Part shown: positions 1 through 64,000 of the stretch, one piece after another
Numbering within the stretch: the stretch's first letter is position 1
Layout: each line of letters begins with the position of its first letter
Origin: an uncultured Desulfospira sp.
GTDB taxonomy: Bacteria > Desulfobacterota > Desulfobacteria > Desulfobacterales > Desulfobacteraceae
Length of the DNA: 64,000 nt
Reading direction: 5' to 3'
Assembly: GCA_963663165.1 (NCBI GenBank)
Contig: OY760175.1
Coordinates: 1,984,001-2,048,000 of the forward strand
Notes under the pieces: model-generated
What the model was told of the DNA's origin: nothing
Database searches by the model: none
What the model saw: the letters and a program-made list of their open reading frames with translations, nothing else
Made by a program: the position numbers and the translations under genes

Positions 1-253
1 CCTTAACGCACCCCATGGCAACGATAAATATAGCAAAAACGGCGGCATAGGCCACCCCGGTCACGGTAAGCCTGCCATGGGCCGCCGTATAGATGAAGCT
101 TGCCGCAAACAGCAGGGTCAGGCAATACCAGGACTGGATAAAAATAATCCCCACAGAGGCCAGAAGGCAGACCGCCATCCGGGTCCTGACATCAAGAGAT
201 CGGACAAAATTGCCGGGTTTCTCGGGCAGATCACTCCCGGATAATACCTGCAT
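1..253 (-). CDS. ECF transporter transmembrane T component, N-terminal part (runs off the window edge)
   Basis: Manual translation from ATG at 253: MQVLSGSDLPEKPGNFVRSLDVRTRMAVCLLASVGIIF... The LDVRTR matches the EcfT LDPRxK motif and is followed by hydrophobic helices. Overlaps the S-component stop. Not in the ORF track. Confidence 0.75.
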   Translation of the reverse strand, partial: MQVLSGSDLPEKPGNFVRSLDVRTRMAVCLLASVGIIFIQSWYCLTLLFAASFIYTAAHGRLTVTGVAYAAVFAIFIVAMGCVK

Positions 254-782
254 GGCGAAGCTCCTTTACAAAAAGAATGCCGGTTCCAAGTCCCATCAGA
301 CAGCCCACATACCCCAGGCCCACCACCACGGCAGCCATGATAAAAAAGCCAAGCTGCTCCCGGTACATCAAATAGGAATACCCAAGGGAAATCCCCCGAG
401 AGAGAAAATCAAACAATGCCACCCCGATGACCAGCACCACGGGGTGTTTAAATCTTCCCGTGGCTGCCATGGCAAGATCGCACAGGCAGCCGGCCAGGAT
501 CACCCCGATAATGGTCATGGGATTGCCGCCCATCAGAATCAGGGAGACCAGGCAGGAAATCAGGGAAAACAGGCTCAAGACCCCGAATTTTCTGACCTTG
601 TAAACCAGGATAATGAGCAGCGATGTGGCCACGGTATTTTTCATCACCAGGGTGACCGGATTCATGCCGCCGCCGGCCAGGGCGATCATCATGGTGGAAA
701 TCTTAATCAGGCCGGCAAAGGTGCCGATGGTGATCAGTTCTCCCGGGGTCCAGTAAGGATGTTTTCTTTTGGGATCAGTCAT
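231..782 (-). CDS. MptD-family putative ECF transporter S component
   Basis: 183 aa, about 5-6 TM helices, ELITIGTF N-terminal and KVRKFG motifs, ends ELRHAGII; sits next to EcfT. Confidence 0.75.
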   Translation of the reverse strand: MTDPKRKHPYWTPGELITIGTFAGLIKISTMMIALAGGGMNPVTLVMKNTVATSLLIILVYKVRKFGVLSLFSLISCLVSLILMGGNPMTIIGVILAGCLCDLAMAATGRFKHPVVLVIGVALFDFLSRGISLGYSYLMYREQLGFFIMAAVVVGLGYVGCLMGLGTGILFVKELRHAGIIRE

Positions 783-2164
783 TTGACAATCTCTTTATAA
801 AAATCGATCATGCCCTGGGCAAGGTTGGTCTGCCAGAATTCTCCGGCCCGGGTCAGGGTCATCCACCCCTTGGAAAGGCTAACCAGGCCGGCCTGTTCCC
901 ACTGGGAAACCAGGGGCCTGAATACGGATTCCATATCCATGTCCAACGGGGCCCCGGCGGTTTTAAGGTTAATCCGGCCCATTTCAAGTTCCCCTGCCAC
1001 AATCCGGATCAGCGGCTCGGTTTCATCAGGCTTCATCATATGAACTAAGGGTTTTTCCCACCCTGCACGGTCCAGATATTTTTTTAAATTGCCTTCCAGA
1101 AAATAGCCGTACCCGTTCATAAATCCACCGGCCCCGGACCCGAAGCCTAAGCAGTCGGTCTTGGCCTTCATGAACCGGTTGTACAGATTCCTTTCCCTGA
1201 AGGTCCGCCCCCAGTGGTCAATGGATAGACGCCGGTACCGGGCCTGTTCCATAATAGCTCCCCCCCTTTCAAACATGGCGGCCCGCATGGGGCGGTCTGC
1301 CACCGGCGGCACCTTTTGGTCGGCAATGGCCCGGTCCAGTTTTCCGCCGGGAAACCGGATGAGCTGGTAAAGGTCCACCCCGTCAATTTCAAGGCCCATA
1401 AAGGTGTCAAGGTCCTTTTCCCAGGTCTCCATGGTCTGGCCGGGCAGTCCGTAAATCAGGTCAATGATGACGGCGGCCTGGTCCGTGGCCTTAAGGGCGT
1501 TTAAACAGGCGATGATCTCCCTGATCCCCTGAATGCGGCCCACGCTTTGGCGGATTTTGGTATCAAAGGTCTGGACTCCGATGGAAAACCGGTTGGCCCC
1601 GCCGTCGATACAGGCGGCTATCTTGTCCTCACCAAAGCCGAACACCCGGCCTTCCACGGTAATCTCGCAGTCATTGGCCAGGGGCAGATACTGCCTGGCA
1701 GCTTGCAGAACCTTTTTAAGGTCCCGGGTAGACAAGGCCGTCGGGGTCCCCCCGCCCAGGTAGACCGCATGAACAGGCCAGGAATTCACCATGGGCGAAT
1801 CCGATGCGGCCGCCATCTCCTTAACCAGCGCATCCACATAGGCGTTCTGGTTTTCCTCATTTGCCGGGTTGCCGAAAAAACCGCAGTACAGGCACCGGGT
1901 TTCGCAAAACGGGATATGGATATAAGCGGTGGTTTTCCCCCGCCGGGGGGTTTGAGCCAGGGCCTGCCAGACCCGCGGCCGTTCCTCTTCCGGAACTGGC
2001 TTGCCGCCAAGCCCCGCATGGACAACCGCTTTTCTGGCAAAGGCATCGGCCATGGGGGTATCGCTGATCCGGGCAAAATAAGGCCGCTGTGCCGAATCCT
2101 GGCCAAAGGATTCCATGAGCTTCATTTTGGAATCGACACTGCTGTGGGATACATCCTTTTTCAT
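779..2164 (-). CDS. hutW: HutW/ChuW-like anaerobic heme-degradation radical SAM enzyme (HemN-like class C)
   Basis: YIHIPFCETRCLYCGF (CxxxCxxC), AVYLGGGTPT, LPLANDCEITVEGR, NRFSIGVQTF, ERNLYN, LTRAGEFW. Confidence 0.85.
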   Translation of the reverse strand: MKKDVSHSSVDSKMKLMESFGQDSAQRPYFARISDTPMADAFARKAVVHAGLGGKPVPEEERPRVWQALAQTPRRGKTTAYIHIPFCETRCLYCGFFGNPANEENQNAYVDALVKEMAAASDSPMVNSWPVHAVYLGGGTPTALSTRDLKKVLQAARQYLPLANDCEITVEGRVFGFGEDKIAACIDGGANRFSIGVQTFDTKIRQSVGRIQGIREIIACLNALKATDQAAVIIDLIYGLPGQTMETWEKDLDTFMGLEIDGVDLYQLIRFPGGKLDRAIADQKVPPVADRPMRAAMFERGGAIMEQARYRRLSIDHWGRTFRERNLYNRFMKAKTDCLGFGSGAGGFMNGYGYFLEGNLKKYLDRAGWEKPLVHMMKPDETEPLIRIVAGELEMGRINLKTAGAPLDMDMESVFRPLVSQWEQAGLVSLSKGWMTLTRAGEFWQTNLAQGMIDFYKEIVK

Positions 2165-2246
2165 AATATTTTCTTTAGCTCCTTATGCCCAACCGGGTGT
2201 ATAAGAGAGGCGCCTTTTTTAGTGATGGCTTATTACCTTGATTAAA

Positions 2247-2266
2247 AAGTTTAATAGCTCAAACTT
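2247..2266. promoter_or_regulatory. Putative DtxR-family operator over the hutW promoter
   Basis: AAGTTTA-ATAGCT-CAAACTT. Minus-strand TTGACA at 2274-2279 with a TATTAA -10 at 17-bp spacing inside the palindrome. Confidence 0.6.
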
Positions 2267-2303
2267 TTTGGGGTGTCAACCCCATTTCATTACAATTTTC
2301 CTG

Positions 2304-3047
2304 TCAGGGAGTTGCAGGCAGGGGAATTTGCGTTTCAACGTGAACGTCATCAATCAAAGCAGCTAATCCAGTCACACTGGACAGCTTTACATAGATGGTT
2401 TCCGGATTATCATTGAACCTGATTTGGGCAACGGCCCGGCACCAATGGCCGGACCCGCCGCCACCGACATTTCCCACTGTGGTCACACATACGGCAATGC
2501 CGTTTATATCCGCAATCTGGGTACCGTCATATGACCTTCCGACCCGGATGGCACAATTATCTTTTTCAAAACTCGAATAATAAGTCCATTGAATCCGGGC
2601 CAAAGTCGGCCCTGCTTTTTCAGGGGAAAGCGGCTGGGGAATCTTAAACCATAAACTGGTTTCGCCCATGCCGCCGTAATATCCGCTTCTGCTCCATTTT
2701 CCCACCATGGGATACCAGCGCCAGCCGCCAAGCCCGATTTTGGAGCATTTGGCACGAATCATCAGGGGCTGTCCCCCGGAATTGACCCAGTTACCGCCAT
2801 CGGGCAAAAGGGGGATCTTTGGTGCCACTGGATCAGGATCACCGGATTGAGGCGGAACATGGAGTGCCTCAGCATTAGCGGCATTAAACCCCCAGCTCTG
2901 GCAGGTGGTTAACCCGGGATGCCCGCTGCTGCTGCAATCAGCATGGCCGGAAGATAGCGTGTCCCAGGCCTGCCCAAGGATGACAGCAACGAAGACGACG
3001 GCCAACATTCTAAAATGTTCAAATTTTTTTATTAGCATAGAATTCAT
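2304..3047 (-). CDS. Hypothetical exported protein, Cys/Trp/Gly-rich
   Basis: 247 aa ORF with an N-terminal hydrophobic signal-like segment; no family recognised. Confidence 0.6.
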   Translation of the reverse strand: MNSMLIKKFEHFRMLAVVFVAVILGQAWDTLSSGHADCSSSGHPGLTTCQSWGFNAANAEALHVPPQSGDPDPVAPKIPLLPDGGNWVNSGGQPLMIRAKCSKIGLGGWRWYPMVGKWSRSGYYGGMGETSLWFKIPQPLSPEKAGPTLARIQWTYYSSFEKDNCAIRVGRSYDGTQIADINGIAVCVTTVGNVGGGGSGHWCRAVAQIRFNDNPETIYVKLSSVTGLAALIDDVHVETQIPLPATP

Positions 3048-3063
3048 AATAAAACTAAAAACA

Positions 3064-3083
3064 TAATTAGCAATGTCTAATTA
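3064..3083. promoter_or_regulatory. Putative DtxR/MntR-type operator
   Basis: Perfect-armed palindrome TAATTAG-CAATGT-CTAATTA just upstream of the 3047 start. Confidence 0.55.
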
Positions 3084-3245
3084 TTGACATGCCATGTAAT
3101 ATTTTGAATTTGCTGCGCTGTCAAGAAAAAATGGAACTATCTGTAGAAAGGCCCTGTCCTGCTCACCTGTCCAATCCCCTCAAGACAAGAAAGAAGCGTA
3201 TCGAATTTTTATGGGATTGGTGTTGGCATAAAAGGGGCGGCCTTT

Positions 3246-4951
3246 TCAGGCCTTAAAGAACCGAAACCCTTTATTTCCTGCGACATATATCAAAATGGCC
3301 GTTATTGTAAAATCGGGAAAAACTTTTAAGCACTCTTTTTTATATCCTTGCACCTGTTCCAGATCTTTTTTGGGCGGGGCTTTCATCGATAATATGGTAT
3401 CGGCGTACTGCCCCCGGCCGTACTTGAACTCAATAATGGTTCTGGTGTCCTTGTATTGTGTGTGGTATTTGCCGGTCATTTCCCAGTCGCTCCGGCCCGA
3501 CGGGTAGTTGACTTCCATGGAAAAGGTAAAATACCGGGACAGATAACGGGTGCAAAGCTCGTAAAACGCGCACCGGACAAAATTTTCATTTATCTTGTCC
3601 CAGGCCTGGGCCGGGAACTGCCCAAGGTAGGTGTCATAGAACCCTGAAAACAGAGCTTCCATATCAAGGTCGGCCAGAAATGTTCTAAAAAATTGGGTAT
3701 AGCCTTTGGAGACTTCCAGGTTATTTAATTCATTGTAATAATCAACAAAAATTTCGCGCAGGGTATTATTGGGAAGACACATGCTAAAATCATCAAAACA
3801 GGTGACCATGCCAAGATAAAACAAAGATACCGGATAATAGTCCTTTTCAAAAAACTGCCGCATATTGAATTTTGAAACCAATTGCTTAAGATCGTATTCA
3901 AGGCTGTTGTCAAACACCAGGGCATCCATCATGGCATCGGTGTTTTCCTTCACCGTGGTCAACCGCTCTATCCAGGACACATCGGTTTTCAGATTATCGT
4001 CAATCAGTTCTCTGGGGATTTCACCATTATTTAAAGCAAAATTTTTTAAAAAATAAGTAACAATGGTGGAATTATAAAGGGTATCTGCCACATCCGGCAA
4101 AAAACGGTAACCGTCATAATGATTTTTCATGATTCCAAGTATTTCAGGCATACGGACAGGATCAAACCCATAAGACTCAAACACATTGCCAAGGTATTTT
4201 TTGGTTTCTTCGTGGGTAAAACCCAGCATATTTACCAATTGTTTTTTTAACGTCACTATCTCGGCAATATTAAATCCTGAAGTTAAATCATCAATGGTAA
4301 TGGGCAGAACACCGGTGATAAACACCTTGCCGATGCTCTGCATTTCAATGCCGGACTTTATGACTTTGAAAAAGGAACGTAAAAAGGAATCCCCGCAGGT
4401 CAGTTCCTTGTACAGGTCGTCGTTGCGGGTGGTGATCAACTGATTGGTGAAGTTATCGTACTCGTCGATAATGATGTAAATCGGCGCAAGGTTGCGGTCT
4501 TTTACCATGGACAGGATCTGCTTGAGACGGACGGCCAGGGCCTGGTCCTTGTTCATATCACTGTCCTTGAAATATTTATTGTAGGAATGAAGGAAGGAGC
4601 CCAGTGATGCGCCCTGGGTAAGGTTGAAATTTTCCTCAATTATGCCAAGATCCGGTTTCACCGGCACTTCGGAAAAATTTAGGCGCAGCACTATAAAGCT
4701 GTTTTTAAGCGGGGTCGGGTTTTGCCCGATCCAGGTGTTTCCAAAAAGCGGTGGAAATTTATCCTTGCGGTTGATATCGTAATAACATTCAAGTGTGGAA
4801 CACCAAAGGCTTTTGCCGAAACGCCGGGGACGCAAAAAACCGGTGCCTTCCAATTTTCAAGGGCGGCAATGTGCCGGGTTTTATCTACATAGTAATATCC
4901 TTGTTCCTGTATTTCTTCAAAGCTGCCGACAGCATAGGGTATCTTTTTCAT
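3246..4951 (-). pseudogene. AAA-ATPase-like + PD-(D/E)XK nuclease protein, frameshifted near 4835-4840
   Basis: MKKIPYAVGSFEEIQEQGYYYVDKT...APVF in one frame continues as LRPRRFGKSL (Walker A), IIIDEYD (Walker B) and GRSD...IIEFK in another. One T is missing from a T6 run. May be a sequencing error. Confidence 0.8.
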
Positions 4952-5060
4952 GGCTGATATTTCCTTGTTTTAAATTTTATACTATACCACCCAAAGACTC
5001 TCAAGAATAAAAGAAAACGAAGCTAAAAGCCGAATGCTGGCAGCCAACCCCTTCCATAAC

Positions 5061-5150
5061 AAAACAGCCGGGTTCTCTGTTTGGGAAGTCCGGCTGTCCT
5101 GTCGGTTCTGTGGTCCCCCCCCCCCCCGGCTGTCCGGGGGGGGGGATTTT
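5061..5150 (-). promoter_or_regulatory. Degenerate copy of the c-di-GMP-I riboswitch with its terminator retained
   Basis: Minus strand ...ACAGGACAGCCGGACTTCCCAAACAGAGAACCCGGCTGTTTT closely matches the 3' half of the 7943-8040 element. The 5' aptamer half is replaced by a C13/G10 hairpin. Confidence 0.6.
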
Positions 5151-5162
5151 CGTTTCTTGTTT

Positions 5163-5990
5163 CTATTTTCTTGTTCGTCTCAACCCGGCCAGGCCCACAA
5201 GACCTGCGCCCAGCAAGAAAAAGGTGCCAGGCACGGGAACCGAACTTACTGCGGTTGTTGAAATATAAGGTGCAGTGGCACCCTCACGGTCAAAGCTTGC
5301 ATAAACGCTGCCGCACTCTGCCGCTGTGGCAAAAAGCTCCGTCGCATAGGCGTTGGCTAGTTCTTCGTCTTCTTGCAGACTGTCAAAAAACGCCTGGGTA
5401 AGTTCCGGTATCCAGCCGTCATATACATACCCGCTGGCAAGAACAATACCGTTGTTGCTGTCCGGATCAAGAACCCAGCTATTGTACAGATCGGTAATGT
5501 CTAAACTATAAGTGCCGTTGGCTGTCATGGTCAGGCTTGATATAGCGGATTGCGTCAGCAGGGTATTTTTAAGATCTACGACGTTGGCATCATCTCCGTA
5601 GGCTGTCAGTGTCTCCACATCAACATCACCGGGATCATAAACGTCCAGATATGCCGGCAGATCTGCAGTTGTAGCAGGCGGATTGCCGCCGGTCATTGAC
5701 CCTGTTCCTAAAAGGTCGATGACCAGATATGCCGATTCAACGGTCTCAGTTGCCAGAACATTAAATTTCACCCAGCTATAACCCCACATATCTTCGTCTC
5801 CGCCAAACACCTCAAGGGCTGACACTACAAAGTAATCCTTGGAGTCGTCCGGATAAGTAGTATAGGACCCCTGACCACTCATATAGGTGTACCCGGTCAT
5901 TATACTCTCGCCAATAACTTCGGCAGATGCGGTGCCGGTAAATATCATTCCAATCATTGCCAGTGCGATAAACATGTTTTTAAATTTCAT
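5163..5990 (-). CDS. PEP-CTERM (VPVPG) surface protein with the shared YxYM/GSM domain
   Basis: Signal peptide (..TASA), C-terminal VPVPGTFFLLGAGLVGLAGLRRTRK; paralog of 8182 and 11442. Start refined to MKFKN at 5990. Confidence 0.9.
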   Translation of the reverse strand: MKFKNMFIALAMIGMIFTGTASAEVIGESIMTGYTYMSGQGSYTTYPDDSKDYFVVSALEVFGGDEDMWGYSWVKFNVLATETVESAYLVIDLLGTGSMTGGNPPATTADLPAYLDVYDPGDVDVETLTAYGDDANVVDLKNTLLTQSAISSLTMTANGTYSLDITDLYNSWVLDPDSNNGIVLASGYVYDGWIPELTQAFFDSLQEDEELANAYATELFATAAECGSVYASFDREGATAPYISTTAVSSVPVPGTFFLLGAGLVGLAGLRRTRK

Positions 5991-6234
5991 TTTTCTTTTT
6001 CCTTTAATTCTTAATAGTTGCATGTCATTTTTCCTTAATTTTTCTTAATTCATTGTCTTTTTCTTATTGCCGTACTTCATTTTGAGTGAAAGCTTTAGAT
6101 ATCACCTCCTTTAAAAAAGCTGTTAGCTGTCAGCGCTTAGCCGTTAGCCGGCCGAAATGGCCTGCATGCTGAAGGCCGACAACTTTCATTATCCGGTTCG
6201 CCCATGGGAAGATGGGCAACACCGGCCATTTTTT

Positions 6235-7833
6235 TTAAGCCTCTTTTTCCCGATTCTCTTCCCGGGATCGGGTCACCATCCCGTAATAATCGATCAGGGC
6301 CTGGGCCAGGTTGACCTGCCAGAACTGCCCGGCCAGGGTCAGGCTGATCCATCCGTCTTTCATTTCAATTAACCCGGCCTGTTCCCACTGGGTCAGCAAG
6401 GGCCTGAACAATTCGGTGATATCGGGCCTGAACTGCCTTTCTAAGTTGGCAAGGTTCAGGTGGCCGGCCTCCAGCTCACCGGTGATCCGGTTGATCAGGG
6501 GTTTAAATTCGGGATAGGCCAGCATGGAGGCCACAGGCTTTACCCCGGATTCAATTGCTGCCGTATATTTGTCCAGGCGGCTTTCCAGATGGCCGGCATA
6601 CCCGCCTAAACTTCCCCCGGCACAGGAGCCGAACGCCAGACAGGGCGAGCCCTCTTTCATCAGCAGGTTGTAGATATTGCGCTCCCGGGTACCCCGGCAC
6701 CAGTGGGTCATGGAAAGCCTTCGAAACCGGGCCTGGTCCATAAGTTCCACCCCTCTTTTAAACATCCAGGCCTGTTCCGGGATATCGGCCGGATACGGCA
6801 GCTTCCCTTTTTCTGCAGCCAGGTCCAGGGGGCCGCCCGCAAAAATGTTCAACTGATAAAGATCTGCCCCGTCAATGTTCAGCTCAATAAGGGTCTTTAA
6901 ATCCTTTTCCCATACGGTCATGTTCTGGCCCGGCAGACCGTAGATCAGGTCAATGACAATGACGGCGGCATTGGTGTCCCGGGCCCGGGACAGGGTTTTG
7001 ACAACCGTATCCTGATCGCTTCTTCTCCCCAGGCTTTTCCGGATAGCCGTATCAAAACTTTGCACCCCGATGGAAAACCGGTTGGCCCCGCCTTCAAGGC
7101 AGGCCGCCAGTGTGGCCTCATCCAAATCGGCAATGGTGCTTTCCACGGTGATTTCGCAATCATTTGCCAGGGGCAACCGGTTTCGGATCTCTTTTAAAAG
7201 CCGTTCAAGGTCCCGGGGCTCCAGGGCCGTTGGGGTGCCCCCGCCCAGGTAGACCGCGTGGATGGGATAATCTGCCACGGCCGGCCGGGCCTGGTCCAAA
7301 CTCATCTCTTTGATCACCGCATCGGTATAGGACGGACTGGATATTTTGCTCAAAGGGTTGACAAAAAAGCCGCAGTACAGGCAATGGCCCCGGCAAAAGG
7401 GAATATGGAAATAGGCGGCCGAACTCTGGCTGCGGGGGGTGCCCATCAGCTCGTCCCATAAGTCATTAATCTTTGATTTTTCCACGGGCTCTCCGCCCAT
7501 GCCGGCATGCACGGTGGTTTTCCTTGAAAAGGCATGGGTTAAGGGGTCCACCCCTTCCCTGGCAAAAAAATCCCGTTCGTCTTCCCGGGCCAGGCTTGAG
7601 GACTGCCTGTCCAGTTGGCCTTTATTTTGTCCGGTCTTTAGCGGGGCCTTGAAATGGTCCCGGTTCCCGGCACCCATCATGGAGGCCTTGGCCCGTTTCA
7701 GATAGGTTAAATCAATGATGTTCCGGTTTTCCGAACGGGCCCGGGACTCAATCCCTTTTTTAACCGTTCTCCGGATAAATCCCGGAACCTGTTCAAAATA
7801 CTCCTGGGCATCACTTGTCCATTGCATGGTCAT
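6235..7833 (-). CDS. hutW: Second HutW/ChuW-like radical SAM enzyme with an N-terminal PCP_red-like helical domain
   Basis: YFHIPFCRGHCLYCGF, AVYLGGGTPT, ANDCEITVE. The N-terminus WTSDAQEYFEQVPGFIRRTVKKGIESRA resembles the BchB/ChlB C-terminal PCP_red domain. Confidence 0.85.
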   Translation of the reverse strand: MTMQWTSDAQEYFEQVPGFIRRTVKKGIESRARSENRNIIDLTYLKRAKASMMGAGNRDHFKAPLKTGQNKGQLDRQSSSLAREDERDFFAREGVDPLTHAFSRKTTVHAGMGGEPVEKSKINDLWDELMGTPRSQSSAAYFHIPFCRGHCLYCGFFVNPLSKISSPSYTDAVIKEMSLDQARPAVADYPIHAVYLGGGTPTALEPRDLERLLKEIRNRLPLANDCEITVESTIADLDEATLAACLEGGANRFSIGVQSFDTAIRKSLGRRSDQDTVVKTLSRARDTNAAVIVIDLIYGLPGQNMTVWEKDLKTLIELNIDGADLYQLNIFAGGPLDLAAEKGKLPYPADIPEQAWMFKRGVELMDQARFRRLSMTHWCRGTRERNIYNLLMKEGSPCLAFGSCAGGSLGGYAGHLESRLDKYTAAIESGVKPVASMLAYPEFKPLINRITGELEAGHLNLANLERQFRPDITELFRPLLTQWEQAGLIEMKDGWISLTLAGQFWQVNLAQALIDYYGMVTRSREENREKEA

Positions 7834-7942
7834 TGTTTCCTCATGTTGTTGGTAGCTGTTAGCTATTAGCCGTTAGCTGTTAGCGGTTAGCCGGCTGCCA
7901 TTTCCTTCAGCTAACAGCTAACGGCTAAACGCTAATAGCTTT

Positions 7943-7983
7943 AAAAAAACAGCCGGGTTCCCTGTTTGAGGCAACCCGGCTGT
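7943..7983 (-). terminator. Intrinsic terminator acting as riboswitch expression platform
   Basis: ACAGCCGGGTT...AACCCGGCTGT followed by a U-run; the left arm is the aptamer 3' strand. Confidence 0.75.
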
Positions 7984-8045
7984 CCTGTAAGGATCCGCGG
8001 CTTTCCGTCCCCCGGTTTCCCGGGGTTTGGCTTTTTCGGTTTGTG
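7965..8045 (-). ncRNA. Cyclic-di-GMP-I (GEMM-I) riboswitch
   Basis: Minus strand AAAGCCAAACCCCGG-GAAA-CCGGGGGACGGAAAGCCGCGGATCCTTACAGGACAGCCGGGTTGCC: GNRA-capped P2, GACG-GAAAG core, AGCCGGGTTGCC 3' end. Confidence 0.85.
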
Positions 8046-8181
8046 GGGACTTGGGATATGGGACCTGGGATTTGGGGTTGATTTACGCTTCTATTTCTAA
8101 GGTCTCAGGTCTGAAGTCTAAATCCATCTCCACCGGTTAGACTTTGATTATCTCATTTTGTCCCATTCTTGTTTCCGGTTT

Positions 8182-8979
8182 TTAGTGTCTTGCCCGTCTC
8201 AATCCCGCAAGCCCCGCAAGGCCACATCCGAGCAGCATCAGGGTACCGGGAACTGGAACTGTTGATGAAATATACGGCGCGCTGCCGTTTTCGTTGCCAA
8301 AACTGGCATAAACGCTGCCGCTTTCTGAAGCGATGAGAAGCATCTCTGTTAACAGGGCGTTGTATTCTTCATCGGTAAGACTGTCTATATACTCCTGGGT
8401 AATATCTTTTATATAGCCTTCATAGTTATACCCGCTGGCAAGAATGATACCGTTGTTGCTGTCAGGATCAAGAATCCAGCTGTTGTACAGATCGGTAATG
8501 TCTAAGTAATAGGTGCCGTTGGATGTCATGGTCAGGCTTGACAGAGCGGTTTGCGTCAACAGGGTATCCCTGAGAGCTGAAACGGTGTCTTTATCCAATG
8601 TTTCCACATCAACATCGCCGGGATCATAAAGGTCCAAAGAGGCAACAAGCTCTTCGGTTGTTGCCTCGGGATTGCCGAAGCTCATAGCACCTACACCCAA
8701 AAGGTCGAGAACCAGATATGCCGATTCAACAGTCTCGGTCTCAGTCACTTCAAATTTCAGCCAGCTATAGCCCCACATATCGCTGTCCCCGCCAAACAGT
8801 TCAAGGGCGGTTGCCACAAAGTAATCTTTGGAGGATTCCGGATACGTCGTTGTGGCACCCAGGCCACCCATATAGGTGTACCCGGTTAATTCACACGTAC
8901 CAATAACTTCGGCGGATGCGGTGCCGGTAATTACCATTGAAAATAAAGCCAGTGCCATGAGAATTCTTTTAATATTCAT
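8182..8979 (-). CDS. PEP-CTERM surface protein with the shared YxYM/GAM domain
   Basis: Signal peptide; TGYTYMGG, DMWGY, GVGAM, DITDLYNSW...NNGIIL; tail VPVPGTLMLLGCGLAGLAGLRRARH. Confidence 0.9.
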   Translation of the reverse strand: MNIKRILMALALFSMVITGTASAEVIGTCELTGYTYMGGLGATTTYPESSKDYFVATALELFGGDSDMWGYSWLKFEVTETETVESAYLVLDLLGVGAMSFGNPEATTEELVASLDLYDPGDVDVETLDKDTVSALRDTLLTQTALSSLTMTSNGTYYLDITDLYNSWILDPDSNNGIILASGYNYEGYIKDITQEYIDSLTDEEYNALLTEMLLIASESGSVYASFGNENGSAPYISSTVPVPGTLMLLGCGLAGLAGLRRARH

Positions 8980-9242
8980 TTTGATTTATCCTTTTTGATT
9001 TATCCTTTTTGATTTAAATAAAACGTTTTTCTATTTTGGTCTTGAAACAGGCTGAGCTTAAAAGGGTCAGGAATTCACTGACAATGAGTAAAAGGCATGT
9101 ATGACCTCCTTTCTTTCTTATATTCCACAAACATGGGAAGATGCTTTAAAATCGGTTGTTTTTTGTTTTCACACATAGATATGGGTAGGATGGATCAGGG
9201 TCCGGGCCTCTCCTTGACCCATGGTTCCCCCCCCTTGTTGTC

Positions 9243-9905
9243 CTATTTTCTTGACCGTCTCAGCCCCGCAAGCCCCACTAACCCGCTGCCCAGCAACCAT
9301 ACCGCGCCGGGGACGGGCACAGCGCTCGGTACGGTCAGGGTAAGTGAACCCAAGGATGTTCCTTCCGCGTTACCGGACCACCCCTCGCCCGAAACGTACT
9401 GAGCGCCTTGACGAAGAACAATGCTATATTTGTACACAGTACCTGTGTCCAGGGTCCACTCTCCGGTGGACGCATATAGACCTATAGAACTGCTATAATC
9501 GCCAACCGCATCCATTGATTTAAACAAATATTCGGAGGTCCATAAGTTTTTCTCTTTATCCTCATCGTAATAACCAAGGCGGATCGACTGATAGCAGGAA
9601 GAATACAAGGTATCGAGATATTCATCAGCAAGCGTGGCCTCGGAGAAAAGAGAGTAGCCTACGGTTACGGCGCCCTCTGACTCGCCCTCTTCTGCCTCTA
9701 TCGTGAACACGATTGAAACTGAGCCCTTGATGGCTCCATCATTCAAATCACCGCTGAAAACATAGGTTCCGGAGCCCTGATCCGAAAAATCGAAGCTCAC
9801 TGTTTCATCTGCGGTAGTAATTTCTGAAATGACAATCGTATAGGCAAAGGATTGCATGGGTATCAACAGACAAACAACAACAGCGAACATCAGTAACTTT
9901 TTCAT
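9243..9905 (-). CDS. PEP-CTERM surface protein, acidic beta-rich domain
   Basis: Signal peptide (QSFA); tail VPVPGAVWLLGSGLVGLAGLRRSRK. Confidence 0.9.
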   Translation of the reverse strand: MKKLLMFAVVVCLLIPMQSFAYTIVISEITTADETVSFDFSDQGSGTYVFSGDLNDGAIKGSVSIVFTIEAEEGESEGAVTVGYSLFSEATLADEYLDTLYSSCYQSIRLGYYDEDKEKNLWTSEYLFKSMDAVGDYSSSIGLYASTGEWTLDTGTVYKYSIVLRQGAQYVSGEGWSGNAEGTSLGSLTLTVPSAVPVPGAVWLLGSGLVGLAGLRRSRK

Positions 9906-9986
9906 GGCTTTCTCCATTTTTAAATTAAATAAAAATAACTACTAAAGGGGGGGGGGCATGACTCATGGTTTGCCCCCTTCTTGTTT

Positions 9987-10718
9987 CTATTTTCTTGCAC
10001 GTCTTAAGCCCACAAGCCCCACAAGGCCGCTGCCCAAAAGCAGCCGTAGGTCGGGTAGAGGGGCGAAACCCGACGTTGGGTTTCGCTCCCGCTCTACCCA
10101 ACCTATACCTGTTTGTACTATTCTTGTTTCCAGTTTATAGTTTCTTGCACGTCTTAAACCCGCAAGCCCCGCAAGGCCTGCGCCCAGCAGCAGCATGGTG
10201 CCGGGTACAGGAACCGGATTATTCCCCACGGCAACCATGGCGGACACATTGTACCCACCCTCACTGACTGTACCTGTGGTAGTGTAATCAAGACCGTAAT
10301 CGCCGCCGTTGGCGGACTCAGCATTGACACTGATGTTGGTTGACCCTTCACTAAGAATGGTAAAGTAAAGGGTGGCCAGCAGGATATTGTCCCCGGTCAC
10401 GCCCTGAGTGGACGTGCCGCCCACAAAATATGCCTGGTAGTAGCCCAGGTTGCTGAACTCTGTTTTATAGAGGGAGTAGCCGAAATATTTGTATATGGCC
10501 TCATCTTCGACAGCCACATCAAAGCCAAAAGAGGTCAGAGAAAAATCGGCCAGGCCTTCTGAATACAGCCAGACATTCACCTCAAAAACCGTACCGGTAT
10601 AGCCGGTATAGCCGGTCTCAACAAGGGTTATATCCGGGGAAGCCTGGGCCGTGCCAAGGCTTAAAAACGCCAGCAACAGCAGTGTCATTGCCGGTATTGT
10701 TTTTTTCATTTGTTCCAT
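9987..10718 (-). CDS. PEP-CTERM protein with a cohesin-like domain, reading through into a second orphan sorting tail
   Basis: VFEVNVW..FGFDV..NILLATLYFT; VPVPGTMLLLGAGLAGLAGLRRAR, then a REP-derived linker and a second LLLGSGLVGLVGLRRARK. Confidence 0.8.
   Translation of the reverse strand: MEQMKKTIPAMTLLLLAFLSLGTAQASPDITLVETGYTGYTGTVFEVNVWLYSEGLADFSLTSFGFDVAVEDEAIYKYFGYSLYKTEFSNLGYYQAYFVGGTSTQGVTGDNILLATLYFTILSEGSTNISVNAESANGGDYGLDYTTTGTVSEGGYNVSAMVAVGNNPVPVPGTMLLLGAGLAGLAGLRRARNYKLETRIVQTGIGWVERERNPTSGFAPLPDLRLLLGSGLVGLVGLRRARK
10046..10108. repeat. Inverted GTAG-type REP doublet (REPIN-like)
   Basis: GTAGGTCGGGTAGAGGGGCGAAACCCGAC abutting an inverted near-copy GTTGGGTTTCGCTCCCGCTCTACCCAACCTATAC. 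Confidence 0.7.
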
Positions 10719-10836
10719 CTCCTTTTGTTAGCCGCCCGGAACAGACGGGCCTTAAATTTTCACCAGATAAGAAAGAGGGTAAAGATAAGGGATCAAGAAG
10801 TCTCTTCCTGACTCATGATTTTCCCCCTTCTTGTTT

Positions 10837-11361
10837 CTATTTCATTTCACGTCTTAAGCCCGCAAGCCCAGCAAGGCCTACACCCAGCAGCAGAATGGTG
10901 CCGGGAACAGGCACGGCAGAGGCAGCATCGGTTGCGGTCAGGCGAACCTGAATTTCCGCATAATCGTTTGACACAATCATGCCGCCAAGATAATACTCGG
11001 TGCCGGTGTCCACAGTGTATTCCCCGTCGCCCGAAATCACATTATTTTGGGATAAAAGCAATGCCCCAGCGGCCATAGTGCCTGAGCCTGTTGTCTCGGT
11101 AACACTGTACGCCAGGGTCACGCTATCCGACTCGCCACCCTCAGCTACGATGGTGATATTGCCATAAGTTGCGCCCATGGCACCACCGGTACCCGTATCA
11201 CCTGTACGAATGGTAAAAACATAATCGTCGCCGTCTTGTTCCCACGAATAGCTGTCCAAGACTTGACTCTGGTACGTGAGGGAAAAATCGATCATATAAG
11301 CAAACGATTGCACCGGGAACAGCAGGCAAGCTGTAACAGCCAGTATCAATAACTTTTTCAT
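10837..11361 (-). CDS. PEP-CTERM surface protein
   Basis: Start refined to MKKLLIL (GGAGG SD upstream); signal peptide QSFA; tail VPVPGTILLLGVGLAGLAGLRREMK. Confidence 0.9.
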   Translation of the reverse strand: MKKLLILAVTACLLFPVQSFAYMIDFSLTYQSQVLDSYSWEQDGDDYVFTIRTGDTGTGGAMGATYGNITIVAEGGESDSVTLAYSVTETTGSGTMAAGALLLSQNNVISGDGEYTVDTGTEYYLGGMIVSNDYAEIQVRLTATDAASAVPVPGTILLLGVGLAGLAGLRREMK

Positions 11362-11441
11362 AATTTCCTCCGTTTTTTGATTTCTTATTAAATTTAATAA
11401 ATGGGTTATAAGGTTGTCTGAACGAGTAACGCCCTTTTCAT

Positions 11442-12302
11442 CTATCGGTTTCTTGCCCGGCGCAACCCTGCAAGGCCGACAAGACCGAAACATAGCAGGC
11501 AGAAGGCTCCGGGAACCGGCACCGCACTTGTCACCACAGTTGTTGAAATATAAGGCGCATTGGCACCATCACGGTCAAAGCTGGCATAAACGCTGCCGGA
11601 CAAAGCAGCTGTGTCTAATATCTCTTGCACATAGGCGTGATACTCTTCATAGGTTAAACTGTTAATCCATTCATTAGTAACATTCTCCGGTATCCAGCCA
11701 TCATAGACATACCCGCTGGCAAGAACGATACCGTTGTTGCTGTCCGGATCAAGAACCCAGCTATTGTACAGTTCGGTAATGTCTATGCTATAGGTACCAC
11801 TGGCTGTCATGGTCAGGCTTGAGACAGGGGTTTCATCCAATAGGGCATCCTTAAGCGCCTCGACCTGAGCCGCTGCTTCACTGCTCCCATAACCGTCCTC
11901 TCCGTAGACTGTAAGACCCTCCACATCAACATCACCGGGATCATAAACGTCCAGATATGCCGGAAGATCAGTAGTTGTGGCAGGAGGATTGCCGCCGGTC
12001 ATTGAACCTGTTCCCAAAAGGTCGATGACCAGATATGCCGATTCAACGGTCTCGGTTGCCAAAACATCAAATTTCACCCAGGCATAGCCCCACAAATCGG
12101 CATCGCCGTCTGCGCCAAACACTTCAAGGGCCGACACTACAAAATAATCCTTGGCGTCTTCCGGATAAGTTGTAACGGACCCCTGACCGTTCATATAGGT
12201 GTACCCGGTCATAATGGCCTCGCCGATAACCTCGGCAGATGCGGTGCCGGTAATTAACAGCCCGATCATTGCCAGCGCGATACAAATACGTTTAAACTTC
12301 AT
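11442..12302 (-). CDS. PEP-CTERM surface protein with the shared YxYM/GSM domain
   Basis: Close paralog of 5163-5990, with long identical stretches; tail VPVPGAFCLLCFGLVGLAGLRRARNR. Confidence 0.9.
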   Translation of the reverse strand: MKFKRICIALAMIGLLITGTASAEVIGEAIMTGYTYMNGQGSVTTYPEDAKDYFVVSALEVFGADGDADLWGYAWVKFDVLATETVESAYLVIDLLGTGSMTGGNPPATTTDLPAYLDVYDPGDVDVEGLTVYGEDGYGSSEAAAQVEALKDALLDETPVSSLTMTASGTYSIDITELYNSWVLDPDSNNGIVLASGYVYDGWIPENVTNEWINSLTYEEYHAYVQEILDTAALSGSVYASFDRDGANAPYISTTVVTSAVPVPGAFCLLCFGLVGLAGLRRARNR

Positions 12303-12329
12303 TTTTCATTCCTTATCGTATAAAAATCG

Positions 12330-13082
12330 TTAATTGATTTTAGTTATTTTTCTGCGCCGCAGACCGGCCAAAGCCGCAAGACCCGAGCCCAGCAGCAGAA
12401 CCGCCCCTGGAATCGGTACGGAAGAGACTGAAACTTGTCCGTTGCGAAGGGCTATAGCACCGACACCGGAGACACCGTCCTTGGTGTAGCAGCCCTGGCC
12501 GCCGGTGGGCATCCTAAAGAGAAAGGCACTATCGGAATCATAAATTGCAGCCTCCGTCCCTGTCCAGTACCACCCATAGCTATCTAAATTTTCAAAATCT
12601 CCTGTTTCGTTCAGCCCGTATTCGCCTCTGGAAAGACGATTACCTGAGGTATCCTGCAATCCCAGGTTGCCCAGTTCCTCATAAAAGAGATGGCCCAACT
12701 CGGAAGTGATGATATTATACCCTAACGTGGTGGTACCATCATATCCGGATTTCAGGGTGCCATCCACAGTGGTTGGCAGCCGCCAGGACGACCCACCCCA
12801 GTCCACGGTATATCCATCATAAAGGATAATGGTCAAAACACCTTCTTCATTCAGGCTTGATGCCCAGGCAACCTGGTCGTCCCAGGTTGAAGCATCATTA
12901 TCATAATCCAGCCACACCACTGAATTGCCATTGTTGTCATCATCCCAGATAAGCTTGTACTCTGATCCGTTGTAAGTAGCCGTGCCGATAGTGGTCAAAG
13001 CGGCGTAGGCCGAAGGAGCAAATCCCAGAGCGACGGCCAGCAGGGCCATGGTGAATGCCATCATAATTTTTCTTAATTTCAT
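12330..13082 (-). CDS. PEP-CTERM surface protein with a DUF1566/Lcl-like domain
   Basis: WRLPT and SELGHLFYEELG motifs, WYWTGT; tail VPIPGAVLLLGSGLAALAGLRRRK. Confidence 0.85.
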   Translation of the reverse strand: MKLRKIMMAFTMALLAVALGFAPSAYAALTTIGTATYNGSEYKLIWDDDNNGNSVVWLDYDNDASTWDDQVAWASSLNEEGVLTIILYDGYTVDWGGSSWRLPTTVDGTLKSGYDGTTTLGYNIITSELGHLFYEELGNLGLQDTSGNRLSRGEYGLNETGDFENLDSYGWYWTGTEAAIYDSDSAFLFRMPTGGQGCYTKDGVSGVGAIALRNGQVSVSSVPIPGAVLLLGSGLAALAGLRRRKITKIN

Positions 13083-13426
13083 TGGTTCTTCCTTTTTTGT
13101 TTATTTAATTTTTCTTAAAATCTTTTAAAACACTACCGGTTATAGGATTTCAGCCATTAGCGGTTAGATTTTCCTGCCGGCTGCCGACAGGACATGGCTA
13201 TCCTTATGAAAGGCTGGGAGTGATGGGCCCAAGGCTTTAAGAAAGCCAGCCGGTTATCTTCAGCACTTTCAAAATTTTTCGCGCCCGGCTGTGGGCATGA
13301 CGGTTATATTGAAATGAATAATTGATTGTGATATTTACATTGAGTGAGTGAAGGTTGAGGTATCACCTCCTTTCATACCCGGTCCGCTGCATGGGAAGAT
13401 GCGCGGGCCGGGTTCATTTGGGTTCA

Positions 13427-13464
13427 GCCGCAGGGCACCGGATTTAGGGCCGGTGCCCTGCGGC
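13427..13464. other. 15-bp perfect GC-rich intergenic stem-loop without a U-tract
   Basis: GCCGCAGGGCACCGG-N8-CCGGTGCCCTGCGGC. Confidence 0.7.
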
Positions 13465-13563
13465 AAGGCCAGCGGCGGTCCCGGGGCCGGAAACTCATGT
13501 TTTACTGGTGGCACAGGCAAACAAAGTATCCGGTTCCTGGGGCAGCCCGCCGGCAGGAAGGGG

Positions 13564-14328
13564 TTAACTTCTGCGGCGCAGGCCCACCAGGCCCACCAGG
13601 CCGCATCCGAGCAGCATCATGGTGCCGGGAACGGGAACGGCGCTGGTGGTTTCAATATAAAGAGCCGTGGTGCCGTTAAGGCTGTTACCGGTTTTGCCTA
13701 CACCAGTGAGGCCTGAGAAAACAGCACCGACAGCGCCCACTGCACCGCTGGCTTCATTTGAATTGGGGCTGGCACATACCAGGACAAGACCATTGTTTTC
13801 GATCTCGCCTGAAACCCAGGCATTGTAAATATCTGTAATGTCGATGCCCCAAACGCCGTTTGAGGTCATGGTGGCGGTAGTCAGCAGAGAGGTCGTTCCG
13901 GTACTGGAGTCTGCCAGATCCGCATAAAGAGTTGAAATGGTTGAAGAGGTAAGGTCTGCCACATCCGTGTCACCCGGTGAATAGATATCCAGAACTGCCG
14001 GATAATCTACCGTGGCATCAGTATAGTTCATGCTGCCCACAGCCAGCAGTTCCAGATACAGAACCGCACTGTCCACGGTTTCAGTACCAATATCGCTGAA
14101 TTTAATGGTGGCATAGCCCCACATATTTGTACCGGCGTATTCATATTCCAGGGGACCGGCGATAAAATAATTATCTTCCGAAGTTTGGAATTGCCCTCCC
14201 ATATATGCATAGGAGGTAGAGCTTGCACTGTAAGTATCAGCCAGAGCCGTACCGGCAAAAGCAAATACACTGAACATCAGTGCAATGGCCAATACAATGG
14301 CATTCTTTCTTAATTTCATTTTTCTCAT
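13564..14328 (-). CDS. PEP-CTERM surface protein with the shared YxYM/GSM domain
   Basis: YAYMGG, NMWGY, AVGSM, IDITDIYNAWV..NNGLVL; tail VPVPGTMMLLGCGLVGLVGLRRRS. Confidence 0.9.
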   Translation of the reverse strand: MRKMKLRKNAIVLAIALMFSVFAFAGTALADTYSASSTSYAYMGGQFQTSEDNYFIAGPLEYEYAGTNMWGYATIKFSDIGTETVDSAVLYLELLAVGSMNYTDATVDYPAVLDIYSPGDTDVADLTSSTISTLYADLADSSTGTTSLLTTATMTSNGVWGIDITDIYNAWVSGEIENNGLVLVCASPNSNEASGAVGAVGAVFSGLTGVGKTGNSLNGTTALYIETTSAVPVPGTMMLLGCGLVGLVGLRRRS

Positions 14329-14511
14329 TCCTTTCTTGTTGTAAAATTTAAATAAATAGGATTAATTGGTTTGTTGAAAAAAAAGCTGATTTTCCTTTTA
14401 ACGAATAACCTCAAAAAGTATCACCCCCTTTCGGTTTGTTAGCTGTTAGCTTTTAGCTGTTGCTGTGAGCCATGAGCTATGAGCTGTCAGCAGCTAAGGG
14501 CCTCTTACGGT

Positions 14512-17500
14512 TTAACGGAACAGGCTGTTGATAAAACAGCCGCCGCCCACGCTCTCATCCGGGGTGCTTGCCGTCGCTTCAACTGCGGTGCCGCTCACGG
14601 TCCCGTACACTGAGCAATGATCAGTGGTAAAGGTCACGGTCTGATTTGCCTCATCCACCGAGACGATATTATCCAGGTAGATCTCTTCAATGTCGGCATC
14701 CTCGTCCCCTGAGAAAAAGGTTTCCAGGTCAGGGGCATGGACAATTCTCCAGGACCCCAGGGTGAAGGGGTCATCGGATCCGGCCGCACTGGCGTCATAG
14801 GAGATGGTGATCTCAATCTCCAGAATGTCGGCATCATCCAGAGGCTCCCCGTTTTCATCGTAAAGCTCAAATAAAAACAGGCCGGTGGCACCCCCGGGAC
14901 TTGTGCTGCCGGTGTCCACCACCATCACATAGATCTTTCCGACTGTGGTTGAGACACTGTTGGCCGTAATGGTGATGGTAACGGGGTCCCCTGAAATCGT
15001 ATCAAAATAGATCTCTTTGGAGCCGGTCAGGCCGGCAGGATCATCAATGGCGGTGATCAGCATTTTGGCGCCGTCTTCTCCGGCGGTCCCGCCGATCTGG
15101 GTTGAGTCGTCGCCTTGGGCCATTTCAATACAGACAAAGCTGCCGAAACCGCCCAACTGCTCTAAGGCATCCGTGCAGATGCCGGTGAGCCGCTCTTTTT
15201 CTTCATCCGTGGTACCGGCCGGCAGGTAAAGGGGGGCCTGAGACGTGCCGGACTCCTCTCCGATACCAATATAGATCCGGTCATCTTCGCTGCCGCAGGT
15301 TACGGTGATGCTGCAAAGCCCGTAGTCATCCGGTGCCGTAAAGGTGACCGTGCTGCCGGTAGTGGCGGACAGGGCCGAAGCTGACACATCAGTGCCGTCA
15401 GGCCCCTCAACTGTCCACTGGTAAGTGCCGGAACCGCCCGAAGCCGTCAGGCTTCTGGTCTCGCCCGGGAGCATGGCCGCCGTGGCATTGACCTGGTCAG
15501 TGATGCGCAGTTTGTCCGTATCATATGTGACCAGCAGGTAAGGAGGATCATCGGCATCCTCCCTTGCCACCAGGTGCCAGCTGTATCCGTCGCCGTAATC
15601 AGCACCGTAAATATCGGTTGAACCGGTCCAGGACTGATCGTCATGGTCTTTGAGTTCCAGGCCGTTGTTCTCCCACTGGCCGTTCAGCCATCCCTTTACG
15701 ATGGGGGCCACATCAACTTTTCCCGTGGAGTAGGAGCCTGTGGTGTGGGTCACCAGGACACTGGGGGCTTCGGGCACATACCAGGGTTTGTTGGTCATAT
15801 CCACATACCCGTCACCGGTCACGGCTTCGGTCCAGTAAAAGTCATCTACGGTATCTCCGGTTTTCTCCTGTGTGTCGGTGGAAAGGGCGTATATAGTACC
15901 GTACATGGCCGTACCGTCCGGGGCCGGGGGCCCCACATCCATCTCACCGGCACTGTAGTCGTCCATGGTGTAAACCAGATATGCGGCTTCAATATCTTCC
16001 GTGGTCAGCCCAAGATCGGTTATGGGGCTTAAGTCAAACCGCATAAGAATCCGGGCATCCACAATGTAAACCGCCCCGGCCTTGAGCTTGTATTCCCCCA
16101 TGGAGGTCCCCTGGGGATACCCCTTGCCGTTGCCCATGCCCCCATACAGCACATAGGTGTCTTCGGACACCTCACAGCGAACCGTGCTGGCCACGAGGGT
16201 GGTGAAACTCCAGGTCACGGCAGATCCTAAGGTGTTGCCGGCAAGATCGGCGGCAGTGGCCGCTATGGTAACGGTATATGAGGTTTGCTCTTCAAACACC
16301 ATATCAGGGATAAAGACCAGAACGCTTTTCCCTTCCCAGGAGAGGCTGCCGTCCACTGCCGGGCTAAGGGTAAACCCGTTCTCAACGGTCTCCTTGTCCA
16401 TGTCTTCACTGAAGGTAACCGTTATCGTATCGGTAACAGCCGCCTCAGCCCCGTCTTCAGGGCTGACAGACAGCACCGTGGGGGGACACTGGATATTCCA
16501 GGTGATATTTTCCAGATCAGACCAGACCCCCAAACTGTCCTGCACCTGGATTTTCAGGGTATGGTCCCCGTCGGTCAGGCTGCTCAGTTCCAGGGTGTCG
16601 GAAGGATCACAGGCATCGCTCCAGTCTCCGTCGTCAAGGCAATACCGATAGGCATACACCCCGGTTCCTGATATGGTCAGGCTTATGGTATCTTTTACAA
16701 TGGCGGTATCAGGGGTTCCTTCAACTTCAGGGTCAGGGGCCACATAGGCCCCGGTGGTGAAGCTGAACGTGTACTCGTTTTCCAGGCTTTTTTCTGCGGC
16801 ACTTTGGGCCCCCGTGCCCATGGTCACGGTATAGGCGGTCTCATGGGTTAACAGATCTGTCGGCGTAAAGGTTACGGCCGTTTCAAGGTCATTCCAGGAA
16901 AAAGTCCCGGTTACCGCAGTCTCGGTACTTGAGCTTAAGACCATGGAAAAGGCCTGTTCCACACTTTCGGTGGCCATGGGCTTGTCAAAGCCAATGGTAA
17001 CCGATGTTCCCACATCAATACCGGTAGCGCTTGCTTCCGGAGTTGTGGTATCGACTGTGGGGGCTGATTCAGGGGCAGAAAACGTAATGTAGGGCATGGT
17101 CCCCAAGGTCCCGTTAAGGCCGGCATATTTGGTTCCCACAGGACCCAGGTTAGAGGCATTGGATGCCCCTGAATTTTCACTGTCGCTCATTAAAACAAGG
17201 CCGTTATTGGCCTGATCGCCCCGCACCCAGGCATTATAGATGTCTGTGATGTCGATGGCATAAGTCCCGTTGGCCGTCATGGTGAAGTCCGAAACAATAG
17301 GGGAAGAGGAGGCCTTAAGGGTTGTGTGCAGGGTGGCAGCGTCGGAAACCGTGGCAAGTGAGGCCACATCCGTATCACCGGGGCTGTATATATCCAGTTT
17401 TCCGGGATACGTTTCACTGGCGTCCTCAAGGTACATGCTGCCCACTTTCAAAAGATCAACGACCAGATAAGCACTTTGTACCTCCTCGGTTCCAATGGTG

Positions 17501-17721
17501 TCAAACTTGATAAAGGCAAACCCCCACATATCGGTCCCGTTGAACATATATGTCATGGGACCTGCGATAAAATAGCTTTGTTCGGAGATATTAAAACCTG
17601 TTCCGCCCATATAGGCATACCCGGTCAGGGTACATGGGTAATCGGCAGATGCGGTATGGGAACAAAACAGGTTCCCGGTCACCAGCACTGCTAAAATTGT
17701 TATGATTCTGATTAACTTCAT
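14512..17721 (-). CDS. Large acidic surface protein: YxYM/GSM domain, SbsA/Big_5 Ig-like repeats, DNRLRE-like domain, GGGCFI C-terminal tail
   Basis: Signal peptide; N-domain homologous to 13564; two PTV..P..GA..V...ITVTFSE.M Ig repeats; DTYV...RILMRFDLS...NNGLEL; ends GGGCFINSLFR. Confidence 0.85.
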   Translation of the reverse strand: MKLIRIITILAVLVTGNLFCSHTASADYPCTLTGYAYMGGTGFNISEQSYFIAGPMTYMFNGTDMWGFAFIKFDTIGTEEVQSAYLVVDLLKVGSMYLEDASETYPGKLDIYSPGDTDVASLATVSDAATLHTTLKASSSPIVSDFTMTANGTYAIDITDIYNAWVRGDQANNGLVLMSDSENSGASNASNLGPVGTKYAGLNGTLGTMPYITFSAPESAPTVDTTTPEASATGIDVGTSVTIGFDKPMATESVEQAFSMVLSSSTETAVTGTFSWNDLETAVTFTPTDLLTHETAYTVTMGTGAQSAAEKSLENEYTFSFTTGAYVAPDPEVEGTPDTAIVKDTISLTISGTGVYAYRYCLDDGDWSDACDPSDTLELSSLTDGDHTLKIQVQDSLGVWSDLENITWNIQCPPTVLSVSPEDGAEAAVTDTITVTFSEDMDKETVENGFTLSPAVDGSLSWEGKSVLVFIPDMVFEEQTSYTVTIAATAADLAGNTLGSAVTWSFTTLVASTVRCEVSEDTYVLYGGMGNGKGYPQGTSMGEYKLKAGAVYIVDARILMRFDLSPITDLGLTTEDIEAAYLVYTMDDYSAGEMDVGPPAPDGTAMYGTIYALSTDTQEKTGDTVDDFYWTEAVTGDGYVDMTNKPWYVPEAPSVLVTHTTGSYSTGKVDVAPIVKGWLNGQWENNGLELKDHDDQSWTGSTDIYGADYGDGYSWHLVAREDADDPPYLLVTYDTDKLRITDQVNATAAMLPGETRSLTASGGSGTYQWTVEGPDGTDVSASALSATTGSTVTFTAPDDYGLCSITVTCGSEDDRIYIGIGEESGTSQAPLYLPAGTTDEEKERLTGICTDALEQLGGFGSFVCIEMAQGDDSTQIGGTAGEDGAKMLITAIDDPAGLTGSKEIYFDTISGDPVTITITANSVSTTVGKIYVMVVDTGSTSPGGATGLFLFELYDENGEPLDDADILEIEITISYDASAAGSDDPFTLGSWRIVHAPDLETFFSGDEDADIEEIYLDNIVSVDEANQTVTFTTDHCSVYGTVSGTAVEATASTPDESVGGGCFINSLFR

Positions 17722-17739
17722 TTTACCATTTTCCTTGTT

Positions 17740-19863
17740 TTATAATGCGATCCTCAAACCAGCGTAAAAATAGGCGCCCAGAGGAGAATCGAGCATGCTT
17801 TCCCTGTGGCCGCCCTCATAATCGGCCACATCCACGGGCGGTTCTTCATCAAATATGTTCCGTCCGCCCGCGAATACGCTAACAGACGGGGTCAGGGCAT
17901 AGGTGATCTGGGCATTGAAAAAATCAAAGTACTCGATTTTCAGAGCCGGAGATGTATCGCTTAAGTATTTGCCCCGATAGACATAGCGCAGGTTGGCGGT
18001 CAGCTTGTCCTTATACCGGTAGCTTAAGGTGGCGTGTATCTGGGACCGGGGGCGGTTGGTCAGGTCCTTGCCGTCCGGGTCTGTTGCCTCAAGATAATTG
18101 GCGGTTACATCCAGGTCAAACCCCCATGGAAGGGGCAGGCCTATACCGAGTTCCGCGCCTTTAAAAGTGGATGTCCCTTCCAGATTGATATAGGTGGTCT
18201 CGGTATTGGTATTGGATGTGCCTTCCGTGATGATTTCGGTTTCAATCATATTATCAATGTCGTTGCGGTACATATCAACCGTCAGTTGAAGACCGGCGGG
18301 ACCGAAAGGGGTCCAGACCGCCCCCACATTAAAATTGACCCCTTCCGAAGGCTCAAGGTCGGGATTTCCGTAGATATCGTTCCAGCCCATGGCACCAATG
18401 AAATTGTCATGAAGCTGATAAAGGGTCGGGGCCTGGAAAGAGCTTGAAGCAGAGGCCCGGAACGCCAGGTTCTCAGACCATTCGTACCGGGCGGAAATTT
18501 TGGGGGCCAGGTTGGTTCCGAAATCGGAATATTCCTCCACACGTCCGGACAAGGTCACGGTCAGCCGGGTGAAAAGTGTTATGCGGGTTTCACCAAACAG
18601 GGCGTATACATTCCGTTCCTCGACAAAGTCCCGGTATGGGGCATCCACATTTTCCCGGTTAAAGCCGGCCCCCAGGAAAAACGTTAACCAGGGCTTATAA
18701 TCCCAGTTCATATGGGCGTAAATATCCTGGGTATCGGACGTCAGATCGCCGTTATAATCCGGATCTTCGCTCTGGCGGTACTCGGTATCGGACAGGCCGA
18801 GTCCTAAGCCGGATTTAACCCGGAACGTATTAAACTCCCCTTCCCAGGTCAGCCCGCCGTAATAATCTTCCTTTTTGCTCTCACGGTCCTTGTTCAAATC
18901 ACCGGTTACCCCGACGCGCATCACTGAGTCTGTCAGGTTATACCGCAGTTCACCATCCAGGGTCTGGGTGGGGCTGATGTCATAAGATCCGTTGATGTTG
19001 GCCCCGGACTGTTCCACTTCCGGGGATGTCCAGCGCGGGTTGTCCGGGGTGCGGTCATAATGCTGGCTTTCCCGGCTGTTTGCACTGATATTGACAAATC
19101 CTTTTTCACCCACAGCAAACCCGGTGGAAACTTCACCTTTCTTTTCTTCACCATCCCCATGGATGGAACCGCCGGACTGAATGCTGGCGGTAAAAGGCCG
19201 GTTATACTTGCGCAATACAATATTAATTACACCGGCCACAGCGTCAGCTCCGTATTGGGCGGATGCACCGTCCCGGAGAACTTCGATACGCTCAATGTCG
19301 CTGATGTTGATGCCGCTGATATCAGTAAAGGCGAATCCGTCCTTATCCGGCCGGGTGCCGGGCTGGCGACGGCCGTTGATAAGGACCAGCACATGGTTGG
19401 CGTCCATACCCCGCATGCGAAGGGTCTGGACGCCGGGGGTGGCATTCATGTCCGGGCACTGGACCAGTTCAACCCCCTGAAGCACCTCTATGGCCTGGTT
19501 TAAGGAAACCGCACCGATCTCCTGTAAATCTTCGCTGGTGACAATCTGGACCGGCACGGCCATTTTTTCAGGGGTTTCAGTGCCGGTACGGGACCCGGTG
19601 ACCACAACGGTTTCCATCTGGTAAACCGAACTGCCTTTTTGCTGCAGGCCGGATACATCCTGTTGTACAATATCTGAAGCATTTTCTTCCGACAGGGCCG
19701 GTACCTGCCCATGCACCTTTATCGAAGACCATTCCTCTGCGGGGGCATCAGAAAATCTCAGGCATAAAAAAAGGATGGCTGCCATTGCCGAAAGCCTCGA
19801 TATGCCCCCCCCCGGGATGCACAAACAGCTGCCCTGCCTGCCCGTTTTTTCAAACCAATTCAA
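17740..19863 (-). CDS. TonB-dependent outer-membrane receptor (heme/cobalamin-like class)
   Basis: TonB box ETVVVTG, plug IERIEVLRDGASAQYGADAVAGVINI, FQAP...GNPDLEP motifs with His and Met between them, C-terminal beta strand YAGLRIAL. Confidence 0.92.
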   Translation of the reverse strand: MNWFEKTGRQGSCLCIPGGGISRLSAMAAILFLCLRFSDAPAEEWSSIKVHGQVPALSEENASDIVQQDVSGLQQKGSSVYQMETVVVTGSRTGTETPEKMAVPVQIVTSEDLQEIGAVSLNQAIEVLQGVELVQCPDMNATPGVQTLRMRGMDANHVLVLINGRRQPGTRPDKDGFAFTDISGINISDIERIEVLRDGASAQYGADAVAGVINIVLRKYNRPFTASIQSGGSIHGDGEEKKGEVSTGFAVGEKGFVNISANSRESQHYDRTPDNPRWTSPEVEQSGANINGSYDISPTQTLDGELRYNLTDSVMRVGVTGDLNKDRESKKEDYYGGLTWEGEFNTFRVKSGLGLGLSDTEYRQSEDPDYNGDLTSDTQDIYAHMNWDYKPWLTFFLGAGFNRENVDAPYRDFVEERNVYALFGETRITLFTRLTVTLSGRVEEYSDFGTNLAPKISARYEWSENLAFRASASSSFQAPTLYQLHDNFIGAMGWNDIYGNPDLEPSEGVNFNVGAVWTPFGPAGLQLTVDMYRNDIDNMIETEIITEGTSNTNTETTYINLEGTSTFKGAELGIGLPLPWGFDLDVTANYLEATDPDGKDLTNRPRSQIHATLSYRYKDKLTANLRYVYRGKYLSDTSPALKIEYFDFFNAQITYALTPSVSVFAGGRNIFDEEPPVDVADYEGGHRESMLDSPLGAYFYAGLRIAL

Positions 19864-20024
19864 CGGATCACTCCTGTTCGAACCGTATGGGCCTTCACGG
19901 TCATTGTTTTATTCCGGGTTTCAGTTAATTTTTTCGTCATTAAGCACAAAAACAAGACCCTTTCCTCCTCATCTCATTTGTTAACAGAAAAAATATTAGT
20001 TTTAACTACACTTATTAGTTTATA

Positions 20025-20044
20025 AAGTTCGTATGTTCGAACTT
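20025..20044. promoter_or_regulatory. Putative DtxR-family operator in the receptor/dtxR divergent promoter
   Basis: AAGTTCG-TATGTT-CGAACTT. Minus-strand TTGACA at 20063-20068 with its -10 region overlapping the palindrome. Confidence 0.7.
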
Positions 20045-20378
20045 ATTTTTTATTTACTTATTTGTCAAGAACAAATTTCACTAAAATTATGTTTTTTACC
20101 CCCTACCCCTCCCTCCACCCCATCCTGGCCACCACCCCCTTACACCGCCCTGTCAGCACAAAAATTTACCTTGCCTTTTGTCACCACATTATTAATACTC
20201 TGCTCACCCAAGGCGGACAGCACTGCTCAACCACCAGACAACCCCGCAGAATGATCCGGCCCTAAACCCGCCTGATGATTTAATCATCCGGTACCGGCCG
20301 CCAACAGGGGCGGCAATTTTCATCAGCCGACACTGGAATCACGCAAACAAACCGCCACATTGTGACCCGGGAGGAAAA

Positions 20379-20852
20379 ATGAAGAATCAATACCCGCCGT
20401 TAACCCCTACTCAGGAAGACTACCTGGCCGCTATTTTCAGACTGGCCCAAAAAACCGGCGAGGCCCGTTCTAATGCCATTGCGAACACGCTGGGGGTATC
20501 AAAATCCACTGTACCGGCAGCCCTCAAATCCCTGGCCGCCAGAGAACTGATCGTCTACGAGCCCTACAGCCCCATCCGCCTGACACCCAAAGGCTATGAA
20601 ACCGGCAAACGGATTGCCCACAGAAACTTTATCCTCAACGAATTTTTTGTAAAAGTCCTTCAACTGCCTGAACAGGAGGCCAGAAACACCGCCTGCCGGG
20701 TGGAGCATGCCGTCAGCGACGACACAGTCCTTGACCTGGGCCGTTTCATTTTCTTCCTGAAAGAATCCCGGGTTGATCTGACAAACTGGAAAGAAAAATA
20801 CAAGATCCCCAAAGACCATGCATTTGAACTCAACCCTTTTTCTGATCTTTAA
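20379..20852 (+). CDS. DtxR/MntR-family metal-dependent transcriptional repressor (no FeoA domain)
   Basis: LTPTQEDYLAAIF, HTH LGVSKSTV, IRLTPKG, ACRVEHAVS metal site. Confidence 0.92.
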   Translation: MKNQYPPLTPTQEDYLAAIFRLAQKTGEARSNAIANTLGVSKSTVPAALKSLAARELIVYEPYSPIRLTPKGYETGKRIAHRNFILNEFFVKVLQLPEQEARNTACRVEHAVSDDTVLDLGRFIFFLKESRVDLTNWKEKYKIPKDHAFELNPFSDL

Positions 20853-20957
20853 ATTTCTGTTTTTTTATATTGAGCCCCAACACCCCGCAGGCACTCTCAC
20901 TGGTCTGAATCTCCTCGCCAAGGGGTGTTGTTTTTAACGCGATACGATTTTTTTAAG

Positions 20958-20977
20958 AAATTCGATAGCTCAAACTT
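20958..20977. promoter_or_regulatory. Putative DtxR-family operator upstream of the 21093 gene
   Basis: AAATTCG-ATAGCT-CAAACTT; 17 of 20 positions match the site at 2247-2266. Confidence 0.55.
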
Positions 20978-21092
20978 ATTTGAAATAAAGGCTCGAAAAA
21001 AACGACAAAAAAAGCTATATAAAAATTTATATAATCGTAAAATTATTTTTATGCTAAACTAATTTTTTATATTTATATACCCTGACCCGACC

Positions 21093-22589
21093 ATGACCGC
21101 CGAGCATCAAACAAATCTGTTGCATAGAATAATTCAGGCCGGACTTGGCCTGTGCGTTGCCCAGGCCGTTGCCATGGCCCATCTGTTTACATCCAACCAC
21201 CATCTTTGCAATGTGGTAAAGGCTGTTGAGACGGCCGGTTACCCGGCCATTCCCCATGGGGCTCCGGCCGGCGCACTGACCGGTTTGAAACCAGCCGTTT
21301 ACGGGGGGCTGTTTTTTACCGTTACCCTGGGGGCCGTCCTGGTGGTCTTGTCCTTAGGGGTGCGGGATATTTTTCGCGGTCTGGGGGAAAAGGGGCGTAT
21401 GGGGCTGGCCCTGCTGCTTATGGTGATTTGGGCCGTTATCATGGCCAAGCTCAATGGAAACGGGTGGCGGCCTTATGAATCCTTGTACCTGACCCTTGTT
21501 CCCCTGGCCGTGTGGCTGATCCCGGGAACCAGTCCGGGCCATGGCGGTTCTTCCCCGGTGAGAAGGGTTAAGGGAATGGCCTGGGTCATTCCGCTGATCA
21601 TGGCGGCGGTCATTTTCTTAAGCGGTGCGGGCGCTGATTTTTTTTCCGGAATCCGGGATGTTGTGCTGCTGTCAAACCCTGTGGGACGGGTGGTTAACGA
21701 TTTTTATTACCGGTACACCCTTTATCCGGCACAGGCCTTCGCCCCGCTTTCGGGCAAAGACGTAAAGATCTGCAGGCTATCGGAGATATCCGACCCAGCC
21801 TTTCAGAGAAGGCTTGAAAAGAGCCTGGCCCAGTACGGATACTTTACGGCAGACGGCCCCCCGGATTTAACCATTACCGGGAAAGCCGGAAGGCTTTGCT
21901 TGAGCCGGCACGGGCGCCCTGCCCTGACGGTTCCGGCAGCCCGGTTTACGGCCAGACCCGGAGAGATTCTGAACACATTTTCCCATAAAACCGATGACTG
22001 CCGGTTTTTCAGGGCCGTTCTTAAAATCTGTGTACTGCTGGCGCTGCCGGCCTGGTATTATCTTTTTTTTGAACTTCTGGTTATACTGTCCCGACTTTCC
22101 GGCATATCTGAAGAAAAATCAGCCATGGCCGCAACCCTGGTCTGCGGTATGGGCTGCCTGGCGCTTTTCCTGCCTTATTGGTCCGGCATCAGCAAGGCCG
22201 CTAAACCAGCCGCCATTAATGAGACCTTCATTTCCGGCCACTGGACAGCACAAGTTTCAGCCTTAGACCTGATTGCCGGACAGAACCTTGAAATTAAACG
22301 ATATCCGGCTTACCCGGGGCTTATTAATTCTCCTTATATTGCCGTTCGCTACCATCTGGCCCGGGCACTGGGAAAAAGCAAAGATCCGTCCACCCGGGCC
22401 GCTTTGACGGCCCTGGCCCATGACCCCCACCCCAACGTGGTCTGCCAGGCCCTTTCCGGCCTGGGCCGGCGGAAAGGGCCGGATGCCCAAAAAACCATGG
22501 AAAAAATCCTGAAATTGTCTGATCACTGGTATGTTCAGCAATATGCCTGGAGAAATTTGAGGAGAACCGGATGGATACCGGAAAAATAG
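21093..22589 (+). CDS. Polytopic membrane protein with C-terminal HEAT repeats
   Basis: Several TM segments; VRYHLARALG..DPHPNVVCQALSGLG..WYVQQYAW HEAT-like repeats. Confidence 0.75.
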   Translation: MTAEHQTNLLHRIIQAGLGLCVAQAVAMAHLFTSNHHLCNVVKAVETAGYPAIPHGAPAGALTGLKPAVYGGLFFTVTLGAVLVVLSLGVRDIFRGLGEKGRMGLALLLMVIWAVIMAKLNGNGWRPYESLYLTLVPLAVWLIPGTSPGHGGSSPVRRVKGMAWVIPLIMAAVIFLSGAGADFFSGIRDVVLLSNPVGRVVNDFYYRYTLYPAQAFAPLSGKDVKICRLSEISDPAFQRRLEKSLAQYGYFTADGPPDLTITGKAGRLCLSRHGRPALTVPAARFTARPGEILNTFSHKTDDCRFFRAVLKICVLLALPAWYYLFFELLVILSRLSGISEEKSAMAATLVCGMGCLALFLPYWSGISKAAKPAAINETFISGHWTAQVSALDLIAGQNLEIKRYPAYPGLINSPYIAVRYHLARALGKSKDPSTRAALTALAHDPHPNVVCQALSGLGRRKGPDAQKTMEKILKLSDHWYVQQYAWRNLRRTGWIPEK

Positions 22590-23224
22590 ATGTCAAACCC
22601 CTTGGATGGGCTGTCTTGTTTGTGGTTGCCACAGAATGTGCCGGGCTGCTGATTTCCCGTTATGGTGCCCCTAAAATGCCGGTGCTGGCGGCACTGCGAA
22701 TGGTTCAAATCATTGGCCTGGCGAGATTGATTCTCCCCAAAGGCAAAGGCCTTGCCCCCATCGGGCTTGACCCGTCAGATTTGCAAAACGGTATCAAATC
22801 CGGGGTAAAATGGTCGGCCGGATTTGGCGGGGCTGCCATCCTGGTATTGGCGGGATTGATTGCATCTGAATCATCGTTTCTAAACCATTTGGGGACTATA
22901 CCCTATTCCCGGCCGGGTGAATTGGCGGGGTTCATGATATTGGCCTGTGTTATCGGGCCTGCAGCAGAAGAGATCTTTTTTCGGGGATATCTGTTTGGTT
23001 TTTTTAGAAAATGGGGGGTCTGGCCGGCCATGGGGCTTAGCACAATCCTGTTTGCCCTGGCACACCTGCCGGCCAGGGTGTCATTGGTTCAGATCATCGG
23101 TGGCCTGGCACTGGCGGCCATTTATGAAACATCCCAAAGCCTGTACGCACCGATCATGGTCCATATCCTGGGCAACACCGCCATTTACACCCTTATACTC
23201 TTCACCCCTCGATTATTTTCCTGA
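22571..23224 (+). CDS. CPBP (CAAX/Abi) intramembrane glutamic protease
   Basis: EEIFFRG, FALAH and HILGN motifs. Confidence 0.9.
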   Translation: MDTGKIDVKPLGWAVLFVVATECAGLLISRYGAPKMPVLAALRMVQIIGLARLILPKGKGLAPIGLDPSDLQNGIKSGVKWSAGFGGAAILVLAGLIASESSFLNHLGTIPYSRPGELAGFMILACVIGPAAEEIFFRGYLFGFFRKWGVWPAMGLSTILFALAHLPARVSLVQIIGGLALAAIYETSQSLYAPIMVHILGNTAIYTLILFTPRLFS

Positions 23225-23254
23225 TCCAGGGCAATCGTTTGTAAAAGTAAATCA

Positions 23255-23335
23255 AATCTCCAAAAAAATGGACTTTGGACTTGGGATATGGGACTTGGGG
23301 ATTGCCGTATCCATGGCCTCCCCAAGTCCCAATTT
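23255..23335. repeat. Heptamer-repeat (GGGACTT/GGGATAT) palindromic intergenic element
   Basis: An inverted copy lies at about 51605-51700 and a partial copy at about 8045-8075. Confidence 0.65.
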
Positions 23336-23375
23336 TATACATTAATCTGCCCGCTTTAATCCTTCATCCTTTCCC

Positions 23376-24596
23376 TCACCGGCAAAGAGAGAACCCCACC
23401 CTGACAATCTCTTCTTTTTTCCAGTATTCTTTAAGCCGTTCCGCATACCCGTTAAAATACTGGACATGCAGGTAAAGGTTGAGGCGACTTTTAAAAATCG
23501 ATGACAGGGGATAACTTAAATCCGCCTGAAAGCTAGGCCCTTTCCCGGCCCACCGGGTATGGGTATCCAGGACCAGTCCCATGGGAAAGCCCGCCTTGGC
23601 CTCCAGGTCAAAATACCCCCGGTAGTCGTAAAGGTCCGGGTTGGTATCATTATCGTTGCCCACATAAAACCAGAGCCGCGGGGCCAGGGACAGATAAATC
23701 TCGTCTGTCAGGCTGAACGCCATGATGGGTTTGATATAAATGGTATTGGTGGATCTGGATTCATCCCCGCCTTTGCCGTTTGATTCATGCTGGAACCCGC
23801 CCTGGACCCCAAAGGCCTTAATCCATGAGGTATGCAACTCTATTTTGGGAATCAGGTAAAACAATTCGGGTTTATAGCTGGTATCGTCAAAGGGTTTGGA
23901 ATCGGACTTCAAGTCCCAGTAAGAGGTCTGGGTGTACGCTATGTGAAACCCGTCCAGAAAGGTATTGGCTTTTTGGCTGCTAAAGGGCGCATTGAACAAT
24001 TTGTACTTAAAGCTGAACTGAAATTTGCTTTTTTCCATCCCGGGGTCAACGCCGAACAGAAAATACAAGGGCTCATAGGGGCTGAAATTATCCAGAAAAG
24101 GCTGGAATTCACTTCGTTTCTCGCCAAGGGCGATCTGGCCGGAATCCGGTTTATCCGGCTTGGGGGCCAGGGCATTGAACAGAACCGAGCCGGCATTATG
24201 GGTTTCCAGAGATAAGGTAACACTGCCCTGCATGGTGTCCGGCAGCAAAAACGCATATTCCTGTTTGGCATACCCGCTGGCCGGAAGGGTAAGGGCCTTG
24301 CCTTGGGGGACTGGTGCCGGGACAGCCTCAACAACCTGTTTTTCGGAATTGTTGGCCAGCACGACGTTTAAGGCGGCATAGGCGTGGGTGGTGACGGCGG
24401 ACGGTTCCGGGTTGTGGATAAACAGGGTAAACCGGGTCTGGGTGCCGGCGATGATTTCCCCCTGAGGCGGAACAATAAAAAGAGCAGATGCCTGAACCTG
24501 GGCCGGCAGGCCAACGGCCAAGGCGAACATGATTAAGGAATAAACCCCCAAAATACCGCATTGCCGTGCCCAAAACAGATGATGTCGCATGATCAC
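23376..24596 (-). CDS. pldA: Outer-membrane phospholipase A with N-terminal extension
   Basis: KFQFSFKY, AYTQTSYW, SKPFDDTSYKPE, catalytic HESNG, QYFNGYAE. Confidence 0.88.
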   Translation of the reverse strand: MIMRHHLFWARQCGILGVYSLIMFALAVGLPAQVQASALFIVPPQGEIIAGTQTRFTLFIHNPEPSAVTTHAYAALNVVLANNSEKQVVEAVPAPVPQGKALTLPASGYAKQEYAFLLPDTMQGSVTLSLETHNAGSVLFNALAPKPDKPDSGQIALGEKRSEFQPFLDNFSPYEPLYFLFGVDPGMEKSKFQFSFKYKLFNAPFSSQKANTFLDGFHIAYTQTSYWDLKSDSKPFDDTSYKPELFYLIPKIELHTSWIKAFGVQGGFQHESNGKGGDESRSTNTIYIKPIMAFSLTDEIYLSLAPRLWFYVGNDNDTNPDLYDYRGYFDLEAKAGFPMGLVLDTHTRWAGKGPSFQADLSYPLSSIFKSRLNLYLHVQYFNGYAERLKEYWKKEEIVRVGFSLCR

Positions 24597-24669
24597 ATTT
24601 CCTGTCAGCGGCAGGATACCGCTTGTTTTATAAGTGTACCTTCCAACTTACAGCCTAACAACCTTCAGC

Positions 24670-26100
24670 CTATCCCTGCCACCGGGAGTTGATGTACTCA
24701 TGGGCTTCGCTCATACTCAAAGGAACCGATGAGGCCCCGGCTCGGATATAGAAAGCTTCCTTGCCCTGGTCCGTCACAAAAACCGGACGCTCCCCCGGTT
24801 TCACTAAAATCCGGCAGACATCTTTTCCATCCATGGGCTGAATCTGGATGACAATGAATTCGTGGCTGTGGCGGCCCAGATTTTTGGAAACCAAATCCGA
24901 CAGCTTGAGCATAAACCCGTCCCGGTTGGGCTTTTTTTGAAAGGTCTGGTAATCGGCTTCAATTCCTAGCGGCTCTCCATCATCACTGATGCCGATAAAC
25001 AGGGTGCCGCCCCGGGCATTCATGAAGGCGGACAGGGTTTTCACAATCACGGCTTCCAGGTTCTTATCCGTTTTTTCAGTTTTGAGATTCCACCTTAAAG
25101 AAGATTTAAATTCAACCCAGTCATTTTCACCCTTGGCGATAATCTGTGCCCAGTCATTGGAATCAGCCAGATGACCGCTCAACTTCAGTTTCCTTAACCT
25201 GGACTTGAGCCGGAGCACATAAAACCCAAACCCGATGCACCCGGCCAGCAGGATGACAACGCCCCCCAGGGCCCATCCCCTGTGCCGGGCGAAAAAAGGC
25301 TTAGGAACAATCCCCCACTCGGTGTAAAGGGCGTCCACATCTTTTTGAGGCACGTTGTCAAGGCCCTGATTGATCATGGTCAGCAACGGGGTGTTTCCCT
25401 TGCGGACACCGGCCCGCAGTTTTTCTTTATATAGGGTTTTCAGACTCTTAAACTTATCAAAAGAATCGTGTTCCGCCATCAGGAACAGCGCATTGGGAAA
25501 ATCCAGGGCAAAAGCGTTGAGCTTTCCTGCCACGGCCATGTCTGTTACTTCCCTGGGGCTTTTAAACGCCTTTACGGTCACGTTGGGATACCGGTCCTTA
25601 AAAAAAGAAGCGGCAAACCCGTCCTTGACCACACCCACCGGGAGTTTGGCGGAAAATTCCTCAATGGAGCCAACCGGTGAATCATCCCGGACATAAAGGT
25701 TGGTATGAACCTCCATGAACGGGTTGGAAAAATCCAGAAAAGCTGACCGCTCCTCAGATTTAAAAAGCCCGATCATCACATCGGCCTGGCCGGATTTTAC
25801 CCGTTCAAGCCCCTGGCTTAAAAACCCTGGCAAAAAGGTGATGGTGACCTGGTTGCGCTGTCCCCACAGCGTCCAGAAATCAATGAGCAGCCCTTCGGGT
25901 TTGCCCTCGTCACTCACATATGAATAGGGTCTGTAATCCTGGTAGCAGGCAATGGTCAGGGACTCAGCCATGGCCTGGGAGCCGGGCCCGCCTGCCATAA
26001 TCAGGACCGCAAGGACAGCCCCGCACATGGCTGCCATCAATGAACGGCAAAAGGGAAAACAGCTGCCGGCATATCGTTTTGTAGTAGTCAATTTCAACAC
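24670..26100 (-). CDS. Family-3 periplasmic solute-binding domain, TM helix, cytoplasmic Schlafen/AlbA_2 domain
   Basis: DYRPYSY..G...GLLID and FSNPF (SBP_bac_3); TM WALGGVVILLAGCIGFGFYVL; GENDWVEFKSS..AFMNARGGTLFIGISDDG..FYIRAGASS (AlbA_2). Confidence 0.85.
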   Translation of the reverse strand: MLKLTTTKRYAGSCFPFCRSLMAAMCGAVLAVLIMAGGPGSQAMAESLTIACYQDYRPYSYVSDEGKPEGLLIDFWTLWGQRNQVTITFLPGFLSQGLERVKSGQADVMIGLFKSEERSAFLDFSNPFMEVHTNLYVRDDSPVGSIEEFSAKLPVGVVKDGFAASFFKDRYPNVTVKAFKSPREVTDMAVAGKLNAFALDFPNALFLMAEHDSFDKFKSLKTLYKEKLRAGVRKGNTPLLTMINQGLDNVPQKDVDALYTEWGIVPKPFFARHRGWALGGVVILLAGCIGFGFYVLRLKSRLRKLKLSGHLADSNDWAQIIAKGENDWVEFKSSLRWNLKTEKTDKNLEAVIVKTLSAFMNARGGTLFIGISDDGEPLGIEADYQTFQKKPNRDGFMLKLSDLVSKNLGRHSHEFIVIQIQPMDGKDVCRILVKPGERPVFVTDQGKEAFYIRAGASSVPLSMSEAHEYINSRWQG

Positions 26101-26204
26101 CTGTCTTTTAAAGGAAGGGCTTTAGCATGAGTCGTTGCTGACCGGATCTTATTTAACCTGCCACTTCATAAGTGAAATTATGGCTGAAGTCAAGATTTAC
26201 CGGA

Positions 26205-26285
26205 ACGGGAGACCGGATACCGGATCGCTCATCCTTAGGGGTTTCGCATCCGGTCCTCAGGTCTCCCTTCTTCCGGGCTCCCTTT
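26205..26285. repeat. ACCGGA-type heptamer repeat / MITE-like element
   Basis: Core CCGGATGCGAAACCCCTAAGGATGAGCGATCCGG, with related copies at about 34745-34875 and 36945-37035. Confidence 0.6.
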
Positions 26286-26359
26286 TTCTTTAAATCCGTG
26301 CTATATGAATTCTGCAGATGGCTTCCCCCGCACACCTCGAACATATGGAGACATAGATC

Positions 26360-26947
26360 ATGGCACAACATTCGGCCAACCATCCAAAAGGTGCCGGTAA
26401 AAGCAGCTTTGAATTAATCAACCCGGATCGGTTAAGGGATTGCCTGCCCGTAAAACAAGGATCAGTTATCCTGGACCTTGCCTGCGGAAAAGGGGGTTAT
26501 ACTTTTTTCCTGTCGGGCATTGCCGGGGATACCGGCCTGGTTTACGCCCTTGACCAGTGGGAACAGGGCATTCAGAGCATCGAAGAAAAAATTGAGCAGG
26601 ACCATATCACCAATATCTACCCCCTGTTGCAGGATGCCGCCAAAGAAATAGAGATTGATGACTACAGTATTGATCTGGTTCTAATGGCAACGGTGCTTCA
26701 CGATTTTAAAGAGATGAACACATCGGATCCGGTCTTAAAACAGGTAAAGAACCTGTTAAAACCCAGGGGGCACCTGGCTGTCATTGAATTTAAAAAAATT
26801 CAGGGCCCTCCCGGACCGCCCATAGACATCCGACTCTCCCCGGAGGAGACCCAAAACATGGTTTCCGCACACGGGTTCAGGCAGATCAAGAGCATTGATA
26901 TCGGAGAATACAACTATCTGGCACTCTTTAAGGAGGAAGACCGGTAA
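26360..26947 (+). CDS. Class I SAM-dependent methyltransferase
   Basis: ILDLACGKG, LLKPRGHLAVIEF, GPPGPP. Confidence 0.85.
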   Translation: MAQHSANHPKGAGKSSFELINPDRLRDCLPVKQGSVILDLACGKGGYTFFLSGIAGDTGLVYALDQWEQGIQSIEEKIEQDHITNIYPLLQDAAKEIEIDDYSIDLVLMATVLHDFKEMNTSDPVLKQVKNLLKPRGHLAVIEFKKIQGPPGPPIDIRLSPEETQNMVSAHGFRQIKSIDIGEYNYLALFKEEDR

Positions 26948-27028
26948 TAGGCTGAAGACTGAAGGGGATTAGAACTGTGCATCCCTTCAGCCTAAGCACC
27001 TTCAGTCTAAATCCCTACAAAATCAAAA

Positions 27029-27060
27029 AGGCCGATTCCTTAAATTAAAGAATCGGCCCT
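27029..27060. terminator. Hairpin terminator between the methyltransferase gene and the tRNA
   Basis: GGCCGATTC...GAATCGGCC with a flanking A-run. Confidence 0.6.
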
Positions 27061-27072
27061 TGATGTTTAAAT

Positions 27073-27148
27073 TGGCTCCCCAGCACGGACTTGAACCGCG
27101 GACTTAGTGGTTAACAGCCACTCGCTCTGCCAACTGAGCTACTGGGGA
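27073..27148 (-). tRNA. tRNA-Asn (GTT)
   Basis: TCCCCAGTAGCTCAGTTGGCAGAGCGAGTGGCT-GTT-AACCACTAAGTCCGCGGTTCAAGTCCGTGCTGGGGAGCCA; 76 nt, encoded CCA. Confidence 0.97.
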
Positions 27149-27302
27149 GCAGGCTTGACTTGGTATCCCTGAATCAAGACCTGGAGTTTATATATCAGGG
27201 TCCTTTTTTTGTCAATAGAAAAACAATAAAAAAATTGACATCATTTATATATATGGTTATTCTCAACCCATAAGTATTCAACATACCAGGGAGGGAGTTT
27301 CA

Positions 27303-27641
27303 ATGGAAATCAACAGCATACAAAGCCCAAACCCATATGCATCCGCCCAGATGCCGGTTAAAGACGACATCCGTGTCGGGGAACAAAACAAAGAAGCTGC
27401 CCGGACAGAATTATCCCAGGACAACGCAAGAGCGGTTCAGGAGGCATTTGAAGTCAACATCACCCAGCAGGCCCGGGATATGATGGCGGCCCAGGCAGCC
27501 CGAGAACCTGAAAAAGCGGTAGAAACGGAAGAACCCGAGGCAGCTGAAGAACCTGATCAGGCCCTTGCGGCTGATGAACAACCGCCTGGAAACCAGGCCG
27601 AGGCCCAGAGAGAAAGCCAGATTGTTAACATTGTGGCCTGA
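27303..27641 (+). CDS. Hypothetical acidic low-complexity protein
   Basis: 112 aa, GGAGGGAG SD, ends IVNIVA. Confidence 0.65.
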   Translation: MEINSIQSPNPYASAQMPVKDDIRVGEQNKEAARTELSQDNARAVQEAFEVNITQQARDMMAAQAAREPEKAVETEEPEAAEEPDQALAADEQPPGNQAEAQRESQIVNIVA

Positions 27642-27714
27642 TTCGTCTGCTTAAGACCCGCCAACATGAAAAGCTGCTTTTCCCCCACTGAATTGAAAAT
27701 AAGAACCAAGCATT

Positions 27715-28179
27715 ATGATTACTGAATACGGTGTTGTTACAAAGGCAAATCCATCTTCAGCATGGGTAAAAACCAACCGGACCGCCACATGCGAAAGCTG
27801 TGCATCCCGGGAAAACTGTGGTGGCCACGGGATCACGGAGATGACCGTTGTGGTGAAAAACAATCTGGGCGTAAAACAAGGAGATCAGGTAGTTATCGGC
27901 TTACAAAGCAGTCCCATGATATTTCTGGCTTTCTTTCTCTACGTATTTCCTATTCTTTTCCTGCTCATCGGCGCCCTGACCGGAAACGCCATAGCCCCCC
28001 TGTTCTCAATGGACCCTTCTGTGTGCGCGCTGGCCCTGGGCGGGACAGGCTTTTGCATTGCTTTTTTAATCATCCGTCTAAGCCATTCGCGGTTAAGCCG
28101 TAAAGACAAGTACAAACCCTTCCTGGTCAGAAAGGGCGCTCCGCCTTCCCAATCCTGCCAGGCAGCACAACAAACTTAA
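27715..28179 (+). CDS. rseC: RseC/MucC-family protein
   Basis: MITEYGVV, RTATCESCASRENCG, GDQVVIG, two TM helices. Confidence 0.85.
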   Translation: MITEYGVVTKANPSSAWVKTNRTATCESCASRENCGGHGITEMTVVVKNNLGVKQGDQVVIGLQSSPMIFLAFFLYVFPILFLLIGALTGNAIAPLFSMDPSVCALALGGTGFCIAFLIIRLSHSRLSRKDKYKPFLVRKGAPPSQSCQAAQQT

Positions 28180-28420
28180 AATTCGGCCGGCAATTTAACC
28201 GGAAACCGTGTTCTTACCCGTTGCTGTTTCCATCGCAAATTTTTAAGTTGTGCTTGTCTCAAAGCCTAGAGCCAAGCTGTATCCAATAAAATTTAAGGGG
28301 CACCCCCCTTATAGAAACGGCAAATATTTTTTCTTGCCAAGGGGACCATAATATAATATAACCGCTGCCAGTTGTGGGTTCGTCACATAACTCCAAACCT
28401 TAACAATTGAGAGAAAAGCT

Positions 28421-28786
28421 ATGACATCACAACGTAATCTCAAAGCAGCCGTCTATATCATGATCGTTCTTTTGATCACTGGAATTGTCTGCTATGCATC
28501 TTTTACGCCTCCTGTCCCTGAACCACCGCTAAGGCTGATGTTTCAAAACAAGGGCGGCAAAGTTCTTTTCACCCACCTTGCGCACACAGACGACTATTCT
28601 CTTGAATGTCTGGACTGTCATCATAACATTGAAGATGATGAAACCTACAACTGCAGTGAGTGCCACGAGGAGACCGGTGACGAGGATATGCCTTCAAGGG
28701 CGGATGCTTTCCATGCCCAATGCAAGGGATGCCATGAAGATGCCGGCGCAGGTCCGGTGGAGTGTAATTCATGCCACGCATTATAG
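28421..28786 (+). CDS. Tetraheme cytochrome c3 (class III), membrane-anchored or exported
   Basis: Four CxxCH motifs (CLDCHH, CSECH, CKGCH, CNSCH) and VLFTHLAH. Confidence 0.92.
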   Translation: MTSQRNLKAAVYIMIVLLITGIVCYASFTPPVPEPPLRLMFQNKGGKVLFTHLAHTDDYSLECLDCHHNIEDDETYNCSECHEETGDEDMPSRADAFHAQCKGCHEDAGAGPVECNSCHAL

Positions 28787-28859
28787 GCCGGTCTTGTCAA
28801 CCGGAAATGCGTAAGGCATCATCCATGATCAAAGCTTCTTACCAAAACAAGGACATATT

Positions 28860-30128
28860 ATGATTAAACGATCTTTTTTTGCACTGAGCCGGCCAAGGCT
28901 GACCTATGATCTGCTTGAGTCTGATCCCAGGGAGCCTGAATCCATACCTGTTCCGGGCAACCTCACGATGCTGATCCATGAAGAAATCGACTCGGCAAAG
29001 CAGCTTCTGTTCAAGAAGGGAGATCCGGTCCGCCAGGGAGAAAAAATAAAGCTTTACGAAGACAGTAAATCTTACGGCATTTCTCCGGTATCAGGAATCA
29101 TCCAGTCTTTTGATGCCTACGCTGATGACTTCGGCAATCAGGCCACCTATGTCATGATTACCCATGATCCCCTGGCCAGCCTGGACCCTGAGTCCCTGGA
29201 TCCTGTGGAAAATCTTGACTTTGCGGACAACTTTCTGCGAACCATGCCCGGTTGCATCCCCTTTGGAACCCTGAACCGGGAAGACATCAATGTTGATACC
29301 CTTGTGGTAAACGGCGCTGACACGGACCTTCTCTGTACAGCCAACCAGTTTATCGTTACCCGGTATCCCGATGAAATCAAAAAAGGGGCCTCTATCCTGA
29401 AAGCCATGACCGGGGCCAGCCGCCTTTGCATGATTGTTCCCGAGGATTTAAGTTTAGGGGATGACGACTTCGAAGGGTTCAAGGTCTTCAGGACCTCCGG
29501 CGAATACCCGTCGGCCCTGCCCGGCCTGGTGATGAAGGATCACCTCGACATGGTTCCGGCTCCCGGGCTGACCCCGGAAGAACAAGGGATCTGTTTTGTC
29601 AAGCCCGAAGCCCTGGTTTCCCTGACAAAGGTTTTCGAAACCGGCCAGCCCGTGTTTGAAAAGATGATTACCCTGGTTGACAAAGCAGGAACAGCAACCC
29701 GGGTCAAGGCTGTCCTGGGCACCCCTTTAAATAAAATACTCACCCGGTATGGCATTCAGGTCAACGAACAGGACCGGATCATCATTGGCGGCCCCATGAG
29801 AGGATTTGCCACCTATACGGTCTTCCATCCTGTGACTGAGGACATGGATATGGTCATTATCCAGGACAGGGACATTATCCCGGAACTTTCCGACAGTGCC
29901 TGTGTCAACTGCGGGAAATGTGTCAGGGTCTGTCCGACCAACGTTCCTGTCAACCTTCTGGTCAGGTTCCTGGAAGCCGGCCTCTATGAGGAGGCGGCTG
30001 ACACTTTCGACCTGGAATCCTGTATCGAATGCGGCTTATGCGCCTATGTTTGTACCGCCAGAATCCCCTTGTACCAATACATAATGCTGGGGAAACACGA
30101 ACTTGCAACCCTTAGGGCAGAAAGCTAA
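28860..30128 (+). CDS. rnfC: Rnf complex subunit C (divergent)
   Basis: SPVSG, IIGGPMRG, CVNCGKCVRVCP and CIECGLCAYVC. Confidence 0.9.
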   Translation: MIKRSFFALSRPRLTYDLLESDPREPESIPVPGNLTMLIHEEIDSAKQLLFKKGDPVRQGEKIKLYEDSKSYGISPVSGIIQSFDAYADDFGNQATYVMITHDPLASLDPESLDPVENLDFADNFLRTMPGCIPFGTLNREDINVDTLVVNGADTDLLCTANQFIVTRYPDEIKKGASILKAMTGASRLCMIVPEDLSLGDDDFEGFKVFRTSGEYPSALPGLVMKDHLDMVPAPGLTPEEQGICFVKPEALVSLTKVFETGQPVFEKMITLVDKAGTATRVKAVLGTPLNKILTRYGIQVNEQDRIIIGGPMRGFATYTVFHPVTEDMDMVIIQDRDIIPELSDSACVNCGKCVRVCPTNVPVNLLVRFLEAGLYEEAADTFDLESCIECGLCAYVCTARIPLYQYIMLGKHELATLRAES

Positions 30129-30141
30129 TACGGAGGCTGAC

Positions 30142-31110
30142 ATGAACCATAATAAACTCATTGTTTCCCACGCCCCATTCTGGCATGACGGAGACAGCCT
30201 GTTTAAAATGAACCTGAATATCATCCTGGCCCTGCTGCCCGCGACCCTGTTCGGGTTTGCCCGGTTTGGCGGCGTGGCGGTAGGGGTTGTGGCCCTGGCC
30301 ATATCCAGCGCCATGATCTGGGAATTGATCATGAACCTGATTTCAAAGCAGAAGCCTTCCATAGGCGATCTGGATTCTGCGGTCATCGGCATCATCTTCG
30401 GGCTGATGCTTCCGGCAACCTCCCCCTGGTGGATGGTGATCACCGGCACTTTTGTGGCAGTGGTGATCGGCAAAATCATCTTCGGGGGCACCGGGGGCAA
30501 CCCCTTTAACCCGGCCCTGATCGGCATGTCCTTTTTAATGCTTTCCTGGAAAACCTTGTTTGATTTTGATGCGGCCTACGTCAATTACGACTTTCAGTTT
30601 ACGGCCTTAACCCCTCTGGCAGCCTTGAAAACCAAAGGGGTTGCTGAAATTTCAGGCATGTTTCCGATAAATGACCTTATCATGGGCAACCAGGTTGGCG
30701 CCATTGGCTCCATCTTCGGTTTGGGAATCATCTTAGGCGGCATTTACCTGATTCTTCGGGGATACGTCCGGTGGGAAATCCCTGTCTCATTTATCGCAGG
30801 GATACTGGTCACGGCCTGGCTGTTCCAGTTAGTAGATCCCAATGCCTACGGCGATCCGTTCTTTCACCTATTTACAGGATATACGCTCCTGGGCGCATTC
30901 TTCCTGTCCACGGAGAATTCATCTTCTCCTGTCAATACCATCCCCATGCTGATTTATGGGGCAGGGGCAGGGGTAATGATCATCCTCATGCGCAATATCG
31001 GCGTATACCAGGATGGAACCGTCCTGGCTATCCTGCTTTTGAATCTGCTAAATCCCCTGGTCGATAAGATCAGACCGAAAGCCTTGGGAAAGGGGGCAAA
31101 CCATGCGTGA
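30142..31110 (+). CDS. rnfD: Rnf complex subunit D
   Basis: VSHAPFWH, FGGTGGNPFNPA, TALTPL. Start refined using the GGAGG SD. Confidence 0.92.
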   Translation: MNHNKLIVSHAPFWHDGDSLFKMNLNIILALLPATLFGFARFGGVAVGVVALAISSAMIWELIMNLISKQKPSIGDLDSAVIGIIFGLMLPATSPWWMVITGTFVAVVIGKIIFGGTGGNPFNPALIGMSFLMLSWKTLFDFDAAYVNYDFQFTALTPLAALKTKGVAEISGMFPINDLIMGNQVGAIGSIFGLGIILGGIYLILRGYVRWEIPVSFIAGILVTAWLFQLVDPNAYGDPFFHLFTGYTLLGAFFLSTENSSSPVNTIPMLIYGAGAGVMIILMRNIGVYQDGTVLAILLLNLLNPLVDKIRPKALGKGANHA

Positions 31111-31684
31111 TATGATAAATCTGATTGTTGTCTTGACTGCTCTGACGGCTTTGTCCGGCGGGCTTCTGGCTGCCGTCAAATCCGGCACAGAAGAACAGAT
31201 TGAAAATCAGGTCCTTAAATTTCAAAAGGCCCCGGCCATTGCCCAGATTTTCCCGGAAACTTCCAATGACCCCTTGCAAGACCGGTTCGATGTCACCCAA
31301 GGGGACGTTAAACTCCAGGTTTTTCCGGTGGTTCTGCCCGATGGTGCCAAAGCCGTTGCATTTGAATCCTCAGGAACCGGATTCGGCGGCCCGGTAGGCC
31401 TTATGGTGGGCGTCAACCTGGATCAGGATAAAATTATCGGTGTAAGGGTAACCACCCATTCCGAGACTCCCGGCATCGGGGCCCGGGCAAAAGATGATCC
31501 GACCTTTGTCAGCCAGTTTGCCGGCATGGCCATGGACACCAACTTTGCCCTTAAAGGCGGCGGCGGAAGCATTGACGCCATCTCCGGCGCGACCGTCACA
31601 TCCGCCGGTGTCAGCCAGGCCGCAGTCCAGGCCCAGAAGCTATACGAATCATTAAAACCTGAAATTGTCAAACAGATCCAATAA
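31103..31684 (+). CDS. rnfG: Rnf complex subunit G
   Basis: HSETPGIG and DAISGATVTS FMN-binding motif. Confidence 0.93.
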   Translation: MRDMINLIVVLTALTALSGGLLAAVKSGTEEQIENQVLKFQKAPAIAQIFPETSNDPLQDRFDVTQGDVKLQVFPVVLPDGAKAVAFESSGTGFGGPVGLMVGVNLDQDKIIGVRVTTHSETPGIGARAKDDPTFVSQFAGMAMDTNFALKGGGGSIDAISGATVTSAGVSQAAVQAQKLYESLKPEIVKQIQ

Positions 31685-31710
31685 GCTTAAGTTTTTCGGG
31701 AGATAAAATT

Positions 31711-32319
31711 ATGGCACAATCCCTGGTAAAAGAATTCACAAAAGGACTATGGGCGGAAATTCCTCCGTTCCGGCTGGTACTGGGACTATGCCCCACCCTG
31801 GCGGTGACCAAGACCGTTGAGAACGGGATTGGAATGGGCGTGGCCACTACCTTTGTTCTGCTTTTCTCAAATATTTTGATTTCACTGCTTCGAAACATTA
31901 TTCCCGGCAAAGCCAGAATAGCCTGTTACATTGTCATCATCGCCACCTTTGTTACCATCGTGGAACTGCTCATGCAGGCCTATGCCTATGAGCTGTTTCT
32001 CAAACTCGGTATCTTCATCCCCCTGATCGTGGTTAACTGTATCGTTCTGGGCCGGGCCGAAGCCTTTGCCGGGAAAAACACCGTGCTGCCATCGGCGGCA
32101 GACGGGCTTGGCATCGGCATAGGGTTTACCCTGTCCCTGGCGGCACTTGGCGCCGTAAGGGAATTTTTAGGCGCCGGCACCCTGACCATATGGGGCGGTA
32201 ATCCGGTGGTAGACCTTGGGGCCAGTTTCATGCCCTTCCAGTTTATGATTGAGGCACCCGGCGCATTTGTCGGGCTTGGGCTGATGCTCTGCCTGATGAA
32301 CCTGATCGGAAAAAAATAA
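31711..32319 (+). CDS. rnfE: Rnf complex subunit E
   Basis: LGLCPTLAVT, FIPLIVVNCIVLGRAEAFA. Confidence 0.95.
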   Translation: MAQSLVKEFTKGLWAEIPPFRLVLGLCPTLAVTKTVENGIGMGVATTFVLLFSNILISLLRNIIPGKARIACYIVIIATFVTIVELLMQAYAYELFLKLGIFIPLIVVNCIVLGRAEAFAGKNTVLPSAADGLGIGIGFTLSLAALGAVREFLGAGTLTIWGGNPVVDLGASFMPFQFMIEAPGAFVGLGLMLCLMNLIGKK

Positions 32320-32336
32320 TTTAAGGAGAACCAAAT

Positions 32337-32912
32337 ATGGGCGATCTATTTGTTCTGGCCATCAGCTGTATACTCATTAATAACATTCTCCTTTCCCAGT
32401 TTTTGGGGAACTGTCCCTTTCTGGGAACATCCAAAAAAATGGAGACCGCTGTCGGTATGGCCATGGCGGTTGTCTTCGTACTGGTCATGGCCGGCATTAT
32501 CACCTGGATAGTTGATGTCTATCTGCTCAAGGCCCTGGATGTTGAATATTTAAGAACCTTATCCTTTATCCTGGTTATTGCCTCTCTGGTACAATTTGTG
32601 GAAATGTTCCTGAAAAAAAGCATGCCGGCCCTTTATGCGGGCCTGGGTATCTTTCTTCCGCTGATCACCACCAACTGTGCGGTTATGGGCGTCTGCCTGA
32701 TTAATGTCAAAGAAGAATACACCTTTGTTGAGGCAACGGTTTCCTCTTTTGCCTATGCGGTGGGTTTCGGCCTTGCCCTGATCCTGTTTGCCGGGGTCCG
32801 GGAACGGATCAATGTGGCAAGGGTTCCCAAGCCTTTACAGGATACTTCTATCGGGCTGGTCACTGCCGGAATCATAGCCTTGACCTTTATGTCCTTCAGA
32901 GGAATGGTGTAG
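32337..32912 (+). CDS. rnfA: Rnf complex subunit A
   Basis: NNILLSQFLGNCPFLG, LGIFLPLITTNCAV. Confidence 0.95.
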   Translation: MGDLFVLAISCILINNILLSQFLGNCPFLGTSKKMETAVGMAMAVVFVLVMAGIITWIVDVYLLKALDVEYLRTLSFILVIASLVQFVEMFLKKSMPALYAGLGIFLPLITTNCAVMGVCLINVKEEYTFVEATVSSFAYAVGFGLALILFAGVRERINVARVPKPLQDTSIGLVTAGIIALTFMSFRGMV

Positions 32913-33080
32913 TCAGCTTTTAGCTATTAGCCGTTAGCTTTTAGCTTTTGAAATCATCATACTAACGGCCAATCTGAGATGGATTAAAAGGGTATCTGAA
33001 AAGGTACCCTTTTTTATTAGCTATTAGCTTTGAGGCGTTCAGGCAGCTAATGGCTAACTGCTAACAGCTAATAGCTTTAA
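32913..33080. repeat. TTAGCTG/TTAGCCG heptamer-repeat inverted element
   Basis: The same repeat family occurs at about 6118-6150, 7853-7942, 14437-14497 and 48860-48905. Confidence 0.7.
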
Positions 33081-33098
33081 AAAAAACATGGATACCAT

Positions 33099-34115
33099 TT
33101 GAAAAAAGCCTTTAAAGGGATGGCCCTGGTGCTGGGGATCGGTCTGATAATTTCCCTGTCCGGAGCCGCATTTGGCATTTACTGGGTTTCAAAATCCGTA
33201 TCCGTGCCGCTGAACCCCCAGGCGGAACGGGTGATGTTCAGGATCGATCCCGGCACAGGTCTCAATGCCGTGGCGGACCAGCTTCAGGCAAAGGGGCTGA
33301 TTGCCCACGCCCTTGGCCTGAAACTCTATGCCCGGTATCAGAAAACGGCCTGCCGGATAAAGGCCGGCGAGTATCTGATTTCAGCGGCCATGCCGCCGGC
33401 GGTAATATTGCAGATCTTCATTGAGGGCAAAGAAAGGCTCTTGCGGGTGACCATTCCCGAAGGCTTCAATATGGACCAGATTGCCCAACGGGTGGCGGCC
33501 AGAGGCTGGTGCAGTAAAGAAACGTTTCTGACACTCTGCCGTGACATGGACTTTATCCATACCCTGAATGTTCCTTCCCATACCCTGGAAGGATTTTTAT
33601 TTCCCGAAACCTATTTTTTCCCGCCCCATGCCGACTGCCGCCAGATTATCCAGAAAATGGTCGACACCTTTTACACGGTGTTTACCCCGGCCTGGCAGGA
33701 ACAGACAAGACTGATGGGGTTTTCCCTTCAGGAAATCGTTACCCTGGCCTCCATGATCGAAAAAGAAACCGGCGACCCTGGTGAGCGTCCCATGATTTCA
33801 TCGGTATTCCATAACCGGCTGAAAAAGCGGATGCGCCTTGAAAGTGACCCCACAGTGGTTTACGGGGATACGGAATTCACCGGCCGGATCCGGACCCGGC
33901 ACCTGAAACGATTCACCCCTTACAACACCTACCAGATCCCGGGGCTTCCCAAAGGTCCCATTGCCAGCCCCGGCACCAAATCCCTTGAAGCCGCCCTTTA
34001 CCCTGAAAAAAGTAATTTCCTGTTTTTTGTTTCTAAAAACGACGGCACCCACCAGTTTTCCAGGACCCTGGCCCAGCATAACAAGGCGGTCAGAACCTAT
34101 CAGCTCAATCGGTAA
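33099..34115 (+). CDS. mltG: Endolytic transglycosylase MltG
   Basis: TIPEG, LEGFLFPETY, LASMIEKET, SVFHNRL, PYNTY..GLPKGPI. Confidence 0.95.
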   Translation: MKKAFKGMALVLGIGLIISLSGAAFGIYWVSKSVSVPLNPQAERVMFRIDPGTGLNAVADQLQAKGLIAHALGLKLYARYQKTACRIKAGEYLISAAMPPAVILQIFIEGKERLLRVTIPEGFNMDQIAQRVAARGWCSKETFLTLCRDMDFIHTLNVPSHTLEGFLFPETYFFPPHADCRQIIQKMVDTFYTVFTPAWQEQTRLMGFSLQEIVTLASMIEKETGDPGERPMISSVFHNRLKKRMRLESDPTVVYGDTEFTGRIRTRHLKRFTPYNTYQIPGLPKGPIASPGTKSLEAALYPEKSNFLFFVSKNDGTHQFSRTLAQHNKAVRTYQLNR

Positions 34116-34701
34116 ACTGTTTGAGATAAACGATCAAGGCCCCGCTTTTGGTTTTTTTCTTTTGTTCCCACTGATAGCTCAACACCACATCCTGTTTTTT
34201 TAATTCTTTGAGCAGGTCCTGGATCACGTCGGGCAGAACAGGGCCAAGGTCCGAGTGAAGCCCCCTGCCCACAATAATTCTAACGGTAAAAAATCCCTGG
34301 TGCTTGCAGGACAGGATAAAGGATTTTGCCCTGAGCTGGGCCCCGAGGGCCGTGAACCCGTGAAGGTCCAGCTCCTTTTCAGGGCCGGGATACCGTTTGA
34401 GTTTTTTATGCAGGGAAACCGGCTTACGGACAGGCTTGGACCTTGGGGCCGTTTGTTTAAAAGAGGCTTCCAGCAGGGTTTCAAAATCTTCCTTAACCTC
34501 ATCTTCCCCATCACCGGTAAAGACCTCTGGCAAATCCCGGATCACCGGCAGGCCGTGCCGGTTTAAGTCAGGACCGGGAGCCGGGGGGGGATCTTCAGGG
34601 CCATGGGCTCTTTTTTTACGGCTGAATGCCTTGAGAAAATCATGATCCGACTCAAGCACCGGCAGCTTATTTTTATTCTTTTTTTTCCCCTGTTTTCCCA
34701 T
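34105..34701 (-). CDS. Smr/MutS2-domain protein
   Basis: ELDLHG, IIVGRGLHS, SGALIVYL. Confidence 0.88.
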   Translation of the reverse strand: MGKQGKKKNKNKLPVLESDHDFLKAFSRKKRAHGPEDPPPAPGPDLNRHGLPVIRDLPEVFTGDGEDEVKEDFETLLEASFKQTAPRSKPVRKPVSLHKKLKRYPGPEKELDLHGFTALGAQLRAKSFILSCKHQGFFTVRIIVGRGLHSDLGPVLPDVIQDLLKELKKQDVVLSYQWEQKKKTKSGALIVYLKQFTD

Positions 34702-34908
34702 GGGGCTATTTTATGTCAGGGTTCCTTTTTTTTCAAGGAGAGGAAAACCCGGGAAACCGGAGACGGGAGAAAAAGAAGCCGCAGACCGGATGCGAAACCC
34801 CTGATGATCAGCGATCCGGTTTTCGGCTTTCTGTCTGGTGTCTTCTGACTCCTGTTTCTTGTCTCTTGTCTCTTGAATTTGTCCCCCCTTCCTGTTATGG
34901 TCTCCCCC

Positions 34909-36888
34909 ATGGAAATTGGCGCTATTGTAGAATATATTGAACAGCAAAAAATCATTTCAGCGGTAATACTGGCCTGCCAAAAAGGCAAGCTTCGGTTACT
35001 CAATGAAAACAGCCGGGAAGTCAATTTTTCAGAAAACAGACTCTCCCATATTGCTCCCTTGCGCCTGGACTTAGACCAGCCCAGAACCACCCTGGTCAGC
35101 CTGCTTAAAGAAACCACGGAAAACCGCAAAAAACTGTCGGAAAGCATTGATATCAAAGAGCTGTGGGAAATCCTCCATGATGAGGACGGCGAGATTGACA
35201 TTTCCGCCATGACCCTGTTCTGTTTTGATCCGCCCCTGACGCCTGACCATGAGGCCGCCGTTATCCGGGCATTTTTCAACGACAGGCTCTACTTCCGGTT
35301 TAATAAACTTATCTTTGCGCCCTATACGCCGGACCAGGTCAAAGCCCGGAAAAGACAGATTATAGAAACCGAAAAAAAAGAGCGCCTGATCCAGGAGGGC
35401 ATCCAGTGGCTGACCAGTATTATCCGGCCCGGCAAGGAGGTGGTCCCCCCCCCTGCAGATGTCTTAAAGGTTCTCAAATCCTATTATCTGTTCGGCAATG
35501 ACTCGCCCGGGGCAGCCATGGCCCGGCAGATGCTCAAAAAATCCGGCCTGACCACCCCGGATCCGTTGTTCAACTATTTTGTCAAAGCCGGCATCTGGGA
35601 TAAGGATGAGAACATAGATCTGCTCACCCTGAGGATCCCTACCCAGTTTTCAGACCAGGTCCTGGAAAAAGCCCAAACGCTGATCAAGACCCATTCCCTG
35701 GTCTACAAGGATCCCTGCCGGACAGACTTGACCCACCTGCCCTTGATCACCATCGACGGCCAGTCCACCCTGGATTATGACGATGCCTTAAGCCTTGAAA
35801 CCACTGAACAGGGGTACCGGCTCGGGATCCATATCATTGATGTGGGGGCCTATATCAAAACAAGCGATCCCATTGACCTGGCGGCAAGGGAAAGGGCCAG
35901 TTCCATCTACATGCCCGATGACAAGCTGCCCATGATCCCCCCTTCCCTGTCCGAGGACCTGTGCAGCCTCAAGCAGGATGAAATCCGGCCCGGGGTATCC
36001 ACCCTGGTCCAGATGAACCGGTTCTTTGAGGTCCTGGACTATAAGATTGTTCCCAGTATCATCAAGGTCCATCAGCAGATGAGCTACACTGAAGCCAACC
36101 AGCTCAACGGAAAGAATGACCCCATCACCACCCTTTATAAGATAGCCACCCTGCTCAGGGAGAAACGGCTCAAGGCCGGGGCGGTCCAGATTACCCTGCC
36201 CGAAGTCAACGTATGGCTGGAGGAAAACCGGGAAATCCGGTATGCCAAGATCGACCGGGAAAACCCGGCAAGAATGCTGGTATCTGAAATGATGATCTTT
36301 GCCAACTCCCTGATGGCGGGATTTCTGGCCGAAAACGAGATACCGGCCGTGTTCAGGTCCCAGGCGGCACCCAAGCAGCGGCTGTTCAGCGGCATTGAAA
36401 CCCAGCTGCTTCCCAATTTCATGCAGCGCAAACATTTAAGCCGGGCCATTATCGGCACCTTCCCCGAACCCCATTCAGGCCTTGGGGTCAGCGCCTATGT
36501 CACGGCCACCTCCCCCATCCGCCGGTACCATGACCTGCTCACCCAGCGCCAGATCAAGGCGGTCTTAGGCTTTGGAAAGGCCTATTCCCGGCAGGAATTA
36601 GATGAGATTTTACAGGCCGTGTCCATTCCCATGGCCAATGCGGGCAGGGTCCAGGGAGCCAGAAAAAAATACTGGCTGATCAAGTATCTGGAAGCCATGC
36701 GGGGCCAGAATTTTGAAGCCCTGGTCCTGGAGTGCCACAGGGATTATTATAATATCCTGATCAAGGAATTCATGCTTGAAACCCGGATGTCCGTTTCCGG
36801 ATACAAGTTCAAACACGGGGACGCCATCCAGGTCACCATTCAGCATGCGGACGCCCGGCGTAATCAGCTCTCCATTTTCCCGGCCTGA
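34909..36888 (+). CDS. RNB-domain exoribonuclease (RNase II/R family)
   Basis: ITIDGQSTLDYDDALS, RASSIYMP, ATSPIRRYHDL. Confidence 0.92.
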   Translation: MEIGAIVEYIEQQKIISAVILACQKGKLRLLNENSREVNFSENRLSHIAPLRLDLDQPRTTLVSLLKETTENRKKLSESIDIKELWEILHDEDGEIDISAMTLFCFDPPLTPDHEAAVIRAFFNDRLYFRFNKLIFAPYTPDQVKARKRQIIETEKKERLIQEGIQWLTSIIRPGKEVVPPPADVLKVLKSYYLFGNDSPGAAMARQMLKKSGLTTPDPLFNYFVKAGIWDKDENIDLLTLRIPTQFSDQVLEKAQTLIKTHSLVYKDPCRTDLTHLPLITIDGQSTLDYDDALSLETTEQGYRLGIHIIDVGAYIKTSDPIDLAARERASSIYMPDDKLPMIPPSLSEDLCSLKQDEIRPGVSTLVQMNRFFEVLDYKIVPSIIKVHQQMSYTEANQLNGKNDPITTLYKIATLLREKRLKAGAVQITLPEVNVWLEENREIRYAKIDRENPARMLVSEMMIFANSLMAGFLAENEIPAVFRSQAAPKQRLFSGIETQLLPNFMQRKHLSRAIIGTFPEPHSGLGVSAYVTATSPIRRYHDLLTQRQIKAVLGFGKAYSRQELDEILQAVSIPMANAGRVQGARKKYWLIKYLEAMRGQNFEALVLECHRDYYNILIKEFMLETRMSVSGYKFKHGDAIQVTIQHADARRNQLSIFPA

Positions 36889-37170
36889 TATCACTAAGAA
36901 TTTGCCATGGGCAAGGTGTCAGGACAATCGCATGTAAAACATATGGAGACCGGAAACCGGAAAAAGGGGGACCGGAATGCGCCCCCCTAAGGATGCGTGA
37001 TCCGGTCTCCCGTCTCCCTTCCTCCGGTCTCCTTCTTTACATACTCACATATAAGACAGTCGGCAGATTACATGAGATTACCCTGGGCAAAGTGTTCATA
37101 AATCTTGTCTTTTCCGGCTCCCTTATGATAGTATTTTTATCTTTATGACAGCGCAAAGGAGATTGAATGC

Positions 37171-39048
37171 ATGGGGCATTTACAGGAATTTGAACTGGCA
37201 CTGCATCAGATCAGTGAGTTCCCTTTAACATACGAAACCATTATCCCGGAAGAATGCCACCTGTTTCAGGATGTCCGGCGGTACCAGACCCGGACCGCCC
37301 GGCTGAACGTCCAGATGATCAATATCGACGGCCGGATCACCCTGGATTCTGAAATGATCCACGTGCCCATGGCCAAGCTGACATCAGCGGAAAAAAAAGA
37401 CTTTACCGAATACCTTAAATTAAGAATCACCAGGGGCGACAATATCGGCTCCACATGGGCCTTTTTCAGGCCGGCCGGCAAACAGAGTTCCCAAAAAGCC
37501 CTGACCGCCTTCGGGGCCAATATTGTCCACAGGGATGCGGCCCAGGGGCAGGACCGGGCCAGGCAGTTGCTATCAGCCCTTCAGAAAAGCACCACCATGG
37601 CCTTGCTCACAAAACAGTACCTGAAAGTCTTGCTTTTTGCCGCATTGATCGCAGCCCTTTTGTTTGGGGGATTCAAGTATGGGTACCTGGCCAAAAGGCT
37701 GCCCTTTTCCAATTTCTCTTCCAATACCCACCCCAGGGAAATGGCATTTTACCAACACCTGTTTCCCCATGTGTATGACTGGCGCAATGGCGATGACCCG
37801 GCCTTGAAAAAAATTGCCAAAGATCTGCTCAAACCCGAGTTTATTACCGATCTGTTATCCTCCATGGACCAAAGCTTTCATTATTCCATCCATACCGAAG
37901 ACCGGAACCCGGGAGACCGGCTGGTCATGTTTATTTATTTTAATTACAACCATGAGGTAAAAAAGGCCCTTGATAAATACTCGGAAAGCCTGGAAGGCAC
38001 CGAGTTAATGCGGCTTGCCCGGATCTATTCCTGCCGGCTGTCCGGCTATTTGAGCAATATTTTTTATTTCAAGGTCGGGGACCTGGACATCCAGAATGCG
38101 GAAATCAGTAATTTTTTGAAAAAAAATAAAATCTCATACCGGGACTATGAAAAACTCAGGGATACGGATTCCTTTTCCGATCTTCTGGAAAAGGACAACA
38201 TCAGTTTTAAGATGAAAAATTTTCTTGAGGATGTGTATACCTTTACCCCGTTGCGGATTAAGGCCCCGGTTGAGGGATTTGAGTGGTATCTGCTGACCCA
38301 GGCCGACCCCGGCGGCAACTTGGATTTTGCGGCATTTTTCCAAAACGACCGGGCCACCCTGGTGCCCAGAAGAATAGGAGATGCACTGCTCAACGGCTCA
38401 GCGGAAAATGATACTTTCTGGTATGCCGTATCAGATGCCCAGGCCCGGGAGTTAAACCTGGCCGAAAACAGCCTGATCTATTTTAGCAAAACAGCGGGAC
38501 AGGCCCTGAAGCTGGACCTGATCCAGGATAAAATTGCCGCCATGAATTTAAATGTCCTTCCCGCCCCTTTGCAGGTAACGGTCCACCGGGAACTTCTCAT
38601 GGAGGACAGCAAAGGCAAATACGGGATCCAGTGTTATGACCCGGTAACCAGCCTGGTCCTGTCCAACCTGATCACCAAATCCTCTTTTGAATATGACAAT
38701 ATCTCCTTAAAACGGGACCCCATCCAGGTGAACACCACCCTGGTTCAGCTGTCCAAGGATGACGGATTTTCCACCCAGTCCGTTACCATTACCCCTGGCA
38801 AAACCGGTATTATCAACCTGTTCAGGGACCGGGACAACTTTGAAGCCCGGTTTCCGGACGGGTCCACGGTGCTGTTTGAACGGGCCGATGTCAACCTGTT
38901 TAACCCGTTTTCATTTATCGTGCGCAACGACAGCATTACCTTTAGTTTTAAACGGGATATCACCGATATAAAGATCACCTTAAGAGATGCGCACCTTAAG
39001 GTCGTCACTGCCAGTGACGGAAACCTTCAGATCCTTCGAACCAATTAA
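37171..39048 (+). CDS. Hypothetical single-pass membrane protein (first gene of the triad)
   Basis: 625 aa; one TM helix (VLLFAALIAALLFGGF) near residue 155; AAGGAG SD. Confidence 0.75.
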   Translation: MGHLQEFELALHQISEFPLTYETIIPEECHLFQDVRRYQTRTARLNVQMINIDGRITLDSEMIHVPMAKLTSAEKKDFTEYLKLRITRGDNIGSTWAFFRPAGKQSSQKALTAFGANIVHRDAAQGQDRARQLLSALQKSTTMALLTKQYLKVLLFAALIAALLFGGFKYGYLAKRLPFSNFSSNTHPREMAFYQHLFPHVYDWRNGDDPALKKIAKDLLKPEFITDLLSSMDQSFHYSIHTEDRNPGDRLVMFIYFNYNHEVKKALDKYSESLEGTELMRLARIYSCRLSGYLSNIFYFKVGDLDIQNAEISNFLKKNKISYRDYEKLRDTDSFSDLLEKDNISFKMKNFLEDVYTFTPLRIKAPVEGFEWYLLTQADPGGNLDFAAFFQNDRATLVPRRIGDALLNGSAENDTFWYAVSDAQARELNLAENSLIYFSKTAGQALKLDLIQDKIAAMNLNVLPAPLQVTVHRELLMEDSKGKYGIQCYDPVTSLVLSNLITKSSFEYDNISLKRDPIQVNTTLVQLSKDDGFSTQSVTITPGKTGIINLFRDRDNFEARFPDGSTVLFERADVNLFNPFSFIVRNDSITFSFKRDITDIKITLRDAHLKVVTASDGNLQILRTN

Positions 39049-39085
39049 AAGGAAGGGCCGCCAAAGGCCGAAAGTTTGACCCCAT

Positions 39086-40567
39086 ATGAATATCAGTCCA
39101 GAACGCATCACTGCCTTAACCCAGGAAGTAGAGTCCATTATTCGGCAGATCAACCTTTTGCCGGCGGCAAGCACCAAGATCACCGGGCAGATCCTTGACC
39201 GGTGCCGGGACTGCCTTGAACAGGCACCGGCCACCGATACCCCGGTCTATATCCATATCACCGGCACGGATAAATCCTTTAAAACCAGTTACCTGCTGGA
39301 CCTGTTTGACCATGAGGTGTTACGGGGCCTGTTTTCGGTTAAAGTGAGGACCACATCGGAAAACACGGCGGTTCCCTGCATGATCAAACCGGTTGACGGG
39401 ATCAGCAGCGTAATGGTCAGCCAGGTGTCCATCAGCACGGGCCGGACCATAAGGAACAACCTGACCCAGGAGCAGTTCAACCGACTTTATGACCTGGCGT
39501 CAGGGGCCCAGCCCGACGATTATCTCATTGTCATTGAGGTGCCGGCCCATGAGACGCCCATGGAACTTGCCGCCATTGAATACCCGGGAATCAAACAGGG
39601 CGCCGATTCCATGGAAGCCCAGAAACTGCTTCATAAAAAATTTGAAGAAAACATGATGACCTGCCTGGTCAAGTACCCGGGGATCCTGGTGGCCTGTTTC
39701 CAGCATAAGGTGGCCATTCCCAAGGGCCACCCCATGGACGCCATCCTTAAAAAATACGGACAGACTTTGAAAACCTCGGCCTCCCACCACAAGCTGCCCC
39801 TGGTCCTGTCCCTCCAGGGGGAAACCGCCGTGGCCAGCTATTGCGGGAATACCAACGTGGTAAAGGACATTCAGAGCGATTTTAAAAGCTTTACCGACTT
39901 TGATTCCATGATCCAGCTGATCAACCCCTGCCACCAGGAATACCCGGCCAGCTTTATCCCGCCCGGCCCCCATGTGGATGAATGGATTGAATCCCTGTCC
40001 CGGTACAAAACCTTAAATGAAATCAAAGAACAGATCCGGTTAGACGGCGGTATTGCCTGGTCCAGGCAGCTGCTCAAGGAGCTTTGCACCACCTCCTATA
40101 TCAAGGAAGCCTTGAACAACATCTTTTTCAAACCCTGGATTATAGAAACTCAAAATCTGGTGGAAGAAGCTGCCAATTGCCTTCACGAAGCCACCAACTA
40201 TGATGAATCCGCCGAAATCAAAGAACGGATGAGACAGGTGATTCTCGATGACGAGTATTTAACGTTGCGCCGGATCTTTGACGAGGAACTAAGCTATACC
40301 CATGAGAACACCATAGACGACCATCAAGGGTTCTGGACAGGGGTTTTTTCAAACTATCTGGACCAGTTTTTCCGGGATACCGACCGGAGCAAAGCCATTG
40401 CCGGCATCATGTGGGACAATATCTTAAAACGGATTGACCCGGAGCAAAAAGGGTTTTTCGGAGCCCGGGAAAAGGATTTGCCCTATATCATTATGAACAT
40501 GGCCGAATTCTATGTTCCCAACGCCCTGATGAGGGGAGACTATCTTCTCATGGAAAAAGATCTTTAA
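39086..40567 (+). CDS. Degenerate dynamin-like / SrfC-like P-loop protein
   Basis: HITGTDKSFKTSYL (G1-like), SENTAVP (G2-like), AAIEYPG (G3-like), helical C-terminus. Confidence 0.55.
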   Translation: MNISPERITALTQEVESIIRQINLLPAASTKITGQILDRCRDCLEQAPATDTPVYIHITGTDKSFKTSYLLDLFDHEVLRGLFSVKVRTTSENTAVPCMIKPVDGISSVMVSQVSISTGRTIRNNLTQEQFNRLYDLASGAQPDDYLIVIEVPAHETPMELAAIEYPGIKQGADSMEAQKLLHKKFEENMMTCLVKYPGILVACFQHKVAIPKGHPMDAILKKYGQTLKTSASHHKLPLVLSLQGETAVASYCGNTNVVKDIQSDFKSFTDFDSMIQLINPCHQEYPASFIPPGPHVDEWIESLSRYKTLNEIKEQIRLDGGIAWSRQLLKELCTTSYIKEALNNIFFKPWIIETQNLVEEAANCLHEATNYDESAEIKERMRQVILDDEYLTLRRIFDEELSYTHENTIDDHQGFWTGVFSNYLDQFFRDTDRSKAIAGIMWDNILKRIDPEQKGFFGAREKDLPYIIMNMAEFYVPNALMRGDYLLMEKDL

Positions 40568-40578
40568 GGAGAAAGACC

Positions 40579-42330
40579 ATGCTGTTTGATTTTTTCAAAC
40601 GGAAAAAAACACCGGTGGATGAATTCCAGCTTGCCCTGGAAGATGATGATAAACTTTACTATGAAACCATTGCCGGAAGAACCCCGAGAGACCCCAATAA
40701 CAAAGAAGAGTATATCCTTTTTATCGATTTTGGTTCCTATAGAACGTCGGTCCTGTGCTGGCCGTGCAGTTTCGGCCGGGATAAAATCACCGATTCCTGG
40801 AAGTACGTGGTCCACTTTGACGGTGATGACCAGGGGGGATTCCCTTCCGCCTTTATCAACCCCCCGTCAGGGGACGAACGGGACTTTGCCTTTGTCTCCA
40901 GTGTGGAAGAGGCCAACATCAGCCCAAGCCAGGTGGTTAGAAGCGCCAAATACGCCTTTGCCAGTAAATTTGCCGCATACAAAGGGGACGTCCCCCAGTT
41001 CAAGCTGTACATTAAAAAAATTCTGGAACACAGTTTCAAATATGTGACAGAGCCTAAAGAAGACCGGCCCTGGAACGGCCCCGCCATCCCCATTATCACC
41101 GAAGTCAGGGTAACGGTGCCGGACCTTTTTATTGAAAACCTGCGGGCCGGGTACCGGGAAAATATCTTTGGCGTCTGCATGGAACTGGCCGGCCACGCCA
41201 AGTGGAAAAACATTTTTCCGTCCAACCTCCGGCATCTGAGAAAAACCTTTGTCAATATCTCCTCGGATGAAAGCGGGGCCTGCGAACTTTACTTTTTAAA
41301 CCTGATCAAACTCATGCCCTTCTGGGAGCTGTCCAGCTACAAGGACCGGCTGCCCGGTATTGACGAGGTTCACTTTTTGTTTTCCCAGGACCGCCACCGG
41401 AATCCGGATAAGGACCACTTGAATTTTGTGGTCTGCCACCTGGATATCGGGGGGCTGACCACAGATGTGAGCATGCTGCTGATTAAAAGCGTCTATGACC
41501 CGGTTCTGGGCATTACCACCACTTTGAAACGCAAAGAGTCCTTTTCCGAAAAAAAGGCCGGCGAGTATTTTGCTGAAAGCTTTGCCGCCGACAGGACCGC
41601 TGACAGCCCGGCCCACTGGTGGGATTCTCAGGACTTCATTGACACGGAATTTGCCAAATTCTTGGGCATGCTCACCGGCAAACAGGCCGTGCTGCTCAAA
41701 GAGTGGCACCGGGAAAGAAAGCTTAACGGCATTTACTTTCTGATCTCCGGCCGGCCCACCAAGGCCCCCCTGGTCCAGAAAGCCATCCGCCGGCATATCT
41801 TAAGGGAATTTAACCGGGAAGAATTGCTGTTACTGCCCGAGCACTGCCTGTTCATGGCCGACTACTATCATGTGGGCAAAAACGAAGAAGGGGAGCGGTA
41901 CGCCAAGAAGATAGAACATTTTGAAAAGCTGATCACCTTGCTGGGCAATGTCTACACCCTGTATGACGGGTATGACATTGACTTTGAAAACCACAAGTAT
42001 TTCATCTCCCTGGATGTGGATGCACGGACCAGCAACCAGATGGAGGTTTCTCCAGGCAAGATATACAACATGGAGACCTTTGAGACCTACAAAAAGGCGG
42101 CCCTTAAAAACAACGTCAATCACCTGGCCTTTACCCGGATCCTTGGCGGGGAACATACCACCCGGTTTTTGACGGTCAAGACCATTGCCCGGCAGACGGC
42201 GTTTCCGGCCATTAAAGTGGCCACGGCGGCGGACTATGATGACCAGGCATGGATTACGCCGTCTTTGATTATTACCAACCTGGATCAGAATGAGCAGGCA
42301 TTTGACCTGGCATGGGCCACCCTAACCTAG
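40579..42330 (+). CDS. Hsp70/actin-fold ATPase, SrfB-like
   Basis: FIDFGSYRT (phosphate 1), VRVTVP, SDESGA, HLDIGGLTTDVS (phosphate 2), LISGRPTK (adenosine). Confidence 0.7.
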   Translation: MLFDFFKRKKTPVDEFQLALEDDDKLYYETIAGRTPRDPNNKEEYILFIDFGSYRTSVLCWPCSFGRDKITDSWKYVVHFDGDDQGGFPSAFINPPSGDERDFAFVSSVEEANISPSQVVRSAKYAFASKFAAYKGDVPQFKLYIKKILEHSFKYVTEPKEDRPWNGPAIPIITEVRVTVPDLFIENLRAGYRENIFGVCMELAGHAKWKNIFPSNLRHLRKTFVNISSDESGACELYFLNLIKLMPFWELSSYKDRLPGIDEVHFLFSQDRHRNPDKDHLNFVVCHLDIGGLTTDVSMLLIKSVYDPVLGITTTLKRKESFSEKKAGEYFAESFAADRTADSPAHWWDSQDFIDTEFAKFLGMLTGKQAVLLKEWHRERKLNGIYFLISGRPTKAPLVQKAIRRHILREFNREELLLLPEHCLFMADYYHVGKNEEGERYAKKIEHFEKLITLLGNVYTLYDGYDIDFENHKYFISLDVDARTSNQMEVSPGKIYNMETFETYKKAALKNNVNHLAFTRILGGEHTTRFLTVKTIARQTAFPAIKVATAADYDDQAWITPSLIITNLDQNEQAFDLAWATLT

Positions 42331-42542
42331 TTTGAGCGAAACTTCACCCATCTGCGGCGTTGCTTCAAAAATCTGCAATCCTCACAACCAAAAGGTTGCT
42401 CCGGTTGCAGATTTTCTTGCGCCTTGCATATGGGCAAACTTTCACTCAAACACGAACCAGACGAAACTTCACCCATCTGCGGCGTTGCTGCAGGATTTTA
42501 AGATCTTAACGTATGACAAATACGCTCCGGTCTCAAAATCCT
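42331..42542 (+). repeat. Tandem long imperfect-palindrome elements (MITE-like); second copy truncated
   Basis: CGAAACTTCACCCATCTGCGGCGTTGCT occurs at 42337 and 42462; the first copy folds into a hairpin of about 120 nt. Confidence 0.7.
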
Positions 42543-42586
42543 CCGGGTGCAAGCCCCTGTCGGTTCAATTCCAACCTTCGGCACCA
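42532..42586 (+). mobile_element. 3' fragment of tRNA-Leu(CAA), probable att-site remnant
   Basis: CT-CAA-AATCC, long variable arm GGGTGCAAGCCC, GTCGGTTCAATTCCAAC, CTTCGGC-ACCA; no D-arm or 5' acceptor strand; followed by a terminator-like hairpin. Confidence 0.7.
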
Positions 42587-43133
42587 CGAATATCAAGGCT
42601 TTCAGCGTTTCAGCGGGAAGCCTTTTTTATATGAAAGTCTCACTAACATCTTGAGAAAACTTTCATTATTCGTTGTGGGCGGTTCTTGGTTGGATAACCA
42701 AGGCGGCCCGTGGCCGTTATTTGAAATTTTGAGGGCTAACAAAAAGGTTGTGCCCCGGTAATTTCCAAAATCATCCTTTTCCTTTTATGGGTTTGGTGCC
42801 CCATAACTATTAATAACAGTCCGGGCTTTGAATCCATCATTGGAGGGATTCCGTTTTTGACATTGTCTGCGGTGTGCCCCCTCCACAATGCTTCTGTTAT
42901 TGGACTCTGTTTTGAAATAGGCCGGGGCGGGCTTAAATAGACAGGTTGTAGGGTTTCCAATTCCTCAAAAGTTCAGGAAATTAACGTGAAAATCTGCGGT
43001 ATATCCGTCAGCATTTTTTTGTTTTGGCTATTTATACTTTTTGTTCTCTGATATTTTAATTTGACGCGCATCCTAAAAAGCATTATAAATAGTACTATAA
43101 AAAGTTTTTGCAAAATGAAAATAGGAGGTTTTC

Positions 43134-43385
43134 ATGAATACTATAACGGCAAACCAACTAAAAACAAAGGGAGTCTCTGTAATTCAAAACAATCTCTTGC
43201 AGAATCAGGAATTGGTAATCACAGTTCGTGGTAAAGAAAAATTTGTTGTAATGAATATGGAACATTATAATTATCTACGAGAATGTGAATTAGATGCTGC
43301 TCTTCACCAGGCAAAATCTGATTATGAATCTGGAAGCTATATAACCGAAGATGTAGAAGCCCATATCAAAAGAATTACACAGTGA
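43134..43385 (+). CDS. Phd/YefM-family antitoxin
   Basis: MNTITANQLKTKG..VITVRGKEKFVV; overlaps the toxin start. Confidence 0.85.
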   Translation: MNTITANQLKTKGVSVIQNNLLQNQELVITVRGKEKFVVMNMEHYNYLRECELDAALHQAKSDYESGSYITEDVEAHIKRITQ

Positions 43386-43657
43386 CTTATACCCTCATCT
43401 ATACAAATAGTTATATTAAAAGGGCTTCTAAATTTGTCAAAAAGCACCCTGATTTAGTGTCTCAATATGAAAAAACACTGAAACTGCTGGAAATTGATCC
43501 AACTCATCCTTCATTAAGACTCCATCCATTGAAAGGGAAATTGAAAGAATTGCATTCCGTATCCATTAATATTTCTTATAGAATTACCCTTGAATTTATT
43601 CTTGTTAACAAAGAAATCATCCTGGTGAATGTTGGGCATCATGATGAAGTGTACTAA
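43382..43657 (+). CDS. RelE/YafQ-superfamily mRNA interferase toxin
   Basis: HPSLRLHPLKGKLKELHSVSINISYRI..VGHHDEVY. Confidence 0.85.
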   Translation: MTYTLIYTNSYIKRASKFVKKHPDLVSQYEKTLKLLEIDPTHPSLRLHPLKGKLKELHSVSINISYRITLEFILVNKEIILVNVGHHDEVY

Positions 43658-43987
43658 AGTCAATTGTCACTTTCCAATTTTTGGCAAATGCTTCCTATAA
43701 GCCCTATTTCTGGGTCAACATGGGACCGCTAAGAGCTGATTTTAAGGATTTTTTGGGAATTTTATCATTTAAAAACAAAAGGTTGTAAGTTTTTGCTTGG
43801 TCTGACCCCTTTTTCCGGTCTCCTTTTCTCCGGTTTCCGTTTTTTACATTCACAAACAATATCCAAATATCATACCGGATTATGATGTGGTTACCCTACC
43901 CCGGAAATCAAAATGTGTTGACAAATGATACACATAGCCATATACTTTTTTCCATCATTTTTATGACCTTTCAGGGGAGTTGATTAT

Positions 43988-44278
43988 ATGGAAAATGCTC
44001 ACCAAACAACGGCCCGCCGGACATCCGCCATTCATATTCGGGCGTTTCCTGCCCAGAGGGAACTAATAAAGCAGGCCTGTGGCGAACTTAACAAAAAAAT
44101 GACTGATTTCATCCTTGAGGCTGCCTGCCGTGAAGCGGAATCTGTCCTGTGTGACCGCCGATATTTCTCATTGAGCCCTGAAAGCTTTGACGCATTCGAG
44201 AATGCGTTAAATACCCCCTTAAGTGAAAACCAGACGGTAAAGCATCTCCTGGCCACCCCCTCTCCATGGGAAAAATAA
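43988..44278 (+). CDS. DUF1778 RHH antitoxin (TacA/AtaR-like)
   Basis: IHIRA..QRELIKQA..MTDFILEAACREAE..SPWEK. Confidence 0.88.
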   Translation: MENAHQTTARRTSAIHIRAFPAQRELIKQACGELNKKMTDFILEAACREAESVLCDRRYFSLSPESFDAFENALNTPLSENQTVKHLLATPSPWEK

Positions 44279-44739
44279 CGCCACCGGCCCCCATCAAAAA
44301 AGAGCATCAAACCCAGGGGTTTGACTGCGCCATTATTTCACTCAATGAATGGCTGGTCCGGCGGGCAATGAAGAACGAATATTCAGGGGCTTCCCGGACA
44401 TATGTTGTTTGCAATGAACGCCGGGTGGTGGGATATTATGCCCTGGCGGCCGGCAGCGTTACCAGAGCTGATGTTCCTGGAAAAATAAAAAGGAATATGC
44501 CCGAGCCGATTCCGGTACTGGTTCTTGGCCGTTTGGCTGTGGATTACCGGTATCATGGGAAAGGCATCGGACAGGGGCTGCTCAAAGATGCCGTTGCAAG
44601 GGCTATTAATGTTTCACTGCAAATTGGCACCAAAGCATTTCTGGTACATGCATTGAACACGAATGCCGAACTTTTTTATTTAAAACATGGCTTCATAAAG
44701 GGGCCGGTGTTGAATACCTTGTTTTTACCCCTCGGATAA
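44266..44739 (+). CDS. GNAT toxin (TacT/AtaT-like)
   Basis: FDC..LNEWL, GYYAL, RNMPEPIPVLVLGRLAVD..GKGIGQGLL, FYLKHGF. Confidence 0.9.
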   Translation: MGKITPPAPIKKEHQTQGFDCAIISLNEWLVRRAMKNEYSGASRTYVVCNERRVVGYYALAAGSVTRADVPGKIKRNMPEPIPVLVLGRLAVDYRYHGKGIGQGLLKDAVARAINVSLQIGTKAFLVHALNTNAELFYLKHGFIKGPVLNTLFLPLG

Positions 44740-44773
44740 AAGTAGAATAAATAGGTCCGGCGTCCCCGGCGTA

Positions 44774-44837
44774 AATTCCGTAATTCCGTAATTCCGGGGA
44801 CACCTTACTTAATTATTTGGAATTAAGTAAGGTGTCC
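44774..44837. repeat. 8-bp tandem repeat plus 17-bp perfect inverted repeat
   Basis: AATTCCG(T) x3, then GGACACCTTACTTAATT-N6-AATTAAGTAAGGTGTCC. Confidence 0.75.
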
Positions 44838-45391
44838 GTAAGCCGTAACGACTGTGGTTCTATCAGGTTTAAGTCCGGCAGGAGGAATTGTCCGTACGCC
44901 TTCTTAGCCCTTTTTACCCCCAAAAACATATAATTAAGACCCAATATGCTTATAATTTTCATGGTTTTTGCCTGTTTTCCGATGGGGTGACTTGTCCCGA
45001 CCCCAACACAAAAACAACACAAAAAATTGGAAACCCGGGGGAAACCCAAAAAACAATTCGAAATAATATAACCTTGCTGCTTCAAGGGACGGCAAAAGGC
45101 CCGCCGCCCCCGAGCAGCCCGTGAAAATAATAAAAAATCAAAATTTTTGAGGAATAGCATAGCGACAGACTATTTATGAACTCCCAGGTTTTTTTTGAGG
45201 GGGTGTTGACTTCTTTGGGTTTTGATTGATGATCTGAATATAAGATGTGCATAGATCAGGAAGTTTGCCCTTTCTATTCCTCCACATTTTTCAGCTTTCC
45301 CCAGATGCTTTTTTAGTTGTGGCTACCTTTCCAAATAATATTTAATGTTGTATAGTTATTTTGATTATTTCATTTAAAGGGAATTTAAAGC

Positions 45392-45652
45392 ATGACTGAA
45401 ATAAAAAAAAATGTCAGTTTTTCATTGGGTGCGCGAGACCGTGCCTTTATTGAAAGCCAGGTGGAACATGGTCGTTTTGGTAATAGAACAGAAGTCGTAC
45501 GGGCAGGGTTGCGTCTTTTGGAAGACTATGAGTATAGACAAAGGTTACAGCGTTTACGGGCTGAAATTGCAACAGGCGATGCAGACATAAAAGCCGGGCG
45601 GGTAACTGAATATGACAGCGCAACATCTCTATTCAATGACATCATGGCTTAA
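45392..45652 (+). CDS. ParD-family RHH antitoxin
   Basis: SFSLG..FIESQVEHGRFGNRTEVVRAGLRLLE..LRAEIATG. Confidence 0.9.
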   Translation: MTEIKKNVSFSLGARDRAFIESQVEHGRFGNRTEVVRAGLRLLEDYEYRQRLQRLRAEIATGDADIKAGRVTEYDSATSLFNDIMA

Positions 45653-45664
45653 AATAAGGCAGGT

Positions 45665-45969
45665 ATGACATCAAATCCTTTAGTTTAATCCTGACTGATC
45701 AGGCGGTAGCAGATTTTAAGGATATTCGAGACTTTATTGCTCGGGAAAATCCAAGCGCAGCAGCATCATTTATTAAGGATCTTACGGATAAGTTAAAAGA
45801 CCTTTCAGATAAGGGGGCTACCGGCTCACCAAGGGACTGGGTAAGCACAGGATTAAGGGGATTTCCTTACAACGGGCATTGTTTTTATTTCCGAATTATC
45901 AAAGGCAAAATGATTGTGGTCCGGATACTTCATGGGAAACAGGATGTCACGACACAATCCTTCTTCTAA
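45665..45969 (+). pseudogene. ParE/RelE toxin with a 1-bp deletion just after the start codon
   Basis: Manual translation FSLILTDQAVADFKDIRDFIARENPSAAASF...VVRILHGKQD..SFF*. The SD-preceded ATG at 45665 is out of frame (305 nt total). Missed by the ORF track. Confidence 0.8.
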
Positions 45970-46156
45970 ACTGGAAATCCGTAAAGGTCATAAGAGCCCG
46001 GGCGAATATTAAATAAATGCAAAATTTTTGCCTGATGTTTCCAAGGTTTTCTTGGGGTAAGTCAACAATCCTATCAATAAAATGAGAAATTCAGGCCTTT
46101 TTTGCGGATTTTGCCTGTCATTAAAATATATTAAGGATGCCCAAAGCCTGCTCTTT

Positions 46157-46495
46157 TCAATCGAGTTTTGCGATACTCCCGACGGCGAAGGTTGCGCATT
46201 GAAGGGCAATACTTTTTTTCTTTACCCAAAGCCTGACCATGGAAACAGATTCCCCTTCCATGTTGGCAATACTGGGCTGCTCTTCTATGTACAAAATGTC
46301 TTTAATATTAAATTCATAGTAAAACGTATGTTCGCTGAACGGATCTGCAACCAGGATTACCCTGTTTTTTTCATGGGGATGCTTTTTGGGAGAGCCGTAA
46401 AACGAACAGCAGTTTTTTTTATCAAAATCCGGGTTTCTGACATACTTTTGCAATTCAAGGCTGTCTTTGAGCTTAATAAATTTGTCAGTTGTCAT
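46157..46495 (-). CDS. Conserved hypothetical protein
   Basis: AAGGAG SD; FYGSPKKHP..ILVADPF..YYEF; function not assignable. Confidence 0.7.
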   Translation of the reverse strand: MTTDKFIKLKDSLELQKYVRNPDFDKKNCCSFYGSPKKHPHEKNRVILVADPFSEHTFYYEFNIKDILYIEEQPSIANMEGESVSMVRLWVKKKSIALQCATFAVGSIAKLD

Positions 46496-46823
46496 ACAAA
46501 GCGCTCCTTGATTAAAATCCAATTAGATAAATTGATTTTACACCAAAATTTAAACCGATTTTACCCAAAATAAAATCATATCCCGCCATGTCAAGAGGAG
46601 CCTGCATAGTCTTGACATGGCCGCTGACGTCAAACATTTAACAAATACAAAAAAACGGTTACGATAGGATAAAAACGGCATACACAACCCCATTCCTCCG
46701 GGGCAGTTACCGCTTTTGAGATCAAAAAAAACGATCAGGAAGGGAAACATTCCCCCGGGTTGTGGTCCATCCTTACCGGGGGAATGCCTTCAATCAAAAT
46801 ATTATAATGTCAGTGATCTTTTG

Positions 46824-48074
46824 TTAATGCTTAAAGCTGCGCTGGCCGGTGTAGACCATGGTGGCACCGGTCTCGTTGCAGGCCTCGATGGACTGGTAGT
46901 CGTTCAAAGAGCCGCCGGGCTGGATCACAGCCTTGACCCCCTGCCTCAACCCTACGTCAATGCCATCCCGGAAGGGAAAGAAGGCATCCGACACCATGGC
47001 GGCGCCAATGAGCCCGCCGTTGACCCGGGCCACCCGTTCTTCGATTTCAGAGCGTTTGTCCTTGTCGGTGAGATCGGCAAAGGATATCTGGTGCTGCTCA
47101 TAGCAGTACCGGTCGGCCAGCTTGCGATAGGCCTTGTCCACAGCGATTTCAGCAACCCCCACCCGGTCCTGTTCGCCGGTGCCGATGCCCACGGTGCAGT
47201 TGTCTTTCACGTAAATCACCGAGTTGGATGTGATGCCTGATTCCACCAGCCAGCCAAAGAGCATGTCCTGGTATTCCTGTTCTGTGGGGTTACGGTCCAC
47301 GGTAAAGGTCTGCCCTTTGTACTCGGTGGCAGCCAGGCTCAGGTCTTCTTTTTTCAAGGTGGTGGGCACAAAGGACCACTGGGCCACCAGCCCCCCGTCC
47401 ATCAGGCTTTTAAAATCCACCACCCGCTCACCGATAAAGCTTTGCAGCCGGTCAATGGCATTGATCCGGATAACCCTTAAGTTCTTTCTCTGACCCAGGA
47501 TGTCAATAACCCCGTCTTCAAATTCAGGGGCCACCACCACTTCGGCGTACTGGGAGGCAATGGCTTCTGCAGTGGCCTTGTCCACGGCCCGGTTCAGGGC
47601 GATACAGCCGCCAAAGGCGGCCACCCGGTCTGCCATATACGCTTTGTGATAGGCCTGTTCAAGGCTGTCTGCCCTGGCCGCTCCGCAGGGGTTGTTGTGC
47701 TTGACAATAACCGCGCAGGGCATGTCCGTGAAGTACCGTAAAATATTCAAAGAGTTGTCCGCATCGGTCAGGTTGGTTTTTCCCGGATGTTTGCCCGACT
47801 GAAGCAGCTCTATATCGGATACCAGATATTTGCCCGGGGCAATGGTCTTTGCGTCTCCCAGGGCTAAATTCCCGTTGACCAGCCGGTAAAGGGCGGCCTC
47901 CTGGCCCGGGTTTTCCCCATACCGCAGGCCTTTTTCAACCCCGTCTATGACCCAGGACACCTTTTCATAGAACAGGGTCTGCCGTTTGTCTCCGTCCACA
48001 AAGCTGATTTCCATGGCCGGGGTAAAATGGTCATCCATTATGGTTTTGTACATCTGCTTTAAGTCTTTGGACAT
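46824..48074 (-). CDS. purH: PurH AICAR transformylase domain (stand-alone)
   Basis: LRYGENPGQ, IVKHNNPCG, AFGGCIA, SDAFFPFRDG, IQPGGS, RSFKH. Confidence 0.92.
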   Translation of the reverse strand: MSKDLKQMYKTIMDDHFTPAMEISFVDGDKRQTLFYEKVSWVIDGVEKGLRYGENPGQEAALYRLVNGNLALGDAKTIAPGKYLVSDIELLQSGKHPGKTNLTDADNSLNILRYFTDMPCAVIVKHNNPCGAARADSLEQAYHKAYMADRVAAFGGCIALNRAVDKATAEAIASQYAEVVVAPEFEDGVIDILGQRKNLRVIRINAIDRLQSFIGERVVDFKSLMDGGLVAQWSFVPTTLKKEDLSLAATEYKGQTFTVDRNPTEQEYQDMLFGWLVESGITSNSVIYVKDNCTVGIGTGEQDRVGVAEIAVDKAYRKLADRYCYEQHQISFADLTDKDKRSEIEERVARVNGGLIGAAMVSDAFFPFRDGIDVGLRQGVKAVIQPGGSLNDYQSIEACNETGATMVYTGQRSFKH

Positions 48075-48169
48075 GGTAGATCTCCTTTAATTAGGTGTTT
48101 AGGCTGAAGGGGCTTAGGCTGAAGGGATCAATACCCATCCTTCAGTCTTCAGCCTTCAGTCTATTTACC

Positions 48170-48844
48170 CTAAAAGTAACAGGCCTTGATTTCATCAAAG
48201 GGGCGATTGGCAAGGTAGTCGGCAATGGCCCGGTCGTATCGGGCGGTATGTTCGAATGCCTTTTGGGCCAGTTCAAACCGGTCTGACAGGCCAAGGGTAC
48301 CGGCGCCAGCCGTCATCTGTTCTAAAATTTTGGGATAGGAACCCGGGTCCACCACCGAAGCCACCCGGATAAAATTCTTGGCCGCTGCCCGGATCATGGT
48401 CGGGCCGCCAATGTCAATATTGCCCCGGGCGTTTTCCGGTGTGGCATCGGGTTTGGCAATGGTCTGGCCAAAGGGGTAAAGGTTGACCACGACCATATCA
48501 ATGGCCCGGGCATGGGTCCGCTTCAGGTCCTGCTGGTGATCGGGATTGTAGGTTTCCGTGAGCAGGCCCAGATAAATTTTAAAATCCAGGGTCTTCACCA
48601 GCCCTCCCTGGGTTTCGGGCTGGCCTGTGTATTCGGATACCGGCTTTAAATATTTATCGGCGTCAGTCCCGAGGATCTCCTTAATCTTTGAATATGTTCC
48701 GCCCGTGGAAAGAATCAGAATATCGGGGTTCAGAGCCACAATCCCCGGAATAAACGTTTCCAGGCCGGTCTTGTCTGATACGCTTGCCAGGATGGTATTG
48801 ATTTTTACAGGGTCATCAATTTGATCAACAACATTTTTTCCCAT
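48170..48844 (-). CDS. purH: PurH IMP cyclohydrolase (MGS-like) domain (stand-alone)
   Basis: SVSDKTGL, STGGT, GGLVKTL, VVVNLYPF, NIDIGGPTMIRAAAKN, HTARYD. Confidence 0.9.
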   Translation of the reverse strand: MGKNVVDQIDDPVKINTILASVSDKTGLETFIPGIVALNPDILILSTGGTYSKIKEILGTDADKYLKPVSEYTGQPETQGGLVKTLDFKIYLGLLTETYNPDHQQDLKRTHARAIDMVVVNLYPFGQTIAKPDATPENARGNIDIGGPTMIRAAAKNFIRVASVVDPGSYPKILEQMTAGAGTLGLSDRFELAQKAFEHTARYDRAIADYLANRPFDEIKACYF

Positions 48845-48974
48845 GATCGTTCCTTTGGTTAACTTTTGGCTGTTAGCTTTTAGCTGGTAGCGCTTAGCCG
48901 TTAGGGGGTCTTTAACCGCCTGTTCATGAAATTTTAAATGGTACAAATCAAGGGATGGTAGTATGATTTCAAAT

Positions 48975-49649
48975 TCAGGTCAAGGCTGTAATTTCCCGGA
49001 CCACCGGGGCCATGGCCGCCCGGTCTTCCGGGGGGATCATGAGGACGGGGATCTTTTGGTTTCTGATGAAATGTCTGCCGGTCCGGTCCGGATCGGGCCT
49101 GGTATAGCCGGCTTCTGAAAACAAAAGGATCATGTCAGAAAGATTGCCGAAAACACCCGGCTGGTCCATCTGCTCAATATACTGAAGAAAGATATTGTTC
49201 AAGGTCAATACCCGGGGCGGCATCCGGGCATACCCGGTCTTTTCACAGGATACCTCGGACATCATGGCCCGGCATCCAAAGGGCCTTGATTCATACACCG
49301 TACAAAGGTTGTTTTCCAGCAAGGGGCACTGGCCCCACAGGGGATCATTTTCCTCTTCAGGGGTTTCTTGTCCGGACATGCAGGCTTGAACAAACCCATT
49401 GGTGGTCAAGGCCGGAATATACCGTTTTTCAGGGAAATTATCCTTAACTTTTTTTACAACCCTTTGTTTTGCCTGGCTGCCGAGCCGCAGGAATAAAAAC
49501 TCAACCTCAAGGCTGGTCACCGTTACATTACAGGTACAGCAGCCGGCACAACCCTGCCGGCATGCCGGCCCGGCCCCTTCAAGTTTGAGGATCTTTTCCA
49601 GGGCCCTCTCATAAAGGGCGTACAGGGCTCCAAGTGTGTTAACCATCAT
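48975..49649 (-). CDS. YkgJ-family cysteine-cluster protein
   Basis: CRQGCAGCC...CPLL..CTVYESRPFGCR. Confidence 0.85.
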   Translation of the reverse strand: MMVNTLGALYALYERALEKILKLEGAGPACRQGCAGCCTCNVTVTSLEVEFLFLRLGSQAKQRVVKKVKDNFPEKRYIPALTTNGFVQACMSGQETPEEENDPLWGQCPLLENNLCTVYESRPFGCRAMMSEVSCEKTGYARMPPRVLTLNNIFLQYIEQMDQPGVFGNLSDMILLFSEAGYTRPDPDRTGRHFIRNQKIPVLMIPPEDRAAMAPVVREITALT

Positions 49650-51411
49650 TTTGATCTGTGGTTTGAGCGGTTTTCAACTCACTCTTTTTTTTGGATTTGG
49701 TATACCATTCATACTTACCGTACAGTTTTTCCGTGCACTCCGGACAGATGGCATGGCTGAACAGCACACTTGAATGATTTTGAATATAGGTTTCCAGATT
49801 ATTCCAAAAGCCCTTGTCGTCCCGGATCTTTTTGCAATTGGCGCAAATGGGGACAAGCCCGCTTAAGACATTTACCTTTTCAAGGGCATCCTGAAGTTTC
49901 CGGATCAGCTGTTCTTTTTCAATCTGAGCATTTTTTGATTCCGTAATATCCTGAATACTGCCAAAAAGCCGGACAGCCTTATTGCTGCTGCCATACTCGG
50001 CCTTCCCGTTAATCCAGAGCCATTTTACTTTTCCTTTGGACAGGCATACCTGGTATTCGAATTCAGCCTCCCCCTCTTTGAACATTTTAATAAGGGCTTC
50101 TTCGCTGGGCCTGATGTAATCGGGATGAATCAGCTCAAGCAAGGTGGCATATTTTACGGGGCCGTCATCCCGGTTTATCTCGAAAATTGAGTAGGTTTCA
50201 TCGGCCAGGGTATAGACCCCTCCGGCCACATCGTACTCCCACCAGCCCGATTTGCCTAAACGGTTGGCGGTTTCCAGTTTTCCGGTCAGGTCCTTGAGCT
50301 TCTGGTTGGTTGTTTCAAGTTCGGTAACGGTTTCGGCAAGGGCAGTCTGGGCCCGCCGGCGTTCTTTTATTTCCTCTTCAAGGTGACCGGTTTCTTCAGC
50401 TATCTTTTGTTTTAATTCATCGGTATGGAGCAGGACCCTGTCGGCCAGAGGGCTCATTAAAAGCCAGAACCCTGACAGAATCACCAGATAAGCAATAAAA
50501 GACCCCAGCCCCCAATAAACAAAACGGATATTCAAGGATTCATACAGCTCTTTTTTATTTTGCAGCACCACAAGCCCCCAGTCAGGGCTGTCCAGATGAT
50601 GGTAAGCGGCGACATAGTCTGAAGATATATTGTCCATGCCCGACTCGCCCCGGCACGCCTTGATCAGCACGGCCTCAAGTAAATCCCGGGGGACACCGGC
50701 ATTGTCTTTTTCTGCTTTGGAAAACGGGGTCAGTATCCCCTTTTCGGTAGCAACCCCAAGAATAACTTTCCGGTTGTCTTCAGGAGATAACCCGTTCTGG
50801 ACAATTTTTTTAAGGGCGCAAAGGTCAATCATTACCAGATCAGCCCCCAGATATGTTTTTGAGCGGTTCAGGATAGGGGCACTGACAAAAAGGGTGCATT
50901 GGGATGGGTTGCTGAACGGATTTGACAGGGATATGGTAAAGGGCTGGGTATAATCAATGGAGAACGTGGGGGGTGATATGGCCTGTCCGCACTGGGCCAC
51001 CAGTTGTCCTTGCCGGTCCAGCCGGGTGATGCCGATGATCTCTTCGGACTGGTCCATGGCATCGGACAATTTGGGCGTTGTAAAGGCAGAAAGTTCTTCA
51101 AGACTGATCCGGCCATGGTTGTATTTTTCAAGTTCCTGCCTGATCCGTGAGCGGCTGGTCACCTGAAAGGCCACATCTTTGACCCGTCTTGCCCACTCAT
51201 CCACCGCCATGGCCCTCATATCGGCATCGTGAAGGACCTTGCTGTTTTCCGTATCTTTCAAGCGGTTGTATATGGGGACCACCATAGCGGCAATCAAGGT
51301 AAGGGAAAAAATCAAAAAAAAGGAGGCCGAATATAAAAAAAGGGTTTTCCTGAATTTTTGGGGGGATATGGTTTTCAATTGCTGTTTCAAAATCTGCCTT
51401 TTTAACCGCAC
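49639..51411 (-). CDS. Membrane sensor: Cache-like periplasmic domain, coiled coil, PAS, C-terminal Cys-rich output domain
   Basis: Two TM helices; GWWEYD..IHPD..GSIQDITESK (PAS_3); LSGLVPICANCKKIRDDKGFW..FSHAICPEC. Confidence 0.8.
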   Translation of the reverse strand: MRLKRQILKQQLKTISPQKFRKTLFLYSASFFLIFSLTLIAAMVVPIYNRLKDTENSKVLHDADMRAMAVDEWARRVKDVAFQVTSRSRIRQELEKYNHGRISLEELSAFTTPKLSDAMDQSEEIIGITRLDRQGQLVAQCGQAISPPTFSIDYTQPFTISLSNPFSNPSQCTLFVSAPILNRSKTYLGADLVMIDLCALKKIVQNGLSPEDNRKVILGVATEKGILTPFSKAEKDNAGVPRDLLEAVLIKACRGESGMDNISSDYVAAYHHLDSPDWGLVVLQNKKELYESLNIRFVYWGLGSFIAYLVILSGFWLLMSPLADRVLLHTDELKQKIAEETGHLEEEIKERRRAQTALAETVTELETTNQKLKDLTGKLETANRLGKSGWWEYDVAGGVYTLADETYSIFEINRDDGPVKYATLLELIHPDYIRPSEEALIKMFKEGEAEFEYQVCLSKGKVKWLWINGKAEYGSSNKAVRLFGSIQDITESKNAQIEKEQLIRKLQDALEKVNVLSGLVPICANCKKIRDDKGFWNNLETYIQNHSSVLFSHAICPECTEKLYGKYEWYTKSKKKSELKTAQTTDQNDG

Positions 51412-51837
51412 TGCCCTGCTATCCTCAAGGACAAGAGGATTTTTGTTTTACAAATCTGCTTGAAATCCTACTATAGTTTCTTTGAATAGTATCATTAAGT
51501 GTCAAAAAAGAAAACCATTCGAAGACACTGCCCTCGGGAAACCGCATTTATAACCCGGCATGATATTGGGGTCTTGTTAGTAAATTTTATAATGTATATT
51601 GTTGAGACTTGGGATATGGGATATGGGACTTGGGGAGGCCGTGAATGCCGCAATCCCCAGGTCCCATATCCCAAGTCCCAAGTCCAATTTTTTGGAGATT
51701 AAATGGATCAATACAAATGAAGTGATCCTGGGCATCACCCCAGGGGCAACGAAAAAGTTTGGGTTCCCTAAAAAAATGCTGTATAATCCTGATGCTTCCG
51801 CCACCTGGTTAAAAACCCAAATTAAAAAAGGAGAATC

Positions 51838-52860
51838 ATGACCACATTAAAAACACCGGCCCCCAACAAAGGCCTTTTTGATCTGTTATACCAAAGCTAT
51901 GTGCCCAAAATCATCAACGCCGCCATTGACACTGGCCTGTTTGACGCCCTTTCAAATGAAACAATGTCCCTTTCCCGGCTGTCTGAAACCCTGAAAACAG
52001 CCCCATCCATCACCGGGGCCCTGCTCAACGTCCTTGTGGCTGCAGGCTTAGTGGACCAAAAAGACGATGCCTTTATCCTTACCCCGCCCGCCCTGGATTT
52101 TCTGGTAAGGAAATCAGAAACCAGCCAGATCAATGCCGTCAAAGAATATTCGGGCAGCAGCGGCCCCTTTGATACCCTGGTGGATGCCCTTCACGGCAAG
52201 GCCCCGGCCTTTGACGGCAAAATGTGGGGTTCCAAAAAGGCGGCCCTGAATATGGAGCAGCAGCAAAAAGGGGGAGCCATCCAGTCGGTCGTCTCCTTTG
52301 CCACAGGACTTGCCCCATTCAAATCCTGCACCAAATTATGCGATTTTGCCGGCAATATCGGGTATCTGTCCTTTGCCCTGATGGCGGAAAACCAGAACCT
52401 GACGGCCCACATTTATGATCTTCCAGAGGTCTGCGCCCTTGCCCGGGACCTCAAAAAAGACCAGGAGGATTTTGACCGGGCCGTTTTTCACGATTTTGAC
52501 ATGGAAAAAGACACCTCCTTTGGCTCGGGGTATGACCTTTTTTTAAGCTCCCATTTTCTGTACGAACTCAATGCCAGCGGGGGGCTTCCGGAATTTTTTA
52601 AACGGGTGAACCAGTCCATGGTAACGGGCGGCCTGTTTATCTCAAACCATGTTGTGCCGTCCAGGGACCCGGGGCACCATCTGACCGCATCGTTGCTGGA
52701 ACTGATGACAAAGTGCATGGGATATCCCACCCATCATCTTCCGGAACAAGATCTTGTATCGGCCTTAAAGAGCGCGGGATTCGGGGAATTTACAACCCGC
52801 CGGCTGGAGACCCAATTTGCCTATCCCATGCTGCTTTTAAGTGCTGTCAAAATCAAATGA
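51838..52860 (+). CDS. O-methyltransferase (dimerisation + Methyltransf_2)
   Basis: AAIDTGLFDAL, CDFAGNIG, IYDLPEV, YDLFLSSHFL. Confidence 0.85.
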   Translation: MTTLKTPAPNKGLFDLLYQSYVPKIINAAIDTGLFDALSNETMSLSRLSETLKTAPSITGALLNVLVAAGLVDQKDDAFILTPPALDFLVRKSETSQINAVKEYSGSSGPFDTLVDALHGKAPAFDGKMWGSKKAALNMEQQQKGGAIQSVVSFATGLAPFKSCTKLCDFAGNIGYLSFALMAENQNLTAHIYDLPEVCALARDLKKDQEDFDRAVFHDFDMEKDTSFGSGYDLFLSSHFLYELNASGGLPEFFKRVNQSMVTGGLFISNHVVPSRDPGHHLTASLLELMTKCMGYPTHHLPEQDLVSALKSAGFGEFTTRRLETQFAYPMLLLSAVKIK

Positions 52861-53891
52861 AACCGTCTTCCATTCACCTGATCCATGGATTTAAAACAGC
52901 CCTGGCCACAGTGGCCTGTTATGGGGTAACCCAGGTGTTCAACCTGGAGTTCGGATACTGGGCCGTAATTTCCACGGTTATTGTCATGCAGGTATATGTG
53001 GCCGACTCCATTGACATGTGCCTTTACCGCCTGTCCGGCACCCTTATCGGTGCGGCCTTGGGTGCCGGAGTCATGCTGCTGGTCCCCCACACCCCGGTAT
53101 GGATGGGCGTGGCATTGTTTGTCACCACCGGGTCCTGCGCCTTTCTAACCCTGTATAAAACCCGGTACAGAATGGCCGCCATCACAGCGGTGATCATTAT
53201 CCTGACCGGGGTGGCCAATGAGCACATAATCGGATTTACCCTGTTCCGGGTCTTGGAAATCGGTATCGGCATTATCTGCGCATTTTTAGTCTCTGTAATG
53301 GTCTTTCCCCGGCGCAGAATCGATGCCTTGACATCCAGACTGCTGTCCCAGGCCGAAAAATGCAGCCAGCTCGGACAGGACCTGGTCCAGGCCTTTGTGG
53401 AAAAACAGCAGCATATCGATGAATCCCTTGTCAAAGCCCTGGTTGCCGAATCCCGGGAAAACCAGGCCTTTCTGGTGAACATCCACCGCCATGAGGTCAG
53501 GCTTTATCACCTGGACGGCGGTTTTCAGACCGGGGTGTTCCTGATGACACGGACCGTGGAGAACCTAAGGAACATGGCCAGAATCCTGAACAGCCTTGAG
53601 CCAGAAGGGCATCACATCATCATGGCCCAGGAAATGGCACAAATCGCCAAAAGGGCCGGCCAGGTCCTGGTGGCCTTGAATGTGGAACCAGGGGCGGCAG
53701 ATACCCAAAAACTTGCCGACGCCATTGACCAAATGGACCACCGGCTTTTTGACATCAGAAAAGAGGGGCTGACGGCCCGGTTTGATCTCAAGCGGCTGCT
53801 TCAGGTCATGTCTTTTTACAACAGCCTGAAATACTATGCCCAGGATATTCTTGAGGCGGCCCGGAAAATGGGCGAAAAAAAAACGACCTGA
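52857..53891 (+). CDS. FUSC/aromatic-acid exporter family membrane protein
   Basis: GFKTALA, GYWAVISTVIVMQ, RLSGTLIGA, RVLEIGIGI. Start refined to the ATGA overlap at 52857. Confidence 0.88.
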   Translation: MKPSSIHLIHGFKTALATVACYGVTQVFNLEFGYWAVISTVIVMQVYVADSIDMCLYRLSGTLIGAALGAGVMLLVPHTPVWMGVALFVTTGSCAFLTLYKTRYRMAAITAVIIILTGVANEHIIGFTLFRVLEIGIGIICAFLVSVMVFPRRRIDALTSRLLSQAEKCSQLGQDLVQAFVEKQQHIDESLVKALVAESRENQAFLVNIHRHEVRLYHLDGGFQTGVFLMTRTVENLRNMARILNSLEPEGHHIIMAQEMAQIAKRAGQVLVALNVEPGAADTQKLADAIDQMDHRLFDIRKEGLTARFDLKRLLQVMSFYNSLKYYAQDILEAARKMGEKKTT

Positions 53892-53940
53892 TTGTTCCGG
53901 TTGATGACAGGGCGTCCAATCTGCACCGGATGCCCTGTTT

Positions 53941-54441
53941 TTATATCTGATAGTCCATGATCAGCACATCAAAGGGCAGATGATCAAATTTAAGGTTCTC
54001 AAAATCCTTGAACCCCAGTCTGGTGTACCATTTTTTCAACCGGGTATTTTCAGCAATAATACCAATGCTGATACGGCTTAGATTTTTTTCTTTGGCATAT
54101 GCCATGATATGATGAACCAGGGCCGTTCCGATTCCGCGCCTTCGAAATTCCGGCAGAACTGACAGCCGGTTCAGGTATGCCGTATGGGTGTCGGGCTGCT
54201 GAAAGGCCACACAGCCTGCGGCCGCACCATCTGCCATGGCCGAAAAATACACCTGCCCGTTCTGAAAATCCGATCGGATCCAGCCCGCCGTACAAAAAGA
54301 AGGATGCTTTGCGGCATTTTCATTTGTCAGCCCGAATTGTTGGGCCACATCCCTGTTGCTTCGGCTGATGATGGCGGCAAGCTTTTGGGCATCGGCTATG
54401 GTTGCAGGTATGATTTTCATGATATTCCCGTCAGCTGGCAT
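53941..54441 (-). CDS. GNAT N-acetyltransferase
   Basis: RLSVLPEFRRRGIGTALV, WYTRLGF. Confidence 0.88.
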   Translation of the reverse strand: MPADGNIMKIIPATIADAQKLAAIISRSNRDVAQQFGLTNENAAKHPSFCTAGWIRSDFQNGQVYFSAMADGAAAGCVAFQQPDTHTAYLNRLSVLPEFRRRGIGTALVHHIMAYAKEKNLSRISIGIIAENTRLKKWYTRLGFKDFENLKFDHLPFDVLIMDYQI

Positions 54442-54624
54442 ATTTCAATTACAAGTTTACGCAAAATGGGGCCGTGCCAGGATCCTGCCCGAGGTTGAAA
54501 ATGCATCAATAAGACTTAAGTTAAACGGTCAGGACAGACTTTTTTTATTGTTGATGAAAAGACATAAAAAATCAACCGGTCTGCCCTGATTTATTTTAAC
54601 TGGAATGTCCTGGGCCAAAAAGGA

Positions 54625-55833
54625 GTGATGAATATGAACGCATTGCATTCTTGCGCCCTGGTTGACCTGAGCATTAGTATTTCCTGGGAAAAAGACGCCA
54701 TAACCCACGAGGATCATTTTTATGTCAATGGACTGAACGGCTACCGGGATATCTTCCCGGGTTCGCCGCTGGCACGCTTGTTCACAAAGGACCGCCCGTC
54801 AGACCTGTCCCTTGATATTCAACCCGGAGAATTTGTGCCGGGTTTTGCCCCCCAAAAAATCATGTCCCTGCCCTGGTCCCGGATCAACCACCCGCCAACG
54901 GATCAGATCCAAAGGGGCCGGTTTTACCCCAGGGGAATCTTATCCGGAATCCCGGGAATTTTTAAGGGAAATACCCAGCCGTTCCGCTGTGTGGATCTGG
55001 ATTCAAAGGGCATTCTGGCAGACATGAATCATCCCATGGCACCGCTTGGCTTTACATTGAAATTTCAAATTATGAACCGGTCCTCAAAAGCTGAGGAGCG
55101 CGGGGGCGCCTGCATGGACTGGCTTGAAGCCGCCCTGTCCGGCCCGGGCATGCAAAGCCGCTGCAATGGCTGTCCCACGGATTTTTTCACCCCATGGGCA
55201 TTTGACCGGGATGATTCCGGGCCGGATGCGGATTTTTACCGGACCGACCGGTTTGTCGGCCATGTGGATACCACAGCCGGCCGGAATCTGTCCGGGCTGT
55301 ATAAATCCCTTCTTCATCCCGGGGAAACGGTTCTGGATCTCATGGCCGGGTGGCAGTCCCATATCCCGGAGGATCTTGAGCTTGAAATGCTTCATGGGAT
55401 CGGGCTCAATAAAAACGAATTGAAAGACAACCCTGGCCTTTCCGGCTTTACCCTACAGGATTTGAACCAGAACCCGACACTTGAATTTAAAGACCATTTT
55501 TTTGATGCGGTGATCTGCTCCTTATCCGTTGAATACCTTTCAAATCCCATCCCTGTGTTTAAAGAAGTGGCAAGGGTCCTGAAACCCGGGGGCCTGTTTG
55601 CCGTATCCTTTTCCAACCGGTGGTTTGAGCCCAAAGCCATAAACATCTGGAAAGATCTCCATGATTTTGAGCGAATGGGAATGATCCTTGAATACTTTGA
55701 CAGGGCCGGCGGATTCGAATCCTTTTCAACCCGGTCCATGCGGGGATATCCAAGACCCGTGGATGACAAATATTTCCCGGAAATCCGGACCAGCGACCCG
55801 GTTTATGTGGTTGCCGGTTATACAGTTTCTTAA
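54625..55833 (+). CDS. Type-11 methyltransferase with an N-terminal SlyD/FKBP-like region
   Basis: DMNHPMA; VLDLMAGWQSH, FDAVICSLSVEYL, FSNRWF. Confidence 0.8.
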   Translation: MMNMNALHSCALVDLSISISWEKDAITHEDHFYVNGLNGYRDIFPGSPLARLFTKDRPSDLSLDIQPGEFVPGFAPQKIMSLPWSRINHPPTDQIQRGRFYPRGILSGIPGIFKGNTQPFRCVDLDSKGILADMNHPMAPLGFTLKFQIMNRSSKAEERGGACMDWLEAALSGPGMQSRCNGCPTDFFTPWAFDRDDSGPDADFYRTDRFVGHVDTTAGRNLSGLYKSLLHPGETVLDLMAGWQSHIPEDLELEMLHGIGLNKNELKDNPGLSGFTLQDLNQNPTLEFKDHFFDAVICSLSVEYLSNPIPVFKEVARVLKPGGLFAVSFSNRWFEPKAINIWKDLHDFERMGMILEYFDRAGGFESFSTRSMRGYPRPVDDKYFPEIRTSDPVYVVAGYTVS

Positions 55834-55995
55834 AACAGAACCATTGACCGGAAACCGGAAGCCAAATCCGGCATACGCCCCCCCCCGGTTTCCGGTTCCC
55901 GGTTTACGGTCTCCGTTAATGCAGCCAAATGAACCAGATTGACCCGACTCGTAATCTGTGACATAGTCTAACCAGATAAACCCCACATCGAACCA

Positions 55996-58161
55996 TTGAA
56001 AGAGCCAATGCCGCCATCTTCAGAAAACCAGGAAAGCCCATCGTTTAAGGCCATTGTAAGCGCCATACCGGATATGATCATCCGCATCGGCAAAGACCGG
56101 GTCTTTAGAAGTTTTGAAGGAAATATCAAGGAATTGTACGAGCCGGTCGAAAACTATCTTGGCAAGGCCATTGACCAGGTTATGCCCAAAATTGCGGCAG
56201 AGCGGTTTACCGATGCCCTTGAAAAAACCTTCAGCACCGGCCAGGTCCATCATCTTGAATATACCCTTCCCATCAACAACCAGATCCACCACTATGAATC
56301 CCGCATGGCAAAGTGCAGCGATGAAGAGGTCATTGCCCTTGTCCGGAATGTGACCCGGGAACGGGAGAATGAGCTTGAGCTGAACAAACAATGCTCCCGG
56401 CTGACCCGACGGATAAAGGACCATAGCAGCAGCCTGTCGGCCGCCGAGAAAAAATACCAGGATATTTTTCACTATTCCGGGGCCCCTGCAGTTATTATCG
56501 AGCAGGACCGGACCATTTCCATGGCCAACCAGAAATTTGAAGAGTTTATCGGGTATCCCCGAAAGGACATCGAAAACCGGATCAAATGGACGGATTTTGT
56601 GCACCCCTCAGACCAGGATATGGTTTACCGGTACCATTTTGCCCGAAGGGCCGGTAAAAAAAATGTTCCCAATGAATACGAATGTCGGTTCATGGACCGG
56701 GACCGGAATGTCAGATCCGTTATCGTCAAGGTCGGGCTTTTAGCGGAACCGGGCCGGACGGTCACGTCCATCATCGACATCACCTCTTTAAAGCAGAAAG
56801 AAAAACAGATCCGGGACCGGGAGAGCATGTACAGCGCTATCCTGGAAGGATATGAAGGGTTTATCTATTCCATTGACAAGGATTACCGTATCCGGTTCCT
56901 TAACGAAAACCTGATCCGGGACACAGGGAAAGATGTGACCGGCCAGATCTGTTATGAAGCCCTTCACCGCCGGCAGTCCAAATGCCAGTGGTGTGTGGCG
57001 GATCAGGTGTTTGCAGGCCGCCGAATCCGGTTTCAGATGAAAAACCCGAGAAACAAAAAATGGTATTACAGCGTGAACGTGCCCGTGACCCTGTCGGACA
57101 ATTCCACCTTCTGCCAGTCCATGATTATGGACATCGATGAACACAAGCAAATGGAAGAAACCCTGCGGGCAAGCGAGGCCCATTTCAGGGAAGAAAACAG
57201 CCGGCTTCGAACCCGCATGGAAGACCGCCACGGATTTGGTGATATTGTGGGCCAAAGCCCGCTGATGCAGGAGGTCTACGAACTGCTGCTCCTGGCCGCA
57301 TCCTCGGATAACAACGTGATCCTTTACGGGGAGAGCGGCACCGGAAAAGAGCTGGCAGCCCGAACCATCCATGACATGAGCGGCCGGCGGGAGCACCGGT
57401 TTGTCCCCATCAATTGCGGGGCCATTCCTGAAAACCTCCTGGAAAGCGAATTTTTTGGATATAGAAAAGGGGCGTTCACCGGTGCTGTCAGCGACAAGCC
57501 AGGGCTTTTGGATGAGGCGGACAAGGGCAGCCTGTTCTTAGATGAAATCGGTGAGATCGAAACCGGATTCCAGGTCAAACTGCTCAGGGCCATCGAAGGC
57601 GGGGGATACACCCCTGTGGGCGGCAACGACCTGCACCGGCCTGATTTCAGGATTATTGCCGCCACCAACCAGAACCTGACGGAACGGGTGAAAAAAGGGC
57701 AGATGCGCTCGGACTTTTTTTACCGGGTTCATGTGATTCCCATCTACCTGCCCCCCTTAAGAAAGCGCAAGGAAGACATCCCCTTGCTCATCGAACATTT
57801 TTTCAAGGCTTATGACCGGAAAATCAGGCCCCGGGTCACCGCCAAAATCATGGATACCTTGTTGAACTATGCCTGGCCAGGCAATGTCAGGGAACTCCAG
57901 AACGTCCTTTACCGGTTTGTCACCCTCAAACGGCTGGACTTAAGCGGCACATCCCCGTCCATGGAAGCCGGACCCGAGGCCCCTGCAGCCTTTGATCTTG
58001 ACACGGGCACCCCCTTGACAGATGCGGTGGCCGGTTATGAAAAACAGCTGATCTCCTCGGCACTGGCCGAGCATAGGTGGAACCGGACCCAGACAGCCAA
58101 GCACCTCGGCATCGGTCTTCGAACTCTCCAGCGGAAAATGAAGCAGTACGGGATCCAGTAA
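55996..58161 (+). CDS. Sigma54-dependent Fis-family activator with three PAS domains
   Basis: GESGTGKE, ESEFFGYRKGAFTGA, LFLDEIGE, WPGNVREL, C-terminal HTH. Confidence 0.95.
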   Translation: MKEPMPPSSENQESPSFKAIVSAIPDMIIRIGKDRVFRSFEGNIKELYEPVENYLGKAIDQVMPKIAAERFTDALEKTFSTGQVHHLEYTLPINNQIHHYESRMAKCSDEEVIALVRNVTRERENELELNKQCSRLTRRIKDHSSSLSAAEKKYQDIFHYSGAPAVIIEQDRTISMANQKFEEFIGYPRKDIENRIKWTDFVHPSDQDMVYRYHFARRAGKKNVPNEYECRFMDRDRNVRSVIVKVGLLAEPGRTVTSIIDITSLKQKEKQIRDRESMYSAILEGYEGFIYSIDKDYRIRFLNENLIRDTGKDVTGQICYEALHRRQSKCQWCVADQVFAGRRIRFQMKNPRNKKWYYSVNVPVTLSDNSTFCQSMIMDIDEHKQMEETLRASEAHFREENSRLRTRMEDRHGFGDIVGQSPLMQEVYELLLLAASSDNNVILYGESGTGKELAARTIHDMSGRREHRFVPINCGAIPENLLESEFFGYRKGAFTGAVSDKPGLLDEADKGSLFLDEIGEIETGFQVKLLRAIEGGGYTPVGGNDLHRPDFRIIAATNQNLTERVKKGQMRSDFFYRVHVIPIYLPPLRKRKEDIPLLIEHFFKAYDRKIRPRVTAKIMDTLLNYAWPGNVRELQNVLYRFVTLKRLDLSGTSPSMEAGPEAPAAFDLDTGTPLTDAVAGYEKQLISSALAEHRWNRTQTAKHLGIGLRTLQRKMKQYGIQ

Positions 58162-58387
58162 AACCCTCATATACGCCATCATTGCCGCAAACCACGCCAA
58201 TAATGACGCGATTCCAATAAATACTTTAAAATCAAATAGTTAGTTATAATCAATCCCTTCGGCATGCCGATATCGGCATAGAAGACAATTCTGACAGCCC
58301 GCCCCCACCCTGCAACCTCAGCATCTCTATAAAAATTTCTCCTTTAATTTAAGATGATTACAAAATAAATACACCCCTTCCTCTTTC

Positions 58388-58403
58388 TGGCACAGAACTT
58401 GAT
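58388..58403 (+). promoter_or_regulatory. Sigma54 -24/-12 promoter, unit 1
   Basis: TGGCAC-AGAAC-TTGAT; IHF consensus AATCAAATAGTTA at 58230-58242; CGCCA-type enhancer repeats at about 58172-58210. Confidence 0.7.
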
Positions 58404-58474
58404 ACATCTTCTACAGAAAACAATGGAAACCAAACATTGCGCAATGATAGATAATTAAACCAAAGGAAAGTATC

Positions 58475-58621
58475 ATGAAACACCCATATGAATCAGCATT
58501 TGACTCGAACCCGATAGAACTGTCAGCCTTGATCAAAGAAAGCAGAAGGCGGAGCAACCAAAGCATGATTCGCTCCCTGAAAACATTAATCAATATGCTG
58601 GGGCACACCTTAAGACGGTAG
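58475..58621 (+). CDS. Small basic protein, 48 aa (unit 1)
   Basis: MKHPYESAFDSNPIELSALIKESRRRSNQSMIRSLKTLINMLGHTLRR; AAGGA SD; paralog at 59157. Not in the ORF track. Confidence 0.65.
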   Translation: MKHPYESAFDSNPIELSALIKESRRRSNQSMIRSLKTLINMLGHTLRR

Positions 58622-58668
58622 GACAAACGCTGACTCTGATCCAGCAAGACCCTCCTTAAGCCTATCGG

Positions 58669-58707
58669 GCAGGGCCGGTGCGGATATGGCACCGGCCCTG
58701 CTTTTTT
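58669..58707 (+). terminator. Intrinsic terminator, unit 1
   Basis: GCAGGGCCGGTGC-N7-GCACCGGCCCTGC-TTTTTT. Confidence 0.85.
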
Positions 58708-59070
58708 CTTCCATTCCACCGGAACCGACCCAAGCCAGCCAGTTTCCCATTTTCTGCCCGGTCGCAATGCCGTTCACTGCCTTAAGATAACGCCTATTCA
58801 TAATTGTTCGGCATTTTAAAACGGCAGCACCAGGGGGCAGCGCCCCCTTGATGTGCCGGGATTGCCGCAAACCACGCCATTTTTGGCGTAATTTCTATAA
58901 ACACCATTAAATCAAACGGTTACAAGAAATTAAGCCGCCCGGGATGCCGGTATTGACGCATCAGGTGATCCCGCAAGCCTGTCTCCCGGCCACCACATTT
59001 CTTAGCCTATTAAAAAATAATTCATTAATTTAAATCACTTAAAAACCAATCACACGCCCCTGCCGATCAC

Positions 59071-59086
59071 TGGCACAGAAGTTGAT
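59071..59086 (+). promoter_or_regulatory. Sigma54 -24/-12 promoter, unit 2
   Basis: TGGCAC-AGAAG-TTGAT; IHF consensus AATCAAACGGTTA at 58910-58922; ACGCCATTTTTGGCGT palindrome upstream. Confidence 0.7.
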
Positions 59087-59156
59087 TAATATATGGCAAA
59101 AGACAATGGAGACCAAACATTGCAAAATGACAATTAAAAACCAAAGGAAAACCCCC

Positions 59157-59321
59157 ATGAAGATTGCGTACCAAACCGCATATGACTCAAACCCTGCACG
59201 ACTGCAACTTTTAATAAAAAGAAGCAAAAACACACGCAACCCAAGAACGACTCACTCCTTAAAAACGTTGCCAACCCTCATGCTGGGAATGATCCTGATG
59301 GCAAAACGGGCCTTACCCTGA
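59157..59321 (+). CDS. Small basic protein, 54 aa (unit 2)
   Basis: MKIAYQTAYDSNPARLQLLIKRSKNTRNPRTTHSLKTLPTLMLGMILMAKRALP; AAGGA SD. Confidence 0.65.
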   Translation: MKIAYQTAYDSNPARLQLLIKRSKNTRNPRTTHSLKTLPTLMLGMILMAKRALP

Positions 59322-59346
59322 TCCGGGACCAGTTTTGAGTCTATCG

Positions 59347-59386
59347 AACAGGGCCGGTGCGCTATCCGCACCGGCCCTGTTTGTTT
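59347..59386 (+). terminator. Intrinsic terminator, unit 2
   Basis: AACAGGGCCGGTGCG-N5-CGCACCGGCCCTGTT-TGTTT. Confidence 0.8.
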
Positions 59387-59677
59387 CCGTCTTTATATTT
59401 TTAAACCGGCTTTCGACTATGTCCAGATCTCGCCTATCCGTTTTCCGTGATTTTCTTTAAAAAGCATGTTGACTCGAACCTATCCCGGAGAATAGGATAG
59501 ATAAAGGGTCGGGCATATGTAAAGGAGGTGAATCTCCGCCACGCCACTTTGCCCGGACTGTGCCTGCCACCGGAGCCGGTTTTTACCCTTTCCTGCCATA
59601 CAGAGTAAATTTTGTGGCTCATATTTTGGGATTTATGAGCCACAAACAGATTTGAAGCTGCCTGTTCTTATCCTTCT

Positions 59678-60268
59678 TCATTCAACGCCTTCCCAGTTTT
59701 GATACCTGTCCCGGGACCAGCGGAGGTATTTCAACAGTTCCCAGTTCACCGAGTCGGGATCAAACTGCTCACTGTCAAAGTTGCCGCCGGCCCAATCCAT
59801 GTAGCTTTCATGATCTTCATGGGTCGGGTCCTGCAGGGCTTTGCAGAATTCAAAGTAGCCAGGAACGCCGCCCACATCTTCAGGCGGACAGGCTCGTTCA
59901 CCTTCCATACACATCAGCTCTGCTTCTGATGTTGAAACAAGATACCGGTTCTCTTCAAGAACCAGTCGGTGTTTCCAGCCATCGCCAAAATCATAATGAT
60001 AAAAAAACTCACGCCCTTTCTGTTTGATCAGATCTCCGAGCCGGTATTTCCCGCATTCAAGCCCGTCTTCTTTGGATTCCGGATATTCGGTGTAACACTT
60101 TTTACTTATCACAAATTCGTGCAGATGGCTGTCGGTCCAGCCCATGACAATCTGGATAACATCGTGGAGCCGATCCAGTGTAATACTTGCGGGCACCACA
60201 AAACGACGCCAGATTGCCGGCTCGATGTCAATCAACTCAATTTCCAACAGGTAAAATCGTTCTTTCAT
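59678..60268 (-). CDS. pRiA4b ORF-3-like protein
   Basis: PAIWRRFVVP..LHDVIQIVMGWTDSHLHEF, YDFGDGW, GERACPPEDVGG. Confidence 0.9.
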   Translation of the reverse strand: MKERFYLLEIELIDIEPAIWRRFVVPASITLDRLHDVIQIVMGWTDSHLHEFVISKKCYTEYPESKEDGLECGKYRLGDLIKQKGREFFYHYDFGDGWKHRLVLEENRYLVSTSEAELMCMEGERACPPEDVGGVPGYFEFCKALQDPTHEDHESYMDWAGGNFDSEQFDPDSVNWELLKYLRWSRDRYQNWEGVE

Positions 60269-60293
60269 TTCTTCACCTCATACCCTGATTCCG

Positions 60294-60503
60294 TCATTCG
60301 GCTTTGTTTTCATCATGGTGTTCATTGCCTGCAGCCGCACCGCCTGATCGCACCCACCCGTCCACTTCATCTTTCTTGAATTTCCAAAGACGGCCGATTT
60401 TATGGGCGGGCATGCCTTTTTCGTTTATCCATTTATAGATGGTATCTCGCTTGATCCCGAGATAGGCTCCAATTTCATCTACGGACAACCATCTGTCTTC
60501 CAT
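60294..60503 (-). CDS. Excisionase-type HTH_17 protein (MAD1-like)
   Basis: MEDRWLSVDEIGAYLGIKRDTIYKWI..MPAHKIGRLWKFKKDEVDGWV. Confidence 0.85.
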   Translation of the reverse strand: MEDRWLSVDEIGAYLGIKRDTIYKWINEKGMPAHKIGRLWKFKKDEVDGWVRSGGAAAGNEHHDENKAE

Positions 60504-60710
60504 TTTCAACTCCATCATTCCTTGAGGGCCGGGCCATTTTTTGATGTATGGCGGCTCGTCAAGTTGTTTAACCGGACGGCATCCCATAGGGTGCAATCCG
60601 GCTAAATTAGAACAACGATGTTGACGCTCATCAGATCGATACAAACGGGTTTGTGGCTCATATTTAACAAAAAATGAGCCACAAACTATTTTGTGGCTAA
60701 TTCATGATCC

Positions 60711-61454
60711 TCAAAACGCATGATACCCTTCAGCAATATTCAACAGTTCCGGGTAAGCCAGGGTGGCGGCACGGCGGCCCCGGCCCGGCTGAAGCTCTTT
60801 CAGTATCCCTTCCGACTTCAAAAGCGTGAGAATACGCTTGGCCGTGGGAACTGGAATGTCGGATGACTGAAAAAAGTCAGATGTTTTAAAAATCGGCCGT
60901 TCAAAGACCCAGTCCAGGGTATGGATGGCATACTGGGAATGGGTCATGTCGGCAAAACCGGTTTTCATCCGGTTGTACAGGTCCAGAATGGCCCGGGCTT
61001 TGGCCAGGTTCTCCTCGGCCTGGATCTTGACCGCCTCAAGAAAGAATGCGCACCACCCGGTCCAGTCGCCGGCCCGGGAGACCTCAAGCAGCCGCTCATA
61101 ATAGATATCGCGGTGGCTTTCCAGATAGGCACTGATATAGAACATGGGCTGCTGGATAAGCCCGGCCTGGTATAAAAACAACGGGATGATCATGCGGCCC
61201 AGCCGGCCGTTGCCGTCCAAAAAGGGATGAAGGGCTTCAAATTCGGCATGGAGCAGGGCCAACTGGATCAACGGATCAAGGCTCTGTTCATGGATGAATT
61301 TTTCCCACCTGGACATGGCCTGGGGCAGTTTATCCGCCGAGACCGGCACATACCGTGCTTCGGCCATGGGACAGCCCACCAGGGATATCAGGCGGCTTAA
61401 GTCCAGGTCCGTGGGTGGGAATTGCCCTTCATGATAATGTACCGGGTTGCTCAT
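60711..61454 (-). pseudogene. Fic-family protein with an apparent in-frame internal deletion
   Basis: Intact HPFLDGNGRLGR motif, but the N-terminal FPP..LISLVG runs directly into CPMAEARYVP, lacking the usual intervening helical region. Confidence 0.65.
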
Positions 61455-62940
61455 CCGTCATTCTCCTTAATGAACTCTTTATATTTCTCGGCAATTACCA
61501 ACAAATCGTTATCTTCTATCTTTTCGTTCCGGGTCAGGGTTCTTTTAACCCACTCTCCCCGGATACGAAATTTTTCTTCATAGGTTCTGGGTGCCAGGAT
61601 CTCCCGGCCATCCGGGGTGCGTTTGTACAGCCGGTTTCCCCTGCGGTCAATGCCGACTTTGTCGGCTACGGCCATAAAGGCCTTGTACTCTTTGTCTCCA
61701 CCCAAAGCTTCAATCTTTTTTTCCTGGTCATTTTTACGGCGCAAAAACAAAAGACTGGTCAGGATATTAACGTTGGCCTCGGCAATAAAGGCCTCCACAG
61801 GCAGGTCAACAGAGGCAAGGACTTGAGTTTCCCGCATGATCCACCAACGGATGTATTCAGCTGCCGGATTGTCTAAAACCCCGTCCGGCAGAACAATGCC
61901 CATGCGTCCGGTGCCCGGCTTCAGCCATTTGATGCATCGTTCAATAAAAAGGATCTCCGGTGCGACAGCTCCTTTTAGAGTTCCTGTCTTCCGAAAGCCG
62001 CCCTCTCCATCAGATTCCCAGGCATGGCCCAGTTCATACTGTTTTAGGATATGCTCGTCCGTAATGGGGATATCCGAACCAAAAGGCGGATTGGTAGCAA
62101 TGATATCCATGGAACCTAAGGGAATCTCCTTCTGGGCAGCCTTCAAATCATTGAGATGACCCAGGGGAAATTCCAGAGAGTTGATATTATAAAGATGCCC
62201 CCGCCCGTCTCCTGCCAGCACCATATTCATCTGAGCGGCCCGGATCAGGAAAGGATCAAAGTCCGCTCCAAACACTTTGTCTGCCCCGTACTCTTTGAGG
62301 CGTTGATGCACATTAAAAAACTCTATGGTATTTTCATCACCCGCCTGGGTATTCTGCTCATCCCTGAATTTTTTGAGCCAGGCCCAATGCGGCCACCAAA
62401 AACCCGCCGGTCCCGCATGCCGGGTCCAGCAGGGTCTCATCTTCCCCGGGGTCCAGCATGTCAATGACCAGCTTGACCACGCCCCTTGGGATGAAAGACG
62501 GTTTCAAAGCGCTTCTGCTCCTTTTCCACAAAGAAAAAATCCAGGCCGTTGGTCCACAGTCCATATTGAACCGACTCCACAGTGCCCAGGACGGTCTCAA
62601 TATCTTTAAGGTCTTTGGCAGCCTGGTCGTAGTCCCTGATTCGTACAGCATTCTTTCCCGTTTTGGGTTCAGGCCGGCAAATCACGGCACGACTCATATG
62701 TTCAAGTGTATGCTCACACTCATGGTGAAAAATAGCGATATCCACTTTTTTCCGCCCGGCAACAGGAAAATCCAATACCATGTTTTCGGGTGAAAAACCG
62801 TATTCATGAATAAGCGCTCGTGCCACCCGCTGCCGAACGATCTCCTTTTTGCTCTCTTTGATTTGCTTACCGGAAATATAATCCAGTGTATAACCGGCCG
62901 GAATGGTCCGCTCGGGCTGTTTTTTCTTGTCGGAACTCAT
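61451..62940 (-). pseudogene. N6-adenine DNA methyltransferase with HsdR_N-like N-terminus (MAD2/type I M-like), broken into three frames
   Basis: Frame 1 DYISG..VRQ..HEYG..VDIAIF..LWTNG; frame 2 FIPRGVV..LLDPACGTGGFL; frame 3 GADFD..MNM..GDG..NPPFG..PEILFIERC. Confidence 0.85.
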
Positions 62941-63192
62941 ATGAAACGGCCCCTCAGTGAATACAAAACACGTTCCATATGATTAAACATTATGGCATTG
63001 AAGTTTGCCGCCCCATCTATCTGACATAACATTATAGCAATACCTACCGTTACTGTTCCATTAACAAAAGACCCTGAATCCGACACAAGACCAACCCATC
63101 AAAAATTTATCAGGATATACTAAAATGAGTCGCGGATTACCAGTTCATTTTTTGTGTTGCAAAACACTAAACACTTAGGCTATAGAGGGGCC

Positions 63193-63609
63193 ATGAAAAA
63201 CTTTGGTGATACTATCCGTAACTTAAGGGTTGCACAAGATTTAGGGTTGCGGCAGACCGCTGCCAAGGTGGGAATCTCACCAGCCTATCTCAGTCGAATT
63301 GAAAGAGGCAAGGAACGTCCCCCAAGACCGGAAATCATCAAGGAGCTTGCCAAAGTGCTGGCGGCAGATCCGGATGTGCTGTTCAGGTTGTCGTCTTCAA
63401 CAGATCCAGAGGTTGTGGATTTCCTGAATGAGCAGCCTGAAATCATGTCTCTTTTAAGGTATATTAAAAAGAAAAATTTTTCCCAGGAAGACATCCAAAT
63501 TCTTCTACAGGCTGCAAGAGATATAAAAACAGATATGCCTAGCAGATCCATTTCAAAAATAGAACTGCGCGAATCCTCCATGCTGCCAGGTCAAGGACAT
63601 CCGGGTTGA
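63193..63609 (+). CDS. XRE-family HTH transcriptional regulator
   Basis: FGDTIRNLR..LRQTAAKVGISPAYLSRIERG. Confidence 0.88.
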   Translation: MKNFGDTIRNLRVAQDLGLRQTAAKVGISPAYLSRIERGKERPPRPEIIKELAKVLAADPDVLFRLSSSTDPEVVDFLNEQPEIMSLLRYIKKKNFSQEDIQILLQAARDIKTDMPSRSISKIELRESSMLPGQGHPG

Positions 63610-64000
63610 GCTACACGGAGCGGATTGACGCAGTTTTCATAAGGTGCTGAAAAAATCGCCTGATTTCAAAACGACTTACCCGGTGCATAAGCCTGTTGTT
63701 CCAATATCGTTCGTACTTTTTCGGCAAGCAATTGGCACGTCAATAAAGGGATTCAGGCAATTTGTTGGTACCAAGGGTTGCAAAAAGAACCAAGTACCAA
63801 CAAAATGTTGGTATGTCAAAGCTTAACTTGAGTTAACCGAGCACTCAGAAAAACTATGAAGTGAAAATATATTCTTTATTTTTAGTTAGTTAAGGTTAGA
63901 TGAGGGTGGGTAATTTTTAGGTGGTGGTGGAGGAAGCAGAGCCTTGCCCTAATTCGTTCTCCAAACCAAATCATATCCATAAACCCTGTTTATTCAAGAT

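Follow-up and report, generated by a model that had tools for sequence, protein, structure and literature searches.

The window analysed here, a stretch of 64,000 nucleotides, very probably contains a heme-iron locus, in which genes for heme import and anaerobic heme degradation are accompanied by an array of genes for PEP-CTERM proteins. The core of this locus is, on the basis of profile matches, the known hutW–hmuF heme-degradation unit, since both HutW copies pass the ChuW/HutW model TIGR04107 (510.9 bits for the hutW1 product and 520.6 bits for the hutW2 product; cut-off 400 bits). The new part is an unnamed protein family, hereafter referred to as family A, which includes four of the eight PEP-CTERM proteins (pep1, pep3, pep7 and pep8) and the N-terminus of a 1069-aa exported surface protein, and which we regard as a candidate hemophore family. 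This is narrower than the original prediction of an undescribed system in which the whole PEP-CTERM panel took the place of classical hemophores: the core is known, zinc scavenging by a PEP-CTERM protein (ZepA) has been described (PMC10957091), and heme-linked families account for four of the eight PEP-CTERM proteins together with the 1069-aa protein and a 247-aa exported protein, but not for the other four. No report tying PEP-CTERM proteins to heme capture was found among the best-ranked matches in the open literature, which in two of the searches were the top 25 of 691 and the top 20 of 522.

Organization of the locus

The predicted gene order was confirmed, with the receptor, the surface protein, the PEP-CTERM genes, both hutW copies and the ECF S and T genes on the minus strand and the DtxR gene divergent (Table 1). 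The accompanying proposal was supported in part, namely for a pathway that imports heme and degrades it anaerobically, with a DtxR-family protein as its likely regulator. The unit extends leftward past the window edge, with genes for a dual ECF ATPase, the HmuF-like flavodoxin and a PNPOx-fold protein; this extension had been overlooked, as had a riboswitch match with a terminator-like hairpin before hutW1, a frameshift in the AAA gene and the resemblance of the 247-aa exported protein to a truncated PEP-CTERM protein. Comparison of the window with short-read contigs from the same sample yielded zero differences over the pieces covered. A single transcript for the whole locus is unlikely, because of gaps of up to 481 nt, the internal riboswitch and terminator, and the presence of another candidate operator ahead of hutW2.

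Table 1. Positions of the features of the locus; L001 coordinates lie to the left of the window
Feature	Position	Strand	Remark
DtxR/MntR-family repressor gene	20379-20852	+	
Palindrome copy 3	20958-20977		downstream side of dtxR, upstream side of HEAT-repeat membrane gene
Palindrome copy, receptor promoter	20025-20044		
TonB-dependent receptor (TBDR) gene	17740-19863	-	
1069-aa exported surface protein	14512-17721	-	
Seven PEP-CTERM genes (span)	8182-14328	-	
pep1, PEP-CTERM protein, family A	13564-14328	-	
PEP-CTERM protein, weak Lcl_C match	12330-13082	-	two paralogs elsewhere in genome
pep3, PEP-CTERM protein, family A	11442-12302	-	
PEP-CTERM protein outside family A	10837-11361	-	likely start 11361; ORF open to 11493
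PEP-CTERM protein	9987-10718	-	two paralogs elsewhere in genome; reads through into second, degenerate tail
PEP-CTERM protein outside family A	9243-9917	-	
pep7, PEP-CTERM protein, family A	8182-8979	-	
c-di-GMP-I-GGC riboswitch match and terminator-like hairpin	7945-8040	-	riboswitch match 7966-8040; before hutW1
hutW1, HutW/ChuW radical SAM methyltransferase	6235-7833	-	N-terminal PCP_red domain
pep8, eighth PEP-CTERM protein, family A	5163-5990	-	ORF open to 6023
AAA-ATPase/PD-(D/E)XK gene	3246-4951	-	low GC; frameshifted near 4845
247-aa exported protein, family C (GGMG)	2304-3047	-	ends at IPLP without membrane helix
Palindrome copy, hutW2-ECF-hmuF promoter	2247-2266		
hutW2, HutW/ChuW radical SAM methyltransferase	779-2164	-	
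MptD/Trep_Strep-like ECF S component	231-782	-	
ECF T component, 5' part	1-253	-	continues leftward
Dual ECF ATPase	L001:16101-17519		left of window
HmuF-like flavodoxin	L001:15485-15994		left of window
PNPOx-fold protein	L001:14951-15463		left of window

The HutW–HmuF–ECF core

Each HutW has one CxxxCxxC radical SAM motif, and the two paralogs are 51% identical. The flavodoxin had FldH (8G64) as its sole PDB match at E<=1e-5 (E 3.4e-23), with the helical-cap His134 and Ala147/His150/Pro151/Asp155 (A-x-x-H-P-x-x-x-D) in register, and its gene comes after hutW2 and the ECF S, T and A genes, that is, within an hmuW-type uptake cluster. The ECF S component passed Pfam Trep_Strep (PF09605, 34.9 bits; cut-off 28.7) and scored 21.5 bits with TIGR02185 (cut-off 76.45). 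After the unit comes a DUF4198-cbiM-nikL-cbiQ-cbiO set.

The locus shares a HutW-type enzyme with E. coli ChuW, Vibrio HutW and the Fusobacterium nucleatum hmuTRUVWF operon, and with the last of these also an HmuF-type flavodoxin and a receptor in one locus, HmuW and HmuF being part of an uptake locus with a receptor in that operon (PMC10404700). However, the inner-membrane transporter is an MptD-type ECF rather than HmuTUV, and the locus described here has two HutW copies (one with PCP_red), a DtxR-family regulator and the exported-protein array.

Family A proteins

The five family A domains of the genome are all encoded in this locus. These domains are very acidic and contain 0–1 His each, and of the 34 aligned members, 29 retain Met43 and 25 retain Met100; we treat these two Met residues only as candidate heme ligands, and overall the chances that family A binds heme appear to us evenly balanced. 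The structure predicted for pep1 is a CBM96/DNRLRE jelly roll, its best matches among solved structures being 8WAB, which binds chondroitin sulfate (Z 14.2, rmsd 3.4, 171 aligned), and 7VBO, which binds alginate (Z 12.0, rmsd 3.5, 169 aligned). The DNRLRE model NF033679 gave 24–30 bits for the four small proteins and 36.4 bits for the 1069-aa protein, which has two such domains (threshold 34). In this larger protein, the family A domain (about aa 27–213) is accompanied by Big_5 Ig domains, a second DNRLRE-type domain, B (aa 513–735), and a GGGCFI tail that scored 11.9 bits with the CFI-box model (cut-off 15.9). HmuY, HasA and NEAT had no Pfam or NCBIfam match among the window proteins and were absent among the fold matches listed, in which CBM96 was favoured. 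The likeness to CBM96/DNRLRE thus lies in the predicted fold (Z 12–14) and in weak HMM matches; family A differs in its 14% identity, its conserved Met motifs, its heme-gene context and its stand-alone PEP-CTERM form, CBM96/DNRLRE being a module of polysaccharide lyase.

Since this fold has polysaccharide-binding relatives, family A could instead belong to an iron-starvation regulon without binding heme, and attach to polysaccharide, iron minerals or the debris of proteins, so that the cell or its proteases come to lie on material rich in heme or iron. The acidity of the domains would suit such a role, as would the papain- and subtilisin-type proteases adjoining family A (G001, L036 and L037) or the receptor (G608), and the FeoB, flavodoxin and Fur/DtxR neighbours, which indicate iron in general. 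However, the two conserved Met residues speak against it, a conserved Met pair being unusual for carbohydrate binding. Heme-specific partners (ChaN, HutW, HmuF and HmuS) also recur, and ZepA is a PEP-CTERM exoprotein that directly binds the nutrient it scavenges (PMC10957091). We consider substrate attachment unlikely, albeit a plausible alternative to heme capture.

ZepA (All3515) of Anabaena is described as a protein that binds zinc, aids its uptake and is released to the medium; it is found sporadically in phyla far apart from one another, PVC among them, with TBDTs, further PEP-CTERM genes and a metal regulator encoded nearby (PMC10957091). Both ZepA and family A are exoproteins with a signal peptide and a PEP-CTERM, but, going by its described features, ZepA is His-liganded, zinc-specific and Zur-controlled, whereas family A is nearly His-free, conserves Met and is linked to heme genes and DtxR. 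A second comparison is with HmuY, also exported, whose gene likewise heads a heme locus, the Bacteroidota hmuYRSTUV operon. In HmuY proteins with Met-Met ligation, heme binding is strongest in a reducing environment (PMC12106395), and gingipains, which the proteases of some family A loci recall, assist HmuY (PMC10100897). HmuY is a lipoprotein, whereas the prediction for family A is a jelly roll similar to CBM96 together with a PEP-CTERM tail, and no HmuY model or structure was among the matches listed for it.

Distribution and gene neighbourhoods of family A

Family A was found in 2 of 161 genomes of the family, versus 21 of 161 for HutW, and a sample of 400 further genomes of the phylum yielded none. 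All nine of the other hutW loci inspected lacked the array, which is therefore an accessory to the hutW unit and not a standing part of hutW loci. We identified 21 loci related by family A, 16 of them from Planctomycetota; these loci are partly kin, and the counts over them include kin. A heme-dedicated gene (ChaN, HutW or HutW-like, HmuF or HmuS) lies within 10 kb of family A in 10 of the 21, and 18 have some marker of iron or uptake at that distance. The original prediction had named as contrary evidence that homologs of the array are never near metal or heme genes, and these 10 loci show that they are. Eleven loci have no heme-dedicated gene. In five of these, a gene with a CbiX-like chelatase fold takes its place, and hutW was missing from the stretch covered of the three long metagenome loci of the receptor or FeoB type (L036–L038).

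In two phyla of bacteria, family A is encoded beside heme genes, and it accompanies two unrelated iron-release routes, HutW and HmuS. The latter is seen in L029, where family A stands at the head of an hmuTUV/hmuS-like cluster, together with DUF2149 and a MotA/ExbB gene, and where no HmuY was seen in the cluster; the L029 HmuS scored 1217 bits to 9D26 versus 344 to CobN. ChaN is single-copy in nine of the ten genomes tested and adjoins family A in eight of those nine, and five of the ChaN/family A genomes tested have 30–150 PEP-CTERM matches each. The planctomycete loci offer a concrete substrate for probing the role of DUF1559/prepilin-like proteins. For a protein of about 500 aa in the Sedimentisphaerales loci, the possibility of an outer-membrane barrel was dismissed because of its likeness to dockerin/CBM96 exported proteins.

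No function has been assigned to most PEP-CTERM proteins, and the original PEP-CTERM/exosortase proposal ties them to EPS (PMC1569441); the words heme and TonB are absent from the text of that article. The window proteins share the tripartite tail and signal peptides of this system, and the genome has three exosortase-family genes (PF09721 matches over the cut-off). The array is more than a chance grouping: no other of the 57 clusters formed by the 84 PEP-CTERM motif-regex matches of the genome is as large, and the five family A domains are confined to this locus. It could be an ordinary biofilm or EPS surface-protein cluster lying by accident inside a heme locus: the genome has these 84 matches and other clusters of 3–5, the riboswitch type of the array also precedes PEP-CTERM genes elsewhere, the array content differs in G001, and the explanation fits the four genes outside family A. 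However, family A itself is confined to this locus in its own genome and lies beside heme genes in two phyla, and none of the 76 other PEP-CTERM genes of the genome is within 10 kb of hutW, ECF-S, ChaN, DtxR or FeoB. These neighbourhood counts largely refute an EPS cluster as far as family A is concerned, and we consider it highly improbable.

TonB-dependent receptor

The receptor fell below the cut-offs of the B12, heme and siderophore receptor models. The TonB heme receptor models TIGR01785 and TIGR01786 gave 105.5 and 92.7 bits (cut-offs 316.85 and 323.75), and the best-scoring model, BtuB TIGR01779, gave 163.6 bits, far below its cut-off of 599.7. The receptor belongs to a distinct TBDR subfamily, and among 400 other genomes from the order, one contained this receptor. 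TonB heme receptors have a His ligand in the loop between the FRAP-like and NPNL-like motifs. In our alignment, M492 (24 of 24 rows) and H686 are invariant, and His485 varies.

The BtuB-like best match raises the alternative that the receptor–surface module serves the uptake of a different tetrapyrrole or metal (corrinoid, siroheme, F430, cobalt or nickel) and came to lie next to a standard hutW unit by insertion. The cbiM-nikL set after the unit, the CbiX-like genes adjoining family A in 5 of the 16 planctomycete loci, the divergence of the two HutW copies, which could differ in substrate, and the location of hutW and the receptor on separate contigs in G608 are all consistent with this alternative. 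However, no cobalamin riboswitch reached the Rfam gathering score within the 83 kb searched, in G001 hutW is flanked by the receptor gene on one side and the gene of the large surface protein on the other, the receptor and hutW genes are preceded by the same palindrome, and ChaN and HmuS are heme proteins. An alternative ligand is, in our opinion, improbable, and we retain heme as the preferred substrate.

DtxR-family repressor and candidate operator

Both repressor domains (Fe_dep_repress and Fe_dep_repr_C) scored over the cut-off. The protein keeps D14, C106, E109 and H110, with A17 and N84 in place of the Glu and His of B. subtilis MntR, which we take to be the metal ligands Glu11 and His77; the same Ala and Asn are present in all three close orthologs, and the canonical ligand set is incomplete. 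A close ortholog is found in 3 of 161 genomes, every one at a hutW operon carrying the palindrome AAGTTCG-N6-CGAACTT, such that this DtxR subfamily and the palindrome co-occur with hutW operons. The palindrome overlaps the -10 region of the TTGACA promoter of the receptor gene, a further copy overlies the TTGACA promoter of hutW2-ECF-hmuF, and it is likely a DtxR operator. The pattern matches 124 places in the genome when one mismatch is allowed and is therefore informative only by its position in promoters. Copy 3 was not seen at the corresponding place in G001, and a weight-matrix ranking of the three window copies is circular. Elsewhere, the pattern occupied a plausible promoter in 2 of 23 family A loci (L022 and L025) and the hutW promoter in one of seven further hutW loci, and none was found in G013. 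Scattered matches in L027 and L028 were dismissed as chance.

Proposed pathway

We think it probable, with some reserve, that the two HutW enzymes, the HmuF-type flavodoxin, the ECF transporter and the TBDR import heme and free its iron without oxygen, and that family A catches heme outside the cell with two Met residues. Metal shortage would lift the repressor off the palindromes in the promoters of the receptor gene and hutW2, as the motif and its co-occurrence with the regulator suggest. The family A domains would pass through Sec, undergo cleavage by exosortase and, together with the Ig-stalked 1069-aa protein, would bind Fe(II) heme from the hemoproteins of other cells, to which the genomic link and the Met conservation point. 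The receptor would then move heme into the periplasm, with the help of TonB/ExbBD, the genes for which lie about 14 kb beyond the left edge of the window, and the MptD-type ECF transporter, judging from its context, would carry it across the inner membrane. HutW would finally open the ring to anaerobilin and Fe2+, with HmuF delivering heme and reducing the product, if these family members follow the chemistry described in PMC10404700.

More tentatively, families A, B and C may form a new hemophore class of proteins that have a CBM96 fold, are processed by exosortase and use two Met residues to hold Fe(II) heme between them. In free-living Desulfobacterota, they would feed a dedicated receptor subfamily; in Planctomycetota, they would feed a route that is based on ChaN and prepilin-like/DUF1559 proteins, has no TonB receptor in its locus and ends in HutW (often fused to ECF S) or HmuS. 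We regard this wider proposal as possible rather than probable. Hemophores have been described chiefly from host-associated microbes, according to the best-ranked literature matches. If family A binds heme, it would represent a new heme-binding fold and, after ZepA, a second nutrient-scavenging role for PEP-CTERM proteins, and sulfate reducers and planctomycetes would recycle heme iron from other cells.

Remaining genes of the array

Four of the eight PEP-CTERM tails pass the Pfam cut-off; the other four score 14.8–19.9 bits on PEP-CTERM or VPDSG-CTERM models, with the tripartite motif visible by eye. No heme link was found for the four PEP-CTERM genes outside family A. The paralogs of two of their products elsewhere in the genome (Table 1) are 44–58% identical and distant from iron markers, and the other two products have no paralog outside the array and are weakly alike. 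These four genes are probably passengers, brought together when conserved leader and tail sequences recombined. The 247-aa protein represents a second Met-motif family, C (GGMG), which is also found in related loci, and a word search with it gave no homolog beyond its own record. It has neither membrane helix nor basic tail and resembles a PEP-CTERM protein truncated ahead of the helix. HEAT-repeat and CPBP protease genes (21093–23224) were considered as a source of a sortase for the GGGCFI tail, but all myxosortase models were under the cut-off.

The riboswitch before hutW1 scored 65.7 bits (gathering score 59) and runs into a hairpin with a U run. The AAA/PD-(D/E)XK gene is missing from the G001 locus and, in agreement with the original prediction of an inserted gene, is a passenger insertion.

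Core unit and gene order

ORF and family scans bore out the gene order of the original prediction, and the unit continues to the left of the window (see table). The genome is a single 6.74-Mb contig, and the window showed 0 differences from same-sample short-read contigs over their pieces (same sample, hence not independent support), so the array is no obvious assembly artefact. Both radical SAM proteins, which are 51% identical, passed TIGR04107 (cut-off 400; 521 and 511 bits). The sole PDB match of the flavodoxin was Fusobacterium FldH (8G64, E 3.4e-23), and its cap His and Ala/His/Pro/Asp residues are in register with those named as HmuF-conserved in PMC10404700.

HutW was over the cut-off in 21 of 161 family genomes. 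Nine other hutW loci were inspected (in genomes G018 and G013, and L043–L049): an ECF set and HmuF were each present in 7/9, a TonB receptor of a different type (22–29% identity) in 7/9 and a ChuX homolog in 1/9, and none carried a PEP-CTERM gene. The hutW-ECF-hmuF set is therefore a common unit and the array an add-on; judged by sequence, the core is one more example of the known hutW/hmuF kind. The counterpart locus of another genome, G001, shares DtxR, the receptor (67%), hutW1 (79%), the 1069-aa large protein (51%), ECF, HmuF and both flanks, and keeps the first DUF4198-cbiM-nikL-cbiQ-cbiO set. In place of the window array it carries three PEP-CTERM genes, one of them from family A, plus a papain-type protease; at the corresponding place it has neither hutW2 nor the AAA and 247-aa genes. 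In G013, one reading frame joins an HmuF-like flavodoxin and a TonB-dependent receptor (834 aa; a fusion or lost stop), and in L030 a single open frame spans the ECF dual ATPase and an HmuF-like flavodoxin.

Coordinates of features (G000, own genome; L001, stretch left of the window; other L, individual loci)
Feature	Location	Remark
Family A genes pep1, pep3, pep7, pep8	window 13564..14328, 11442..12302, 8182..8979, 5163..5990	(-) strand
AAA-ATPase/PD-(D/E)XK gene	window 3246-4951	low-GC
HEAT-repeat membrane protein, CPBP/Rce1-like protease	window 21093-23224	kept in G001
Heptamer repeats	window 6118-6166, 7847-7940, 14436-14461	intergenic
tRNA gene (Rfam RF00005)	window 27076-27148	
Third palindrome copy	window 20958	
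c-di-GMP-I-GGC match	window 7966-8040	upstream of hutW1
Other c-di-GMP-I-GGC matches	G000:C1 3624426, 5287814, 6484991, 3356335, 3708651	
ECF T, dual ATPase, flavodoxin, PNPOx-fold protein	left of window	continuation of unit
DUF4198-cbiM-nikL-cbiQ-cbiO, nickel/cobalt ECF	L001:11042-14657	294-nt gap after PNPOx-fold gene, downstream of heme unit
Second DUF4198 gene	L001:8389-9285	downstream of heme unit
DUF3450-exbB-exbB-exbD-tonB	about 14 kb left of window	
HmuS-type dechelatase, DUF2149, MotA/ExbB genes	L029:14241-20320	planctomycete
HutW-like/ECF S fusions	L027:5600-7588, L028:14204-16186, L030:13970-16072	
ECF dual ATPase/HmuF-like frame	L030:16755-18827	
Flavodoxin/receptor frame	G013:C1 L011-L012 junction (about 3469966-3472470)	
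Papain-family protease, beta-propeller and dockerin-like end	L009:8839-11988, L036:12551-15703, L037:11770-14916, L050:2030-5158	surface-protein arrays

Composition of the PEP-CTERM array

A motif regex returned 84 PEP-CTERM-like genes in this genome, a few of them likely false, and the window cluster of eight is the largest; exosortase-family genes number three. Four of the eight and the N-terminus of the large protein form family A (motifs T[GS]Y[TA]YM.G, WG....KF and G.G.M), which was found nowhere in this genome outside the window locus. In the family A tree, pep3, pep7 and pep8 formed one group (100/100) and the domain of the large protein joined pep1 (97/93), a topology consistent with local duplication. 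Two of the remaining PEP-CTERM genes have paralogs elsewhere in the genome, not near the iron markers tested, and all four lacked matches among the ORFs of the comparison loci. Of the eight PEP-CTERM genes, the four of family A belong to a heme-linked family; the other four showed no heme link.

Leaders and tails across the array are similar at the DNA level (tails 61–83%), and the frame of one PEP-CTERM gene continues into a second, degenerate tail; both features suggest that recombination has shuffled these segments. The 247-aa protein, which ends directly after IPLP, aligns with a second family of exported proteins, C, which has a GGMG motif (hhalign probability 97, E 1.3e-10). Domain B, the second DNRLRE-type domain of the large protein, has relatives in four loci beyond the G001-type large proteins. 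The AAA gene is frameshifted within a run of T residues near 4845, as seen in short-read contigs too. The HEAT-repeat/CPBP pair bears a weak resemblance to JDVT/Synerg myxosortases and might act on the GGGCFI tail. Short, partly inverted GCTAACA/TTAGCTG heptamers appear, from contig loose ends, to be a dispersed genomic repeat.

Association of family A with heme genes

Family A is linked to heme genes in its genomic neighborhoods. Searching 1.84 billion representatives with a profile returned 69 matches (29 at E<=1e-10), and pattern scans identified 17 loci in genomes (16 titled Planctomycetota and one Desulfospira, L025) and six in metagenomes, of which L039 and L040 were removed as near-duplicates of L021 and L023, leaving 21. 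By hand tally, a heme-dedicated gene (ChaN, HutW/HutW-like, HmuF or HmuS) lies <=10 kb from family A in 10/21 loci, and any iron/uptake marker (also counting DtxR, Fur, FeoB, FldA-type flavodoxin, PepSY-TM, CbiX-like, MptD-ECF and TBDR) occurs in 18/21, the exceptions being L023 and two contigs shorter than 4 kb; Pfam scans covered selected ORFs (75 and 55). These loci cover two phyla and several planctomycete groups, and are not 21 independent events, since kin share loci.

ChaN was present in 8 and a CbiX-like gene in 5 of the 16 planctomycete loci, never together. At L019, L021, L022, L032 and L035, this apparently exported chelatase-fold protein replaces ChaN beside family A and could be a periplasmic protein that binds tetrapyrroles or dechelates them. 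Among 10 genomes tested, nine had a single copy of ChaN, and in eight it adjoins family A, the genomes being mostly picked because ChaN had already been seen there; the CbiX-like gene was single-copy in 5/5. Five of these genomes had 30–150 PEP-CTERM matches at E<=10, and chance proximity within 10 kb was 0.3–0.6% per genome. No HutW match was found in five CbiX-type or marker-free genomes, which are incomplete.

At three loci one protein combines a HutW-like radical SAM domain (287–305 bits, below the cut-off yet the best match) with an MptD/Trep_Strep ECF S component, an arrangement that suggests coupling of degradation to import; the HutW-like protein of L020 is over the cut-off. Locus L029 reads dtxR, family A, a 509-aa exported protein, a prepilin-like gene, ChaN, a membrane protein, MotA/ExbB, DUF2149 and an HmuS-type protein (1217 bits to HmuS 9D26 vs 344 to CobN), which corresponds to the back half of hmuYRSTUV as outlined in PMC12583661, with no HmuY or receptor seen; the main text of the HmuS paper lacks the word Planctomycetes. 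We regard the window locus as probably a heme-iron locus, and another tetrapyrrole or a metal as an improbable substrate.

Predicted fold and proposed function

The AlphaFold2 model of pep1 (pLDDT 81.5) matched the chondroitin-binding CBM 8WAB (Z 14.2) and the alginate CBM96 7VBO (Z 12.0), both at 14% identity, and an Atlas feature search likewise favored CBM96 (0.92). To our knowledge, this fold is not known for any hemophore, and its prediction is the main support for an adhesion or substrate-positioning role, which we consider rather unlikely. Heme binding by family A seems to us an evenly balanced proposition. The window domains are acidic, with 0–1 His. In an alignment of 34 rows (33 profile matches and pep1, leaving out long proteins matching the C-terminal motif alone, fragments and three multi-domain members), Met43 was present in 29 and Met100 in 25, counts biased upward because the profile was built from Met-bearing queries. 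HmuY proteins with Met-Met ligation favor reducing conditions, according to PMC12106395, a preference that would suit an anaerobe.

In the proposed mechanism, the locus would be derepressed in a metal-dependent manner, family A would be exported and cleaved and would capture heme by Met ligation, and heme would pass via the receptor and ECF to HutW/HmuF, which would act on it by chemistry taken from the literature. PEP-CTERM scavenging is not categorically new as a concept, since ZepA, a PEP-CTERM exoprotein described in PMC10957091, scavenges zinc near TBDTs. The literature listings searched yielded no PEP-CTERM family with a CBM96 fold, conserved Met and a link to heme.

Receptor and proteases

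The receptor scored under the cut-offs of the models for B12, heme and siderophore receptors and belongs to a subfamily of its own (36 matches at E<=1e-100), with M492 and H686 invariant in 24 aligned members. M492 lies between FRAP-like and NPNL-like motifs, in a loop that has a ligand role in TonB heme receptors. Downstream of the receptor gene in 5/5 loci (window, G001, L036, L038 and L042) come the large protein with Ig domains and one or more PEP-CTERM genes. Papain-type or subtilisin-type proteases, in three of these loci and in L037, could free heme from proteins (compare PMC10100897); the papain-family protease is 68% identical among G001, L036 and L037. No receptor match was found in the 16 planctomycete loci, which often carry DUF1559 or prepilin-like genes.

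Regulation

At both the receptor and the hutW2 promoter, a palindrome, AAGTTYG-N6-YRAAYTT, covers part of the -10 region that follows TTGACA. Without mismatches it matches the genome at 11 sites (3 in the window), against 124 when one mismatch is allowed; the palindrome also occurs at the G001 receptor promoter, upstream of hutW in G018 and G499, and in planctomycete L022 between divergent dtxR and the family-A operon. Close DtxR orthologs, in which Ala and Asn occupy two of the positions that are ligands in MntR, were found in 3/161 genomes, each at a hutW operon with the motif; G018 has the motif without a close ortholog.

Upstream of hutW1 lies a match to the c-di-GMP-I-GGC riboswitch together with a terminator hairpin (fold z -3.9), which makes a single transcript of the locus unlikely. 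Of the eight matches to this riboswitch in the genome (three over the cut-off), five precede PEP-CTERM genes (3) or other apparently exported proteins (2), providing a lead to the regulon of this variant.

Follow-up and report, generated by a model that had tools for sequence, protein, structure and literature searches.

The analyzed window, a stretch of 64,000 nucleotides from an uncultured Desulfospira sp., contains an array of genes for exported proteins that share a domain with two conserved methionines (the Met domain). The preliminary description had reported five such open reading frames; all five were present on the minus strand, and each of the five motifs it gave as shared was found in all five proteins. 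The 5163 protein (5163..6023) has a Met domain at 5241-5921 with Met48 and Met110, an insert and a PEP-CTERM tail. The 8182 protein (8182..8979; domain 8260-8910; Met37 and Met99) also has an insert, while the 11442 protein (11442..12302; domain 11523-12233; Met37 and Met101) has an acidic helical insert with His222, so that the earlier claim of no histidine in the four small paralogs was wrong for this one. The 13564 protein (13564..14328; domain 13639-14238; Met43 and Met100), with a signal peptide and a PEP-CTERM tail, was the copy used for fold prediction. The fifth gene (14512..17721) encodes a 1069-aa exported protein composed of a signal peptide, a first Met domain (17080..17643; Met38 and Met96), a Big_5/Y_Y_Y Ig stalk, a divergent second Met domain, further domains and a C-terminal GGGCFI tail. 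The second domain (15502..16191, minus strand; residues 511-740; Met529 and Met594) is a sixth copy that was missing from the preliminary list. It matched the Met domain by hhalign (A4 against A8) with a probability of 98.8 and E 4.5e-17, both Met being in register with Met1 and Met2 of the other copies.

The Met domains of the five proteins displayed pairwise identities of 38-79%, and each window domain contained 2-6 Lys/Arg vs 20-39 Asp/Glu. Because a profile of the five domains found only those five in the 6.74-Mb genome (E 1e-72 to 1e-116) and the best non-member open reading frame had E 0.37, their likeness is, judged by sequence, far beyond chance. With A2 and A3 as queries, sequence searches of the PDB returned no significant match.

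The four small Met proteins belonged to the PEP-CTERM type, with a signal peptide recognized by eye and a VPxP-hydrophobic-basic tail, and three exosortase matches over the cut-off were found in the genome. The PEP-CTERM model PF07589 was above cut-off for the 5163 and 13564 proteins; the 8182 protein (19.9, just below) and the 11442 protein (15.9) did not reach it and have the same tail by sequence. Four PEP-CTERM-type proteins without a Met domain (12330-13082, 10837-11493, 9987-10718 and 9243-9917, all on the minus strand) were interleaved with the Met copies over the span 9243..13082.

The first gene of the cluster (17740..19863, minus strand) encodes a TonB-dependent receptor with Pfam Plug and barrel domains. 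One loop of this receptor reads FQAP..H..AM..NPDL where heme receptors have FRAP..His..NPNL. Among 37 aligned homologues, His411 was kept in 33, Met418 in 35 and His612 in all, and receptors 60-73% identical adjoined the Met domain in loci L006, L032 and L033. Its best matches in NCBIfam and the PDB, receptors for B12 and for siderophores/colicins, all stayed well short of the cut-off (163.6 bits for the B12 receptor NCBIfam model, cut-off 599.7). Two genes encode the anaerobic heme-degrading radical SAM methyltransferase ChuW/HutW: chuW1 (6235..7833, minus strand; TIGR04107 510.9 bits, cut-off 400), which has an N-terminal PCP_red domain (PF08369), and chuW2 (779..2164, minus strand; 520.6 bits). 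An MptD-like ECF transporter S component (PF09605) is encoded at 231..782 on the minus strand. At the left edge or beyond it (G000:C1:1980954-1984253) follow the genes for the ECF T subunit, the ECF ATPase subunit, a flavodoxin of the HmuF/FldH type and a protein with a PNPOx fold, with annotated counterparts in L006. The L006 flavodoxin was 94% identical to the window-locus copy, and its only PDB match was the heme-bound FldH 8G64.

A DtxR/MntR-family metal-dependent repressor (20379..20852, plus strand; PF01325 and PF02742) is transcribed divergently from the receptor. Between the two genes lies the palindrome AAGTTYG-N6-CRAACTT (20025..20044), a candidate operator and the sole exact match in the genome; copies with one mismatch were found just upstream of chuW2 (2247..2266) and downstream of the repressor (20958..20977). 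L003 and L006 had exact copies at the equivalent position, the pattern having been partly built from the window and these two loci. The palindrome is not family-wide, because 14 of 17 core loci gave no copy even when two mismatches were allowed, and L004 had one only at two mismatches. No paper naming it was found in the literature search, and a sigma-70 promoter scan was near chance (28 vs 22.3 +/- 4.6). A c-di-GMP-I (GGC) riboswitch is located upstream of chuW1 (7966..8040, minus strand; Rfam RF03167, 65.7 bits vs gathering 59). The c-di-GMP riboswitches in the window and in L032 suggest biofilm-linked control.

Across the family, Met1 (YxxMGG) was kept in 68 of 69 core homologues and Met2 (GxM) in 70 of 71, with weighted frequencies of 0.985 and 0.926; those of the other two Met columns were 0.67 and 0.49. 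In the tier of 45-120 bits, Met1 was present in 12/12 and Met2 in 7/11 covered rows, and Met2 was absent or shifted in some distant members. The weak tail of the profile search (767 hits, E <= 0.001), inflated by the PEP-CTERM part of the profile, was excluded from the family. The two methionines singled out in the preliminary description are thus the conserved pair of the family. One core homologue (P0059) was without both, and none of nine canonical WxE-type DNRLRE relatives had Met1 or Met2. In the tree, 23 Met1 rows formed one branch (96/94), and in the sister sequences P0082 and P0091 the place of Met2 is taken by His; no conserved His column was found in the family alignment, the highest being 14/71. 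A third Met (TMT) was invariant in the five window copies and in 45/45 rows of one alignment, and was found in 59/71 rows of the wider family. A three-Met site of the copper type was set aside, since this position is Ile, Val or another residue in 12 of 71 core rows. A second, unrelated surface family with two Met, the 'GGMG' domain, was also observed; its model was weak (pLDDT 66.6, Met loops below 50) and gave no Foldseek match at E <= 0.001 and no Atlas match.

The strongest evidence for a role in heme uptake is the gene context, which links the domain to heme-utilisation genes in two phyla; the preliminary description had not cited this basis. Of the 14 core loci that span 5 kb or more, ten encode ChuW, ChaN, HemP or HmuS vs 1 of 18 control loci, with markers chosen from the core loci themselves and kin counted though not independent. 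This count leaves out L001, L031, L036 and L037 (shorter than 5 kb) and L035 (a duplicate of L002); the control loci L020, L039 and L045 were Pfam-scanned and the others were searched by tblastn with 17 marker queries. ChuW-like genes were found in the window, L004, L006, L008 and L009, ChaN in L007-L010, and HemP in L003, L004, L005, L007, L008, L009 and L011. The HmuS-type protein of L010 scored 1217 bits to 9d26 vs 366 to ChlH, and its gene was accompanied by MotA/ExbB and DUF2149 genes. A DtxR-family repressor was encoded in 7 of the 14 core loci. The DNA covered in L002, L032, L033 and L034 had no heme-specific marker, L034 displaying proteases and FeoB in its place, and no TonB-dependent receptor was found in the ten planctomycete loci L001-L005 and L007-L011.

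In 351 genomes of one planctomycete class (that of G454), the domain was found in seven and a ChuW-like gene in eight; six of the seven domain carriers also have a ChuW-like gene, and the seventh has HmuS. In five of these six genomes the two genes lie within ~4 kb. Three of the overlapping loci were new and kept both Met, and three of the six ChuW-like genes scored 294-335 bits, below the cut-off of 400. In the bacterial family, ChuW was found in 21 of 161 genomes and the domain in two, so that ChuW systems can do without the Met domain. At the level of the order, 1 of 301 genomes carried the domain.

The ligand might be another metallo-tetrapyrrole (siroheme, F430 or a corrinoid) or a metal-free porphyrin instead of heme b, with the paralogs splitting the ligands among them. 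CbiX-like proteins with a signal peptide adjoin the domain in L001, L002, L003 and L011, the best, though weak, NCBIfam match of the receptor is a B12 receptor, ChuW1 carries the PCP_red domain, and the six domain copies are variable. However, ChuW (PMC6449446), HmuS (PMC12583661) and HmuF/FldH (PMC10404700) are heme b proteins according to the available portions of these papers, ChaN and HemP are heme b proteins by Pfam name, and searches of the window and of seven loci gave no cobalamin riboswitch. For the paralog-specific preferences proposed in the preliminary description, nothing was found in favour, and the neighbouring enzymes point to heme b. We consider such a ligand unlikely.

It also appears improbable that a free soft metal ion (Fe2+, Cu+, Ag+ or Co2+) is the ligand of the methionines, with the proteins acting at the surface as a metal trap or buffer whose regulation is shared with heme uptake. 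Sites made of Met alone suit Cu(I), the window copies contain three to four Met per domain and are strongly acidic, and FeoB and a P-type ATPase are encoded near L034. However, just two Met are conserved family-wide, the Pfam scans of the loci detected no copper chaperone or efflux family apart from the unassigned P-type ATPase near L034, and the co-occurrence is with heme-specific genes.

The AlphaFold model of the 13564 domain (pLDDT 93.3) displayed a CBM96/DNRLRE-like beta-sandwich. It matched the chondroitin-binding 8WAB (Z 14.1, rmsd 3.1, 166 aligned) and the alginate-binding 7VBO (Z 12.7, rmsd 3.1, 160 aligned) at 14-15% identity, the following match having Z 10.1, and Foldseek found a CBM96-like structure with E 3.6e-5. 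The DNRLRE-like scaffold expected in the preliminary description was therefore borne out by the predicted fold and the structural matches. No known hemophore structure was among the matches listed for the model, and the matches in a viral fold search were limited to tail and structural proteins of the CBM96-like kind. Against NF033679 (DNRLRE; threshold 34 bits) the small copies scored 23.9-30.1 and the large protein 36.4, reached only over two stretches. The CBM96 model PF24517 had no match at E <= 0.05 in the five window proteins and was passed by several distant relatives such as P0069, P0072 and P0076. As far as sequence comparison can tell, the Met domain is a divergent branch of the DNRLRE superfamily. 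The KFD, SAxL and DITxxxNxW..NNG anchors are common to both, whereas the WxExxxTW motif is replaced by PGDxDV and a helix in the Met domain.

CBM96 binds anionic glycan in a basic groove of Lys10, Lys22, Lys25, Lys27, Lys31, Arg36 and Tyr159, as given in the portion of PMC9971899 that was available. A register to 7VBO was set by hand from its sequence and this groove description, at ~15% identity. In this register Met1 falls at about Asn9/Lys10 and Met2 at about Ser66, which would place them on opposite walls of the groove, and Lys10 is replaced by Gly, Lys27 by Gly/Gln and Arg36 by Gly. The Met domain thus appears to have lost the Lys/Arg groove residues of CBM96 and gained two conserved Met. 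The core domains were acidic (net charge -5 to -28), and in the model the Met residues are located in loops just past predicted strands. The preliminary description had counted a match to a characterised carbohydrate-binding module against its proposal; such a match exists to 8WAB and 7VBO at the fold level only, and neither the Pfam CBM96 model nor the basic groove residues agree with it.

The chance is slim that these are glycan-binding or biofilm-matrix PEP-CTERM proteins like CBM96, co-located with iron genes by chance and with structural Met. The two glycan-binding modules are the nearest structures and the only solved relatives, Atlas features gave CBM96 clusters at 0.95-0.96, and both the c-di-GMP riboswitches and the four unrelated PEP-CTERM proteins sharing the array are in agreement with such a role. 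However, the window proteins match no CBM96 model, groove and charge differ as above, the Met are placed in loops, no carbohydrate-active domain is attached, and heme markers were found in 0 of 25 control DNRLRE loci (tblastn). Heme capture without an intramolecular bis-Met clamp (a single Met combined with a ligand from the partner, a site formed by two chains, or docking on foreign hemoproteins that co-encoded proteases open) would fit the papain-like and subtilase proteases in L006, L032 and L034, the irregular Met2 of distant members and the receptor's own conserved Met418 and His612, but is doubtful, as Met1 and Met2 hardly vary in the core and the divergent second copy retains the two of them.

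HmuY proteins are anchored as lipoproteins, unlike the PEP-CTERM-anchored Met proteins. In both families several paralogs occur per genome, and in L010 the Met domain heads the HmuS-MotA/ExbB-DUF2149 cluster, the place of hmuY in Bacteroidota. However, the Met domain occurs in Desulfobacterota and Planctomycetota, the top structural matches listed for it are CBM96-like, and the window proteins had no HmuY match in Pfam or NCBIfam scans at E <= 0.05. The HmuY-family proteins Tfo/HmuY-Tf, PinO and Bvu show Met-Met ligation (PMC12106395, available portion), comparable to the Met pair proposed here for ferrous heme in anaerobes. In the NEAT proteins Shr and Shp of S. pyogenes, two Met serve as axial ligands, and one long surface protein carries two heme domains (PMC12796733, available portion), much as the 1069-aa protein carries a pair of Met domains. 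In contrast, the hosts of the Met domain are diderm with a TonB-dependent receptor and another anchor, and no Pfam NEAT match was found in the window proteins. Like the Fusobacterium hmu and E. coli chu loci (HmuW/ChuW, HmuF/FldH), the window locus has ChuW above cut-off, an HmuF/FldH-like flavodoxin and an outer-membrane receptor; it differs by ECF-type instead of classic ABC import, DtxR-family control, two ChuW copies and the PEP-CTERM surface-protein array.

Taken together, we propose, with a probability of roughly 0.6, that the Met proteins are a PEP-CTERM-anchored, hemophore-like family in heme-scavenging clusters, likely bis-Met, on a repurposed CBM96/DNRLRE beta-sandwich. Like hemophores, they are exported and encoded with heme uptake and utilisation genes, and Met1 and Met2 are the conserved candidate axial ligands. 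Low iron would lift DtxR-family repression at the palindromes. Exosortase would anchor the small copies, and the large protein would hold two copies out on its Ig stalk. Met1 and Met2, which the hand register sets across the former sugar groove from each other, may ligate ferrous heme, the form that Met pairs prefer in reducing conditions; the available portions of PMC12106395 and PMC12796733 provide precedents for Met-Met heme binding under reducing conditions. The heme would pass to a TonB-dependent receptor, in loci that have one, and then through the ECF transporter, and iron would be released by ChuW with the HmuF-like flavodoxin, or by HmuS in one planctomycete. The host encodes its own heme synthase, AhbD, therefore iron is the likely gain from heme capture.

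No earlier description of the family was found in a literature search with most subscription papers outside its coverage; in the literature so covered, hemophores came almost all from host-associated microbes and had few folds (HasA, HmuY, NEAT, HphA, CR). The odds are about even that the family is a new hemophore class, in which bis-Met catchers of ferrous heme derived from a carbohydrate-binding fold act in PEP-CTERM/exosortase arrays and on Ig stalks, alongside a dedicated subfamily of TonB receptors with the Met loop and the 'GGMG' family. Free-living sulfate reducers and planctomycetes could in this way obtain heme iron from cytochromes of dead cells or of their neighbours. The family thus suggests that environmental bacteria scavenge heme and that a scaffold for sugar binding has been turned to heme capture. 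The Met domains, of ~200 residues with two named candidate ligands, would give a concrete function to a class of PEP-CTERM proteins and of DNRLRE domains, groups whose members mostly lack one, and, if the proposal is true, PEP-CTERM proteins would gain a defined small-molecule ligand.

The domain shared by five genes of the window (at 5163, 8182, 11442, 13564 and, as an N-terminus, 14512; here the Met domain) is an exported, acidic, Met-paired beta-sandwich that is associated with genes for heme utilisation in two phyla. We put the probability of a bis-Met hemophore-like role at about 0.62. All five open reading frames were found on the minus strand, and every one of the five motifs given in the preliminary description was matched in each of the five proteins. 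Pairwise identities of the domains were 38-79%, and a profile built from them had no other match in the 6.74-Mb genome. The small copies at 5163, 8182 and 11442 were mutually closer, aligned at the DNA level over most of their length and shared an acidic helical insert. The absence of His from the four small paralogs, as claimed earlier, held except for the 11442 protein, where His222 is located in the insert. All four small proteins displayed a signal-peptide-like N-terminus (judged by eye) and a VPVP-hydrophobic-basic C-terminal tail. Two scored above and two below the Pfam PEP-CTERM cut-off, and the genome encoded three over-cut-off exosortase matches. The ORF at 9987-10718 did not stop after its own PEP-CTERM tail but read on in frame through the remnant of a second one, which suggests recombination between tails of the array.

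The large protein (14512-17721, 1069 aa) consisted of the N-terminal Met domain followed by Big_5/Y_Y_Y repeats (Pfam). Its residues 511-740 were a divergent second Met domain (hhalign probability 98.8), with Met in register at the positions of both Met1 (YxxMGG) and Met2 (GxM). The protein ended in GGGCFI (14512-14540). Behind the DtxR/MntR-family repressor gene, at 21093-23224, a membrane protein with HEAT repeats was encoded next to an intramembrane protease of Rce1-like type, and locus L033 had the same pair; this is possibly the sorting enzyme for the GGGCFI-tailed protein.

A word search detected 44 proteins at E <= 1e-5, including four of the window's own, and in addition one long protein. 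When all 1.84 billion representatives were scanned, 28 clusters scored E <= 1e-30 and 73 scored E <= 1e-10, the weak tail being inflated by the PEP-CTERM portion of the profile. In a core set of 71 non-identical sequences scoring at least 120 bits on the domain-only profile, Met1 was present in 68/69 covered rows, Met2 in 70/71, Met3 (TMT) in 59/71 and the Met of MWG in 42/69; the sequence-weighted frequencies were 0.985, 0.926, 0.673 and 0.491, respectively. Fifteen more distant rows displayed Met1 in 12/12 and Met2 in 7/11. The core domains were acidic without exception, and the highest His count of any column was 14/71. In a 54-row tree one branch (96/94) united 23 Met1 rows, and all nine canonical WxE-type DNRLRE proteins of the set lacked both Met1 and Met2. 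His replaced Met2 in two sister proteins (P0082 and P0091), which were DNRLRE-type PEP-CTERM proteins with a YHF motif near Met1. Further divergent DNRLRE-type domains with a first-loop Met (YTPMS, CAMG, SAMGG) were observed in loci that encode the Met domain (L008:2100-3632, L009:10669-12165, L010:10661-12187, L006:11530-12198 and L032:11745-12419).

The core loci, which encode homologues, were scanned with Pfam and NCBIfam. The anaerobic heme-degrading enzyme ChuW, or a ChuW-like protein, was detected in L004 and L006 (over cut-off) and in L008 and L009 (305 and 298 bits, below cut-off). ChaN was present in L007-L010, HemP in seven core loci, and ECF sets in L004, L006, L008, L009 and L032. 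CbiX-like genes were found in L001, L002, L003 and L011, and the CobN-like protein of L010 had HmuS as best solved match (1217 vs 366 bits for ChlH), a heme de-chelatase (PMC12583661). The L010 gene followed MotA/ExbB and DUF2149 genes. The CbiX-like chelatase-fold proteins, all from planctomycetes, adjoined the Met domain (L001:905-1888, L002:3046-4131, L003:8764-9804, L011:10685-11584), had a signal-peptide-like N-terminus in the two inspected, and are possible periplasmic de-chelatases where ChuW is absent.

Of 14 distinct core loci (>=5 kb), 10 had a heme-specific marker, versus 1 of 18 control loci, those whose sole match is weak DNRLRE-type; the Fisher p of 1.4e-4 is overstated because the kin are related and the markers were chosen from core loci. 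The one control locus that counted as positive, L039, encoded a heme oxygenase by Pfam, and none of the 17 marker queries hit any of 25 control loci, whatever their length. The 351 genomes of G454's class, which we take to be Phycisphaerae, allowed a less biased test. Seven had the Met domain, eight a ChuW-like gene and six both, the two lying within ~4 kb of each other in five of these six; the seventh carrier was the HmuS locus. G579, G767 and G777 provided new contexts, with Met1 and Met2 kept. In the host's family, ChuW was present in 21/161 genomes and the Met domain in only 2/161, which counts against the domain being necessary; it was not present in the five checked of the 19 ChuW genomes without it. 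The second family carrier (G408) belonged to the host's genus, Desulfospira, and coincided with L006. Carriers made up 1/301 genomes of the host's order, and the remaining named carriers were Planctomycetota.

In L039 (553-2880 and 6025-6744) and L045 (1672-2556 and 6141-6860), Met-less distant relatives neighboured, respectively, an ORF that combines ABC with heme oxygenase domains and an imelysin, hinting at a wider iron-linked use of the DNRLRE-like fold. A papain-like protease with PD40 repeats (L006:12382-15528, L032:12542-15694, L034:11761-14907) could release protein-bound heme. A second surface domain, likewise without annotation, displayed an invariant GM in 9/9 rows and a second Met in 8/9 (L004:8925-9737; L006:10673-11491 and 6546-7175; L032:6555-7184 and 10731-11699; L033:4125-4757 and 6519-7139; L034:10561-11583). 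It matched nothing in Pfam or the Atlas and no known fold significantly, stood in place of the Met domain as the N-terminal part of the L006 and L032 Big_5 stalk proteins, and is a candidate two-Met heme binder.

The window genes from 19863 down to 231 were on the minus strand throughout and included two ChuW/HutW enzymes above cut-off (chuW1, 6235-7833; chuW2, 779-2164) and an MptD-like ECF S component. A DtxR/MntR-family gene was divergent to this cluster. Beyond the left window edge the ECF subunits T and ATPase were encoded, along with a flavodoxin and a PNPOx-fold protein. The L006 flavodoxin was 94% identical to the host's copy, and its only PDB match was 8G64, heme-bound FldH, which is the paralog of HmuF, the protein that supplies HmuW with heme (PMC10404700). 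ChuW with a fused N-terminal PCP_red (protochlorophyllide reductase C-terminal) domain was encoded by chuW1, L004:14252-15763 and L006:4801-6438, and the ChuW-like enzyme of L008 and L009 was fused to an ECF S component. Ahead of chuW2 the cluster was interrupted (2304-4853) by an AAA-ATPase/PD-(D/E)XK gene and by the gene of an exported protein that lacks annotation. The palindrome AAGTTYG-N6-CRAACTT had five genome matches at <=1 mismatch vs 3.9 expected; three were inside this 19-kb stretch, one of them directly upstream of the receptor gene and one of chuW2. Exact copies adjoined the repressor in L003 and L006, and a c-di-GMP-I riboswitch preceded chuW1. AhbD was over cut-off in the genome, and therefore the host probably makes its own heme. 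Farther along, a tRNA gene was located at 27076-27148 (minus strand), and the genes from 27715 on resembled an rnf-type electron-transport cluster by eye.

The TonB-dependent receptor gene (17740-19863, minus strand) ended 18 bases ahead of the large-protein gene. In heme receptors a conserved His accompanies the motifs FRAP and NPNL (PMC6449446), and the window receptor read FQAP..H..AM..NPDL at this site. Among 37 aligned homologues, His411 was kept in 33, Met418 in 35 and His612 in all 37; library matches were weak and indicated no ligand. Receptors adjoining the Met domain in L006, L032 and L033 were 60-73% identical to it, those of four ChuW genomes without the domain 24-29%; therefore, this receptor subfamily seems to accompany the surface array. 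Planctomycete loci L003-L005 and L007-L011 had prepilin-type N_methyl/DUF1559 genes and no TonB-dependent receptor that we could see. PepSY-TM genes were present in L003 and L011.

An AlphaFold2 model (45 rows; pLDDT 93.3, pTM 0.90) predicted Met1 (residue 13) directly after strand 7-12 and Met2 (residue 70) after strand 57-67. The top structural match was a chondroitin-binding module (8WAB; Z 14.1, rmsd 3.1, 166 aligned, 14% identity), and the other best match was alginate-binding CBM96 (7VBO; Z 12.7, rmsd 3.1, 160 aligned, 15% identity). A register to 7VBO, set by hand on three anchors (DxYV, KF, AxL), placed Met1 next to Lys10, at Asn9, and put Met2 at Ser66. Of the alginate-binding residues, Lys10 became Gly in it, Lys27 became Gly/Gln, and Arg36 became a Gly that every row of the 45-row alignment keeps. 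The groove therefore appears, in this register, to have been recast, losing its sugar-binding charges and gaining one Met per wall.

By profile the Met domain was a member of neither HmuY nor NEAT; its fold is like that of CBM96, but its profile and groove chemistry differ. Met-Met HmuY proteins bind most strongly when reduced (PMC12106395), and two-Met NEAT domains occur in Shr and Shp (PMC12796733). In a literature search at the level of titles and abstract openings, mostly of papers outside subscription journals, no DNRLRE or PEP-CTERM domain was described as binding heme. In the bis-Met reading, the Met domain would bind heme with both Met as axial ligands, would prefer ferrous heme and would hand it to the receptor. 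Another tetrapyrrole or a free soft metal as the ligand is improbable, and a glycan or matrix role, or heme capture by a geometry other than bis-Met, is slightly less probable still. We regard the Met domain as a probable hemophore-like module whose scaffold and anchor are both new.
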